Shown one piece after another: positions 1 through 64,000 of a stretch of 64,000 bases of DNA. Where the stretch lies: assembly GCF_003918875.1 (NCBI RefSeq), contig NW_025767603.1, forward strand, positions 186,001 to 250,000. Direction: 5' to 3'. This DNA is from Haliotis rubra. Taxonomy: Eukaryota. The notes under the pieces are model-generated. The model made no database searches. It had not been told where the DNA came from and saw only the letters and a program-made list of their open reading frames with translations. Every line of letters starts with the position of its first letter. The first letter of the stretch is position 1. The position numbers and the translations under genes are program-made.

Positions 1-171
1 CCAGGAAGTAACTAACAGTGTCTTGATAAAAGTAGAGAAGCCTTCTCAACCTGTGGTGTAACCGTGCGCATTTACACTGATAACTCGCACTCCACAGGAA
101 ACAGCGGAGACGAGCTGACAATGCCCCAACTGACAGCTGATTCCAAATGGACGTGACATGTCAGTGACATA

Positions 172-225
172 ATGGACAACGTGCAACAAGCAGATATGGA
201 CGACACCACACCTGAGAGGACAAAG
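172..225 (+). CDS. Putative first coding exon of the CARD-CC gene (MDNVQQADMDDTTPERTK)
   Basis: ATG at 172 follows an in-frame TGA (154-156). 18 codons end AAG|gtgaca in phase 0, matching the phase-0 acceptor at 17683. The same gtgaca donor is used at 33091. An upstream acceptor-like tccacag lies at ~97. No homology support. Confidence 0.4.
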
Positions 226-1074
226 GTGACACTTTACCTTTTCAATTCGTTTGCAGATAGGCTTACTAAAAATTGATGTTTCTCATGCACGTGGATAAAG
301 CATGGCATGAAATGAACAGGATTCAATCATTAATACTAACACATGAAAGTTACTGGAAGTTATTATTTTATTTATACCTGCACATGTGTATCATCAATTA
401 ATTTATTAACTTTTGCGATATCCAATATGATGGAATATCATTTGTTAAGTGAAACAGTTAATTGCTGTTATAAAGGCTCGACTATATTGGAGACCATGTA
501 CCGATATATTGTCTTCAATACTGAAAAAATTATCCAAAAGGAATCGAGCATGTTGGTTTCCAAGCTACTTTGCAAGGACAATAGTTTAAGATTTTTAAAG
601 TTTACCACAGGGTGCTCCTGAAGATGTTAAGTGTGCCATTAGGAATGTACTGGTGCTATTAACAAGAATATGTTTGAACCATCTGGCAGAAAGGGAACTA
701 CATAAATGCAAACATATTTCTATAAGGTAGTGTTCAGTTCAGATAGACGATTTAAATTGGGAATTTGACTGGCATTTCAATTGTGACTAACATTTGGGTT
801 GTCACCCCAAAGACGGGGGGTTCATGTTATTGCTGGAATATTGTTAAAAGTGGCGTAAAACTAAAACCCACTCACTCACTCACTCACTCAAACTCACTGT
901 GATTAACAATGATGCTGCAGCCTGTTCCATATTTTTTATTGTTTTGTTTTTTTAAACCTATACAATATAATCGTTCTAACCAATATCTTTATTCTTGGTG
1001 TGTCTTTTTTATTTGAGTTCACATACATGTATATGCATGTATATATGTATTGGTTGGTTAGTTCGCTGACATTA

Positions 1075-1560
1075 TACTGTCAGTGCATGGATACATTGAC
1101 TATTTGTGTAGGGTTGACCATAGTGTATGAATACAAGATATCACTGACCATTGTCAGTGCATAAATACAATGTCTCAATGATTAGTCTCAATGAATAGAT
1201 ACTTTGTGTCATTGACAGTTGTCAGTATAGATACAATTTACCATTGGCGGTGCATGGATACAGTGTGTTATTGACCATTGTCGGTGTAAGGATACAATGT
1301 GTTATTGACCATTGTCAGTGCATGGATACAATGTATCATTGACAATTGTTACTGCATGGATACACTGTGTCAGTGACAAGTTTCAGTGCATAGATAAAAT
1401 GTTTCACTGACCAGTGTCAGTGCATGGATACAATTAATCATTGACCGTTATCATTTGACACAAAGTATCATTAAACATTGTCAGTGCATGGATACAATGT
1501 ATCATTAAACATTGTCAGTGCATGGATACAATAATTAAGTGACCATTATCAGTACAATAA
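1075..1560. repeat. Degenerate ~33-bp minisatellite
   Basis: Variants of cattgaccattgtcagtgcatggatacaatgt. Confidence 0.8.
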
Positions 1561-3640
1561 TGGATGCATTGATGCTCTGAAAGAGCAGGGTCTTTGAATT
1601 CCATTAACACTAAATGTTTACATTATTCGGGATATTCAGTTGTAGGCATTGTGGAGGATGTTATTATGCAATCAAGAATTCATGATACACTGTATGTAGT
1701 ACCGCCAGGTTTACTGACACAAAATCCTCATTCAGAACAGCCAGTGAATTCCAGGTTCTGAATCTACAGCAACAACTGAGCATTGTGTCATCATAATGGC
1801 TGAATGTGTGTTATGTGATCCACTTTAGGAGATTATAAAACTGACATGAGTTATGTGTGACACATCTCAAACATATTCGTGTTACAGGATTAACTTTTTT
1901 GCATCAGCTTTTCAAGTCGTCAGTAGACATGTTTATGTGAGGTTTTATCATAGGACTTCATCCATGTGTGAGGTTCTCTGAAAAGACTGAATTCAGCCAG
2001 TATGTTATCATTAGACATCTTTGACATTGTCAGTGTGAGAGTTTGTCATGGAAACAAGTTCAAAACACAAACAGTTTTAACTTGAAATCAGGAAAATATG
2101 TTTTGGTGCTCATTTCAAATTTGCAATGCAAGGGTTGGCCTAAACACTCATATTTGTGACTTACAATTATCTGATGTTAAATGTTATGGTATCAACCAAC
2201 ATATGAGCCTGCAGCCAGAGTATAGGTGACTTGATGCTCACATAATGTGACTGTCAGCATATATGGTCTTGTTGGCAGTGTCTCAAGTCAGTTAGATTTC
2301 GTTGGTCAAAGTCACCAGACAATGACACTGACAGTAATACACATTGTCAGATAAGAACAACTGATTCATAAATCTTCAAAATCAAAACACCTCAATGGCA
2401 GTTCATGCATGATGTGTTGTTGAGAGTTTTGTTTCAAAGATACATCTTTAGACACATCATCATGGCAGCTTGTCATGATGTTTTTGGTTACTGTCTAATC
2501 ACTGAACAAGATTAAGAATAAGCCTTCACTTCGGTATATATGGCTTTTTTGAAAAGTCTTATGAATGACAGCAGATATACTGGGAGAATAATGCGAAAGT
2601 TTGTTTTGTCCATTGTGAAGATTTTTTACGCTATAAATGTAGTTTTTTCCATTTAGCATTCACACAGAAAGTTCAGTAGAAGATTGCTTGGGACGTATTA
2701 ATTCAACATACTTCCTTTTAGTTGTGTTACAATACAGCAGCACATTGTTGTATCACGATATAAGGCTCACAATACAATACCTCAATATACCACTCTTAAA
2801 CATATATGATTCATTGAATATGCACTTGATTTAGTTGTAGATTTCAGAAGTGAATCAGATCCCCCTCCTTTAATGGGTAGGTTTCATTTTCTGTCTGTAA
2901 ATTTGATGTGATGTATGGGTGTGAGTTGAGAGTTGAACCTACAGTTTAATATACATGGGAAGTAATATGAAGCTGATCATTTGTCAGATGAAGTTGACAT
3001 TAATACTGCTGTTGATTAGTTTCTGCAGCTTTTGCATTTTTGTGGGTGTTCAGCCAAGAGTATTTACTTCCGGGATAGGTGGTACATCGAAAAACAACCC
3101 ATTTGGTTTGATAATGAATGTAATGTATTGAAGCAAAAAGAAAAATACCTTTTTGATTTTACTCTGAATGTGTAAAACATTAATTTAAAAACATTATTTT
3201 AAAAATAAAAAGTCATTTTGTAATGCTTGTAATGATAATCGGCAACAGTATACAGATTATTTCATGGGTGAGATTAGTCTCCGGGAGTGTTGCTGTCAAG
3301 GATTCTAAGTATTTTCTAGAAAGATCATATCTCTGTCACATATGAAACTACATGTTTCGTCTGTATAGCCCAAATTTGGTTTGAATATTTTGAAATGTAA
3401 TTAAGTCCAGGAAGTGTAGATCAGCAATCTGCATTTGATGATTTGTTGATTGAGGTTACAGATTTCATTATGGACTGAGATATTGAAGAATGTGCAAGTT
3501 GTAAGTTGTAATAACTCCTAAGTTTATCTGGTGCAATTACTCAAGGGGAGATTCCAGCAGCTATTAATTCATTTAAGGAAAATAAATCCTCCGGTACAGA
3601 TGGTATACCCCCTGAATTATTAAAAAGGCTTCAATATTAA

Positions 3641-4721
3641 AGTACTGTCGGAAATGCTAGAAAAATGCTTTTTGACTTATATTTAAAATTCAGAGGTATT
3701 ACAGTTACTTAAATAACAAATATCACTTCAAGAAACATCTACCTAATGTAGACCGAGGGAATAAAGTTTGAGACGTGCCCTAAAATGTGTTTTTACTAAT
3801 GAAAATACCCAAAACTTAGAAAAATTAGAGGTAGTGGGACGTTATTTGATACAAACATTAACTGCCTGTGTTACGTCATCAGCATGTACGGTATCGACAG
3901 GTGAAATTGACATCTGAGCACACGCTCGGGGGAGGGGTCATCTCAATAGATGTTTTCTGCAAAACGTTGAATATGTGGACGTATAGCATACGTATCGGTT
4001 ATGTAAGGGATCATTTGTGTATGTGTGTTTGTTTTGAAATAAACATACGAATTACTGTACATTGGAAAGAATCCAATCACTTGTGTTATCTTATCGACTG
4101 ATTGTAGAAATGTGCAACGTTTTAATAAATGTTTTGCATGTCAACAGTATATTTCATTGAAAAAAATATGGATGTAATTCGGTCAGTTTAATCTAGTTGT
4201 GAACATTGGCCAAAGATTTAACGAAGTCACTGGTGTAGCTTCTTTAGAATATATATATTTTTCTTCAATCTTTGCAACAATCGACTGCAAATCATTGGCC
4301 ATAGTGGACGCTGTGATAAAGATGTGCATGCATGACGGGAAACTTATTTATCAAGACTTAACATTTATATTAAAATGTCTTCAATAAAGAAACGATAATT
4401 AAGTAAAGTAACACAAACATTCAACATTTATTTGTTTAGAAAAAACGTTAATTCATATTTTGACACCACCTGTATTATTAGCATAAATGTAAAGACTATT
4501 TCAGATTTCTGTTGTTGAACTCTGAAAAAATCTTAAGTTGCTGTTTAGGTACCAAATTCTCTCCTGTAAACTGCCCTTTAAATGCATGGGAATGTTAAAT
4601 CGATTGAAATAAAAATTAGGTAGACAATAGGCGAGTTGATATATTGACAACATAGTACATTTATCACCTTTATAAAGATGTTAAGGCTAAAAAGCATTTT
4701 TCTAGCATTTCCGACAGTACT
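3641..4721. mobile_element. Non-autonomous TIR element (TTAA|AG terminus, Kolobok-like) inserted in the LINE
   Basis: 33-bp TIR agtactgtcggaaatgctagaaaaatgcttttt / aaaaagcatttttctagcatttccgacagtact. Superfamily assignment is tentative. Confidence 0.75.
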
Positions 4722-5010
4722 ATAGTACCCTATTTTGAAGGTTAATTCACTGCACTTCTGGGATGCTAGTATTATAGTGGGGAGAACCAGCTGACCTCAG
4801 TAACTATCAAGGTATTTTGCTTTGTCGTCAGATCTATTTTGGGGGGTTAGAATTACAGAAGTATTATTGCTGAGTCTCGGGCAGGTTCAGGAGTAATTAA
4901 TCAGAAGTAGATAATATATTTAACCTTCAGTCACTGTGTCAAAAATATTTAAGAAAACATAAGCATCGTTTATATGTGGCATTTAATGATTTTCGTAAAG
5001 CATGCAAATA

Positions 5011-5420
5011 CAGTGGAAACCTGATAAGTAAAATTTCAAGGGACTCGCCAAAATTGTTTACTTATCAGGTATTTTACTTATCCAAACTTATAAAAACCTG
5101 CAAATGACAACCATATGCATGTATATGTATGCATATGTACCAATGGACCAATTAATCAGGGCTGGCCTCCGGTTGTCAGTGTATTGTCAACTGCGTGCTG
5201 CCAGCGAGCTGTAAGTAGGTGTTTAGCTGGTGACTGACACGTGCCCCTCATGTCGGATTATGTGGCGATCACTAATTTAGTTATCCAGTCTCTTTTGTTA
5301 AGTAATTTACTTCCAGGGACCGTGAGAAAACGTTTAGTTAAGCGGTATTGTTTACTTATCCGAGTTTAGTTAACCAGACTCTAATAGTGATAATTAATGA
5401 AGAAATTTGCTGGGACCAAA
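5011..5420 (+). mobile_element. Tc1/pogo-like MITE fragment (TA|CAGTGGAAAC), copy 1
   Basis: Near-identical to 14468-15012. Confidence 0.7.
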
Positions 5421-5854
5421 GCTATTTATACACCTTGTCAATGGGTTAGTGCCGGAGCTCAAACAGAGTGGTATATCAGGTATACATGTTCTTGAAACTA
5501 CATTTAGTTATGTTTGCAGACGATCTTGTCTTGATGGATGGTTCTGTGATTAGTTTGCAAAGAAAGATATATATTTTATGTGTTCAGAAACAGTGCACTG
5601 TATGTGTTTTGGTCTATACAGCACTATGGGTCGCATGGTCTCAAACACAAATAGACTTGTCACTTGTCTTGATTCATTACATTAGAAATTATTTTGATGT
5701 AAACACTTGAATACTGAGTGTCCCCAAGCTTATAAGTTTCTCCCCTTAATATCCCGTCTTTGCTATCTGAAATTCAGTGTTGTGTTTCTCCAACAAAAAG
5801 GGAAGGAATATGAACTTACAAAAGAAAAATATTGCATCAGGATTCAAATCTTAT

Positions 5855-6128
5855 CACACTCATATTACCTGGATGATGTATCACACTCATATTACCGGGA
5901 TACATATCACACTCATATTACCCAGATACATATCACACCCATATTACCGGGATACATATCACACTTGTATTACCAGGATGCATATCACACTCATATTACC
6001 TGGATATGTATCACACTCATATTGCCGGGATACATATCACACTCATATTACCTGGATACATATCACACTTATATTACCTGGATACATATCACACTTATAT
6101 TACCAGGATACATATCACACTTATATAC
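5855..6128. repeat. 26-bp minisatellite, block 1
   Basis: (tcacactcatattaccgggatacata)n. Confidence 0.95.
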
Positions 6129-6548
6129 TACCCATCAAAAGTTTAGACTCACTAGTGTAAATGTAGCCACTTACTTGTCCACTGTTCTAAACTAGCTTTT
6201 TGCAAAATATTCCATACTGTTTAAAGGTACTGTTTAGTTATGAACTGGTGTATTGTAAAACATATTCGTAACATTGAAAAGATTATTGTCATGAGTTCAG
6301 TAAATGATTAAAATCTGTGAAAATTGGCGAATTCTTAACAAAACTTTACACCAAAACGAATCTGTTCACATGCACGACATTTGCTCATGCCTTTCGCAAT
6401 TTGAAGCATCATCCTTGTGCAATTCATCTGCATAAGGTTTTCAGTTGGTTCCCCCAAGTTGGTGGAGAAATTCATCTTCGATGTAACCACATACATATAC
6501 ATAACATATAGTGAGTGCTTTCAGTGAGTCTAAACTTTTGATGGGTAG

Positions 6549-7024
6549 TATATTACCAGGATACCTATCACACTTATATTACCGGGATACATATCACACT
6601 CATATTACTGGGATACATATCACACTTATATTACCAAGATACATATACATATCACACTTATATTACCGGGATACATATCACACTCATATTACCCAGATAC
6701 GTATCACACTCATATTACCGGGATACATATCACACTCATATTACCCAGATACATATCACACATATATTACTGGGATACATATCACACTCATATTACCAGG
6801 ATACATATCACACACACTTATGTTACCGGGATACATATCACACTCATATTACCGGGATACATATCACACTCATATTACCGGGATACATATCACACTCATA
6901 TTACTGGGATACATATCACACTTATATTACCGGGATACATATCACACTTATATTACCGGGATACATATCACACTTATATTACCAGGATACGTATCACACT
7001 CATATTATTGGGATACGTATCATA
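6549..7024. repeat. 26-bp minisatellite, block 2
   Basis: Same unit as block 1, separated by ~420 bp of unrelated sequence. Confidence 0.95.
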
Positions 7025-7061
7025 CTTTGGCTTCACTGCATCTTTCTTTAGATACAACCAA

Positions 7062-7137
7062 TGCAATCCCCGGTATCGGTAGCTCAGGTCTTGACCTGAT
7101 GACTATCGACGCCTTGGCCAAGGTGCTGTTGAGTGTG
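7062..7137 (+). mobile_element. Small fragment homologous to the repeat unit of the 15.5-17.6-kb DIRS copy
   Basis: IPGIGSSGLDLMTIDALAKVLLSV vs IPGAVSSGLGLMSIDALAKRPLSV, with nucleotide similarity. Confidence 0.7.
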
Positions 7138-7467
7138 TTGTTCATTATGTCACCCACTGGTTTGCCCCTTACAGACATAATCATTAAGGTACAAGGGGTG
7201 TTGCACTAGTGTTTACTTAAATTTTATGACAAAACAGACAATTTCTTATTGATGACGTCCTTAGTATATTCAGGATGAAAATTTTCCGCGGATTTGACTG
7301 CACTGGGTCATTGGATCTGGCATGGGGACCTACAGCCCTTAACACCCACGGCTCATTTTCTTCTTTTTTCACTCATACCCATTCTCATCCCTGTGTATTG
7401 TAACAGTGACAGTTGGCGTTGATCCTTATTCTGTGTCAAGCAAGACTTGAAAATGAATGTGGTACAG

Positions 7468-7701
7468 TGAGGGAGTGAGTTAAGTTTTACTCTGCACTCA
7501 GCAATATTCCAGCTATATGGCAGTAGTCTGTAAATAATCGAGTCTGGACCAGACAATCCTGTGATCAACAGCATGAGCATCGATCTGCGCAATTGGGAAC
7601 CGTTGACATGTGTCAACCAAGCCAGCGAGCCTGACCATCCGATCCCGTTAGTCGCCTCTCATGGGTTACTGAAGGTTCATTCTATCCTGGACCTTCATGG
7701 G
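7468..7701 (-). mobile_element. SINE-like element, family A, (ACTC)n tail
   Basis: 14-bp TSD tgaatgtggtacag. Homologous to 18390-18635 and 61626-61953. Confidence 0.88.
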
Positions 7702-7896
7702 TGAATGTGGTACAGAACTGTATATGGTGGTGACGGACTGACAGTAACAACAATACCTCACATGATGGGGACTAACATGAGTAGGTTACCAGGTACCAGT
7801 AATTACAGCTAGAGGATTATAAATGATGGAAGTCAATTACACAGGATGAAATAACTGGGGTGAGATGACTGGAAGCATGATTGATTTGATGTTCAT

Positions 7897-8300
7897 CAGG
7901 GTTGGGCAATAATACCGGTTAACCGGTATATTGCAATTTGAACTTCACAATACGATATATTGCGGTACATTTTTCGCGAACCGGTTCACCCAATACGATC
8001 GGCAAGTTCAGTGACCATGATCGGTAATGTTATGTAGTAAAAGATACTAATAACATTTGTATTTCCTTTATGTTAGTATGCAATAGTTTTGAGAATGGTC
8101 ATATAATTGCAATTTTGCATGACTTTTAAACCATATTAAAGAAAAAAATAGATTGGTACCGGCACTCATTGTTTTGATAAACAAACCAAAATGGCGGATG
8201 CCGAAGCAGACGCCTTTTCTCGAGGTCCAAACTTTAGAGTGAAGTCATCAATTTGGAAACATTTTCAATTGATCTCTTGTACAATCACATCTGAGTCCTG
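7897..8300 (+). mobile_element. hAT-like 5' end with BED-finger start remnant
   Basis: CAGGGTTGGGCAATA terminus. ATG 8191 gives MADAEADAFSRGPNFRVKSSIWKHF, where SxxWKHF is BED-like. Confidence 0.45.
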
Positions 8301-8493
8301 CCAGTGGCATTGTTTCAATAGAAAGGAAACAATAATTTCACTACCTTAAACCATGTGTTACACTTTAACTGTGGACTGAAAGAATGAGACAATCAAAATT
8401 GTGGCCGATTGTGTCGGTATAATTTTTATATTTGTAAACGTAGTGTTTTGGTTCTTACCATTGCATTCAGCACACAAATATTGGTCCAGTACC

Positions 8494-8772
8494 AATCTCA
8501 GAATTTTATTCAACTTAGGATAAAAGTTGTTTAACAAACGATCACGTTTGCTATTATTGGTTTGTATTACAAGGGGGTATGCACATCAAATGAAACACCA
8601 AGAACAACATGAGTTGTTCGGAGTAAACGCTCTTCATGTACCGCACGTGCATTTGTTTGACTGTTCCAACTACTGCGCTTACCCCTTTGTAATGCAAACC
8701 AGTAATATCGATTTGAATCTATGATCATTTGTTAAACAACTTTTATCCTAAGTTGAATAAAATTCTGAGATT
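8494..8772. mobile_element. MITE with ~50-bp inverted repeats
   Basis: aatctcagaattttattcaacttaggataaaagttgtttaacaaa and its reverse complement at 8728-8772. Confidence 0.75.
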
Positions 8773-8829
8773 TAAATGTTCAGTTGGCAAGGTAAAATTA
8801 TGAGGATTCGCAATCTTAATTTCACTTTA

Positions 8830-9702
8830 TTATATCCCTGCTACGAAGTAACGGGGGTATACATGTATAGCGTTCATTCTGTCCGTCCGTCCGTCCAGAA
8901 ACTTTGTCCGGAGCATATTTCTTAAAGTTTACATGCTAGGTTCACCAAACTTCACACACATGTTAATCATTACCCATTGATGTGCCTTTTGCTATTTTAA
9001 AGTTTTTTCAGAATTTAGTTTTTTTGCTGTTTCCATGGAAACACGACTTAGGCTGTGACTATGAGGATGTCATCTTGTCCGGAGCAGATCTTCCAAACTA
9101 TACATGCTAGCTTCATCAAACTTGGTACACATATCAAGCATGATCCCTAGATGTGCCTTTTGGGGTTTAGATCCAGATATGAATTGTATTTTTTGCTGTT
9201 TCCATGGAAACATGACTTAGTGCCAAATGTGTTCGATTATTTTGTCCGGAGCATATCTCTTAAAGTTTACATGCTAGGTTCATGCTAGGTACATGCAAAA
9301 TGTATTTGATGGTTACCTGACCACGGCATCATCATCGAAACTATACATGCTAGGTTCACCAAACGTAATACACAAGTTAATCATGACCCACAGATATGCC
9401 ATGTGCTAAAAAATAGCAATCTTCATCTACGTCCACTTCATTGTGTGCAACATGAGACAGTCAAGTTCAATTGTATGTCAGGTTTCCACGGAAAACACAA
9501 AAAAATCTAGTTTCCATAAATTATTACCGTAATCAGTACATGCCAAAACTATTATCTAACATCTATATAAAGTTTAGTAGAGTCAAAGAGAAAGTCTTGT
9601 GAGCTGCTGATCCTTGTCACATTATATATAGCAATATCAGTCATTTCCATGTCCCAAAGTGGGAAGCGGGGGTATGTGAGCTTTGCTCACTTCTACACTT
9701 GT
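8830..9702 (+). mobile_element. Helentron-associated non-autonomous element (HINE/DINE-1-like)
   Basis: 5' subTIR ttatatccc, (GTCC)n, central ~160-bp tandem units, 3' gggggtat followed by hairpin gtgagc-ttt-gctcac, T-rich flanks. Confidence 0.75.
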
Positions 9703-10849
9703 TTGTTTTACTTTTTTGTTTAAAGTGAAATTCATCGGTACGTTTTCACTGCAAACAGACTATAGACTAAGGTCATATATGTCTTGTTGCTTTTTTAAAA
9801 TGACAAAAGAACATGGAAATTGAAAGAGATTAATATTTCTAATATAAGTAAGGTTTAGGGATACCACTTAGTTGATAATGATTGTTATATTTCACTCTGA
9901 GAGCTAAGTTCACAATGAACTATTTGCTTTACCCAGATAACATAAAAAACAAAGGAAATTACTGTTTGTTTTAGTTTCAAGAGGGTATTATTCACTTATA
10001 GTCTCTTAGCAGCAGGTGAACACATGCCTTAGCTCCAGGGCCTGGTAAGCAAGATTCCTGCACTTTGCACCATGGTATTGCCATGGCCACTTACTTTGCT
10101 GGCAATGATAAAACATGGTTGTTTCAAAGTTGAAATAAATTGCAAATGAAAAATGTAGATTCATAAGTTTGCATTCCATATCTCAGTAACAAATATGGGA
10201 ACATTAGGGAATTGTAATGCTGTTGTGTCAATAGCATTGTATGGATAGTATTGTATCAAATTCGCTGCGGTGTTTTAGGCCCATTTTGGGTGAAAATCGA
10301 GATAGACATTTCTTTACGTAGTTTGAGGTAAATTCTACCTTCAATTTGGCAAGATAAAATGCATGGGAAATGTGTTTGGTAGAGTTTGAATAATGTTCTA
10401 TCCAGCCTTGCAGGTGTGTATTGGAACAAAAGTATTTTGTGAAAACTCTTCATTTGGTCATGTGACTTTGAGATAGAACTGCTTGAAATGGGGTTTATGC
10501 CCGGACTGCCGACAACAAGAAATAATCCGTCCAAATTACTTGACAGTCCGGGAAAAGGGAGGTGATGTTCTACATGAGTGACTTCACTCCCAGTGTCATC
10601 GAAATTAACAAACCAATTAAAACAGAGTGTGATATATATAGTAGACAACATAGTTATTCAGTCAATATAACAACATGCATGTATCATATGTCACACAATA
10701 TAACATATTTGTATATATATTTCATAATGCTCACACAATATATTTGGGTGTGTGTTTTATATAAACAAGTGATTTCTGCAGGTGTATAAGTAATAAATAT
10801 ATAAAAGATGAGTCCAGTTATTTCTTCTTGCCAAAACTCCTTTATATAT

Positions 10850-10990
10850 GGACAGGTTGCATCTGTACATCTCCAGTATGTTTTTTGAGCTCTGTGTCTG
10901 TTGACTCTGTACTTGAATCCATTGTGGTAAAGATTCTGACCTCTATGAATTTTGTCAATCAATGTAACGAGCACCATAGCGTTTGCCATT
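10850..10990 (-). pseudogene. FLYWCH zinc-finger fragment, probably the N-terminus of a Mutator-like transposase
   Basis: RGQNLYHNGFKYRVNRHRAQKTYWRCTDATCP. Confidence 0.65.
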
Positions 10991-13017
10991 TTGACATGGG
11001 TAACAAAATATTCATGATCTATTACATATACCCAAATGCTTAATGTTTACAACAGCATTTCGATAATCCTTCTCCCAATATCACAAAATAATTTGTAAGC
11101 TCTCTGTTTCTTTCCGGATGTTGTTGCATGTTAAACTCCAAAATGGTAATCCTTCCACTCGCATAACGTAAAATAATGGTCTGTTTTTGCAACCTTAATT
11201 CTCTTGCAAATTGTTAAAAAAACATTCTTTTTAATCAACTTAATTCATTTACTCATGATACGAGCATAGCTGTAGCCGCCATAGCCACTTGCAAACCGCT
11301 AAGCAAACATTCTCTTTCATTAATTAAAACCGTCACGGTATGTTGACCACGCGATGTCGACACTCCGGGTTTTTTGTTTTGTCGATGGTTAGCAACATCC
11401 TATTTTTCATTTGTCGACAGATCGGGCTGACACCTGAAATGGCAAGAGACAAAGCTTGCGAGTTGAGATTTTCATGTTTTCAATATATTTCAGAGCCCTT
11501 GTTAGACTGCCATGTTAATTTTGCCTGATATTGACCTGTTGAATGTTTCACTATATGAAGACAGGCTCTTCAACTTTCCATATTTACCACCTTTGAAGGT
11601 TTTGTTATAATTAATCACCTTAGAGTTGTTGTGAAGTTGTATTTGAAGGTATTAATTTAAAGATGAAATTGGAGCTGTAAACAATGACTCTAGTCTGTTA
11701 AGTTTGACATGATTAATATCTGAAATTTTATGTCATCCCTTATTATTTTCTATATTATGATACATGTACTTCAAGAATTACAACAATTTACAAATTTGAA
11801 CTTTTTACATTGTAATAATAGCACTGTATCAATAACATTGTTTTTGTTTATTGTTTAACGCTGCACTCAGCAATATTCCAGTATTATGATGGCATTGTAT
11901 TAATATCAGTGTATCAATGGCAGAGTATCAGTAGTATTTTATTAAAAGCATTTTATCAGCAGCAGTATATCAATAATATGTCAATAGTATTGGTAATCAG
12001 CATTGAAACATATGCAGGGGGCTTTTTTCTCCAAGAATTAATGTTGACATGAAATAAAAGTAGTCAAGTTATTGAGCAGGTCATTTTTTGTTTAAAAGAA
12101 TTATTCATTTAATGAAGCTTGTTTTACTGCTGGATTAATGATACTACCCCTGTGTAGCGGATAATGTTACAACTGTAACTATACAGATAGGTTATGATTT
12201 TAACATCCGGGTTTCCTTCCATAGCGACAACAAAGCTTAATCATTGTTTAAACACTACAAAGAATATCAAACTTTCCTCAATTAAGATATTTTTGAACAG
12301 CCAATGGAAAGTTGTTGTAATTTCCTGTTAGCCAGAAATATGAAGGAAAAGATTCTTTAATGATTTGTGAAATATATTTCCTTAGAGCAGCAGGTTGACA
12401 CGTGAAAGGGCCTCACCCCAGATGGGTGTTGTTCTTAACAGACAAATATTATAAGTGGTCGTCATGTATTTTCATATCTATAAAACCATGGTTTGTTTGG
12501 CGTGAAACAAAATCTCGTCATCTTTGCAACTAGCACATCCATATTGATGATGTGTCATTTACTAAATACATAAACCATCTTTGTTTCGGTAAACTGAACT
12601 CTGCCAGTGTTTCTTACATCAGTTATAAATATATTTCCTGAACATGTCTTTAAAATAAGTGACATCATTCCAGTTTTGTTGAGACTTCATTGTACATATA
12701 ATGCTATCAAAACTCTTCAGTGTGATGAAACATGATGGCCAAAAATGATCTGTAAAATATTTTAATAGGTTGATGTTCAGGAGGTGACCTGTTGACTATA
12801 AACTTCAACTCACTCACTCAGGAGGTGACCTGAGGCTTTGGTAGGTCTATTTACACATGACATATTGCTTGAAGACGGGACGCAGTTACAATAATTCTTA
12901 TACCATTCTAAAAATACAAACTACCAGAGATCTAGACCCCTTCCCAACAATGACCACAATGCTATCATAATCCCTAAGCTTCAGCATATACAATACTTCT
13001 GAACTCACACTATATCA

Positions 13018-13674
13018 CATTCTCTTCCCACAGAGGTTACTTGGCATATCTTCCTACGAACCTCTGTTCTAATACTGCTATATTTCCCTGTTCTGGTAAA
13101 ATCCCCTAGCAGCAAAAAATCGCAACACGAATTATCGCCCTTCTTTCTATCCAATCAGAACACGTGTTACATCAACTAAGATCCAACTTGACTAATACAA
13201 GCAAATGTGTGGCCACAAATATCCTTCCTCTGCTGGGGACATGTGTTCAAGTGACTCACAAGACATTTAATGGCTAGATTGTTCGTTGTCAACGAGGTCG
13301 ATAATTGATATGAAGGGTGGATTTTGTCCATTTTTTTGTTAAGAAGAGGTGGATTTTGTCCGGGGTGGCAATTTTGGGGTGGATTTTGTCCGGGTGGATT
13401 TTGTCCGGTCACCAATTGATATCCATCATTACATGACTGTGTTCTGTCTAGAAGAAAGGTTTGCGCATTGCGCAGGGGAAGAGGTTTTAGTTTTCCCAAA
13501 GCGTGCGGAAATAACCGAGACCTTGCGAATGATCACATTTGAAACGTCACTGATTGCACAACTAAATCTGATTGCAACCAATCACGAATCCTGAACACTC
13601 ACACCATGATAGGGCCGTATTAGAACAGATGTTCGTAAGAACATATGACAAGTAGCCTCTGTGGGAAGAGAATG
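13018..13674. mobile_element. MITE with ~57-bp imperfect TIRs and a nested ggattttgtcc-repeat fragment
   Basis: cattctcttcccacagagg...ctgttctaatac / gtattagaacag...cctctgtgggaagagaatg. Mutator-like subterminal repeats at 13319-13408. Confidence 0.75.
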
Positions 13675-14467
13675 ACTATATCACTGTCATCAGACACTCA
13701 TCTAGGTCTCTGAATTTACTGTGCTTGAAAGTCAAACTGAGAAAAATTATTTTGATTAAAATAGTTTTTCTTGTTTCAGTAAAAACTTAATTTATTTCCC
13801 ACATACTGCTTGTTTTCGAGTTCTGTACATGTCAACATATAATGTAAAGTCAGCCTAAAGAAGATCTGTCATGTGACCACCAGGAATTTACCCGATGTGA
13901 AACCCTGCATCCTACATGCATAAAAATCGCAAATGAACACAAAAGAATTACATACTGCTGCCACTGGGATACAGACAGTTTGTAGGTCTTAAGAATTTTT
14001 GTAGCTTTTTCATAATTTGATACCACATAAACAATTAAGTAGTTCCAGTGCTCGCACTTGCATTTGGGGAATTTCATGTCTATACGTCACTTACAGCTGA
14101 TGAGCATGCCCATTTTGACATCACTTTCTTAGATTATGCATTAGGAGTCATGGCATGGTTAAACAACTACATGTGCAAGTTTGTTTTTGGCGGGGCATGT
14201 TTGAGTACGCCTTCAAGCACAAAGAAGGACAAAGTTTACACATGATATTACATATTACATACGATAAAAAGAAGCAAAGAATTAAGCTGTTTATGGACTT
14301 AAAATTGTATTCAATGTTTGACATTTCTCTGGGAAACCAATTTTCTGAACTAGGACTCATACACTTCAAGTTTGTTAGTCCTCTGCGGGGTATTACACGA
14401 TGCGCAAATGTGCACCCAGTATGCAGAGGAATGCACTATATTATTCACTGTGCCCACAACACATCTA

Positions 14468-15012
14468 CAGTGGAAACTTGATAAGTAAAATTTCAAGGGA
14501 CTCGCCAAAATTGTTTACTTATCAGGTATTTCTTCTTTGAGTGGCATTTTAGAAGTTGGGAAGTACAATACAGAACACACTTTATGGATAACAACTTATC
14601 CATAAAGTTGTTATCCATAAAGTGTGTTCTATATTATCAGGTATTTTACTTATCCAAGCTTATAAAAACCTGCAAATGACAACCATGTGCATGTATATGT
14701 ATACAGCAGAATAACAGACAACGTTTGTAAGTAATATGAATATTGGATAAAGTCACTGACATTTACTAATTGGTCTACTCACTGATACTCGCAAGCTACA
14801 TAAAACAATGAACAACTTATCAGGGCTGGCCTCCAGTTGTCAGTGTATTGTCAACTGCTTGACGCCAGCGAGCTGTAAGTAGGATGTTTGTTTGACTAGA
14901 GACTGACACGACTGCCCCTCATGTCGGATTATGTGGTGATCGCTAATTTAGTTATCCAGTCTCTTTTGTTAAGTAATTTACTTCCAGGGATCGTGAGAAA
15001 ACGTTTAGTTAA
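14468..15012 (+). mobile_element. Tc1/pogo-like MITE fragment, copy 2, broken at a TTAA
   Basis: Matches copy 1 up to acgtttagTTAA, then switches to unrelated AGGTCACATGC. Carries an internal palindromic insert. Confidence 0.7.
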
Positions 15013-15519
15013 AGGTCACATGCAACGTAAAACACAACTTTGCAGATTCTGATACCTTTCTGTATGGACTTACCGAAACAAATCGTCAAAAATGCAAATT
15101 CAAGTTATAAAGTTGAAAAATAACGCCATGAAAAAACCCGCGCGAAATCGGAGTTCAAACGTTTCACTAATTTTCCCCCGACTTTTCTGGAGAAAACTGG
15201 TTTCAACATCTGGGCTGCGCTCATAGCATGTGCGCAGTGAAATAGGTTCGCGCAACTTGGAAGCGGGCTGTCCGGTGAATACTCGGTGAAGGCTTTGGTG
15301 TGAGCTCACAGGCGCGAGCTTTTTATATGTTATGACAGTAAATTAACTGTTTATATAATTTCATTTGTCTATTTCACCACACGTTCTTCTTACCGAGTCA
15401 CTTTCTCAGTTCGATACTTAAAAGTCCCCCAGTACTCTCCAAAAGCGCACTGAGCATATGACAACATAGCCTATGGCGCTATTTATAAACCCATATATAT
15501 ATAAATATATATATAAGTG

Positions 15520-17613
15520 CTCGGGTCGGCGGTTCGAGTTTGAACCCCGATCCTGAAACACCTGGGAGTAGCCTGACAATGCAGGGTTCCCCTGGTGTAC
15601 ACGGGTAGACCTCGGTGCATCGAGGTGATCGGTAGCTCCGTCACACTCAACGGCCTCTTGGCCAGGGCGTCGATAGACATCAGGCCAAGACCTGAGCTAA
15701 CAGCGCCGGGGATCTGCTCCATATGGGGGGCCAAAGCCCAGGTCGGCGCTTGTCCGATCCCCAGTCCCGAGACACATGGGAGTAGCCTGGCAATGCAGGC
15801 TTCCCCTGGTGTACACAGGTAGACCTCTGAGCGTCGAGGTGATCGGCAGCTCGGTAGCTCTGTCACACTCAACAGCCTCCTGGCCTAGACATCAGGCCGA
15901 GACCTGAGCTATTGGCGCCCGGGATCTGCGCCGTACCAGGGCCGAAGCCCGGGTCGGTGCTAGTCCCCAGGTTCAGAGAGTCCGAACCCTGGTCCCGAGA
16001 CACATGGGTGTAGCCTGGCAATGCAGGCTTCCCCTGGTGTACACGGGTAGACCTAGGAGCGTCGAGGTGATCGGCAGCTCTGTCACACTCAACAGCCTCC
16101 TGGCCTGGGCGTCGATAGACATCAGGCCGAGGCCTGAGCTACCGGGGACGGGGATCAATGCCGTACCGGGGCCGAAGTCCGGGTCGGTGGTAGTCCCCAG
16201 GTTCAGAACGTCCCCGGAGCTGAAGCTCGTCCCCGGGAGGTCGGACCCTTCCCGGAGCCAGAGCTCGGGTCGGGACCTCCCCCAATTGATGCGCCGGTGC
16301 AACCTCTACCCGTAGACCGGGTACCAATCTCCTTTCGGAGTCTGGAAACCACATCTGAGATAAGAGCGTGCACCGACGATCTCCCGCTGCTGCTATAAGT
16401 AAGAAAGCAATCGTTAGTGTAGCAACATTGTTTGTGGGGGAGGCGTAGGCGGGGGGACGATAAAGGGATTTCCTTAGAAGCCTTTCATCAAAAATTATCT
16501 CCCGCCTGAAGCAGATTAGTGAAAAACATAAAATCTGCATGCTTGAAAGAATGCGCATGAGGAGCAGAAACCCAGGCAAAAGACACAACCTCGGCCACTA
16601 TGAGCCACATGGTGTGTAAACGTATGAAATGTGTATATGTGTAACATAACGCAACATAATGTAACAGAATATTGACGCAAGGGTGCTTATTATGAACATC
16701 CTTGAGCGTCGTGAGTGTCCTCGGCTAAACACCGTCCTGTGGTGGCAGTGTGCATGGCACAACGCACAGGGCTTAAACTGCAACAAACAGAACCATGCCA
16801 GTGTTATTAGCAGGAACTGTGACGCAGCAAACATATAAGTAAATAGCAATAAATAAAACGCACAGGTGATATTTAAATGCTACAAGCTACAGCCATTTAA
16901 ATACTAAACATACAATGCAAAGCAGAAAAAAAGGCTAGCCGCACCTGCGTGTACATACTAGCAGGGAGACTATATAACTATATGTTGTAGATTATCCCTG
17001 ATACTATAGTGAGTAAAGTTGAGTGATACAAAACGAACACTATCAAAAAATTATCAACAACGACTTACCACCAAATTCGCTGAAAAGAGAGAATTTAGGC
17101 AAGCCTACCATATATGCAAACATAATATATGAACTCCCTACTACAAGCTCCAAGATCTAGCAGGAAACCACGATCGCGCGGTCCGCCATTTTGCCTGCCA
17201 CAAGGCTGGAAAACAGAGAACCCACGGCAAAGTTACAACAAAAGATGAATGAGAATATCAACATATGAAGTCCATCTAACGCCCGTGCGTAAAGAAAGGA
17301 ACCATACATACAGATTGAGACTCTCTTACACTCATTGTATCGGTAGGAGAGCAAACTCGAAACGAACACCACGCACGTCTATTCAACAGAACGACAGCAT
17401 GAAAAGTTAGGTACGAGGTAGACGGCGACAGTTACCTGCTCTTGGCTTTAGGGGGTCTGTTGGGGCCCTGTAGGGGTGGTCTCACAAGACAAAACGAGTT
17501 TTTTTGTTTTGTAAATATTTTATTGCAAAATATAGTTACAACTGTCGTAGGATTTAAAATGCATATTTAAATGCTTATATGTACCCCAAGGAGGACTTCT
17601 TCTGAAAAAGAAT
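15520..17613 (-). mobile_element. Truncated DIRS relative (ITR plus 5' part of ORF1)
   Basis: 17150-17613 is homologous to the ITR of the 39.8-kb element and shares its terminus attctttttcagaagaagtcc. The zinc-finger start QFKPCALC at ~16780 matches QFHPCVAC. About 3 internal ~200-240-bp duplications at 15540-16200. Confidence 0.85.
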
Positions 17614-17682
17614 GCTATATATGATGTTTAGCTGTCTGAATGTACTATAAATTTGTATCCTTGATGAGTGTTTCTGTTCCAG

Positions 17683-17869
17683 TTGGACTATAGTTCCTTG
17701 ACAGAAGAGAACTTTTGTGACTTCCTGGAGGACCACTTCAATGACCTCATTCGCTCCGTCTCTCCTCCGGTGTTCTTTGGCCAGCTGCGCAGTGCTCGCG
17801 TCCTCAGTGAAAGTGACTGTGATGAAATTAATAATTTCTACTGTAACCCAACACGAAGATCTCGTGCAA
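17683..17869 (+). CDS. CARD9/CARD11-like CARD-coiled-coil protein, CARD exon A
   Basis: tttctgttccag|TTG ... GCA A|gtgagt. Encodes LDYSSLTEENFCDFLEDHFNDLIRSVSPPVFFGQLRSARVLSESDCDEINNFYCNPTRRSRA, a CARD helix 1-4 pattern (LR..RVLS..D.DEI). Confidence 0.88.
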
Positions 17870-17887
17870 GTGAGTGGCACATATTAA

Positions 17888-18160
17888 TTATCCCCCACAA
17901 CGCGTTTTGCGGGGGGTATTAAAATGGAGTGCGTGCATGCGTCCGTCCGTCCGTGCACATTTGTCTTTTCCGGAGCAGAACTCTAAAACTGTTTCTTCAC
18001 CAAACTTGGCACATATATAGATCTGGTGGTGTACTGGTGCCTTTTGCTAGTTTGGGATTTCTGAATAAAATATTTTTGGCATTTCCATGGCAACAAGTTT
18101 GACTTAGACTGAAATTGGTGATAGTGTTCCTTTCTGGAGCAGAACTTTAAAAACCTTTCA
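17888..18160 (+). mobile_element. HINE-like element, truncated
   Basis: ttatcccc...ggggggtat stem, (GTCC)n, ccggagca/ccaaacttgg/ttccatgg unit shared with 8830-9702. A related fragment lies at ~26375-26620. Confidence 0.65.
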
Positions 18161-18389
18161 AGACTCTCCTTCCACTGTTCTATATACACACCTAAATATT
18201 AACTCGTAGACATAATCATGAAGAGTATTTTGCCATTGTGGGGATATTGATGACTCTGTCTTCTTGTTTTTCTTCATTCTGTGTATCATAAACAGCATCA
18301 ACCTCTCTTGCAACAAATATAGTTCAGTAACACTTGATTTCACTGATATTAGTTTGTTATTTTAATATCATTCTCCATCAATAATTAAT

Positions 18390-18635
18390 GAGTGAGTGAG
18401 TGAGTTTAGTTTTACGCCGCACTCAGCAATATTCCAGCTATATGGTGGCAATCTGTAAATAATCGAGTCTGGACCAGACAATCCAGTCATCAACAGCATG
18501 AGCATCGATCTGTGCAATTGGGAACCGATGACATATGTCAACCAAGTCAGCGAGCCTGACCACCTGATCCCGTTCGTCGCCTCATACGACAAGCATGGGT
18601 TACTGAAGGCACATTCTAACCTGGACCTTCATGGG
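18390..18635 (-). mobile_element. SINE-like element, family A
   Basis: TSD caataattaat, (GAGT)n tail, homologous to the other copies. Confidence 0.88.
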
Positions 18636-18845
18636 TAGCAATAATTAATAATACCATTTAGCTATGCTTCATTTCACTGATATTAGTCAATAATTACTGA
18701 TATCATTCAGTAGTGCTTGATTTCATATTAATCTGTTATTTGAATAACATTCTCTGTCAACAATCACAGATATCATTCAGTAATGCTTGATGACACTGAT
18801 ATCAGTTTATGCTTGGTACTCACCATGGCTGTTTGCTTGCTTCAG

Positions 18846-18974
18846 GAACTTTCCTCAATATACTGCTGACAAAGGGACTAGATGGGTTCAAGCAGTTTAT
18901 GGAGTGTTTGGAATATGAGTACCCGCATGTGTTCCAGAAGATCACAAACAGAATTGCTAAATCACCCCCCTCAG
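18846..18974 (+). CDS. CARD-CC protein, CARD exon B
   Basis: ttgcttcag|GA ... TCA G|gtgagt, phase 1-1. RTFLNILLTKGLDGFKQFMECLEYEYPHVFQKITNR closely parallels the recalled CARD11 segment [36 protein letters not shown]. Confidence 0.9.
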
Positions 18975-19209
18975 GTGAGTCAGTTCTGTCTTGTCATACG
19001 TCAACTGGGTCCCTAGCTCTCCCCCTCCACCAACCTCTCCCAACCCAACACACCCTCATCTCACCTCTTTCATTGCAAGTAGTATAAGATAACTCACAGT
19101 CATGGATGACAGAGTTTGGGCACAAGGGTTTGCTTAGATATTTTGAGTTTAACATTGGTTCAAGTTTAGCTGAAAATCCGGGCAGGGAGTGTAAGGCTGG
19201 GCACAGGGT

Positions 19210-21960
19210 CCATGGATGGCTGAGGGTGGGTGCCTAGCGTATGGATGATGGAGGGTGGGTGCCTAGCGTATGGATGATGGAGGGTGGGTGACTAGCGTAT
19301 GGATGATGGAGGGTGGGTGCCTAGTGTATGGATGATGGAGGGTGGGTGCCTAGCGTATGGATGATGGAGGGTGGGTGCCTAGCGTGATGGTATGGATGAT
19401 GGAGGGTGGGTGCCTAGCGTATGGATGATGGAGGGTGGATGCCTAGCGTATGGATGATGGAGGGTGGGTGAAGAGTCTGGTGCTGGGTGAGTGTGGGTGC
19501 CCAGCATATTGATGATTTAGGGTGGGTGAATGGTCTGGTGCTGGGTGAGGGTGGGTGCCCAGCATATTGATGATTGAGGGTGGGTGAAAGGGTCTGGTTA
19601 TGGGTGAGGGTGGGTGCCTAGTGTATGGATGATTGAGGGTGGACAAAGGGTCAGTGCATGGGTGAGGGTGGGTGCCCAGCATATTGATGATTGAGGGTGG
19701 GTGAAGGGTCTGGTTATGGGTGAGGGTGGGTGCCTAGTGTATGGATGATTGAGGGTGGACAAAGGGTCAGTGCATGGGTGAGGGTGGGTGACTAGCAAAT
19801 GGATGATTGAGGGTGGGTGAAGGGTCTGGTTATGGGTGAGGGTGGGTGCCCAGCATATTGATGATTGAGGGTGGGTGAAGGGTCTGGTTATGGGTGAGGG
19901 TGGGTGCCCAGCATATGGATGATTGAGGGTGGGTGAAGGGTCTGGTGCTAGGTGAGGGTGGGTGCTCAGCATATGGATGATTGAGGATGGGTGAAGGGTC
20001 TGGTGCTGGGTGAGGGTGGGTGCCTAGCATATGGGGGGTTGGTGAAGGGTCTGGTTATGGGTGAGGGTGGGTGCCCAGCATATGGATGATTGAGGGTGGG
20101 TGAAGGGTCTGGTGCTGGGTGAGTGTGGGTGCCCAGCATAAGGATGATTGAGGATGGGTGAAGGGCCTGGTGCTGGGTGAGGGTGGGTGCCCAGCATATG
20201 GATGATTGAGGATGGGTGAAGGGTCTGGTGCTGGGTGAGTGTGGGTGCCCAGCATATGGATGACTGAGGGGGTGGGTGAAGGACCTGGTGCTGGGTGAGT
20301 GTGGGTGCCCAGCATAAGGATGATTGAGGATGGGTGAAGGGTCTGGTGCTGGGTGAGGGTGGGTGCCCAGCATATGGATGATTGAGGGTGGGTGAAGGGT
20401 CTGGTGATGGGTGAGGGTGGGTGCCCAGCATATGGATGATTGAGGGTGGGTGAAGGGTCTGGTGCTGGGTGAGGGTGGGTGGGTCTGGTGCTGGGTGAGG
20501 GTGGGTGCAGCTGCATATGGATGATTGAGGGTGGGTGAAGGGTCTGGTGATGGGTGAGGGTGGGTGCCCAGCATATGGATGACTGAGGTTGGGTGAAGGG
20601 TCTGGTGCTGGGTGAGGGTGGGTGCCCAGCATATGGATGATTGAGGGTGGGTGAAGGGTCTGGTGCTGGGTGAGTGTGGGTGCCCAGCATATGGATGATT
20701 GAGGATGGGTGAAGGGTCTGGTGCTGGGTGAGGGTGGGTGCCCAGCATATGGATGATTGAGGATGGGTGAAGGGTCTGGTGCTGGGTGAGGGTGGGTGCC
20801 CAGCATATGGATGATTGAGGGTGGGTGAAGGGTCTGGTGCTGGGTGAGGGTGGGTGCCCAGCATATGGATGATTGAGGTGGGTGAAGGGTCTGGTGCTGG
20901 GTGAGGGTGGGTGCCCAGCATATGGATGATTGAGGGTGGGTGACCTGGTGCTCACATGCTGAGATGACCTGGTGCTGATGGATGCCAACATTGGATGGGT
21001 GGGTGAAAAGTGCTGGGTGAGGGTGGCTGCCCAGCATATGGTGAGGGTGGGTGCCCAGCATATGGATGATTGAGGTGGGTGCCCAGGGATGAAGGTGGGT
21101 CTGGTGCTGGGTGGGTGAGAATGATTGAGGGTGGGTGCCCAGCCAACAGGTAAGGTGAAAGGACCTGGTGCTAGGTGAGGAGGGTGGAGTGCCCAACATA
21201 TGGATGATTGAGGGTGGGTGAAGGGTCTGGTGCTGGGTGAGTGTGGGTGCCCAGCATAAGGATGATTGAGGATGGGTGAAAGGACCTGGTGCTGGGTGAG
21301 GTGGGTGCCCATGGATGATTGAGGTGGGTGAAGGGTCTGGTGCTGGGTGAGGATGATTGAGGATGGGTGAAGGGTCTGGTGCTGGGTGAGGTGGGTGCCC
21401 AGCATAAGGATGATTGAGGATGGGTGAAGGGTCTGGTGCTGGGTGAGGGTGGGTGCCCAGCATATGGATGATTGAGGATGGGTGAAGGGTCTGGTGCTGG
21501 GTGAGGGTGGGTGCCCAGCATATGGATGATTGAGGGTGGGTGAAGGGTCTGGTGCTGGGTGAGGGTGGGTGCCCAGCATATGGATGATTGAGGGTGGGTG
21601 AAGGACCTGGTGCTGGGTGAGGGTGGGTGCCCAGCATATGGATGATTGAGGGTGGGTGAAGGGTCTGGTGATGGGTGAGGGTGGGTGCTCAGCATATGGA
21701 TGATTGAGGGTGGGTGAAGAGTCTGCACCGTGAGGGTTGAGGGTGGGTGCCCAGCATATGGATGATTGAGGGTGGGTGAAGGGTCTGCACCATGAGGGTT
21801 GAGGGTGGGTGCCCAGCATGTAGATGATTGAGGGTGGGTGAAGGATCTGCACCGTGAGGGTTGAGGGTGGGTGCCCAGCATATGGATGATTGAGGGTGGG
21901 TGAAGGGTCTGCACCGTGAGGGTTGAGGGTGGGTGCCCAGCATGTAGATGATTGAGGGTT
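19210..21960 (+). repeat. G-rich 29/58-bp minisatellite
   Basis: The 29-mer gagggtgggtgcctagcgtatggatgatg changes into the 58-mer gggtgagggtgggtgcccagcatatggatgattgagggtgggtgaagggtctggtgct. Confidence 0.97.
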
Positions 21961-21964
21961 CTAT

Positions 21965-22230
21965 TAGTGTTTCCCCCAAGATCTAAAAGGGCAGGGTCAC
22001 AGAATTTCAAAATGGGCATGCAATTACAGAATTCCAAGTATTATGTTAAGTTATCCATACCTATGGGATTCTTAAAGACTCAAAGAGCACAGTTATTTCT
22101 TTTTACTGCAACATGAAATAAAAACTAAAAACAACCAAGTGTTAATATCAATTATTGTATTAAAAGAAGGGCAGGGCTCAAATAAAAAGGCAGGGCCTGC
22201 ACCCTGCTAGCAATGCCTAAGGGAAACACA
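21965..22230. mobile_element. hAT-like MITE
   Basis: tagtgtttccc ... gggaaacaca short TIRs with gggcaggg subterminal repeats. Confidence 0.5.
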
Positions 22231-22555
22231 AACTATTGATGGGTGAGTATGGCTGGGGGCATTGAGTATAAATGGTGGTGTGAAGAGAAGGCCAAGGGCT
22301 ATATTTGGAAGAGTCAACTATTCATGGTACAAAGTGCATAGTAATTCCAGAATATTGATGAATCACTATTGGTGGATTCACAGTGTGAGACCATGCCTGA
22401 GTACATTTTCCTGACATTCTACTGTTGACCTTGTAACCGACATTTTGTGTCAACTGGCAAACATAGGAGGAAGTTGTATTCAGCTTTGTTCCTCAAATAT
22501 GTCTCATTTGATGTGTCAGAGGAAGAAGCTACTAAGTTAAGTAATAATCTATTAA

Positions 22556-23968
22556 CCCATTCAACACCGCAGGCCGAATAATCGGCCACAACGTTATGAG
22601 TCCCCAGACACCGGAGGCCGATTAATCGGCCAGGCAGTAGTCACGTCAAAATGAGACATAATTTTAGGAACCTACCTGACTTTTGATTCATATATCAAAT
22701 CTATCACATTTCACAATGTCTGAAAACACTTATTAAATTTCAATTTATCATATATTATCAGCAGAATTAAAATTATAAACTATTTTTCGCAATGTTATTG
22801 AAAACAACGATTCTCGGACACATGCTTCGGCAGCGGGTCCACAATAACATTGTCAAAGAGCAAAGTAACGATGTTTCGAGGAAATTATTAAATAAATTGA
22901 ATAAACTAATGAATAAAATCAACAACAGCATTCATAAAAGTTGTCAAACGTACATATAAAATTACTATTTCCATCTTTTGTGCGATCATGTAATGCAAGT
23001 CAAGTCACTGACAAGTGTCATCTCGGCACTCGCTGCCTCAATCTTCACGCTCGGACACGATGTTTAATGCGAAAATACATACATGAAGCATTTTTGTCAC
23101 AGGTCATAACCTAGCACGATACATCCAATAAGTTCCATAATTTACGTATAGGTAGCGATTTCTTGCTTAATATGTTCAGAATAGCATTATTTTACCCAAA
23201 ACTTTTGCCCAAATCTAAAAGTTTTCGTTTACGAGGACGGTATCCATTGCCGTAATATGATTGGCTGCCTTAGGTCACGTGTCTGATTTTGACCAATCAC
23301 AACCCTTATAGCAGACTGTGGCGAAAAAGCGTCATTAGAAACCAATCTTTATCCAATAAAATCGCTTCTTACAACTGTGAAAATACTCTTGGCAAGGGTA
23401 CAGTGATATTGTTGATGTTCAGAGCTTTTCGAACGATGCCCGACATCAAGCGATTTGCAGCAGCATGTTATTCATCTGAAGCTTCAAAGCGGATGTATTT
23501 CCAGTTGTTATGTTATTTTACCGGCGGAAAGCCACAGATATCGGGAAATAGGCGACCATACATATTGTTTAAGAAATCTTTTTCTAATAATTTTCTGATT
23601 ACGTAAAAATGAAAATATAAAAGAAAAAGGCACGGGGATGTTATGACATGTCACAAATGGAAAAAATCGCCATAGTTTTTGCTCCTTTTGTGGTTTATCT
23701 GGACGTTATAAATGTAAGCTTGCATTTTCATTCAAAAATAAATTTATTTAAGTTGTAGTTGTATTATTTGAATAATATTATAAAAATAAACTTCATATTT
23801 ATCAACAGTAGGATTAGATCTTTTAAATGGTGTATGGGATGTAGTAGCAATAACGTTGTACAAGCTTATAATTTCCTTCATAAACATAGGCTTCATCTAT
23901 GACCTCAGAGTCTCTGGGAACTCGGTGTCATGGCAGTAAATGCCTCTGGTTGACTGGTGTTGAAAGAG
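22556..23968. mobile_element. Non-autonomous piggyBac-type element
   Basis: TTAA|cccattcaacacc ... ggtgttgaaagag|TTAA, i.e. TTAA TSD with imperfect TIRs. No transposase. Confidence 0.75.
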
Positions 23969-24061
23969 TTAATATATATTTCTAACAAACTGGGTTTGGG
24001 TATCTGCTGAAAAAGTAGAACAAATGTGAGATTCTCACTTTTTATGCTATCAAATGCATGT

Positions 24062-25703
24062 GTACCCATGTCTCAGTCCCTTGACTTGAGTACCCATGTC
24101 TCAGTACCTGGAGTTGAGTACCCATGTCTCAGTACCTGGAGTTGAGTACCCATGTCTCAGTACCAGGAGTTGAGTACCCATGTCTCAGTACCAGGAGTTG
24201 AGTACCCATGTCTCAGTACCTAGAGTTGGGTACCCATGTCTCAGTACCAGGAGTTGAGTACCCATGTCTCAGTACCTGGAGTTGAGTACCCATGTCTCAG
24301 TCCCTTGACTTGAGTACCCATGTCTCAGTACCAGGAGTTGAGTACCCATGTCTCAGTACCTGGAGTTGAGTACCCATGTCTCAGTACCTGGAGTTGGGTA
24401 CCCATGTCTCAGTACCAGGAGTTGAGTACCCATGTCTCAGTACCTGGAGTTGAGTACCCATGTCTCAGTACCAGGAGTTGAGTACCATGTCTCAGTACCT
24501 TGAGTTGAGTACCCATGTCTCAGTACCTAGAGTTGAGTACCCATGTCCCAGTACCTGGAGTTGAGTACCCATGTCTCAGTACCAGGAGTTGAGTACCCAT
24601 GTCTCAGTACCAGGAGTTGAGTACCCATGTCTCAGTACCTAGAGTTGGGTACCCATGTCTCAGTACCAGGAGTTGAGTACCCATGTCTCAGTACCAGGAG
24701 TTGAGTACCCATGTCTCAGTACCAGGAGTTGAGTACCCATGTCTCAGTCCCTTGACTTGAGTACCCATGTCTCAGTACCAGGAGTTGAGTACCCATATCC
24801 TAGTACCTGGAGTTGTGTACCCATGTCTCAGTACCAGGAGTTGAGTACCCATGTCTCAGTACCAGGAGTTGAGTTGAGTACCCATGTCTCAGTACCTGGA
24901 GTTGTGTACCCATGTCTCAGTACTTGGAGTTGGGTACCCATGTCTCAGTACCTCGAGTTGAGTACCCATGTCTCAGTACCTGGAGTTGAGTAGTACCCAT
25001 GTCATGTCTCAGTACCAGGAGTTGAGTACCCATGTCTCCATGTGCCTCAGTACTCGAGTTGAGTACCCATGGCTCAGTTCCTGGAGTTGAGTACCCATGT
25101 CTCAGTACCTGGAGATGTCTCAGTTGAGTACCCATGTCCCAGTACCTGGAGTTGAGTACCCATGTCTCAGTACCTGGAGTTGAGTACCCATGTCCCAGTA
25201 CCAGGAGTTGAGTACCCATGTCTCAGTACCTGGAGTTGAGTACCCATGTCTCAGTACCTGGAGTTGAGTACCCATGTCCCAGTACCTGGAGTTGAGTACC
25301 CATGTTTCAGTACCAGGAGTTGAGTACCCATGTCCCAGTACCTGGAGTTGAGTACCCATGTCTCAGTACCTGGAGTTGAGTACCCATGTACCCATGTTTC
25401 AGTACCAGGAGTTGAGTACCCATGTCTCAGTACCTGGAGTTGAGTACCCATGTCTCAGTACCTGGAGTTGAGTACCCATGTTTCAGTACCTGGAGTTGAG
25501 TACCCATGTTTCAGTACCTGGAGTTGAGTACCCATGTCTCAGTACCTGGAGTTGAGTACCCATGTCTCAGTACCTGGAGTTGAGTACCCATGTCTCAGTA
25601 CCTGGAGTTGAGTACCCATGTCTCAGTACCAGGAGTTGAGTACCCATGTCTCAGTACCTGGAGTTGAGTACCCATGTCTCAGTACCTGGTGTTGAGTACC
25701 CAT
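24062..25703. repeat. 28-bp minisatellite
   Basis: (gtacccatgtctcagtacctggagttga)n. Confidence 0.97.
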
Positions 25704-25834
25704 CAGCTACCAGCTTCACTATGCTGCCCTGCACCACTTCTAACTAATTCTGACTTCAAAACTAGAAAAACATTGACTACCTCGAAAAACATTTTTGAAA
25801 AAAAGATTGTGTTCAATAAAATGTGCATACTCAT

Positions 25835-26103
25835 GTCGTTGCATCAGGTCATGAACCCTGAACACTTGTGATGTTGTTGCATCAGGTCATGGACCCTGAA
25901 CACTTGTGATGTTGTTGCATCAGGTCATGGACCCTGAACACTTGTGTTGTGTTGTTGCTTCAGGTCATGGACCCTGCACACTTGTGATGTTGTTGCTTCA
26001 GGTCATGGACCCTGCACACTTGTGATGTTGTTGCTTCAGGTCATGGACCCTGGACACTTGTGATGTTGTTGCTTCAGGTCATGGACCCTGAACACTTGTG
26101 ATG
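25835..26103. repeat. 38-bp minisatellite (~7 copies)
   Basis: (gttgcwtcaggtcatggaccctgaacacttgtgatgtt)n. Confidence 0.95.
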
Positions 26104-29100
26104 CTGGTATGTCGGGTTGGGGACCCAAAATTACCTCTTGTAGTTCTCAAAGCATTCTATTTGAAGAAGCATGACTGGACAGATTGGTTAACGATCATTG
26201 AATGTGCCATCTACTTCATTTACATGGATGGCCAGTCAGTGACTAATGTGAAATAATTCAATATGTTGTTAGGGAATATCAGAATTCTCAAGTGGTTCAC
26301 TTTTACACAGAGATTCCAAACCTTCATCAGGCAATTCATTTATTCAAATGTGAAAATTATTATATCCTTCATTACATGCCGGGGGAATATAGTCAATGTC
26401 TTGTCTGTCCATGGCATCCATCCATAATCATTGCATTTTCGGAGCATAAATAATAAAACATTCAATAAAATTTCAACACAAATTGGTATGTATATATCAA
26501 ACAGAACCTACAGTGGTGCCTTTTGCTATTTACAGATTTTTGGCATTTCTATTTTTCTGGATTTCCATGGAAACAAATTGGATTTAGCTTCCGGAGCATA
26601 ACTCAAAAATGGCTCAATATCTATCAATATTTATTATTCAGTTTGGATGTCATGGACATTATCCTCAACAGATACTGTCAATGTTGGATTTTAGTTTTCA
26701 AAAGGAGTTTTGGGTGAGCTGCACTAGATGCTCCGTTGAACTTACTGTGTGCCTGAATACTATATGAAGCAGGAAGAGAAGATATATAATTACATAGTCT
26801 TTGTGCCACTTAGCAAAAAATATGGGATATATCCTGACAATATATGCACTCCCTTGTGGTTTGGAATTTCGTCTTGCACCTGTACATGTGTATCACGTTG
26901 CCTGACTGCTGGTTCAGTGCATTACACTGAGATGACATTTGTTTAGGTAGGAGTTTTACAGTAATTTGTCATTACGTCTTTGTAGTAATACATTCAGTCC
27001 TATGTGAGGGATGAAATCACCTTCTAAGACTACTGTTTGTAGAACACTTGAACAATCAGAGATGTTTTCCTGGTGTATGTTATTGAGCTAGATTTCCATT
27101 TCCTTGACTTGGAAGGAAGTTAAACATCATTGGTCACTGAATAGTTGGATAGGTGACAGCACAAGGCGGCTTGACTCTTACCCACACTGCAGTAGATGTC
27201 TCATAATGCAACAGACTTGGTCCTTTGAATTGTGCCTGCTGTTCACCCAGGAGTGACTTGATTGTGGTGACATTGTAGAGCTATGAGCCCGGTTTAGAGT
27301 GTGAGTGTACTGCATTGCAAATATGTAAATTATTATTTATTTTGAAACAGCATTCCAAAAGGAAGATGTATAACACTCATGAATCAATATTGTGAGTGTC
27401 AACCCTCTTGCATCACAGTTAAGTCAAGAACCCAAATTTTAAATCTCAGCTTCCTACAAATAGGGTAAAAACATCTTACCGCAGCTAACATATACGCTAA
27501 GCAAATTGGAGCTTACATTCTTTTAATACGTCATGCAATCCCATCTCTACACACTTCCAGAGACTCCAGTCTTGAGAGAAAACCAAATTCTCAATGCAAT
27601 AGTATGTATGCAAGAGTTCTCAACTTTTAGCTCAGATCAGATCATAAGCTGTATCAACTAATAGGCCAAGAAAATGCTCGTCTCACAACTCATTCACAGT
27701 GACCCCTAGCATGTATATAATGAATAGCTGGATAAGATCATTGATGAAGCGCGACAAGGGTCCACCGAACATTTTCAAGTCTCTACTATAAACTCGGCAG
27801 TGAAAGCACATAGTTCCTCGTACTAGTGGTTCATTTCTAATCCCACAGACAGAAGTCAAGCCTCAGTTCAGATCAGTTGATCATCTGTAGAAAGCCATAG
27901 TTACGAACTACACTTCTTGTCATGACCCGACCCAGTCACTTCTCCTGTTTACTCCATGATGTTGATGTACAGCCTTTATGTCAGGGAGATTGTCTAGTCA
28001 GTATTGACTAACAAGATGCCTATCTTTAAGTCCCATTACATCCAACATCTTGGAAATATCATGTATTAGAGGTAGAATTTGCATAAGAATTATTGAACAA
28101 TTGTTGTCATCGATTATAATTCTAAGAATACTACCTCCACTACATCAGAAGTACTCCCTCCCCAATCGGAACCAGCTCTGGGTTGAAGGTGCTATTGCAG
28201 GTAAAGGTAAAACTAATTATGTATATTTGAAAGAGAGTAAGACTTTAGTTGAAAATCTGAAGTTTACTATAAACAAATTTAACTATTGATCAATAGTTGT
28301 AATGTGCCAAATCAACACCCTGAAGCATGCGGAATGCAACGCATTATTACCTTGGTGAATGGATCTAGGTGCATTTGACCTTGCATGATGTCAAAAGTCA
28401 TATGACCATCTCCTCCTACCAGGTGCATAGTCACTGCTGTGTGAACAGTGGCATGTTTTGAGCAAAGTCACCTGGCAAAGCCAACTTCACTACTGCTTCA
28501 TCTTCTTCAGTGAGGGTCTTCTGTAGTGAAGTCCAGACTGACGGAAACTTTCAGGAGTCAAGCTATTCTCCAGCCAACTACTTGCAGTCACCTGCTTTAC
28601 TTAACGTCACCTGATTTAAGACCTTTTGCTTTTTACAAAGGACCATGTTCCATTATAAGCCAAAACACTGACAAGCATCATCAGGCCCTGGTTGAAAGGT
28701 GGTTTCTTCACTAGAAATAGTACACCTCAAAGCATCAAAGGTGATAAAGAAAAATGCCTTTAACTGTGCATAAATAACTTTAAATTTATCATACAGTAAA
28801 GGCAGGTACCTGGAGAATGGGATTTGCTAACATTAGAGATATACGTGCCCTCAGCTATCAGGTGATATCCGGGATCGTGTTGAGAAACACAGGTAGGAAG
28901 AAGGTATATGTAGCTACCCATCCTGTTTGCTGTGCAGTAAAGAGGTGTGGTCTAATCACTCATGGGGAACGTCAGACATCTTGATACCTGCTATGGGGTC
29001 TGGAGGGAACATTCCTGTGCTCTTCTTTTTAGAATTTTTGTATGGCACTTTGCCAAAAGATCAAAGGCACGATTGTAATTTATCCTGTGATTAGGTACAT

Positions 29101-29634
29101 AATGGCCAGGTGTCAAGTTACCTTCTCGATGTACTTTTCAATACTGTGAAGCGGGATGGCACATCAGCATTAATTATTGATCTATGAAGTAGTTTCTCAA
29201 ACTTGACGCTTAACTGGAGTGTCCTTGTACTTTAACCATGATGGTTCAGGGCAAGATTCTACTTCATTACAATACACATGCTTGTATCTAGCTTTATTTG
29301 TGTGTTCATTGCTTGGCACCACAGCTACATGACAGAGGTCTAGATGAGACAGTCCAGGATGTTTAGTGATCACGTTCAACCTACGTCACTATATTGGTTA
29401 TTGAAATACTGTACATTTATCTATATTTGCTAGATGGTTCTATTTGTGATACATCAGAAAAAATCAAATTTACAAGAAGCAAACAAAATTTATAAAATTC
29501 AAAATATTAATTATTCAAATGCATTTCATATGTGTTCTCCAACTGTTAACCCATTCATTAAGAAAGAAATACATATTTTGTATTATGGCTTTCTTTAGAC
29601 TAAGGAAACATTTGTTATCTTTCTAATCATGTGA

Positions 29635-29800
29635 GGGGCAGTGGGGTAGATTAGTGGTTAAAGCGTTGGCTCGTCACGCCCAAGACCCAGGTTCGATTCC
29701 ACACATTGGTACAATGCGTGAAGCCCATTTCTGGTGTCCCCCGCCGTGATATTGCTGGAATATTGCAGAAAGCGGCATAAAACTATACTCACTCACTCAC
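29635..29800 (+). mobile_element. tRNA-derived SINE, family B
   Basis: Pol III A box (tagattagtgg) and B box (ggttcgattcc), (ACTC)n tail, 13-bp TSD tctaatcatgtga. Confidence 0.9.
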
Positions 29801-31251
29801 TCTAATCATGTGAACGACTATAAAACTTTTCACTTGTTAAAGATAACTTTATCCTGAACGCAATCCATCACTCAAGAATTTCAATGTTTGTTTGACTCAT
29901 TCTGCGTCATTATGGAAAGAGTTAGCACTGCTGTCTGAAAATGTACAATATACCAAAACCAATGATCCGACAATATGTATGGCTTTTTTAATTGTTAAAC
30001 ATCCTGCCCTTGAGGCAGACATATTCTGTCCCACTTAACCAACTTTAAAGTCCACAATTTCTAAGAAAAATGTGTGCCTACCCATTGCATTTTCATTAGA
30101 TCAATATCGTGTAACAATCTTTCGAGTGGCAGAATAGCACCATTTATTACCTGTTTTCAATGTTTCAATAGGTACCCTTATTAGAGGTCAAGTACAGAAG
30201 GAAAGTATGTGTACTTGTCAGGCCATTTCCTGACAGTTAGAGGAAAATTCCAACATGTGAATGTTACTCTGGCCTTCTGCACTTGGTGCTGTATCTGTGT
30301 TGTACACTGTTGCTGGTATCAATACTTCATCCTGCACACATACAAAGGTCTAAACAGGGGATGGTTGTTACACAACAAGTGCTGGTGTTTTACTGATCTG
30401 TGGAAATCCACGCCCAAGTCATATAACTGACTTGGTTGTTCATTGGTCTTCACCTGTCAATCAACCAAGGACAGGGCAGGACAAAGTCTATTAGATCCGC
30501 ATAATTCATGGAATGAGGAAAAGATTTACAAATTAATCTGAAATTATTCAGATGTAATCGTATGAGTGAATATTTGACTTTGTTCATTTCAACACTTCCA
30601 CTTTCATGGTTTATAACACTAATTTAATGTATGAGGTTTCCTGGTTTCACAAAATTTCATTTAAGAGTTTAAGAGCTCTGATTATAAAACAAAAACAACT
30701 CTTTGACCAAAGCTAAAATTCTCAAGAAATGTAAATAAAACTGTAAAGACAAGTATCTCTGATGAAGTGACACCAACTAGTTGACATATATTGCTCGTCA
30801 ACTGACACCAAGAAGTTGACAAATGACAAATTGTACCGCTGTCTAATTTCTGAATGACATAATGATATATCAAATGGATATGTAAGCTCATGTATAACGT
30901 TATAAATGGGATAAAAAAAATAGCTTACTTTATTGGAACCATACAATTTCAAATACCCGGTAGTTGTGAATTGTTAGGAACAACAGAGCGTCCATCCCCT
31001 ATATTTTTACTCAGGGAAACATGGAGGCCATGTAAAACTTATATAATAACACTGTTCTGGTTTGATGAACCACACTGGCTGTGCACAAGTTGTCCCACAG
31101 AGTCTTTAATGTAGATTAAAGCCATATTCATATGCAACAGAGGCATTTGTTGAGTTGATCATTCCAAGATCAGGAGCGGGAGAATTTGGTAATAATAGTT
31201 CCACTGCTCTATTTGTTTCCTTCTCGCATGCCCACCCGCCCCTGTAACTTG

Positions 31252-32268
31252 TTTTTGTCCCCCGCCGCAATGCGGAACAGGGGACTATGTATTCAGCGGC
31301 TTCTGTCCGTCCGTCTGTATGTCCCGATTCTTGTTAACGCGATATCTCATGAACTGTTGTACCCAATGTCTTCAACTTTGGTGACAGTCTACATTGGGGC
31401 ATTACACAGACACCAGTCAATTTGGGTGACCTTGATCTTATTTTTAAGGTCACCATGACACTTTGACCACTTTTGAAACTCTTGTTAATGCGATATCTCA
31501 TGAACTGTTCTACCCAATGTCTTCAAATTTGGTGACAGCCTACAATGGGGGATTGCCCAGACACCAGTTGATTTGGGTGACCTTGACCTTATCTTCAAGG
31601 TCACCACAACACTTTTCAAACTGTTGTTAATGTGATATCTCATGCACTGTTGTACCCAATGTCTTCAAATTTGGTGACAGCCTACATTTGGGGATTACTC
31701 AGACACCAGTCGATTTGGGTGACCTTGACCTTATCTTCAAGGTCACCACAACACTGAACACTTTTCAAACTGTTGTTAATGTGATATCTCATGCACTGTT
31801 GAATCCAGTGTCTTCAAATTTGGTGACAGCCTACATTTGGGGGTTACTCAGACACCAGTCGATTTGGGTGACCTTGACCTTATCTTCAAGGTCACCACGA
31901 CATTTTTACCAGTTTTCAAACTGTTGTTAACGTGATATCTCATGCATTGTTGTATCCAATATCTTCAACTTTGATGACAGCTTACATTGGGGAATTATGC
32001 AGACACCAGTCGATTTGGGTGACATTGACCTTATCTTCAAGGTTACGACCCTTTGACCACTTTTCAAACTCTTGTTAACGTGATATCACATAAAACATTG
32101 CACCCGATGTCTTCATTTGTGTCGACAGCTTACATTGGGTGATTATGCAGACACCAGTCATTTCAGGCTTCTTGTATGTGACCAAAACATAAAAAGTAAT
32201 AAATATGTTATAAATATTCCATTCTTTAGCGGCGGGGGACATTGCCATATCAGTGGCAAACACTTGTT
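31252..32268 (+). mobile_element. HINE-like element with ~125-bp internal tandem array
   Basis: subTIRs tgtcccccgccgc / gcggcgggggaca, gtcc/gtct microsatellite, ~6-7 units containing gtgaccttgacctt, 3' hairpin ttgcca-tatcag-tggcaa. Confidence 0.8.
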
Positions 32269-32923
32269 CGTGCTGTTTCCACCCTCCATGTAATAGATGA
32301 CTAGTTCTTAAATAATTTTCAAATTTCTAACTTTCTTACTTGAAGAAAGAAAACATTTTTCCATGATCACCCCCAAAATAGTTGTGATATTTGTTGGCAA
32401 CATGCCTCTTATTTTGATGTATGATATTTTCATGCCTTTCCTAAATTTTAACAAACTCCACCCCACCCAAAATTATCTCTGATTATTGTTGGATATATAT
32501 TTGTGAATATTTTCTTAATGGATATCCACATTCATCTTTATACAAAGTGTATTTAAGATAGAAACCAAAGAAAAAAATTGTGTTATTATTTTTTACCATA
32601 CATGTAACCGTAATGTTGATAGCGCAAGAGTAGCTATTTGCCAATATTTGTAGTCTGTCGTACAGACCCTGCAGCAAATATATCCAAGAAAGCCCACGCA
32701 AGTCTAGAAAATGTGGCAAGTCTAGATTTCCTCAGCTTCAGGGTCTCTGAAAATGAAGAAAGTCTCAGGGCTCCTTTTCATTATATTTTTTTTTAAATAT
32801 GTTCATTTCAGAGACTAGTTGTTAGTCTACAATATTTGCTACTTGTATTAACATTCTATATTGTCATCGGCTATGGACCATTGACATGCACTGAAATGTT
32901 TCTTCAACGTTATGTCCCTACAG

Positions 32924-33090
32924 GCTATGAGCGGCATGATGAAGGTCGTATCTCCCAGAACCTGGAGGAGTTTTCTCGGATGGGGTTCCGCGTGGCGAAC
33001 CTCAACAACCAGCGGAATGATCTGTTCAACCAGCTCGAGGAGCTGCAGAGCATGCTGGAGTATGCGGAGAAGGAGAACAAAGACTTGGAG
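32924..33090 (+). CDS. CARD-CC protein, start of coiled coil
   Basis: tccctacag|GC ... TTG GAG|gtgaca, phase 1 to 0. GYERHDEGRISQNLEEFSRMGFRVANLNNQRNDLFNQLEELQSMLEYAEKENKDLE is heptad-rich, with GC-rich coding-like composition. Confidence 0.85.
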
Positions 33091-33749
33091 GTGACAACTT
33101 TTAACAAACGTCTTTTAATGTATTCCACAATTAACTTTTGTGTTAATTACATCCAGTTTTAGCTTCAATTGACCTCTTTTGCTTCTTCAACTGGTTATTA
33201 CTTCATTGGCCTGATAAGCCTTTGTACTTTGTTTATTTTTCAACCATTTTTGGCCTTGATTGACCAAGAGAATCAACTTCTTTCGCTTCTTCAACCAGTT
33301 AGTGTTTCATTGACCTGGAAAAACTTCCAAATGTTTTCTTCAGACAATGTTAATTTTGTTCAGCTAGGAGAGTCTTTCTCTCTTGCTTCCCTGTCAGGAT
33401 TCTGGGGCCATGCAGGTTCCCACTTCCAAGTTCTTGTGTTCACATGCCGTAAAAAAATTCCATGTCCCCTCATATTTGTTTCCCCCCTTTTTGTACTCCA
33501 GTTTAGAATAGGCACCTGGCTCCCCATGCTTTTCTTCACATTGGCATGTTAAAAATAACAAGTAGACCCCCCATTCCCTTGTGTGCATAATCTAAGGACA
33601 GAACAGGTCCGATGTACCCAATGCTAAGAGCAAATAAACTCAAGATAAGTTATCACAATGTGTTGTGTGGCTGAGGTTTTACTCACCTGCCTGTCTTCCA
33701 ATAACTGCTCTGTATTTCACAGTATTTCCTGATATGCCATGAGATAAAT

Positions 33750-33880
33750 GGGGTTGATGGGGTAGCCTAGTGGTTAAAGTGTTCGCTTGTCACACCGAAG
33801 GCCCAGGTTCGATTCCCCACATGGGTTCAATGTGTGAAGCCCATTTCTGGTGTCCCCGTCTGTGATGTTGCTAGAATATA
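33750..33880 (+). mobile_element. tRNA-derived SINE, family B, 3'-truncated
   Basis: Homologous to 29635-29800. Abuts the start of the 43-bp array. Confidence 0.85.
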
Positions 33881-33884
33881 GCAT

Positions 33885-36800
33885 GATATCACTGGGCTGT
33901 ATATCCTGATCTGCTCTGTTTCAGCCTAAGATAACAGTACTGTATTCCCTGGTTTGCTGTATCTTGGCATGATATCACTAGGCTGTATTCCCTGGTTTGT
34001 TGTGTTTCAGCATGAGATAACAGCACTGTATTCCCTGGTTTGTTGTGTTTCAGCCTGAGATAACAGTACTGTATTACCTGGTTTGCTGTATCTCGGCATG
34101 ATATCACTAGGCTGTATTCCCTGGTTTGTTGTGTTTCAGCGTGAGATAACAGTACTTTATTCCCTGGTTTGCTGTATCTCGGCATGATATCACTAGGCTG
34201 TATTCCCTGGTTTGTTGTGTTTCAGCCTGAGATAACAGTACTGTATTCCCTGGTTTGTTGTGTTTCAGCGTGAGATAACAGTACTGTATTCCCTGGTTTG
34301 CTGTATCTTGGCATGATATTACTAGGCTGTATTCCCTGGTTTGTTGTGTTTCAGCATGAGATAACAGTACTGTATACCCTGGTTTGCTATATCTCGGCAT
34401 GATATTACTAGGCTGTATTCCCTGGTTTGTTGTGTTTCAGCGTGAGATAACAGTACTGTATTCCCTGGTTTGCTGTATCTTGGCATGATATCACTAGGCT
34501 GTATTCCCTGGTTTGTTGTGTTTCAGCATGAGATAACAGTACTGTATGCCCTGGTTTGCTGTATCTTGGCATGATATCACTAGGCTGTATTCCCTGGTTT
34601 GTTGTGTTTCAGCGTGAGATAACAGTACTGTATTCCCTGGTTTGCTGTATCTTGGCATGATATCACTAGGCTGTATTCCTGGTTTGTTGTGTTTCAGCGT
34701 GAGATAACAGTACTGTATGCCCTGGTTTGCTGTATCTTGGCATGATATCACTAGGCTGTATTCCCTGGTTTGTTGTGTTTCAGCGTGAGATAACAGTACT
34801 GTATTCCCTGGTTTGCTGTATCTTGGCATGATATCACTAGGCTGTATTCCCTGGTTTGTTGTGTTTCAGCGTGAGATAACAGTACTGTATTCCCTGGTTT
34901 GCTGTATCTTGGCATGATATCACTAGGCTGTATTCCCTTGGTTTGTTGTGTTTCAGCGTGAGATAACAGTACTGTATTCCCTGGTTTGCTGTATCTCGGC
35001 ATGATATCACTAGGCTGTATTCCCTGGTTTGTTGTGTTTCAGCATGAGATAACAGTACTGTATTCCCTGGTTTGCTGTATCTTGGCATGATATTACTAGG
35101 CTGTATTCCCTGGTTTGTTGTGTTTCAGCGTGAGATAACAGTACTGTATTCCCTGGTTTGCTATATCTCGGCATGATATTACTAGGCTGTATTCCCTGGT
35201 TTGTTGTGTTTCAGCGTGAGATAACAGTACTGTATGCCCTGGTTTGCTGTATCTTGGCATGATATCACTAGGCTGTATTCCCTGGTTTGTTGTGTTTCAG
35301 CATGAGATAACAGTACTGTATGCCCTGGTTTGCTGTATCTTGGCATGATATCACTAGGCTGTATTCCCTGGTTTGTTGTGTTTCAGCGTGAGATAACAGT
35401 ACTGTATGCCCTGGTTTGCTGTATCTTGGCATGATATCACTAGGCTGTATTCCCTGGTTTGTTGTGTTTCAGCGTGAGATAACAGTACTGTATGCCCTGG
35501 TTTGCTGTATCTTGGCATGATATCACTAGGCTGTATTCCCTGGTTTGTTGTGTTTCAGCGTGAGATAACAGTACTGTATTCCCTGGTTTGCTGTATCTTG
35601 GCATGATATCACTAGGCTGTATTCCCTGGTTTGTTGTGTTTCAGCGTGAGATAACAGTACTGTATTCCCTGGTTTGCTGTATCTTGGCATGATATTACTA
35701 GGCTGTATTCCCTGGTTTGTTGTGTTTCAGCGTGAGATAACAGTACTGTATTCCCTGGTTTGTTGGGTTTCAGCCTGAGATAACAGTACTGTATTCCCTG
35801 GTTTGCTGTATCTTGGCATGATATTACTAGGCTGTATTCCCTGGTTTGTTGTGTTTCAGCATGAGATAACAGTACTGTATACCCTGGTTTGCTATATCTC
35901 GGCATGATATTACTAGGCTGTATTCCCTGGTTTGTTGTGTTTCAGCGTGAGATAACAGTACTGTATGCCCTGGTTTGCTGTATCTTGGCATGATATCACT
36001 AGGCTGTATTCCCTGGTTTGTTGTGTTTCAGCGTGAGATAACAGTACTGTATTCCCTGGTTTGCTGTATCTTGGCATGATATTACTAGGCTGTATTCCCT
36101 GGTTTGTTGTGTTTCAGCGTGAGATAACAGTACTGTATGCCCTGGTTTGCTGTATCTTGGCATGATATCACTAGGCTGTATTCCCTGGTTTGTTGTGTTT
36201 CAGCATGAGATAACAGTACTGTATGCCCTGGTTTGCTGTATCTTGGCATGATATCACTAGGCTGTATTCCCTGGTTTGTTGTGTTTCAGCGTGAGATAAC
36301 AGTACTGTATTCCCTGGTTTGCTGTATCTTGGCATGATATTACTAGGCTGTATTCCCTGGTTTGTTGTGTTTCAGCGTGAGATAACAGTACTGTATGCCC
36401 TGGTTTGCTGTATCTTGGCATGATATCACTAGGCTGTATTCCCTGGTTTGTTGTGTTTCAGCATGAGATAACAGTACTGTATGCCCTGGTTTGCTGTATC
36501 TTGGCATGATATCACTAGGCTGTATTCCCTGGTTTGTTGTGTTTCAGCGTGAGATAACAGTACTGTATGCCCTGGTTTGCTGTATCTTGGCATGATATCA
36601 CTAGGCTGTATTCCCTGGTTTGTTGTGTTTCAGCGTGAGATAACAGTATTGTATTCCCTGGTTTGCTGTATCTTGGCATGATATTACTAGGCTGTATCCC
36701 TGGTTTGTTGTGTTTCAGCGTGAGATAACAGTACTGTATTCCCTGGTTTGCTGTATCTTGGCATGATATTACTAGGCTGTATTCCCTGGTTTGTTGTGTT

Positions 36801-38531
36801 TCAGCGTGAGATAACAGTACTGTATTCCCTGGTTTGCTGTATCTTGGCATGATATTACTAGGCTGTATTCCCTGGTTTGTTGTGTTTCAGCATGAGATAA
36901 CAGTACTGTATTCCCTGGTTTGTTGTGTTTCAGCGTGAGATAACAGTACTGTATTCCCTGGTTTGCTGTATCTCGGCATGATATCACTAGGCTGTATTCC
37001 CTGGTTTGTTGTGTTTCAGCGTGAGATAACAGTACTGTATTCCCTGGTTTGTTGTGTTTCAGCATGAGATAACAGTACTGTATTCCCTGGTTTGCTGTAT
37101 CTTGGCATGATATCACTAGGCTGTATTCCCTGGTTTGTTGTGTTTCAGCGTGAGATAACAGTACTGTATTCCCTGGTTTGCTGTATCTTGGCATGATATC
37201 ACTATGCTGTATTCCCTGGTTTGTTGTGTTTCAGCCTGAGATAACAGTACTGTATTCCCTGGTTTGCTGTATCTCGACATGTTATTACTAGGCTGTATCC
37301 CTGGTTTGTTGTGTTTCAGCGTGAGATAACAGTACTGTATTCCCTGGTTTGTTGTGTTTCAGCGTGAGATAACAGTACTGTATTCCCTGGTTTGCTGTAT
37401 CTTGGCATGATATTACTAGGCTGTATTCCCTGGTTTGTTGTGTTTCAGCATGAGATAACAGTACTGTATGCCCTGGTGTGTTGTGTTTCAGCATGAGATA
37501 ACAGTACTGTATGCCCTGGTTTGTTGTGTTTCAGCATGAGATAACAGTACTGTATTCCCTGGTTTGCTGTATCTCGGCATTATATCACTAGGCTGTATTC
37601 CCAGGTTTGTTGTGTTTCAGCGTGAGATAACAGTACTGTATTCCCTGGTTTGTTGTGTTTCAGCATGAGATAACAGTACTGTATTCCCTGGTTTGCTGTA
37701 TCTTGGCATGATATTACTAGGCTGTATTCCCTGGTTTGTTGTGTTTCAGCATGAGATAACAGTACTGTATTCCCTGGTTTGTTGTGTTTCAGCGTGAGAT
37801 AACAGTACTGTATTCCCTGGTTTGCTGTATCTCGGCATGATATTACTAGGCTGTATTCCCTGGTTTGTTGTGTTTCAGCATGAGATAACAGTACTGTATG
37901 CCCTGGTTTGTTGTGTTTCAGCATGAGATAACAGTACTGTTTTCCCTGGTTTGCTGTATCTCGGCATGATATTACTAGGCTGTATTCCCTGGTTTCTTGT
38001 GTTTCAGCATGAGATAACAGTACTGTATTCCCTGGTTTGTTGTGTTTCAGCGTGAGATAACAGTACTGTATTCCCTGGTTTGCTGTATCTCGGCATGATA
38101 TTACTAGGCTGTATTCCCTGGTTTGTTGTGTTTCAGCGTGAGATAACAGTACTGTATGCCCTGGTTTGCTGTATCTTGGCATGATATCACTAGGCTGTAT
38201 TCCCTGGTTTGTTGTGTTTCAGCGTGAGATAACAGTACTGTATTCCCTGGTTTGCTGTATCTATGCATGATATCACTAGGCTGTATTCCCTGGTTTGTTG
38301 TGTTTCAGCGTGAGATAACAGTACTGTATTCCCTGGTTTGCTGTATCTCTGCATGATATTACTAGGCTGTATTCCCTGGTTTGTTGTGTTTCAGCATGAG
38401 ATAACAGTACTTTATTCCCTGGTTTGTTGTGTTTCAGCATGAGATAACGGTACTGTATTCCTTGGTTTGTTGTGTTTCAGCGTGAGATAACAGTACTTTA
38501 TTCCCTTGTTTGTTGTGTTTCAGCGTGAGAT
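33885..38531 (+). repeat. 43-bp A/B minisatellite (86-bp higher-order unit) containing the splice acceptor of exon 38524
   Basis: A = ctgtattccctggtttgttgtgtttcagcgtgagataacagta; B = ctgtattccctggtttgctgtatcttggcatgatatcactagg. About 108 units by length. Confidence 0.97.
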
Positions 38532-38626
38532 TGCCTCACTGAGACCTTATGCTATGGACAACCAGCAACTGTTGGAGAAACAGCTTGAAGCTGACAAGGA
38601 GATTCGCAACCTCAAGGATGAAAACA
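38524..38626 (+). CDS. CARD-CC protein, coiled-coil exon
   Basis: tgtgtttcag|CGT ... AAC A|gtgagt, phase 0 to 1. REIASLRPYAMDNQQLLEKQLEADKEIRNLKDEN; LKDEN resembles the K(D/E)(D/E)N motif of CARD9/11 coiled coils. Not in the ORF track. Confidence 0.82.
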
Positions 38627-38813
38627 GTGAGTAGGGTACTAAAATTGTGTAAAAACTTGAGTGGAAATCACATGTCTCTCTGTTAAACTAAAGCTGTGAG
38701 TCATAAGAAAAGGAATGGAAGAAAATAACTTAATCTTTTGTTTCCTTTGTCTCTGGTTGCACTGATAGATAGCCTGAGTTTCCTGGTGCTGAGAGTCTGA
38801 ACTTGCATTGCAG

Positions 38814-38972
38814 GAGAATTCATGAGGAAGAACATCCAGTATCGAGATGATGTGGAGCGCCAGATGAGCCGCATTGACGAGCTGCTCGTAGACAGAGAGG
38901 ACCTGGAGAACAACCTGAAAGAGAGAAACAATGAGCTGGAGAGAATGAACCAATCACAGGATGTGCTGATAG
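38814..38972 (+). CDS. CARD-CC protein, coiled-coil exon
   Basis: cattgcag|GA ... ATA G|gtatgt, phase 1-1. REFMRKNIQYRDDVERQMSRIDELLVDREDLENNLKERNNELERMNQSQDVLI. Confidence 0.85.
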
Positions 38973-39510
38973 GTATGTTTACTTGGTACAGAGAGAATGA
39001 ACCAATCACAGGATGTGCTGATAGGTTTGTTTACTTGGTACAGAGAGAATGAACCAATCACAGGATGTGCTGATAGGTATGTTTACTTGGTACAGAGAGA
39101 ATGAACCAATCACAGGATGTGCTGATAGGTATGTTTACTTGGTACAGAGAGAATGAACCAATCACAGGATGTGCTGATAGGTATGTTTACTTGGTACAGA
39201 GAGAATGAACCAATCACAGGATGTGCTGATAGGTATGTTTACTTGGTACAGAGAGAATGAACCAATCACAGGATGTGCTGATAGGTATGTTTACTTGGTA
39301 CAGAGAGAATGAACCAATCACAGGATGTGCTGATAGGTATGTTTACTTGGTACAGAGAGAATGAACCAATCACAGGATGTGCTGATAGGTATGTTTACTT
39401 GGTACAGAGAGAATGAACCAATCACAGGATGTGCTGATAGGTATGTTTACTTGGTACAGAGAGAATGAATCAATGAGTATTACTTGGTACAGAGAGAATG
39501 AACCAATCAC
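38939..39510 (+). repeat. 52-bp tandem repeat (~10.5 copies) containing the exon end and splice donor of exon 38814-38972
   Basis: (gagagaatgaaccaatcacaggatgtgctgataggtatgtttacttggtaca)n. Confidence 0.97.
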
Positions 39511-39653
39511 TGTCCCACTAAAGAATATTGTACACAAATGGAGTGCAGCATGCATAGCCTTTACCTAGAAGAGCTCACTGAGTAAGTCTTCCTCTTAACC
39601 TCAGTAGTGCTTAACCAAAGTCAGTTTCTAACTTTGTTTGTTACTTGTTACAG

Positions 39654-39733
39654 AGAGGTTTGAAGAGGAGAGAAAGAAATCCCAGCGACTTATCAACATA
39701 GCAACCCGTAGAGAAAGACACACTGATGACAAT
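39654..39733 (+). CDS. CARD-CC protein exon
   Basis: ttgttacag|AG ... AAT|gtaggc, phase 1 to 0. ERFEEERKKSQRLINIATRRERHTDDN. Confidence 0.8.
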
Positions 39734-39797
39734 GTAGGCATTTCTACTTTGTGTACAGGCAATATGGATCAATGTTATTTGTGTTGCAGCATCGGTT

Positions 39798-40394
39798 ATT
39801 CTTTTTCAGAAGAAGTCCTCCTTGGGGTACTTATAAGCATTAAAATGTCCATTTTAAAAACCTACGACAGTTGTAACTATATTTCAATAAAAATATTTAC
39901 AAAACGAAAAAACACGTTCTGCATTATGAGACCACCCCTACAGAGCCCCCGCGGGGCCCCCTACCGGCAAGAGCAGGTAACTCTCGCACCTCACTTTTCA
40001 TGCTGTCGTCTTACAAGAGAGACGTGCGTGTCGTTCATTGATGAAAATGAGTGCTAAAGAATCAATTAATGTATGTATGGTTCCTCTTTTCTCTCTCAGA
40101 CGGGCGCTAGATGGAATTGTAGGTTGATTTTTTCATTCATGATTGTTGTAACTTAGTCGGACAGGCTCCATTTTCCAGCCAGGTGGCAGGCAAGATGGCG
40201 GTCGGTTTAACTTCCTTCTGTCCTACGGTTGTAACTTTTTTGAGTTACATCGCTAGGGTGGTAGGGTATTTCAGCGATGTGTGGTGAGTTGGGTAAGTTT
40301 TTTCATATGTTTTTTACGCTGTATATGTTACGCAGGAAGCTTGCATTTTCGCCTCTTGTTCATGATACATGTTAAAGGGTTAAAACTGCCTTAG
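39798..40394 (+). repeat. DIRS left inverted terminal repeat
   Basis: Reverse complement of 45391-45982 with few differences (aagtcctccttggggtac...aaaactgccttag). Confidence 0.95.
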
Positions 40395-40506
40395 CTTTTC
40401 ACATAGGGTTTATCGCCCGTGCTTATTATGTTTTACTTGTGTTGCATATATGTGTGTATTTTAGACTGTACATCAGTTTCCATTAAAATGGTTCTGTTTG
40501 TTACAG

Positions 40507-42325
40507 TTTCACCCGTGCGTTGCATGTGCGGCCATGTTGCCACCACAGGATACTCACGATGTGTGCCTCCGTTATTTGGCCGTTGATCACCCTGATGATC
40601 TAACTTGTGAGAGTTGCCAGGTTTTCTCACCCAAGACGACTAAGCGTCGGTCCGCCGATTTTTTGTTTTATACAAATTTGCTGCAGGCGGGGGGGACTTA
40701 TGGGCTCAGGACCCACCATCTAAAGCGGCTAAAAGTAAGAAGAGTTTTTTCTACTAGCAGGGGTGGGGGTAAGCGGGCCAAGACGGCGGATAAACCTTCT
40801 TCCCCTATCCCCTCCACTTCCACTCAATCAGATTCTGCACCCTTCCGTATTACTGATTTAACTTCTATTTTGCAGCAACAGATGACTTCGGTTCGCTCGC
40901 TGATCTCGGACGCGATGTCCGGTCTCCGTGAGGAGATCAGCTTCCGTTCGGGAGTTAGCGGCGCTCCGGGGTCGTCTGTCGGGGGTTCCCCTGCCTCGGG
41001 CTTCGGTCCGGGGACGGGTTCTACCCGGCTCTGGTGACCCCTCTGCTGGTGTGCCTGTGTCTGGCCCGAGCTTCGGCTCCAGTTCAGCGCAGCGTACTTA
41101 GCGCGGTGGATACGGGTCTCGTACCGTTGGCCACCAGCTCACAAGCAGGGTTTTCCGAGCGCCGGTGCTACCGGTCGACTCGGGGCCTTACGTTACTTCG
41201 GGGAATCCTGTTTCGGCAGGCTCTTCCCTGCGTCCTCGGCGACCTGGCTCATCCTCGAGCCTAGGGTCGGTCGGGCCAGGCGTCTCGGCTCTTATGGCTC
41301 CCCTATCTTTGTCCGTGGAGCCGACTTCCGTGCTTTCGGAGGTGACTCTGGATACCGAGAGTTCGCTTCCGGGGGAGCGGGAGGAGGAAGCCATGGATGA
41401 GGACGGGGGGCAATTTTGCCGCAGGTGGTCGTGCCGTCAGATGACCCCGACCCCGTGGAGTTTCGTCTCCCTGGGGAGGCGTTTGCTCCATGTCGGGTCG
41501 CCGAGGCCCACTTGCGTATTTTACCTTCACTGATTAGTGAGGTTATTAACCCTCTCCTCTCAGGTGGCAGGTCACGCTTCGATCTCCCGGAGCTGAACCG
41601 GCGCTACCTGATGGGAGAGGGGGCTCTTTATGACCCCCCGGTGGTAGATGAGTGCATTTATGCCTCAGTCGCCCTGGGGGGGTCATCTGGCCATAGCCAC
41701 ACGCCGGCTCGTCAGGGTCGGCGCTCGCCTCCGTTTACTTCCAACAACCAGGTGTTGAAATCGGTATATCGTTCCTTTGAAGAACAATACCGTAACGCAG
41801 TACAACAACTTAAGGTTTCCGTCCACTCAGCATACCTCTCGGCCCTGCAGAGGAAGCTGGTGGACCAGGAGGGCGTGGACGACGCTCACGGAGGTGCATT
41901 CACATCTGGCACGCTGATGCCATTCGGTCGTGCGCTAGCCAGATGATGTCTGCAGTTATGGGCCTCTGTCGGTTGTGGCTGTCTGTGGCCAGATATTCAC
42001 CGGCTACACAGCAGGCGCTGCTGTCTCTGCCATTCAGGATGGGCTCAACCCTGTCCCGGGGGCATTGACAGTGGTCAGGGAGGCCGCGGAGGCGGTTAGC
42101 CAGTTTAAGGACTCAAAGCCCTTACTCGAGCAACCCCTCACTTCTCGCGCCCGGCCTTCTGTCCTTGCCTCAGCTTACCCTTCCTCTTCAGGAAAGGAAG
42201 CGCCGAAGTGGACGGCTCCACTTCAGGCACGTAGAGGCAAGGGCAGGGGTAGAGGTAGGGGCAAGGCTGCCGCCTCTCAGCAGCATTTTCAGAGGAAGGG
42301 GAAGTCGGCCCTGGCTTCCCAGTAA
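40507..42325 (+). pseudogene. DIRS ORF1 (gag-like), frameshifted
   Basis: N-terminal CxxC..DTHDVC..H..CESC zinc finger, Ser/Pro-rich middle and C-terminal RGKGRGRGRG. Split over several frames. Confidence 0.75.
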
Positions 42326-42342
42326 GCATTCCTCCGGAGCCC

Positions 42343-43407
42343 TTGTCGGTCCCGGCACAAGCAGTTGTTACACTGCCCACTGCCGGGATTCACTGCCTCT
42401 TACCCGACGTCCCTGTCGGCGGCCGGCTACCTCTCTTCCTTCGGGAATGGGAGAAAGTCACTTCAAATCCCTGGGTCCTGTCCACACTCAGGGATGGTCA
42501 TATGCCACAGTGGAAGCGAGGCCCTCCTCCTTTCTCCGGGATTCGTTGCACGCCAGTGCCGAACTCTCCGGAGAAGGCAGATATTCTCCGTGCCGAGGTC
42601 CAGTCGTTGCTGGACAAGGCAGCCATCGAGGTGGTTCCGACGGGCCAGGAAAATCAAGGGGTTTACTCAACCTATTTCCTGGTTACCAAGAAGGATGGAG
42701 GGTTCAGACCCATTCTCAATTTAAAGGGTCTGAACCGTTTGCTAGAGGTACCGTCCTTCAAGATGGAGACACTGCGGTCGGTGATCTCATTTGTGGAGGC
42801 AGGGGATTGGCTTACGTCAATCGACCTCAAGGACGCGTACCTTCATGTACCAATGCACCCCGAGTTCAGGAAATACCTTCGGTTTTCCTTCGACGGGAGG
42901 TGCTATCAGTTTCGTGTGCTCCCCTTCGGCATCTCCACGGCGCCAAGGGTGTTCACAAAACTAATGTTAGTGCCAGCTCAAGTCGCCAGGGCACAGGGCA
43001 ACTTTTGTTACCCGTACCTGGACGACTGGCTTCTCAGGGCGCTTTCCACTCACTTGAGTCGAGACTCCACACAGACAGTGATTGATATTCTCACCAGGTT
43101 GGGTTGGGTCATCAATCTCAAGAAATCCGAGCTGGTTCCATCCCAGGATCGGGTTTTCTTGGGGGCGAGATTCGAGACACAGCAGGGCTTAGTCTCTCTG
43201 TCTCAAGACCGCATTTCCAAAGTCCAAAGGGGTGTTTTACAATTCCTTCAGTCCCCCAGGGCCTCAGCTCGCACATGGCTTCAGTTGCTAGGCAACATGG
43301 CGGCGACTGGGCGTGGTTTGGCGTCTTGGCGTCTGAGGATGCGGCCAGTTCAGCAAGCGTTAGCACAGCTGTGGTCACACTCGGGAGTTACGAGACAATT
43401 CTCCTAA
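42343..43407 (+). CDS. DIRS reverse transcriptase domain (ORF2, 5' part)
   Basis: VGGRL..F..EW, YSTYFLVTKKDGGFRPILNLK, FKMET, SIDLKDAYLHVP, YQFRVLPFGISTAPRVFTK, YLDDWL, INLKKS. Confidence 0.93.
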   Translation: MSVPAQAVVTLPTAGIHCLLPDVPVGGRLPLFLREWEKVTSNPWVLSTLRDGHMPQWKRGPPPFSGIRCTPVPNSPEKADILRAEVQSLLDKAAIEVVPTGQENQGVYSTYFLVTKKDGGFRPILNLKGLNRLLEVPSFKMETLRSVISFVEAGDWLTSIDLKDAYLHVPMHPEFRKYLRFSFDGRCYQFRVLPFGISTAPRVFTKLMLVPAQVARAQGNFCYPYLDDWLLRALSTHLSRDSTQTVIDILTRLGWVINLKKSELVPSQDRVFLGARFETQQGLVSLSQDRISKVQRGVLQFLQSPRASARTWLQLLGNMAATGRGLASWRLRMRPVQQALAQLWSHSGVTRQFS

Positions 43408-44275
43408 CTCCAGAGTGGCTTCTCCCTCACCTGAGGTGGTGGACCGACCGGGAATCTAGCCAGGGTATCCCACTGGAGACCCCCGGTGCCTACGCCACAA
43501 TTCAGACGGACGCCTCTCTCACAGGGTGGGGTGGGGGTCCTAGGGGACCTCACAGCTTCCGGACTTTGGTCCGTGAGCTGACCATGCACATCAATGTGTT
43601 AGAATTGAGAGCGGTCCGGACGGGTATTCAACGCCATGGAGCAGGTTGGGAACCGTGTGGTTCATCTAGAAATGGACAATCAAACGGCGATGTCCTATAT
43701 CCTGTACGGTGTCTCCGTCACTCCTCCAGGAGGCGTGGCAGTTTCTGCTGTGGTGCGACAGGTTCAGCACACAGGTATTCTGTGTATCTCCGGGGGAGGA
43801 CAACCGCGTGCAGATGCACTCTCACGGTATCCTGGCCCCTCACGAAGTGGTTACTTTCGACCGGGAGATATTTGGGGTTATCTCCCAGTTGTTCGGGTCG
43901 TTCCAGGTGGATCTGTTTGCCTCTGGGGTGACGAACCAGACTCCGGTGTTTTGCTCCAGGATCCCGGATCCGGGAGCGATCGCCTCCGATGCCTTCCAGC
44001 TAGATTGGACGGACAGGGTTCTGTGGGCTTTCCCACCGATACCTCTGATTCCCAGAGTCCTATCACAGCTTCGCCACCCAACCAGCGCGACTACTTGTGC
44101 TTCTTGCACCTCTGTGGTCGTCTCAACGCTGGTTCCCTGTATACTCAGATCGCTCGTACAGCCTCCTGTGCTATTACCGATGCGACCGGACCTTCTATCC
44201 CAGGAAGGCCAGCCACACCCGGATCCATGGATCCAGTGGGTGGCTTGGCCACTGTCAGGAGTCGCCTCCATGCGA
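43408..44275 (+). pseudogene. DIRS RNase H and DNA N6-adenine methyltransferase-like domains, frameshifted
   Basis: IQTDASLTGWG, HINVLELRAV and MDNQTAMSYI (RNase H); VDLFAS..NQTPVFCSR, DAFQLDW and WAFPPIPLIPRVL (DIRS MT domain). Spread over three frames. Confidence 0.85.
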
Positions 44276-45290
44276 GCGGAATTCCTGCACCAGTTGCAGA
44301 CACAATTCTGGCTTCGCGGAGGGATTCGACTAACTTACAGTATGAGGATAGATGGGCCTGTTATGCGCGCTGGTGTGGAAACAGAGGGATACTTGATCCC
44401 TTTTCTTCGACTGTAGTCGAAGTTTTGGAGTTTTTACAGTCTCGGTTAGGAGCCGGCCTAGCCGCGTCTACTATCCGAGGCTACTCCACAGCTATTTCAG
44501 CTTTCCACATTCCTACCGAGGGTGCCCTTTTAGGACAACACCCTCTGGTTCAGCGTTTCTTAGCAGGTGTGGACAGAGTGCTTCCGGTCGTCCGACGGAC
44601 AAGTCCGCCATGGGATCTGTCCATCGTTTTAGATTGGCTATCTAGTCCTTTTTTCTACGATATGTCGGGGTTGTCGCTTCAACTGTTAAGTTCAGGTAGA
44701 GCGGGTTGGGGACATTCATGCTATGTCCTCAGACCCGGAGCTTACCGTTTTTCACAAGGATAGGGTAAGTATTCGTTTACCTGATTCCTACCGCCCAAAA
44801 ATCGATAAAGCGTTTCATGTCACCGCTCCTATTGATTTGCCTGCCTTTACGCTTCCTGCTTCGTCTGGTAGGCGCGAAGCGCAGAGTACATGTGTTGGAT
44901 GTCCGTAAGACACTCAAGACGTATGTCAAGAGAACAATGTCAATCCGTAAAGAGAAGCAGTTATTCTGCTGTTACGGGGGTGGTAAAGTAGGTCACCCAG
45001 TTACCACACAGACCATATCGAGGTGGATTGTGTCGGCGATTTGTATGGGTTACATACACAAGGGTATGACTCCCCCAGAGGGTTTAAAGGCTCATTCGGT
45101 TCGAGCAGTTGCCACGTCTAAAGCGTATGCTGCTGCTCTGCCCATTGAGGAGATCTGCTCTGCGGCTATTTGGAGCCGACCAAGTACGTTCATTCGCCAT
45201 TATCAGCTGGACAAACATTCGCGTGAGCGTGCTCGGTTTGGCCAGACGATTCTCCACAGTGGACAGAGTAACACGCCTCAGGCCGAGTGA
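44250..45290 (+). pseudogene. DIRS tyrosine recombinase (ORF3), frameshifted
   Basis: SRRDSTNLQYEDRW, GLAASTIRGYSTAISAFH, PPWDLSIVL, KAHSVRAVATS and WSRPSTFIRHY (catalytic HxxR...Y). Confidence 0.9.
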
Positions 45291-45390
45291 GCCTTGTCGC
45301 TGATTTACTCGGTGTTTTATACTGGTGTCGGGTCTATTCTCCCCTATTTTGCACTGGTGAAGGTATGTGGTGGCGGTTTTTATTTCCGTT

Positions 45391-45982
45391 CTAAGGCAGT
45401 TTTAACCCTTTAACATGTATCATGAACAAGAGGCGAAAATGCAAGCTTCCTGCGTAACATATACAGCGTAAAAAACATATGAAAAAACTTACCCAACTCA
45501 CCACACATCGCTGAAATACCCTACCACCCTAGCGATGTAACTCAAAAAAGTTACAACCGTAGGACAGAAGGAAGTTAAACCGACCGCCATCTTGCCTGCC
45601 ACCTGGCTGGAAAATGGAGCCTGTCCGACTAAGTTACAACAATCATGAATGAAAAAATCAACCTACAATTCCATCTAGCGCCCGTGCGAGAGAAAAGAGG
45701 AACCATACATACATTAATTGATTCTTTAGCACTCATTTTCATCAATGAACGACACGCACGTCTCTCTTGTAAGACGACAGCATGAAAAGTGAGGTGCGAG
45801 AGTTACCTGCTCTTGCCGGTAGGGGGCCCCCCGGGGGCTCTGTAGGGGTGGTCTCATAATGCAGAACGTGTTTTTTCGTTTTGTAAATATTTTTATTGAA
45901 ATATAGTTACAACTGTCGTAGGTTTTTAAAATGGACATTTTAATGCTTATAAGTACCCCAAGGAGGACTTTCTTCAAAGAAT
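45391..45982 (-). repeat. DIRS right inverted terminal repeat
   Basis: ctaaggcagttttaa...gtaccccaaggaggactt. The ORF track shows the same peptide on opposite strands in both ITRs. Confidence 0.95.
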
Positions 45983-46531
45983 TCATAACCTCTACAGGTT
46001 TGTATAAGTTTTTAACCTAAGCAGGGACAGTTTACGTACCAGCTAATGGGATTAGAATAACTTCAAATTATGTAATTTGATGAAAGGTTTTCCGTGTTTC
46101 TGGCAGTGTTGTGCTCGTATCATATAAAGAGCATGTGAGAAAGTAGAATCACAGATAAATATATCCTACATAATAAGAGAAATATATTTTACATACTAAG
46201 GGGAAATATATCCTATGTGCTAAGGTAAATATAGTCTATATACAGAGGGAAATATTTCACACTTGCAGCAGGCAATATATATCCTACATGCTAAAGGAAA
46301 CAAATGCCATATGCTGAGGTAGATATATCCCATATATTGTAAGGGAAATATATGCTACACTCTTAGAGCAATATATCCTATATGTGCATAGCTAAATAAT
46401 GCATTCCTGCTTTCACAGTTACATGAGTTAAGAAATAATTCAAAGCGACTATTATATTCACACATAGTCACAGTCGTTGATGTACTGACAACTAGGTGTT
46501 TGCACATATTCATGTGGCCACCTATCTGGTC

Positions 46532-47674
46532 GGTCTACTCCCATTTGCGAGAACTCCCAGTTGCGAGACTCCCAGTTGTGAGACAGTGGAGGAGGTAAGG
46601 AGCAAAGAAAATACACCTTACTCCCATATCTGATAGAATGGATTAACCCCAGCTAATTAGGGATTAGCTATTTAACTGAATCTTGTGGAGGTAGCTTAAA
46701 AGAAAAAGTAATTAACCTACTCAGGTAAATGGCTTTAAAAAATAAACACTTTGTGTAGGTAACTTCGTGATCATTTGAAAGAGAAATTAATTGACCTACT
46801 CAGATTTACGTGCTTGAAAAATCTAGCAATAACTGTTGTAACTATAATGAATCCAAATGTATTTATTAACCTGTGACTGCTCTTTCCGGTCACCTGTATT
46901 ACAAGAACAAGCAGCGGCAGACTTGTACCTACACAGACATTCAACGACTACATCACTACAACCTGGGTGGGACGGCGGACACTCGCTTTCCCTTGCCCAT
47001 ATGGAACCATCATGACACATTCGGCCCCAGGACCAACAACAACATTGAGGGGTTTCACAGTAGATTGAATGCTACACTCAGTCATCGCCATCCAAACATC
47101 TTCAGGTTTATGGAAATCATCAGGAAAATAGAGAAGGCAGAGAAGGCCAAGCTGTGCCAACTCGACCTGCCCTCGATCGAGGAAAGCAGCGTGTACAGGA
47201 AATAGACAATCGACTACATAGACTCAAAGATCAACTTGCAGATGGAACGAAAAATCACATGCAGTATCTTGATGCAGTCGGCAAACTGCTGAAAATATGA
47301 AAAGTGTCAAAATTTCCAAATATGGACCCATGTAAAAAAGTTATTTATAATGACACACAAACATCATAATAACGCAAATCATAAAAATGTGTGAATAAAA
47401 AATGATAATGAAGTATTTAATGAACTAGTTCTTCTGTGTAAATATAATGATAATCTTTTTCAGTATTTAACTTGTTCTTTATTGAAATCAATAAATGCTC
47501 TTCAATGAACAATGGGTTCTTTGTCTCATTAATGAACTATGCCTCCTGCGGGTACTCTTCAGCAACAGGGCTGTTCCCATTTTCATCGTAGGGATTGGGA
47601 AGCACCACTTGTGTGCACTGAACCATTAATTAATGTGTCTCGCAACTGGGAGTTCTCGCAAATGGGAGGACACC
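46532..47674 (+). mobile_element. Internally deleted Mutator-like (MULE) element
   Basis: TIRs ctcccatttgcgagaactcccagttgcgagac, 8-bp TSD atctggtc. Transposase C-terminal fragment WNHHDTFGPRTNNNIEGFHSRLN...HPNIFRF at ~46985-47300. Confidence 0.88.
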
Positions 47675-47682
47675 ATCTGGTC

Positions 47683-47882
47683 ATATGCCAACAGATTCTT
47701 GGGTTCTTTTAAGTGCACAGGGTTGTGTACTGTACACTAGGGGTTGTGACAACACTGAAAGAGTCTGCACACAAAGTTGACTCCAAGGTTTTTACACCCT
47801 GTCACAGGTGGGCTCGATCCTGACACCTCAAGCTCGCTGGATTACTAGCCTGGCACCTTAGACAGCTCGCCCACCATGCCCC
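47683..47882 (-). mobile_element. tRNA-derived SINE, family C
   Basis: Minus-strand tRNA-like head (ggggcatggtgggcgagctgtctaagg...ggatcgagccc) followed by a gagtcaactttgtgtgcagactct core. Probably interrupted by the adjacent MULE. Confidence 0.65.
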
Positions 47883-48023
47883 ATGCATCCTGAAAACAGA
47901 AGATCAACACTGTTTACTTGTCTGTAGATTATGAGCACCCACTGATGCTTGCATCCCACACCCACCCTACATTATAGAAACTAGAATGTTGTCTTCGTGT
48001 TTAATAATGTCTCGTTATAACAG

Positions 48024-48173
48024 TCAGATCGACCACGTGCCCAGAATTTTAAGACAAGGATAGAGATCCTTCAGTGTGACCTTGAGGCTGAGAGAGAGAA
48101 GGTGAAAGAGATGATCGAAACCCTGGAGATGACACAGGCAGAATTGATCAGCGAGAGACAGGCATCTGAAACA
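48024..48173 (+). CDS. CARD-CC protein, coiled-coil exon
   Basis: ttataacag|TCA ... ACA|gtcagt, phase 0-0. SDRPRAQNFKTRIEILQCDLEAEREKVKEMIETLEMTQAELISERQASET; IEILQCD resembles CARD11 LDILEHD. Confidence 0.8.
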
Positions 48174-49132
48174 GTCAGTACTTTTGTCAACTGTGGTAAT
48201 ACAGTGTACAGTTGAATTTGATGTATTTTTGATATATGATTTTTGGGAATATAACTATTGGGAAAAGAAATACAAATTGTTTAGAAATGTTTTGTCTTTC
48301 AAAACAAGATGTGTTCCTTATCCAACAAGGAAGGATTCATGTGCTGGAGTTTCCATGAATGTTGAAAGCCTTTTTCTGTCTGTTAATATATATCAATTCT
48401 GACGTTACACCTTGAAATTTTGAACTGTGTTTATCATTAAATCACCACTGTTTCATGTATTCACAGGCAGTTTGGTTTGTAGTGGTATACGCATCATAGG
48501 CCCGAACAGTACCCAAAGTTTATTCTTTTTATTAGCTCCCTTGTCGTCTGTCTATAATTAACTGGGTTTTTTCAGCCTCTCTCTGATACTGATAGGACAA
48601 AGGAGCTAAAATTTTGTATGATCCCGTCTGATCCAATTTTGAGGAAGGATGACACACTGACAAGTTTTTTTCCCCATTTCTCTACCATTCCTTTGTGTAT
48701 TTGAGGTAAAGAGAGTTATAGCCTCATGTCTTCCTGCCTATGATCCCTATTCAGGAGTTCCTAATTGTGTGTGAAAGACTGGTCATTTATCTGATCCCAT
48801 CCTAAAAAGTAATTGTTGACCCTTGTTGTCCTGCTGATGGGGTGCTGTATAAGACAGATCCATGGCACCCCAGAGCAACCATGATGGCCTAATCTGCCAG
48901 TCCTCAAGACCTCTAATGTAATCATGCACACAATATGTACTTGGTAGCAGCGCAGACGTCGTTATGGCAACAAAATTCATTCTACTGGAACTTATCCATG
49001 TTTTTATCTTTGTTGGACTTTGATAATTAAGTCACTGATGATGAAATTAATGTCTTCATTGAGAATAAATATTGTCTTGTTATACTGGGATGTACCTTTG
49101 TATGTTGTACCATTCCACTGCTCTTGTTGTAG

Positions 49133-49258
49133 CTGCGGTGTGAGAAGCTGAAGCTGCAGCGAGAGAGTGACCAGAGCCAGCTGTTCCTGAAGCATGCAGA
49201 GAGGCGGAACGAGCAGTACTTCAAGACCATCCAGCAGCTGGAGAAAGAGAAGAGGAAG
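49133..49258 (+). CDS. CARD-CC protein, coiled-coil exon
   Basis: ctcttgttgtag|CTG ... AAG|gtaggc, phase 0-0. LRCEKLKLQRESDQSQLFLKHAERRNEQYFKTIQQLEKEKRK. Confidence 0.85.
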
Positions 49259-49276
49259 GTAGGCTTGGGCTGGACA

Positions 49277-49520
49277 AATATAGCCAGTGACTTGTGGATC
49301 GGTTGGCCACAATGTCTGCTGAGTCTGAATAGTTCTTGTTTACTGTATGAATATAGTCAGTGATTTGTGGATCGGTTGGCCACAGTGCCTACTGAGTCGG
49401 AATAGCTCTTGTTTACTGTATGAATATAGTCAGTGATTTGTGGATTGGTTGGCCACAATGCCTGTTGAGTCGGAATAGTTCTTGTATACTGTATAAATAT
49501 AGCCAGTGATTTATGGACTG
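49277..49520. repeat. ~74-bp repeat, ~3 copies
   Basis: aatatagycagtgatttgtggatcggttggccacaatg...gaatagttcttgtttactgtat. Confidence 0.85.
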
Positions 49521-49859
49521 TATGGTTCCATTTGTATGGTTTGATATAATTAACCCACAAAACTGAATAGTCGAAGCAACACATAAACATCCCAAAATTC
49601 AAAACTAGAATTTTCATAATGGTGTGACAACCTCGTCAGTTGTATGCACAAGAGCCATATTCCTTGCCACATGTAAGATTTTCCATGACTTTTTGGAACT
49701 GAGTATGACATGACTGAATATCTTGGAAACTGTTACTGAGTAAGGAGATTGCACAAAATGGCAGAAGATATCTGCAATACATCCATCAGACCAAGTGATA
49801 TGACTTTGACTATGGATCATCTGTCTCGCCCCATCTCACAAACAGTTCTCCATTCACAG

Positions 49860-50015
49860 GCTGAGGAGGAGAAGATACTGGCCCAACAGAAGTGCTGGGA
49901 CATTTCCGATCAGAAGCAGAGATTGTTCGTGGCCAAACACAACCTTGAACAGAAATATGACAGGTTACGGCAAAACTATGAACGAATACGAAGTGATTGT
50001 CGTTCTAAACCAGAG
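49860..50015 (+). CDS. CARD-CC protein, end of coiled coil
   Basis: ccattcacag|GCT ... GAG|gtacaa. AEEEKILAQQKCWDISDQKQRLFVAKHNLEQKYDRLRQNYERIRSDCRSKPE. The donor position is less certain. Confidence 0.78.
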
Positions 50016-50095
50016 GTACAACAATTTGTCATGATTTTGAAACTGAATCTAGTTAATGTTCCTATTGTGGCTTGATAAGGTAGTTAAGGACTAGC

Positions 50096-50702
50096 CATCC
50101 TCGATAATCTCCAGGGTATACGTTCCGATAAATCTCCACTAACCCTGGCTTGAGCCCATGATTTTATTACCTCCCTTTGCTGGCTCCGCATTCTCACAGT
50201 AGCCAATCAGATAAGCCGCTCTTACAACCGAGCTCACGGGTGTCAACAAAGATAGCGGTCGCAGCCGTGAAAGTTTGTTCGCAGTGCGACTCAGATTTTG
50301 GGTGAAAACATACAGACTGACTGACTGACTGAGTTTGGTTTTACGCGCTTTTAGCAATATTCCAGCAACATCACGGCGGGGGACACCAGAAATGGGCTTC
50401 ACAGAAAACATACAGACAAATTGACAGGTCTGAAATCTTAAATAAATATATAGAAGAACTCATTATACCTCTTTCAGAGTACATCTGCAACAATATATTA
50501 TTGTGTTGCCAAGTTTAATCGGTTTGGTAATTTAAAAAGCGAAAGTGAGTTGTGATTGGCACGCTCAACTTCCCAGCGTTGACACCTGATTGGATAAAAA
50601 GCCAACCAAGGGAGGTAATAAAATTATCGGCTCGAGCTGTATATGCCTCCAGGGTATAGTGGAGGTTTATCCGAACGTATACCCTGGAGGTGATCGAAGA
50701 TG
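50096..50702. mobile_element. MITE with ~90-bp imperfect TIRs containing a family-B SINE 3' fragment (50325-50403, minus)
   Basis: ctccagggtatacgttc.gataaa.ctccacta and its inverse; attttattacctccctt / gggaggtaataaaat. Confidence 0.75.
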
Positions 50703-50974
50703 AGGGCAAGCTAAAGATAATCAGAATTATTTTCATATGGACTGAATATTGTCTCCGTTGAAACTTTTCTAGTATGATTCTGTAATGCTTCAGCTTACGA
50801 AATCAAAACTCACCTTGATATCACTGGATACCATTATATCACTACATGTTAACCATGATATGCCTAAATGTTGACCTTGATATCAGTGAATATTCATCAT
50901 GATTGCACTGATATTATTCTTAATATTTTTGTATATATATATTCACCTTTATATGATCTGATACTTAAGTTGAT

Positions 50975-51140
50975 ATGGCTAGATATTCACTTTGAAATGA
51001 CTAGATATTCACTTTGAAATAACTATATGTTAACCTAGATTTGACAAGATGTTAACCTTGATTTGACTAGATGTTAACCTTGATTTGACAAGATGTTAAT
51101 CTTGATTTGACTAGATGTTAACCTTGATTTGACAAGATAT
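50975..51140. repeat. 22-bp minisatellite
   Basis: (gatgttaaccttgatttgacwa)n directly upstream of the 51154/51165 acceptor. Confidence 0.85.
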
Positions 51141-51164
51141 TGTTGTCCTCCAGTGATATTTCAG

Positions 51165-51248
51165 GGAGAATGGGTCTCTATGTTACAGGAAGCTGTAGAT
51201 GGTGGTGGTAATACATTAACATGCAGACACATCAGCCCAAATCACCAA
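51165..51248 (+). CDS. CARD-CC protein, probable linker exon
   Basis: tttcag|GGA ... CAA|gtaagt (strong donor), phase 0-0. GEWVSMLQEAVDGGGNTLTCRHISPNHQ. An alternative acceptor lies at 51154. Confidence 0.55.
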
Positions 51249-51560
51249 GTAAGTTACCAGGCTATATTTATCGAAATTTGCTTGTCAATCCATTTTGTGA
51301 ACATATGATGTATTTATTTACTGTAAAAGTAGAAAACTTCATTCATTTGATAATACATTTTGCATATATATCAATTATTGAAGTTTTATTGAAGTCGTTG
51401 ATAGGCAGTTAGAAGATCATATTGTCGTTAAACTTTCATTCGCCAGATGACAGGGCAAAAAATTGCCCTGAAATGATGTTACAAGCATTATAGATGTTGT
51501 TGTCAAAAAGAAGTTTCATATTTAAATTTGTATGCCCTAATGAGAATTTCTGTATTGCAG

Positions 51561-51621
51561 AGACTATCCCCAGAGTCTGTTCGCCCCACACCACTGCCAC
51601 TTCTAAAGACTGCACGAGGAG
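51561..51621 (+). CDS. CARD-CC protein, Pro/Ser-rich linker exon
   Basis: tgtattgcag|AGA ... GGA G|gtatga, phase 0 to 1. RLSPESVRPTPLPLLKTARG. Confidence 0.6.
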
Positions 51622-51779
51622 GTATGATTCCCGGATGTAGCATTGATTTTCACAGTCTGTCCCTCTCATCCAGTCCTATCCTTCCACATCAGGTATCTAG
51701 CTCCTCTGTACATCCTGCTGCAAGCTGTCTTGGCCCTTAGGAAGATGTGTCCTAGAACCTGTAAGACCATGTGAAGCAT

Positions 51780-52540
51780 AGATTAACAAGTATAGTCCCT
51801 GTCTTTGAGATGTTGTGTAGGCTCACAAGCATAGACCCTGACTTTGAGATCTGTTGTAGGCTCACAAGCATAGACCCTGACTTAGAGATCTGTTGTAGGC
51901 TCACAAGCATAGACCCTGACTTTGAGATCTGTTGTAGGCTCACAAGCATAGACCCTGATTTGCAAACCAAGTGTACAGTAGCCTCACAAGCATAGTTCCT
52001 GTCTTTCAGATCTGTTGTAGCTTCACAAGCATGGACCCTGACTTTCAGATCAGTTGTAGCTTCACAAGCATAGTTCCTGACTTTCAGATCTGTTCTAGGT
52101 TCACAAGCATAGTTCCTGACTTTGAGATCTGTTGTAGCTTCACAAGCATAGTCCCTGACTTTGAGATCTGTTGTAGCTTCACAAGCATAGTCCCTGACTT
52201 TGAGATCTGTTGTAGCTTCACAAGCATAGACCCTGACTTTGAGATCTGTTGTAGCTTTACAAGCATAGTCCCTGAGTTTCGGATCTGTTGTAGCTTCACA
52301 AGCATAGTCCCTGACTTTGAGATCTGTTGTAGCTTCACAAGCATAGTCCCTGACTTTGAGATCTGTTGTAGCTTTACAAGCATAGTCCCTGAGTTTCAGA
52401 TCTGTTGTAGCTTCTCAAGGATAGTCCCTGAGTTTCAGATCTGTTGTAGCTTCAAAAGCACAGACCCTGACTTTCAGATCTGTTGTAGCTTCACAATCAT
52501 ATTCCTTGACTTTGTGATCTGTTGTAGACTCACAAACATA
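51780..52540. repeat. 39-bp minisatellite
   Basis: (tcacaagcatagtccctgactttgagatctgttgtagct)n. Confidence 0.95.
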
Positions 52541-52545
52541 TACAA

Positions 52546-53370
52546 GAAACATGGCCTTCTGGATTGTTGAACCCCTAGTTTCTGGACAGGTGCAAAATAT
52601 GGCCTTCTGTATTGTTGAACCCCTAGTTTCTGGACAGGTGCAAAATATGGCCTTCTGTATTGTTGAACCCCTAGTTTCTTTCCAGGTGCAAAATATGGCC
52701 TTCTGTATTGTCGAACCCCTAGTTTCTGGACAGGTGCAAAATATGGCCTTCTGTATTGTTGGACCCCAAGTTTCTGGACAGGTGCAAAATATGGCCTTCT
52801 GTATTGTTGGACCCCAAGTTTCTTTCCAGGTGGAAAATATGGCCTTCTGTATTGTCGAACCCCTAGTTTCTGGACAGGTGCAAAATATGGCCTTCTGTAT
52901 TGTTGGACCCCAAGTTTCTGGACAGGTGCAAAATATGGCCTTCTGTATTGTTGGACCCCAAGTTTCTGGACAGGTGCAAAATATGGCCTTCTGTATTGTT
53001 GGACCCCTAGTTTCTTTCCAGGTGCAAAATATGGCCTTCTATATTGTCGAACCCCTAGCTTCTGGACAGGTGAAAAATATGGCCTTCTGTATTGTTAAAC
53101 CCCTAGTTTCTGGACAGGTGCAAAATATGGCCTTCTGTATTGTTAAACCCCTAGATTCTGGACAGGTGGAAAATATGGCCTTCTGAATTGTTGGACCCCT
53201 AGTTTCTGGACAGGTGCAAAACATGGTCTTTTGTATTGTTGGACCCCTAGTTTCTGGTCAGGTGCACAACTTGGCCTTCTGTATTGTTGGACCCCCTAGT
53301 TTCTGGACAGGTAGAAAACATGACCTTCTGTATTGTTGAACCCCTAGATTCTAGACAGGTGCAAAACATG
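52546..53370. repeat. 48-bp minisatellite
   Basis: (atggccttctgtattgttgaacccctagtttctggacaggtgcaaaat)n. Confidence 0.95.
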
Positions 53371-54004
53371 ACAGGTCAGAAATTCAGTCAATACAAAATG
53401 GTCTCATAAGAAAACTGTAGTTGGACAGAATATTGATGGGTTGTGACCACATTCAATGTGCTCATGACTCACTTGGTCATTTATTACAAGATGACTTAAA
53501 TACAACTAAATCACAATTACTCAATTTTGTCAAACACATAGTTTCCTGAAGATAATTTCAATAAATATTAAAGAGTTAATCACTTTTACTTAGACATGTG
53601 ATATGTTAATTCAGGTTAGGTTCAATGGTAACCAAATCACAGATCTGATGAAAATGCCTTATTCAGCTTTGGACTGGCTACTAAATAAAAACACAGATGG
53701 ATTCATACCACTTTCAACTTATAACCTAAATGTTTCAGTAGGGACATCATGTGACTGGTCAAATGTGATCAGCAGGACAAGTGATTGGTGAGTAGATGTG
53801 CCAAAGCAACAGCTGAATACAAATAATTTCTGTGAAGGAAAGAATATATACATGTCATCTGTTTGAATGTACGGAATACAGAGTAGAGAGATGACATCCA
53901 TAACTTTCCTTCTTAATACAAATACTTAAATAGGTTCTTAAATTTGACATTTCTGTAAATAACAAAATCAAAGGTGTTGAAAGATCAGGTGTAAAACTTT
54001 TCCA

Positions 54005-54249
54005 ATATCTCAGTCTAAGTAAACTTAGGCTCAATATTATTCGTTAGACTGCTATACTGAGTCTAACAAACCCTAGTTGAAGGTCGCGTCAGTTAACCTT
54101 TGAGCGACCCATGACCGTCCAATCAAATGTGAGACGGCCGAACGGAGTTAACCAATCAGAAAACGGCTTCTATTTTACTGTTCAGTGAGACTTACAAAAT
54201 GGTTTGGGGATTTTCTCTTCCCCCGTCACTTTACTTAGACTGCAGATAT
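54005..54249. mobile_element. Short MITE
   Basis: atatctcagtctaagtaaa / tttacttagactgcagatat inverted termini. Confidence 0.55.
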
Positions 54250-54489
54250 CTGTGCCGATTTGTTAGTTGAAGTTATGGCATCACACTGCTGTCGTATTAA
54301 GATTCCGACCAGTGTTCACAACCAAAGTCATTGTCATCACAACAGTAGGCTGACTACAGCCCTTCACAGTCAGGTGTCGCTGGTCTCAACAGAGACCCGA
54401 GTTTGTTACCCACAAGACCATGTGAAGATCATTTCCAGATCTCTCTGCCACGGTGGTGCTTAAATAGTGCGTAAGGAGTCTGAAACCAT

Positions 54490-54830
54490 ACTCCCTCAGT
54501 TAGAGCGTCCGCCCAGAGAGCGGAAAGTCGCGGGTTCCATCCACGGCCGCATCATACCAAAAGACGTTAAAATATGGTACTTGTTGTTCCCTGCCTGGCT
54601 CTCGGCATTAATGGGTACAACAAGGACTGGTCGGCTCGGAGTCAGTATAATGTGTCTGAGTGGGTTATTCATGCTTCACTGCGGCATGGTATCTCAGTGA
54701 GCTGGCACTATAAAACCAGCTTAAGTCTGGGCCAGTACAAGCAGACACACATACACATGCATGCACGTCGTCATATGAGCAAAATATTCTAAAGTGCGAC
54801 CACCAGTAACATACTCCCTCACTCACACAC
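54490..54830 (+). mobile_element. tRNA-derived SINE, family D
   Basis: tRNA-like head (cagttagagcg...gggttccatcc) and a cataccaaaagacgttaaaatatggtac core typical of conserved-domain invertebrate SINEs. Ends in an actc-like tail. Confidence 0.65.
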
Positions 54831-56319
54831 TGATATGTTTCACATTTCAAACTTCGTGGTTTGTTACTAAAATTGTTAGAACCAAATGCTCAAGTTCAGA
54901 ATTCCCGATTTCTCCTTGTTAAATGAATTCCTTTTAAGGTAATATAGTATTGTCTGTCTTTCTGTTCCCTCACTCATCGTACCTCAGTCTGTATACAGGG
55001 CTATTGTGTTATCTGTCCAATGTGCAGAGGGTGTTGACAAGGATATAAGACACAATGTGTTGGATGTTGATAACCTATCCCACCAGACAATACATCCCAT
55101 ACACAGAATGCCCGGGATCGAGGCTAGTGGGAGTCCCGTTTTTTACTCATGACTCTGTCATTGGCAACATGTTGTACTTGGACTTTAGCATCTGCTTTTT
55201 AATCCTGCTGGACTTGCCTGTCCCAGTTCCCACACACTTTGGGCAGCTGTAAACTATGATTTAGGAAATTGCGACATCCTCATGGATGTACAGACTGTGT
55301 CATAGAGCTGTCATACTGACCCAGACCGAGTCGCTGGGTATCATGATAACTTACAGCAAGACACAATGGCGTCTTATTTACTAACTCAAACAATAGCAAT
55401 TATGATATCAGAAAAATATGGCAGCAATGATGAAAGACTACAGTGATGTACCTGAAATCTGAGGTCTTTTCTTTGTTAAAAGAGTGTTTTGATATATTTC
55501 TTCAGTATGTTTGTAGTTTATATGTCTTGATTTCCCATGTAGTGATACTGCAACTTGAATCAGTTTGTGATCAAGATTATGTTATTTTCAAACATACTTC
55601 ATTTCCAGAGCTAATGACACAAATTAACTCACAATTGGTGGTTGTATTATTCACATTTAAATTGTTTCTTTGATCAAACTTTAAAAATTTTAATCATGAG
55701 CTCAAGATTTAAAACATGTGCAAGTTGAATACTTATCAGGAAGTGTTATACTACATTTGATTCCTGTCATTCTCACCTTTGCTAGCTCTGTTTCCTGTGC
55801 TGACCCTATCTCCCTAGCTTCATGTGGTGTTTCCTGATCCATGCAGTGTGAAGTGTCAACATAAGTTCCAGTAACGGACATAAACTTAATACATAAAATT
55901 GTTTGGAAACTAAATTCCTACCTTGAATTATATTCAATTTGATAAGAAAAAAAGCACATCTAATGTGGATGTGATAACTCAGAAATCACAGCATGTGAGT
56001 ATCGAATGTATAACAGTGTTGTGCACCAGTATACAGTGGATCAAACATAGTCACAGGGGTCTCTGGATACACAGCAGATTTGTAGCTTATTCATTCTTAG
56101 TGATGAACTGCTCGAGATGCAAGATCTATTTCTTGCATAGAGTTAAACTGAAATACATAACACTGTACCCAGATACATGATACATGCACAAAACATTCTT
56201 CAGTTTCTGTGATCACTGCAAGCAAACACAAATTGTGGATCGAAATGTAAAGTGTGATCCTTGCTAGTAAATATGACATGGCGTCACTCTGGATATGGTA
56301 TGATCCATGGAAGAAGGAT

Positions 56320-57145
56320 TTATATGATCCCTAACAGTAAACACAACATACAAGAGTTCATGTGATCACATCAAGTAAACACAACATACAGCAATTTATG
56401 TGATCCCTTCATGTAAACACAACAAACTAAAGTTTAAAGGAAAACTAAGTGCTATGGATAGTCAACTTCTTTAATGTTTCGGTGTAGATACTAACACCGT
56501 TATCAACGAGTATTAACACAACATACTGCAATTCATGTGATCAATAAATGCAACATGAAAAGAATTTATGTGATTCCATCAAGTAAACACAACATGCTAC
56601 AGTTTCTGTGATGCATACAACATATGACAATTTATGCGATCTTCAGTAAACACAACATGCAGTATTTTATGTGATCCCAGTGAGTAAACACAACATACAG
56701 TATTTTATGTGATCCCAGCGAGTAAACACAACATATGACAATTTGTGCGATCTTCAGTAAACAACATACAGTATTGTGATCCCAGCGAGTAAACCCAACA
56801 TATGACAATTTGTGTGATCTTCAGTAAACAACATACAGTATTGTATGTGATCTCATAGAGTAAACACAACATATGACAATTTATGTGATCTTCGGTAAAC
56901 ACAAAATGCAGTATTTTATGTGATCCCAGCGAGTAAAGACAACATACAGTATTTTATTATGTACCCATGTAAACTTAGGATAGTAATACAGGGGTACAAT
57001 ACGGAACTCGAACTCATTGTTTCTCTGCCCCCATGACATCATCTCGTTCAATACAAAACATCAAAATGCACTAGTATGACGTTCTATACATTTATGTGAT
57101 CCCAGCGAGTAAACACAACATATATCACTTCATGTGATCCTTGCA
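56320..57145. repeat. Degenerate ~36-38-bp minisatellite
   Basis: Variants of tgtgatcccagcgagtaaacacaacatacagtattt. Confidence 0.8.
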
Positions 57146-57308
57146 AACACTTACAGTTATTCAGCAGACACTGCTTACTGTCATGCACCTGAAAAAGAAA
57201 TTGTAATTTCCTTAAAAGCTCCATTCAAGAGAGGCTAGACCCATCTTGATGACTGACACAAGTTTCTGTGAGACTCCGTCTGAGAATGACCATTTTCTGT
57301 GTTATCAG

Positions 57309-57677
57309 ACACAGATCCAGCAGCAATACAGGAGGGAGCCTCGCAACAACACCCACGACAACCTGGAGTTAGTACTTTGGCGGCCACGTTCAAGACAGGG
57401 GGTGATGACCAGTCCAATGATAGCCTGATGTGTCAGCAGAGTTTCAGTGTGCGAAATACTGTAACTAGTCCATCCTGTGAACGTGATTCTACAGCAAAGG
57501 GATTAAGGCCCCTGATTGCACGCAAACCCAGGCTGAAAAATCACAGTGACTCCATGGTGGTTAATATCTCTGCATCAATGAAAAAAGTTTCTAGCACCCA
57601 AAGTCCTGCTACTGCTGATGATGACAGTGATCCAACATGTCGGAGTGATGATGATTATGATGAAGACCATCAAAGTG
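57309..57677 (+). CDS. CARD-CC protein, Ser/Asp-rich linker exon
   Basis: tgttatcag|AC in phase 1 fits the previous exon. Open 123-codon low-complexity frame (DTDPAAIQ...RSDDDYDEDHQS). Donor AGT G|gtaggg; it could instead end at TAA 57700. Confidence 0.62.
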
Positions 57678-58846
57678 GTAGGGTATATCGCCATGTATAA
57701 AGCAAGTTTTTGATACCTCGGACTAGAGGACTCTGAAGTGGGGTTGCCTTATGCATGGGTACACAATCTCACTGAGTCTTTGATTTCCTGACAGCATGTG
57801 CACTCTCTGTGAATATCTCCACTGTATACTAACAGTACCTGATCTGTAGGATGCCAGAACATGAATATCTCAGTGTTATTAATACAACTAAACAAGCATT
57901 ACAGAGTGTGTATTATTCACGGAGAAGAGGTATTTGGCATTTATTAGACTGTACCAGATTATCAATCAGTTTCTCAATTGTTTTATGATATGCATATATA
58001 ATATGAATTAATTTAAATATTCATATTTAATCAAACTACTTCAAACCTTCAAATATTATGGTTTGTAACCTTAAAAGGTAAATTGTGCACATACATTAAG
58101 AAGTCATGAAGGAGAGATGTATTAACTATTTTTGTGTGATTTGGTGCGCTTGTCGTGGCATGTGTATGACACTCATTTCTGTTTGTCTATCACTAACAGT
58201 TTCCATTTCTTTTGTGTGCACTGTGATATGGCTGAATAATTGTTAAAGTTAAAACAATACTTACTCAATCACTCACTTTAAATGAGTTTGACCTTTTTGT
58301 GACATGACATATATCAGTTTGGCGAAAAAATGAATACTACAGTACGCCAAACTCTCTTCATAATTAGATCAATATAGTTCCTCTTAAAGCATCTTTTGTT
58401 ATATGAGATTTATTTATATCATAAAATATATTATTTATTGGAGCTCACGATTAGCTGGACTTGCATGCAGCCTGTGTTGTCTGCGTGGGTGTTTGCATTT
58501 CCAACAACTTGTTTTTTGTTGTGATGTGGCTTTGACTTTGTTATTGACAATGTTGCTTCTTGTGATTGTTGGGGAAAGGGGGTGTTTATATCGCACAAAT
58601 AGTCATGCCTGCATTTTTTTACTGTAAGGGTAAGAATAACAGTTACTATGACAATAGTTCAATACAATCATTCCGTCCACCGTGGCACTGAATTACGTAG
58701 GTGCTTAGATGGAGCCTAGTGACAAAAGCTTTTGTACGTCACGCCACACCAAATGCCTGTTTCTGGTTTCGCCTGCCATGATATTGCTGGAACGTTGCTG
58801 AAAGCAGTGTTAAGCCATACTCAGTCTATTAGGCATTTGGCAGATA

Positions 58847-59240
58847 AGCGGCCTTCACACGGCAAACTAAAGTTTGACTACACATGTCAAACTCGAGTTT
58901 GAGGGTGTGAACATTCCAACAACTCGCCAACAACACCAATTTCAGAGTTGTCAAACTGTTGTCGAGAAATATGATCGGTCTCTATTCTCACCAACTTTTC
59001 CATCACACTTTCGGTGTTGTCAAACTCGATTGACGTCTGAAGTGTTGTAAAACTTGTGTTGTTCAGAAACAACCAATCGCAGTCAACGAAATTGTCACGT
59101 GACCGCACTGATAAAGACATGGCGCTCAAATGACAAGAAAGTTTGACAACATGTGTTTGACATGTGAAAACACGAGTTTGACAACTTTTATAATTTCATC
59201 AACATGTGTTGTCAAACTTTAGTTTGCCGTGAAGGCAGCT
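58847..59240. mobile_element. PIF/Harbinger-like MITE
   Basis: gccttcacacggcaaactaaagtttgac / gtcaaactttagtttgccgtgaaggc TIRs, internal tgtcaaac repeats. Confidence 0.75.
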
Positions 59241-61625
59241 ATACATCATACATACATCACTTAAGTCCACCATCGGCCCCTTGATGATGGATGGGATCGG
59301 CTTCATCCAGGAACATCACACCGGTCAAGGTTTTCACTGTCTAAGTACTTGGTAATTGATGTACACAACTAATACGAATAATACTCATTTAATCTATATA
59401 TATCTCACCAGCTAAATCTTCTGATATCAAGATGTGCATTCGCACAAATCTAGATGTATCAATAAAAATTAAAGCTACATTTTCTTATGTTGTTGTTAAA
59501 GTTCAGCATGAGCACAAGTGTATCTCCTTTGCTTCTCTGTCTCAGAGTGTTCTGGCTTTGAATAACAAAATTATAGTTTGCAAATTTTGGTATGAATCTG
59601 CATAATCCATTATATACCAACCAGGCAAAGTCTGTCATTATATAGGTGATCAAAGTGCATGGGCCAGGTTAAGATGGCAGTCCGCATTGTGAGACAGATA
59701 ACAAGGTTTCACTTTATGTTGAAATCCTCAATCATCTTGGAGGGGCCATTGGCCATTATAGGATAGAAAATAGGTGTCACATTACTTTGTAATCATCAAG
59801 CACCTTGGAGAAGCCATTGTTGAACAGAAAAACAGGTTTCACATGAAGTTGTAATTATTGAATATCTTGGAGTAGCCAATAATACTGGTACTAAGATTTA
59901 TGATGCTCTTATTGCTTAAACTCTTTCGTTGAAGAGCCCTGGATCTCATTAGGTATTGCATGGTACCTATATGTCAAGGGTGGACTCATTCATTGTCTAC
60001 TGGAGATAACTTTCAGGATACCATGTCAGGCTGTCGCTGGGGTGTTGTTCCAATCAGCCATATATAAACCATTTTAAGTAATCTAACAATAATTACAAAA
60101 ATATAACATTGGAATAAAAACGAAGGCGATTGCAGCGCCATTCTAAGGGAGCTAACTCTATTCTACTGTAGGGGTACGTGAAAGGTGAAGTTGTGGTCAA
60201 AGAAAGGTAACTCTTGTCCTAACTCAAATTATATTATATGACATAAAATAACACCTGGACACTACTGGATGAGTGATAAGAACACCTTCAAGTGGGGAAT
60301 GCATCAACGGCCATGTCATCTGAAGCACCAACATGTTATGTGCAGAGTTGCAACTCTTAGTTGTATCAGGTTCTGCTGCTCTTGGGTCCAAATTCAAAAG
60401 TTGCACTCATTATGATGTTTGGTTGTCAACTCCATACCCTTGCTTTTGACCTTGTACCAGATTGATCAACTCCATGACTGCATCACTGTAATTTGACATG
60501 ATATCATAGAAATACAGTTCACAGTGTTTAAAACCTGATACTCAGTCTGTGCATGTGTTCCCAACACCACAATGCCAATGTGAAACATCATTAACTGGAA
60601 GTGCTCATAAAATCTTAAATAATCAGTGAGTCTCACTTTCATCATGTTCCTGAAGCCATTCCCAAAGCAGCTGTCTCTTTCAGTTCCAGGCCCATTAATT
60701 TCCATTTACCCTGTCTCATCCTCTAATATCTCCACATTCCAGCTCTTCCACACTATATATAAATATATAACCAGTTCACCTTCCTGAAACTTAACATAGG
60801 CACAGCTTCATTTCATATCTCTGCATCTACATATACAGGTATTGCATGCTTGTCACCGACTCCCTTTCTATGGTGGTCCTTAACTCCTTTGAGTAGCATA
60901 ACATTGTCAACATTTTAAAAACCTTTTAATTCCAAGCCCTTATCTTTAAGTAAACCAAATATTTCATTTGATAATGTATAATTTATCAATAGTAATGAAA
61001 TCCTTAGATAGATATTAGATATTAAAACTGATTAATTCACACTTGAGGAAGTTCGACTCTAGACACTTTACCAAGGCAGTGTTGTGTGGTTGAAAATGTG
61101 TTAGTCTCACAGTGGTGACTTTAAACACATTGACAAACTTGTGATATAGTAAAGTATTGGAATCACCAAAGGCTCTTGGACCGCTGTAAAGGTGGACGTA
61201 CATTGTTGAGAACAGGGATCAACTTTTAGTCACTCATGCCAACCTCTCATGGTTAAGGGCAGGCATACTGAAAACATTATGAGATTAGTTATTAGATGAA
61301 AACCCCAAAACGCTTACATTCTTAAGGTGCTGGAAAGCATGGGACAGATTTGTCTGAAGGAAGATTGTGTGTTGGCTGTCCAGACAGTTGGCACCTCATT
61401 GCCTTGGTATATTTGTTCTTCCTCTAGGCGAGGCTATAGTTTAGGGCAGGAAGTGATAAAGCAGGTATGCCTAGCTTATTTTCTGACTGAAATGGTAGGG
61501 TCGTGCATCAATATGTGGGAATTCTGACAGAAACATTAGGATGGTGTATCTATATGCTGGCTGCAGGGATTCTGTCAAGTAACCCATGCTTGTCCTTGTA
61601 CATGTGTTGTAGCTCATACAATAAT

Positions 61626-61953
61626 GACCCGTCAAGGTCCGGGTTAGAATGAACCTTCAGTAACCCATGCTTGTCTCAACCCGTGAAGGTCCGGGTTAGA
61701 ATGAACCTTCGGTAACCCATGCTTGTCTCAACCCGTGAAGGTCCGGGTTAGAATGAACCTTCGGTAACCCATGCTTGTCGTAAGAGGTGACTAACGGGAT
61801 CAGGTGCTCAGGCTCGCTGGCGTGGTTGCCAATTGCCAAGATCGATGCTCATGCTGTTGATCACTGGATTGTCTGGTCCAGACTCGATTATTTACAGACC
61901 GCCGCCATATAGCTGGAAATTTGCTGAGTGCGGCATAAAACTGAACTCACTCA
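61626..61953 (+). mobile_element. SINE-like element, family A, with triplicated 5' ~52 bp
   Basis: TSD ctcatacaataat. acccgtgaaggtccgggttagaatgaaccttc.gtaacccatgcttgtc occurs three times. Confidence 0.88.
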
Positions 61954-62296
61954 CTCATACAATAATTTTGGATCAATGGTTAGGCGAGTTCACTGGACTA
62001 AGTGTGTGTTGCCACTATCCAAAGGCCTATTCAATAGTTCACAGCATCAGTTAGTGGTTTCTTCTTTTGGTCCGGCTGACATACAAAACTCCCAGGAAGG
62101 TTGTGATGTGGTGTTAAGCAGCAAACAGACAAAAGCAGCATATGTTTACACTGGTTGCATGGCCTTGCAGTGTGTGATGTTGCATGTACTGACGATGTTT
62201 GTTTGTCCATGTCAGCTGACCCAGTGTGATGGCCTGCAATTACAAGTACATGTTGTTGGTTTGACGAATGGTTTCTGACATGACTTATGGTTTCAG

Positions 62297-62417
62297 GCAG
62301 TGGATTCAGCATTGATCAAGAAACTTCATCATCTGGGTCGTCGGATGTGCAGCGTGATGCAGACGTCTTTTGTATCCGTAGCGACCTCCTGCCGGCGGAC
62401 TCTCAATACCTACGCTG
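62297..62417 (+). CDS. Possible further linker exon of the CARD-CC gene
   Basis: ggtttcag|GC in phase 1 fits 57677. GSGFSIDQETSSSGSSDVQRDADVFCIRSDLLPADSQYLR. The donor TG|gtacat is uncertain. Confidence 0.45.
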
Positions 62418-63065
62418 GTACATCTACATTCTCTCTCACATTGCATGTACACGTCTTTACACTGTAACTCATCTTTCTCTATGTTACAGTATTTAGCGAG
62501 CACCTTCTGAAGCCTGATTTTCACGGATCCATACAGATTTTGTTCAATGCTTTTGGCATTTTACATGCAATGGAATCATCTTTTAGATAATCACAACTTA
62601 ATATGCAGCAGTGTTGATGGTTTGTCTTATCAGGAAAATTTCTAAAATCATTGTAAGTTTCATGTGAACAAGAATCTATGTACATGGAAGATTTGAAGAA
62701 ATGACAGTGAAGCGGGTCTGTTATTGCAGACATTTTCATCTGTAGTTGCCTCATCTGCATTAAGAAAAAAAACATGATTCACACTTACACTTAAACGAAC
62801 TTGCAATCTGAACCCAGATAGACAAAGCAGAAGTAAGTGATACCTGTCTATGGAAGTACCCTGCTGTGTGTGGAATATCATGTTGTGTCCGGATGTCCAT
62901 GTTTGTGGAACAACCCTCGCTCTATTTGAAACATCCCGTTTTGGCGTGCATATGCTGTGTATAGAAGGCTTTTCTTGTGTTCTCATGTGGTGTGTGTGTT
63001 TGTGGGAGAACAGCTCTGTGTCCAGTGTTCTTTTTGGTTTTCTTGGATGCATGTTTGTAGAACAA

Positions 63066-64000
63066 CCCTGGCTATGTACAGAGCATCATGATGTTCTAGT
63101 GTGCCCTGGCTATGTACAGAGTATGATGTTGTTCTGGTGTGCCCTGGCTATGTACAGAGTATCATGTTGTTCTGGTGTGCCCTGGCTATGTACAGAGTAT
63201 CATGTTGTTCTGGTGTGCCCTGGCTATGTACAGAGCATCATGATGTTCTGGTGTGCCCTGGCTATGTACAGAGTATGATGTTGTTCTGGTGTGCCCTGGC
63301 TGGTGTACAGAGTATCATCATGTTGTTCTGGTGTGCCCTGGCTGCTATGTACAGAGTGTACAGAGTATCATGTTGTTCTGGTGTGCCCTGGCTATGTACA
63401 GAGTATCATGTTGTTCTGGTGTGCCCTGGCTATGTACAGAGTATCATGGTGTTCTGGTGTGCCCTGGCTATTTACAGAGTATCATGTTGTTCTGGTGTGC
63501 CCTGGCTATGTACAGAGTATCATGTTGTTCTGGTGTGCCCTGGCTATGCACATAGTATCATGTTGTTCTGGTATGCCCTGGCTATGTACAGAGTATCATG
63601 TTGTTCTGGTGTGCCCTGGCTATGTACAGAGTATCATGTTGTTCTGGTGTGCCCTGGCTATGTACAGAGTATCATGTTGTTCTGGCATGCCCTGGCTATG
63701 TACAGAGTATCATGTTGTTCTGGTGTGCCCTGGCTATGTACAGAGTATCATGTTGTTCTGGTGTGCCCTGGCTATGTACAGAGTATCATGTTGTTCTGGT
63801 GTGCCCTGGCTATGTACAGAGTATCATGTTGTTCTGGTGTGCCCTGGCTATGTACAGAGTATCATGTTTATCTGGTGTGCCCTGGCTATGTACAGAGTAT
63901 CATGTTGTTCTGGTATGCCCTGGCTATGTACAGAGTATCATGTTGTTCTGGTATGCCCTGGCTATGTACAGAGTATCATGTTGTTCTGGCATGCCCTGGC
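63066..64000. repeat. 38-bp minisatellite running off the window end
   Basis: (gtgccctggctatgtacagagtatcatgttgttctggt)n. Confidence 0.97.

What the first reader, a model, noticed from the sequence alone, without database searches (positions are those of the whole stretch)
17150..40394. Inverted DIRS ends bracket a phase-symmetric 825-nt exon block containing the CARD: circRNA or CARD-skipping geometry
Seen in sequence: the minus-strand DIRS end stops at 17613, 69 nt before the acceptor at 17683. The plus-strand left ITR starts at 39798, 64 nt after the donor at 39734. The two are reverse-complementary, roughly 85% by eye over the terminal ~150 bp and homologous over ~450 bp. The six enclosed exons total 187+129+167+103+159+80 = 825 nt, or 275 codons, and begin and end in phase 0. 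Established: inverted repeats flanking exons promote back-splicing. Inference: back-splicing would give a stop-free circle encoding the CARD plus part of the coiled coil, and skipping would give an in-frame CARD-less protein. The better-matching right ITR (45391-45982) would compete for the same left ITR, making a possible switch. The same geometry could seed a genomic inversion.
Basis: partly seen in the sequence, partly recalled or inferred. Interest (0 to 1): 0.7.

Follow-up and report, generated by a model that had tools for sequence, protein, structure and literature searches.

The report
Inverted retrotransposon ends flanking CARD exons
Two recently inserted jumping-gene copies lie in opposite directions in two introns of an abalone immune-signalling gene and bracket six exons exactly as described, but they are absent from related abalone and every transcript seen is normally spliced, so this looks like ordinary transposon clutter rather than a working RNA-circle or exon-skipping switch.

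Summary
A minus-strand DIRS-like end stops at 17613, 69 nt before the acceptor at 17683. A plus-strand element starts at 39798, 64 nt after the donor at 39734. The two arms are reverse-complementary: about 91% over the first 150 nt and 75% over 440 nt. The six enclosed exons total 825 nt, start and end in phase 0 and carry the whole CARD.

The gene is Haliotis rubra CARD10-like (XP_046553753.1). That independent model places the block at residues 19-293.

Nothing suggests the geometry is used.
- Both insertions are missing from the orthologous genes of H. asinina and H. rufescens. H. asinina shows a clean empty site for element 2.
- Transcript contigs show only linear E4-E5-E6-E7-E8 splicing.
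- All annotated isoforms in three species keep the CARD. The alternative isoform skips a different exon.
- Arm B's own partner is 98.5% identical over 598 nt and lies in the same intron, so it pairs far more strongly than arm A.
- At least ten other inverted-repeat pairs bracket exons in this window.
- The longest perfect match between the arms is 33 nt, so an inversion is unlikely.

A rare circRNA could not be tested, because the runs were available only as assembled contigs.

The parts
172..225 (+). Coding part of exon 1 (ATG at 172, 18 codons, donor GT at 226, ends in phase 0)
   Evidence: residues 1-18 of XP_046553753.1 map here
15425..17613 (-). Element 1: a truncated DIRS-like copy of about 2.2 kb (left ITR, a gag-like remnant and a 228-nt internal repeat). 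It has no second ITR in the window.
   Evidence: All own-genome copies end at 17613 and the repeated part starts near 15425, with at least 7526 first-look candidates. Weak gag-like tblastn match at 16239-16571. It is absent from the H. asinina and H. rufescens orthologues.
17183..17613 (-). Arm A: the ITR of element 1, which ends 69 nt before the E2 acceptor
17683..17869 (+). Exon 2, 187 nt, N-terminal half of the CARD, enters in phase 0
   Evidence: Pfam CARD positions 2-49, E 9e-5; residues 19-80 of XP_046553753.1
18846..18974 (+). Exon 3, 129 nt, C-terminal half of the CARD
   Evidence: Pfam CARD positions 52-84
32924..33090 (+). Exon 4, 167 nt, start of the coiled coil
   Evidence: the loose end of the RNA contigs before E5 matches its 3' end
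38524..38626 (+). Exon 5, 103 nt
   Evidence: RNA contig joint 38626>38814
38814..38972 (+). Exon 6, 159 nt. Its 3' end and donor are copied in the 52-nt array at 38939-39474.
   Evidence: RNA contig joints 38626>38814 and 38972>39654
39654..39733 (+). Exon 7, 80 nt, leaves in phase 0
   Evidence: In the RNA contigs the loose end behind 39733 equals the start of exon 8
39798..46007 (+). Element 2: a 6.2-kb DIRS-like retroelement with an RT domain. Its long frame is broken by stops. It is a young insertion in intron 7.
   Evidence: RVT_1 at E 1e-20 in 42259-43404. ITRs 98.5% alike. Clean empty site in H. asinina at L004 54075|54077 with no target duplication. DNA contigs of two other samples leave the window's sequence at 39787/39798 at single-copy depth.
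39798..40394 (+). Arm B: the left ITR of element 2, which starts 64 nt after the E7 donor
45391..45982 (+). Arm C: the right ITR of element 2, B's own and much stronger partner, in the same intron
48024..48185 (+). Exon 8, 162 nt, phase 0 at both ends
61731..61973 (.). One arm of another repeat family in the intron between exons 57308-57679 and 62293-62421. It is inverted relative to 18377-18636 (intron 2) and 7468-7702 (intron 1), which gives rival intron pairings in the same pre-mRNA.

Best explanation
Two independent, lineage-specific insertions of DIRS-like retroelements landed in opposite orientation in intron 1 and intron 7 of the Haliotis rubra CARD10-like (CARD plus coiled-coil) gene. 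Element 1 is a truncated copy of about 2.2 kb. Element 2 is a young 6.2-kb copy with near-identical ITRs. Their ends happen to bracket exons 2-7. The 825-nt, phase-0/phase-0 make-up of that block is an older property of the gene, shared with species that lack the insertions. The pre-mRNA is spliced linearly. In the nascent RNA, arm B should pair mainly with its own right ITR, looping out the element's interior and helping ordinary removal of intron 7. A-B pairing can therefore give, at most, a minor by-product circle or skipped form. Shown: the geometry, the exon model, linear transcripts, absence of both insertions in relatives, and the relative pairing strengths. Inferred: that B-C pairing wins in vivo and that any circle is rare and without function.
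For: Geometry and arithmetic.

Gene model: E2 alone retrieved XP_046553753.1 [Haliotis rubra], and its residues 19-293 equal the block.

Linear splicing: RNA contigs from two runs show E4-E5-E6-E7-E8.

Isoforms: X1 and X2 in H. rubra, H. asinina and H. rufescens all carry the CARD. X2 lacks residues of about 478-600, which is exon 57308-57679.

Orthologous loci: L003 and L004 have the same exon order and a 275-residue block, but no match to either element. The empty site in H. asinina is exact. Homology upstream of E2 resumes just past A's tip. Intron 7 is 8290 nt here, 2473 nt in H. rufescens and 1153 nt in H. asinina.

Age: ITR divergence of 1.5% is far below the flank divergence of 10-20% to those species.

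Pairing: B-C is -1126 kcal/mol and A-B is -493 kcal/mol.

Commonness: 11 of the 19 inverted pairs in the window enclose exons. H. rufescens has its own unrelated inverted pairs between introns 1 and 7, up to 275 nt at 93%, and H. asinina has none. The ITR family has over a thousand first-look candidates in the 1.38-Gb genome.

Literature: competition among multiple complementary sequences affects circularization (PMC5042038). Young transposons create young, species-specific circRNAs (PMC8516420).
Against: - No raw RNA reads, RNase R data or ribo-depleted data could be laid. Contigs drop rare forms, so a low-level back-splice or skip junction is not excluded.
- The RNA contigs differ from the window at about 2% of exon positions. 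They may come from an individual or sister species that lacks element 2, so they do not show how an allele carrying the insertion is spliced.
- The 33-nt perfect and 150-nt roughly 91% pairing at the tips, within 70 nt of both splice sites, exceeds the 30-40 nt found sufficient in mammalian minigenes (PMC5814467, PMC5042038).
- Long flanking introns (17.5 and 8.3 kb) and an exon-2 start are typical of circRNA loci.
- That both ends lie within 70 nt of exon borders is improbable for random insertion and remains unexplained.
Confidence: 0.75

Rival explanations
1. A-B pairing drives appreciable back-splicing of exons 2-7, giving a stop-free 825-nt circle that encodes the CARD and part of the coiled coil. 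Alternatively it drives skipping of the block, giving a CARD-less and possibly dominant-negative protein. B-C pairing would act as a regulated switch.
For: The geometry is favourable: arms 69 and 64 nt from the splice sites, a 33-nt perfect tip and about 91% over 150 nt. The block is phase-symmetric and stop-free with in-frame Met codons. The flanking introns are long. A CARD-less isoform exists in human CARD14 and is described there as unable to induce NF-kB and possibly dominant-negative (PMC6168666). Young TE pairs do create new circRNAs (PMC8516420).
Against: Only linear transcripts were seen. No CARD-less isoform is annotated in three species. Arm B's intron-internal partner is far stronger and nearer. 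Intron 1 would have to stay unspliced while 22 kb more are transcribed. Both insertions are absent from relatives, so nothing has been selected. Nothing points to a factor that would toggle B-C against A-B.
Confidence: 0.08
2. The insertions matter, but not through A-B pairing. Element 2 could disturb the carrying allele through the acceptor-like run at its very start (TTCTTTTTCAG|AAG, 39799-39809, 76 nt after the E7 donor, reaching a stop 8 codons later). It could also act through the 598-bp B-C double-stranded stem (editing, slowed splicing) or through internal termination signals. The result would be an allele with reduced or truncated CARD-CC output.
For: The acceptor-like motif is at the ITR tip. 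The stem is near-perfect over 598 bp. The insertion appears absent from two other DNA samples, so it may segregate. DIRS-tip sequences occur in RNA-like contigs.
Against: The RefSeq model from this assembly joins E7 to E8 normally. No chimeric E7-ITR contig was seen. Most intronic insertions are silent.
Confidence: 0.1
3. Element 2 at this place is an assembly artefact: a repeat copy spliced into the contig rather than a real insertion.
For: Contigs from two other DNA data sets leave the window's sequence at the left junction. No second contig of this locus exists in the assembly for comparison.
Against: Both junctions are clean. They abut sequence that is contiguous in H. asinina to the base, as expected of a real integration. 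The two ITRs differ at 9 positions, as in a real aged copy. The other samples differ from the window by 3-7% in unique intron DNA, so they are other haplotypes or taxa.
Confidence: 0.03

Closest known systems
Reverse-complementary repeat pairs in flanking introns that promote exon circularization (inverted Alu pairs in mammals, RCMs in worms and flies)
   Same: Inverted copies of one transposon family lie in the two introns that flank a set of internal exons, close to canonical splice sites. The flanking introns are long and the block starts at exon 2. The tip pairing exceeds the 30-40 nt reported as sufficient (PMC5814467, PMC5042038).
   Different: No back-splice junction has been observed. 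The repeats are DIRS-like ITRs of two diverged subfamilies (75% overall). One arm has a near-perfect partner inside its own intron. The organism is a mollusc, for which I found no study of repeat-driven circularization (PMC11764893 only catalogues circRNAs in H. discus hannai muscle).
Young, species-specific TE dimers associated with species-specific circRNA loci (Gruhl et al. 2021, PMC8516420)
   Same: Both arms are recent, lineage-specific insertions that are absent from congeners. H. rufescens has independently acquired other inverted pairs around the same block.
   Different: That work starts from observed circRNAs. Here only the repeat landscape is known.
DIRS1-like tyrosine-recombinase retrotransposons
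   Same: Inverted terminal repeats of about 600 nt; a reverse transcriptase; a right end that extends beyond the shared ITR; integration without target-site duplication; an inverted copy of the end-to-end junction in a related copy; a weak methyltransferase-like match.
   Different: No tyrosine recombinase was detected in this copy or in two relatives. No internal complementary region was found in this copy. The long frame is broken by stops, so this is probably a defective or non-autonomous copy.
CARD-CC family (CARD9/10/11/14) and the CARD-less CARD14 isoform CARMA2cl
   Same: An N-terminal CARD most similar to the CARD11 and CARD9 CARDs, followed by a long heptad-rich region. The sources name the protein CARD10-like or CARD11-like. 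Removing the CARD exons in frame would mimic CARMA2cl (PMC6168666). CARD-CC homologues were found only in invertebrates that have Bcl10, and mollusks have Bcl10 (PMC5978004).
   Different: No PDZ, SH3 or GUK domain was found by Pfam at E<=0.01. No CARD-less isoform is annotated in Haliotis.

Membership tests
Repeat-driven circRNA locus | Reverse-complementary sequences in both introns flanking the circularized exons | tested here: met
   A 17183-17613 against B 39798-40201: 75.5% over 440 columns, about 91% over the first 150 nt, 33-nt perfect tip
Repeat-driven circRNA locus | Canonical acceptor and donor at the would-be back-splice boundaries | tested here: met
   AG before 17683 and GT at 39734. 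The donor at 39734 is used in RNA contigs. Both boundaries are supported by the RefSeq model.
Repeat-driven circRNA locus | Observed back-splice junction reads (39733>17683) | not testable with these tools
   Only Logan contigs were available and the stretch limit of 6 kb cannot span 22 kb. The contigs show only the linear continuation into exon 8.
Repeat-driven circRNA locus | Cross-intron pairing not outcompeted by pairing within one intron | tested here: not met
   B-C in the same intron: 98.5% over 598 nt, -1126 kcal/mol. A-B: -493 kcal/mol.
DIRS-like retrotransposon | Inverted terminal repeats | tested here: met
   39798-40394 and 45391-45982, 98.5% complementary
DIRS-like retrotransposon | Reverse transcriptase | tested here: met
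   Pfam RVT_1 at E 1e-20 in 42259-43404
DIRS-like retrotransposon | Tyrosine recombinase instead of integrase | tested here: inconclusive
   No Pfam or NCBIfam hit in element 2 or in relatives L001 and L002. The copies look degenerate, and the profiles may be too distant.
DIRS-like retrotransposon | Internal complementary region (inverted copy of the joined ends) | tested here: inconclusive
   None found in element 2. A related copy, L001:1875-1975, carries the inverted left tip abutting the inverted right tip.
DIRS-like retrotransposon | Integration without target-site duplication | tested here: met
   The H. asinina empty site aligns to window 39797|46008 with no duplicated bases
CARD-CC (CARD9/10/11/14-like) | N-terminal CARD of the CARD9/11 type | tested here: met
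   Pfam CARD at E 1e-13 on XP_046553753.1 residues 31-115. The best solved relatives are the CARD11 CARD (E 1e-9) and the CARD9 CARD (E 4.5e-4).
CARD-CC (CARD9/10/11/14-like) | Long coiled coil directly after the CARD | not tested
   Exons 4-10 read as heptad-rich, charged sequence. No coiled-coil predictor was run.
CARD-CC (CARD9/10/11/14-like) | Binding to Bcl10 and formation of a CBM complex | not testable with these tools
   Needs experiment

The most novel reading that the evidence does not exclude
In H. rubra individuals that carry both insertions, A-B pairing yields a substantial exon 2-7 circle with an endless reading frame for CARD plus coiled coil, or a CARD-less dominant-negative isoform. 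Because element 2 seems to be missing from other sampled genomes, it would form a natural presence/absence allelic series that tunes CARD-CC/Bcl10 signalling in a mollusc.
Probability: 0.05. Interest if true: 0.6.

Novelty: new member of a known kind. Interest (0 to 1): 0.2.

Why it matters
If the pairing worked, it would be a datable case of a transposon insertion creating a circular or CARD-less product of an innate-immunity scaffold in a farmed mollusc, testable by comparing carriers with non-carriers. On present evidence it illustrates the opposite point. In repeat-rich introns, inverted transposon pairs around exon blocks arise readily and repeatedly; H. rufescens has its own unrelated pairs around the same block. 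Phase-symmetric blocks are common in this gene. Geometry alone is therefore weak evidence of function.

Tried and rejected
1. Second contig (haplotig) of the locus in the assembly, to compare alleles: only the window itself matched.
2. Tyrosine recombinase: Pfam at relaxed thresholds, NCBIfam and solved-structure searches on the ORFs of element 2, and Pfam on the ORFs of two relatives, found none. The only hit was a weak one to a flavivirus NS5 methyltransferase (E 0.01).
3. Internal complementary region in element 2: short-word blast and a pattern search with 3 mismatches found none.
4. A partner ITR for arm A: none in the window, so A is not tied up within intron 1.
5. Single exons against solved structures: E2 alone gave only E 0.45 to CARD11. 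The full RefSeq protein settled the match.
6. RNA evidence for back-splicing: the one run search gave only coded runs held as contigs.
E2 was searched by reference and the public protein it found was used instead.
9. Rejected reading, conserved and selected geometry: both elements are absent from two congeners.
10. Rejected reading, inversion seed: the longest perfect match is only 33 nt.


Full report
**1. What is in the sequence**

The + strand at 17553-17613 reads as the reverse complement of 39798-39858.

- A repeat search finds gap-free inverted blocks of 61 nt (93%), 71 nt (83%) and 60 nt (75%) between 17451-17613 and 39798-39960.
- blastn joins them into one alignment, 17183-17613 against 39798-40201, at 75.5% over 440 columns with E 1e-77.
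- The first 150 nt from the tips are about 91% alike. The longest perfect run is 33 nt, at the very tips.

Arm B is the left inverted terminal repeat of a complete-length element. Its right repeat, 45391-45982, is 98.5% identical over 598 nt, with a 295-nt perfect run. The distances to the splice sites, 69 nt and 64 nt, are as stated.

**2. The two elements**

*Element 2*
- It carries a reverse-transcriptase domain (RVT_1, E 1e-20, 42259-43404).
- One long frame from 40465 to 44760 is interrupted by stops.
- An ORF gives a weak methyltransferase-like match.
- No tyrosine recombinase was detected.
- Its real right end is 46007, not 45982. The next 25-34 nt recur at many loci, and the H. asinina empty site aligns to 39797|46008 with no duplicated bases.
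- A related copy elsewhere in the genome carries the inverted left tip abutting the inverted right tip, which is the DIRS hallmark. Element 2 itself has no such region.

*Element 1*
- Only about 2.2 kb (15425-17613) is present: an ITR, a gag-like remnant and a 228-nt internal repeat.
- Every genomic relative ends exactly at 17613, so this is a true terminus.
- It belongs to a different, very abundant subfamily: at least 7526 first-look candidates, with the best copies 91-92% alike.
- It has no second ITR in the window.

"DIRS-like" is therefore a fair label for both. The copies look defective.

**3. The gene and the exon block**

All phases and split codons check out: the sum is 825 nt, the intron phases are 0,1,1,0,1,1,0,0, there are no stops, and there are seven in-frame Met codons. 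E2 matches Pfam CARD positions 2-49 and E3 matches positions 52-84.

E2 alone, searched by reference, retrieved a 949-residue public protein. It is XP_046553753.1, [quoted passage not shown].
- Its residues 1-18, 19-293 and 294 onward map on E1, E2-E7 and E8.
- Six further exons map up to 62421, and the rest of the gene lies beyond the window.
- So an independent model gives exactly 275 codons for the block, with no extra exon.
- Its CARD is closest to the CARD11 and CARD9 CARDs among solved structures.
- No MAGUK domains reach E 0.01 in Pfam.

**4. Transcripts**

The run search returned only coded runs held as contigs. Laid on 38500-40400:
- Two RNA-like runs each give one contig of about 1.59 kb, with joints 38626>38814 and 38972>39654.
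- The loose end before E5 equals the 3' end of E4. The loose end behind 39733 equals the first 30 nt of E8.
- The 687 contig letters ahead of E5 fit E2+E3+E4 (483 nt) plus about 204 nt of first exon.
- The 52-nt array between E6 and E7 is spliced out.

Two caveats apply. Contigs cannot reveal rare back-splice or skip forms. These contigs also differ from the window at about 2% of exon positions, so they may come from another haplotype or a sister taxon.

The word search with the full protein lists isoforms X1 and X2 in H. rubra, H. asinina and H. rufescens. All carry the CARD. X2 lacks residues of about 478-600, which is exon 57308-57679. No CARD-less isoform of about 674 residues appears, although it would fall within the length range searched.

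**5. Age and conservation**

I fetched the orthologous loci of H. rufescens (L003) and H. asinina (L004).
- Both have the same exon order and a 275-residue block. Neither has any match to element 1 or element 2.
- In H. asinina the flanks of element 2 are adjacent (54075|54077), which is an exact empty site. Homology upstream of E2 begins just past A's tip.
- Intron 7 is 8290 nt here, 2473 nt in H. rufescens and 1153 nt in H. asinina.
- Single-copy-depth DNA contigs from two other samples cross 39466-39798, or end at 39787, and then continue into sequence unlike the ITR. That suggests empty sites there too.
- ITR divergence is 1.5%, against 10-20% for the flanking intron between species.

The phase-symmetric block is therefore ancestral. 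The inverted-repeat geometry is recent and confined to the H. rubra lineage or to some of its haplotypes.

**6. How special is the geometry?**

- The window holds 19 inverted pairs at E<=1e-6, and 11 of them enclose at least one exon.
- A/B ranks third by score. It is level with 18377-18636 / 61731-61973 (83% over 260 nt) and close to 7468-7702 / 61731-61957. Both arms of those pairs lie in introns of the same gene.
- H. rufescens has independently acquired other inverted pairs between introns 1 and 7, up to 275 nt at 93%. H. asinina has none.
- Four of the first eight introns are phase 0, so several blocks are symmetric.
- One feature is not explained by chance: both transposon tips lie within 70 nt of exon borders.

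**7. Mechanism**

By the mammalian minigene standard, 30-40 nt of complementarity can suffice, and competition among several complementary sequences modulates circularization (PMC5814467, PMC5042038). A-B meets the minimum.

Against it:
- B's partner C lies 5 kb away in the same intron and pairs with -1126 kcal/mol, against -493 kcal/mol for A-B.
- It is established knowledge that intron-internal pairing favours linear splicing.
- A sits in intron 1, which would have to remain unspliced while 22 kb more are transcribed.

The most likely state is linear splicing, with at most a trace of circle as a by-product. That fits the view that young transposons create young, mostly incidental circRNAs (PMC8516420).

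An inversion by homologous recombination is unlikely with a 33-nt maximal perfect match and 75% identity (inference from established knowledge).

A CARD-less product would be interesting by analogy with human CARMA2cl (PMC6168666), but nothing shows that it exists here.

**8. Verdict**

This is an ordinary instance of a known kind of arrangement, and interest is low unless carrier-specific junctions are found.

Noticed in passing
window 38939-39474; L003 ~40794-41498; L004 ~53554-53687: The 52-nt array that copies the 3' end of exon 6 plus its donor is also present in H. rufescens and H. asinina, with different copy numbers. It is therefore older than those species splits. RNA contigs and the RefSeq model splice it out.
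   Followed up: partly
window 39799-39809: The left ITR of element 2 begins with a strong acceptor-like run (TTCTTTTTCAG|AAG) 76 nt after the exon 7 donor. If used, the frame would hit a stop 8 codons later. No transcript showing its use was seen.
   Followed up: partly
window 57308-57679: This 372-nt exon (residues of about 478-601) is skipped in annotated isoform X2. The same X1/X2 pair is annotated in H. asinina and H. rufescens, so this is the gene's conserved alternative splicing event.
   Followed up: partly
window 33880-38531 (intron 4): The 43/86-nt satellite makes intron 4 5.4 kb here, against about 1.2 kb in H. rufescens and about 1.7 kb in H. asinina. The expansion is lineage-specific.
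   Followed up: partly
L004 34062-53292: Intron 5 is 187 nt in the window and about 360 nt in H. rufescens, but about 19 kb in H. asinina. That points to a large lineage-specific insertion there.
   Followed up: no
window 19212-21959 (intron 3): A G-rich 29/58-nt minisatellite with GGGTGGGTG motifs lies on the sense strand, with GC 0.59 and GC skew +0.6. The long minus-strand ORFs listed there are artefacts of the repeat.
   Followed up: no
window 39798-39944, RNA-like run X1 record 3: A 554-nt contig carries the ITR tip in both orientations 36 nt apart, like a transcribed copy of a DIRS end-to-end junction. Members of this family appear to be expressed.
   Followed up: no
L003 8952-9224 / 43134-43406 and 2290-2554 / 43781-44047: H. 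rufescens has its own unrelated inverted-repeat pairs between intron 1 and intron 7 of the orthologous gene, up to 275 nt at 93%.
   Followed up: partly
window 17613 and 39798: Both transposon tips lie within 70 nt of exon borders. This is unlikely for random insertion into introns of 17.5 kb and about 2.1 kb. A target preference of these elements for sequence near splice sites was not tested.
   Followed up: no

What the first reader, a model, noticed from the sequence alone, without database searches (positions are those of the whole stretch)
38939..39660. Tandem repeat of an exon/intron boundary forms an array of in-frame 33-nt candidate cassette exons in a CARD-CC coiled coil
Seen in sequence: the 52-bp unit is the last 33 nt of exon 38814-38972 plus 19 nt, gtatgtttacttggtacag. 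That 19-mer starts with the real donor and ends in ttacttggtacag|agag, one base different from the real downstream acceptor ttacttgttacag|agag (39641-39657). Each unit therefore reads cag|33 nt|gtatgt, phase 1-1 and stop-free, encoding ERMNQSQDVLI. A 19-nt intron is too short for a typical animal spliceosome, but skipping one unit gives a 71-nt intron (38973-39043). It has a ctgat branch-like motif ~22 nt upstream of the AG. The only variant donor among the full copies (copy 2, gtttgt) both weakens the nearest decoy donor and lengthens that intron's pyrimidine tract. Inference: this is exon/intron birth by tandem duplication caught in progress, and possibly a splicing- or VNTR-tuned 11-residue (hendecad, coiled-coil-compatible) insert in an immune adaptor. 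Direct use of any later donor as an exon extension gives a frameshift or stop.
Basis: partly seen in the sequence, partly recalled or inferred. Interest (0 to 1): 0.8.

Follow-up and report, generated by a model that had tools for sequence, protein, structure and literature searches.

The report
Splice-junction minisatellite in abalone CARD gene
An intron of a blacklip abalone immune-adaptor gene opens with ten near-perfect tandem copies of its own exon end plus splice signals, but this is an old, already known and apparently tolerated kind of repeat, and the RNA on hand skips every copy.

Summary
The array has ten full 52-bp units (38940-39459) with one difference in 520 nt, then a degenerate 33-nt unit and an 18-nt partial unit. 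Unit 1 is the last 33 nt of exon 38814-38972 plus the real donor.

The genome is Haliotis rubra and the gene is a CARD10/11-like CARD-coiled-coil protein (XP_046553753.1).

The reading "exon birth caught in progress / cassette exons" is not supported:
- Spliced contigs from two runs of a sister organism carrying the same unit join 38972>39654 only.
- All six annotated isoforms in three Haliotis species have one ERMNQSQDVLI.
- The array sits at the same place in H. rufescens (~20 units) and H. asinina (~8 units), so it is genus-old.
- In those two species the interior units have lost donors, acceptors or reading frame, with no third-codon-position bias.

H. rubra carries a recently homogenised version. 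The unit tail derives from the real acceptor, so each unit is an exon tail plus a collapsed intron.

This is a "mirage" minisatellite, known from amphioxus, and matches the human F7 IVS7 VNTR. This scan has already found the same kind on other DNA of this genome (a Drosha intron and a cell-surface gene).

Minor isoforms cannot be excluded, because assembled contigs drop rare variants. Interest is low to moderate.

The parts
38524..38626 (+). Exon 5 of the CARD-CC gene (coiled coil, REIASL...KDEN). Its first 8 nt are also the end of the upstream 86-bp satellite.
   Evidence: Spliced contigs join 38626>38814 with GT..AG ends; tblastn of P0001; sequence.
38814..38972 (+). Exon 6 (159 nt). Its last 33 nt (38940-38972) are the exon part of array unit 1 and encode ERMNQSQDVLI.
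38973..38978 (+). Authentic donor GTATGT, the most upstream of 10 donor copies and the one used in RNA.
   Evidence: Joint 38970>39652, read with the cut +2 as 38972>39654, GT..AG, in X11 and X12.
38940..39459 (+). Ten full 52-bp units (33 nt exon tail + 6 nt donor + 13 nt acceptor-like tail), 99.6% mean pairwise identity.
39025..39030 (+). Variant donor GTTTGT of copy 2 (A>T at 39027), the only difference among the full units.
39460..39510 (+). Degenerate 33-nt unit (39460-39492, internal deletion) and an 18-nt partial unit (39493-39510). This is the older, diverged 3' edge of the array and is shared with organisms B and C.
   Evidence: contigs 6-10 and 15.
39511..39653 (+). Unique 3' part of the intron, with CTAAC at 39628-39632 (branch-like A 22 nt before the AG), a 75% pyrimidine tract, and the real acceptor ending at 39653.
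   Evidence: Branch point use is inferred, not shown.
39654..39733 (+). Exon 7 (80 nt, ERFEEERKK...TDDN), followed by donor GTAGGC.
33880..38531 (+). Context: a 4.6-kb 86-bp satellite in the preceding intron whose units carry copies of the acceptor plus the first 8 nt of exon 5. It is a second junction-anchored array in the same gene.
   Evidence: the RNA contigs enter exon 5 at 38524.

Best explanation
This is a junction-anchored ("mirage"-type) intronic minisatellite in the Haliotis rubra CARD10/11-like gene.

Origin (inferred). In an ancestor of living abalone, a duplication joined the acceptor end of this intron to a point 33 nt before the end of exon 6, using the shared AGAG. This produced a 52-bp unit made of exon tail, donor and a collapsed 19-nt intron. 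The unit then amplified and has turned over ever since by unequal exchange or slippage. H. rufescens and H. asinina keep diverged, decaying units. The H. rubra lineage has a freshly homogenised set identical to the exon-proximal unit.

Splicing. It goes from the first donor (38973) to the distal real acceptor (39653), and the whole array is removed as intron (shown for a sister organism with the same units).

Why the decoys stay silent (inferred from established splicing knowledge):
- The exon is defined by its acceptor and the first donor downstream, the 5'-to-3' choice shown experimentally for the human F7 IVS7 VNTR.
- The 19-nt donor-acceptor spacing is too short to splice.
- 33-nt units are too short for exon definition.
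- The decoy acceptors have a poorer pyrimidine tract (60% against 75%) and CTGAT rather than CTAAC.
- Any later donor used as an exon extension gives a premature stop, and such RNA would probably be degraded.

The array most likely has no protein-coding role.
For: - Array anatomy.
- Unit unique to this locus in the genome.
- Acceptor-derived tail: 12 matches against 0.03 expected, found only in the array and at the real acceptor.
- Spliced contigs X11 and X12 (1.58 kb, depths 15.8 and 7.6) show only 38626>38814 and 38972>39654. DNA contigs of the same organism (X3) hold the identical unit at depth 234-369 against 48-57 in the flanks.
- All six annotated isoforms in three species have one ERMNQSQDVLI. 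The P0001 and P0003 clusters have a single member each, so no +11-aa isoform is hidden in them.
- Orthologous arrays: L008 39599-40650, about 20 units at 81% matches; L009 52415-52800, about 8 units at 78%.
- Their interior units have lost donors (ATGAGT, TCGAGT, ACGTGT) or carry GC in place of GT (GCGAGT, GCAAGT), have lost acceptors (GGGG, ACAA), and two carry stops.
- Variants fall on codon positions 8:6:3 and 7:7:7.
- Within-array identity is 99.6% in H. rubra, 84% in H. rufescens and 76% in H. asinina.
- Known analogues splice normally: PMC1557585, PMC3087553 and PMC3902484.
Against: - The RNA evidence is two assembled contigs from one study of a sister organism, not H. rubra itself. Contigs drop rare variants, so minor or condition-specific isoforms are not excluded.
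- The perfect preservation of all ten donor/acceptor/frame sets in H. rubra is what a used cassette array would also look like, although recent homogenisation explains it equally well.
- The exon-like 33 nt of interior units diverge somewhat less than the 19-nt part in the other species (0.145 against 0.219; 0.158 against 0.305). The sample is tiny and the units are not independent.
- The origin scenario and the reasons for decoy silence are inferred, not tested.
Confidence: 0.8

Rival explanations
1. The units are used, at low level or under particular conditions, as 33-nt cassette exons (for example 38972>39044 and 39076>39654). This would add one or more 11-residue blocks to the coiled coil of the CARD-CC adaptor, with copy number setting the range.
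For: Every H. rubra unit keeps GT, AG, a CTGAT 22 nt before the AG, and an open phase 1-1 frame. The mirage-to-exon model has been proposed in print (PMC3087553).
Against: No such joint appears in X11 or X12. No annotated isoform has the insert in three species. Interior units in H. rufescens and H. asinina lose splice sites and show no coding constraint. From general knowledge, 33-nt exons are below the usual size for exon definition.
Confidence: 0.08
2. The array is non-coding but acts in cis on splicing efficiency or mRNA level. Decoy donors and acceptors would soak up splicing factors or divert some transcripts to decay, so copy number would tune expression of the adaptor.
For: The array has stayed at the same place in three species while its units turned over. 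Use of a later donor gives a premature stop. Genome-wide links between tandem repeats and splicing are reported in humans (PMC10078293, abstract only).
Against: There are no expression or genotype data here. The window is about a quarter tandem repeats, so persistence of one more array needs no function. Mirages in amphioxus do not disturb splicing.
Confidence: 0.1
3. The array is an assembly artefact or a fragment of a dispersed repeat or transposon.
For: The copies are near-identical, copy number is hard to assemble, and the locus is repeat-rich.
Against: Independent DNA runs of organisms B and C hold the array-specific junction words at raised depth. Arrays occur at the same place in two other assemblies. 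The unit is found only at this locus in the genome.
Confidence: 0.01

Closest known systems
"Mirage" minisatellites of amphioxus (Adh3, globins BflGb6/BflGb9, troponin C, PGBD5): tandem duplications of exon-intron boundaries (PMC3087553, PMC3902484)
   Same: A minisatellite-size unit whose terminal copy spans an authentic exon/intron boundary. The units repeat splice signals and regular splicing is not disturbed. Units evolve in concert, with diverged edge units.
   Different: This one is in a mollusc, in a different gene. The unit carries both a donor and an acceptor-derived tail, so each unit mimics a complete in-frame 33-nt exon. The array is shown here to be held at one place across three abalone species.
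Human F7 intron 7 37-bp VNTR, whose first element spans the exon 7/IVS7 boundary (Borensztajn et al. 2006, PMC1557585)
   Same: The authentic donor is followed by identical pseudo-donors that stay silent, and the most upstream one is used.
   Different: The F7 mechanism was tested with 50 minigene constructs; nothing of that kind has been tested here. The abalone units also contain acceptor copies, and the unit is 52 bp rather than 37 bp.
Intron gain by tandem genomic duplication (for example potato RdRp, PMC4974935, title and abstract only)
   Same: A tandem duplication supplies duplicated splice signals inside a gene.
   Different: In that case a new intron is spliced between the duplicated sites. 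Here no new intron or exon is seen in RNA, and the whole array lies inside the pre-existing intron.
Other junction-anchored arrays in this same genome noted earlier by this scan (s1-352095, Drosha intron; s1-349449, cell-surface gene; s1-339927, the 86-bp satellite just upstream)
   Same: Same genome and same architecture: an exon edge plus splice site amplified in tandem. Normal splicing was reported for the first two.
   Different: Those are other loci. I did not re-test the notes beyond reading the papers they named and looking at the upstream satellite.

Membership tests
Mirage / junction-anchored minisatellite | Tandem array with a minisatellite-size unit (about 10-160 bp) | tested here: met
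   52-bp period, 10.3 copies, 99% matches.
Mirage / junction-anchored minisatellite | A terminal unit spans an authentic exon/intron boundary, so the units repeat the splice signal | tested here: met
   Unit 1 is 38940-38991. The donor at 38973 is used in spliced contigs, and all 10 units carry a donor copy.
Mirage / junction-anchored minisatellite | Regular splicing is not disturbed | tested here: met
   Only 38972>39654 appears in X11 and X12, and the annotated proteins carry a single copy. This holds at contig depth only.
Mirage / junction-anchored minisatellite | Length instability and concerted evolution | tested here: inconclusive
   Between species there are 10, about 20 and about 8 units, and within-array identity is 99.6%, 84% and 76%. 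Polymorphism within H. rubra was not tested. The depth ratios are only rough.
F7 IVS7-type donor VNTR | Identical pseudo-donors downstream stay silent and the most upstream donor is selected | tested here: met
   In H. rufescens and H. asinina only unit 1 encodes ERMNQSQDVLI, and that is the sequence in the annotated protein.
F7 IVS7-type donor VNTR | Pseudo-sites become functional when the first donor is destroyed (scanning) | not testable with these tools
   Needs minigene mutagenesis.
Alternative cassette micro-exon | Inclusion seen in mRNA | tested here: not met
   No extra joint in the two RNA contigs and no +11-aa isoform. Rare isoforms are not excluded.
Alternative cassette micro-exon | Splice sites and reading frame conserved in orthologous units | tested here: not met
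   Donors and acceptors are lost, two units carry stops, and there is no third-position bias.
CARD-CC protein family (CARD9/10/11/14-like) | N-terminal CARD domain closest to CARD9/CARD11 | tested here: met
   Pfam CARD at 1.2e-13, residues 31-115. The best solved-structure hits are CARD11 (1e-9) and CARD9.
CARD-CC protein family (CARD9/10/11/14-like) | Long coiled coil after the CARD; binds Bcl10 | not tested
   Residues of about 130-440 are rich in E, K, R, Q and L by eye. No coiled-coil predictor or binding test was run. NCBI names it CARD10-like / CARD11-like.

The most novel reading that the evidence does not exclude
In the H. rubra lineage the freshly homogenised array of ten perfect exon-tail/donor/acceptor units may be spliced at low level, or on immune challenge, into +33n isoforms. 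These would add 11-residue blocks to the CARD-CC coiled coil. Copy-number variation among animals would then tune assembly of the adaptor's signalling complex. That would be a mirage minisatellite actually turning into exons.
Probability: 0.06. Interest if true: 0.7.

Novelty: new member of a known kind. Interest (0 to 1): 0.27.

Why it matters
It adds a mollusc example to a little-known class of repeats that copy splice junctions, and it comes with a three-species comparison. That comparison shows such an array can stay at one intron start through speciation while its units decay or are re-homogenised.

It is also a natural test bed for splice-site choice: ten identical donors and eleven near-identical acceptors, with only the outermost pair used. 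It does not show exon birth, and it does not change what is known about CARD-CC proteins.

Tried and rejected
- Dispersed repeat or transposon origin: rejected. The unit matches only this locus in the genome.
- Assembly artefact: rejected for presence. The exact copy number of ten was not verified.
- Coding constraint on interior units: looked for and not found.
- Pfam on single exon translations: only a half CARD domain at 17.7 kb and coiled-coil noise.
- Exon peptide against 1.84 billion representative proteins: only the species' own protein and one 53-aa genomic fragment of an unnamed, more distant assembly.
- Search for transcript-derived protein fragments of 166-527 aa that might show an insert (P0001:130-430): nothing found. 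Given the length filter, this says little.
- Rfam on 38400-39900: no RNA family.
- A bacterial-type promoter/terminator scan: irrelevant for an animal gene, and it found nothing.
I used the database's own protein P0001 instead.

Full report
**What is there**

TRF finds a 52-bp period, 10.3 copies and 99% matches at 38939-39474. In register there are ten full units at 38940-39459 with one difference in 520 nt (A>T at 39027, giving GTTTGT in copy 2). A 33-nt unit with an internal deletion follows (39460-39492), then an 18-nt partial unit (39493-39510). Each unit is 33 nt identical to the end of exon 38814-38972, then GTATGT, then a 13-nt tail ending in CAG. In phase 1-1 the 33 nt read ERMNQSQDVLI. 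Reading through the first donor runs into a stop near 39050.

**Not chance, not a dispersed repeat, not an artefact**

The 17-mer at the real acceptor (39641-39657) recurs in the window only in the array, with 1 mismatch: 12 matches against 0.03 expected. The unit matches no other place in the 1.38-Gb genome. DNA contigs of two other labelled organisms hold array-specific words. In X3 these are at depth 234-369 against 48-57 in the flanks. In X8 they are at 110-129 against 30-52, and include a 68-nt contig identical to 38939-39006 that crosses a unit-to-unit junction. The tool warns that depth is not a copy number, so I take these figures only as showing more than one copy.

**The gene**

The exon peptide hits a 949-aa protein at 100% identity. 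This is XP_046553753.1, named caspase recruitment domain-containing protein 10-like isoform X1 of Haliotis rubra. It has an N-terminal CARD (Pfam 1.2e-13) that is closest to the solved CARD11 and CARD9 CARDs, followed by a long charged helical region. tblastn places 14 exons in the window. Exons 5, 6 and 7 are 38524-38626, 38814-38972 and 39654-39733.

**RNA**

Two 1.58-kb contigs (X11 and X12, organism B) skip 38627-38813 and 38973-39653, both with GT..AG ends. They continue into the exons at about 33.09 kb and 48.02 kb, so they derive from spliced RNA. Organism B differs from the window by about 2-3.5% in the flanks, but its DNA holds the same unit sequence, with no differences over 39419-39482. 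Its spliceosome therefore faces the same perfect decoys and uses the first donor and the distal acceptor. Contigs show the major form only.

**Annotated proteins**

Six isoforms from H. rubra, H. rufescens and H. asinina all read ...ERMNQSQDVLI-E(R/K)FEEERKK... once. The H. rubra clusters have one member each.

**Age**

Two orthologous loci were fetched: L008 (H. rufescens) and L009 (H. asinina). Both have an array at the same place:
- L008 39599-40650: about 20 units, 81% matches.
- L009 52415-52800: about 8 units, 78% matches.

In both species only unit 1 encodes ERMNQSQDVLI. Interior units have lost the donor GT (ATGAGT, TCGAGT, ACGTGT) or carry GC there (GCGAGT, GCAAGT), have lost the acceptor AG (GGGG, ACAA), vary in length (46-60 nt), or carry stops. 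Distinct variants in the exon-like part fall 8:6:3 and 7:7:7 on codon positions 1, 2 and 3, so there is no sign of purifying selection on a peptide.

Mean identity within arrays is 99.6% in H. rubra, 84% in H. rufescens and 76% in H. asinina. Between species it is 75-85%. The array is therefore old, and the H. rubra lineage holds a recently homogenised or re-expanded version. From my own background knowledge, these three species span deep branches of the genus.

A 306-bp contig of a more distant, unnamed assembly (L007, 69% identical peptide) shows no copy of the exon tail in the first 93 nt of its intron. This is weak evidence that the array is absent outside Haliotis.

**Origin (inference)**

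The unit tail is homologous to the real acceptor, and both are followed by AGAG. The first event must therefore have joined the acceptor end of the intron to position 38940. Two routes are possible: a duplication spanning the exon tail and the whole intron, followed by an internal deletion that left a 19-nt remnant, or a two-point template switch. The diverged units at the 3' edge fit the usual exclusion of array edges from homogenisation, as described for amphioxus mirages.

**How it works (inference from established splicing knowledge)**

- The exon is defined by its acceptor and the first downstream donor. [quoted passage not shown]
- A 19-nt spacing cannot be spliced.
- 33-nt units are short for exon definition.
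- The decoy acceptors have a 60% pyrimidine tract and CTGAT, against 75% and CTAAC at the real site.
- Later donors used as exon extensions give a premature stop.

**Comparison with what is known**

Tandem duplications of exon-intron boundaries were named "mirages" in amphioxus (Adh3, globins, troponin C, PGBD5). They do not disturb splicing, and they were already proposed as a route to new exons and introns (PMC3087553, PMC3902484). Earlier notes of this scan report the same architecture elsewhere in this genome. The intron just upstream holds a 4.6-kb satellite that runs 8 nt into exon 5. This array is therefore a new member of a known kind. What this work adds is the three-species history and the collapsed-intron structure of the unit.

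**Limits**

- There is no RNA from H. rubra itself, and no deep or long-read RNA.
- Copy number in the assembly was not verified, and polymorphism was not tested.
- The reasons given for decoy silence were not tested.

Noticed in passing
window 33880-38531: A 4.6-kb satellite (86-bp unit, 54 copies) fills the intron before exon 5 and ends 8 nt inside the exon, so its units copy the acceptor plus the exon start. The RNA contigs of organism B enter the exon at 38524. H. asinina has 2.8 copies of a homologous 102-bp unit just before its exon (L009 32660-32943). H. rufescens shows a different 49-bp array there (L008 37898-38845).
   Followed up: partly
window 39813-45970: A retroelement sits in intron 7, about 80 nt after exon 7. 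It has 99% complementary inverted terminal repeats (39813-40394 and 45391-45970) and a reverse transcriptase ORF (Pfam RVT_1, 8e-21, at 42343-43404), an architecture like DIRS elements. DNA contigs of organisms B and C leave the window sequence at about 39787-39798 and continue with sequence like that of H. asinina, so the insertion looks specific to the H. rubra assembly or lineage.
   Followed up: partly
L007 1-60: In a 306-bp contig of a more distant, unnamed assembly (GCA_900175075.1), the acceptor plus the first 17 nt or so of the orthologous exon 6 is duplicated in tandem (two 30-nt copies). This is another junction duplication at the same exon, in another species.
   Followed up: no
window 49277-49517: A 73-bp x 3.3 array starts 19 nt after the donor of exon 9 (which ends at 49258), close to but not across the junction. 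About a quarter of the whole window is tandem arrays (49 TRF rows).
   Followed up: no
L009 33133-52181: The intron between exons 5 and 6 is about 19 kb in H. asinina, against 187 nt in H. rubra and roughly 330 nt in H. rufescens. A large insertion is likely.
   Followed up: no
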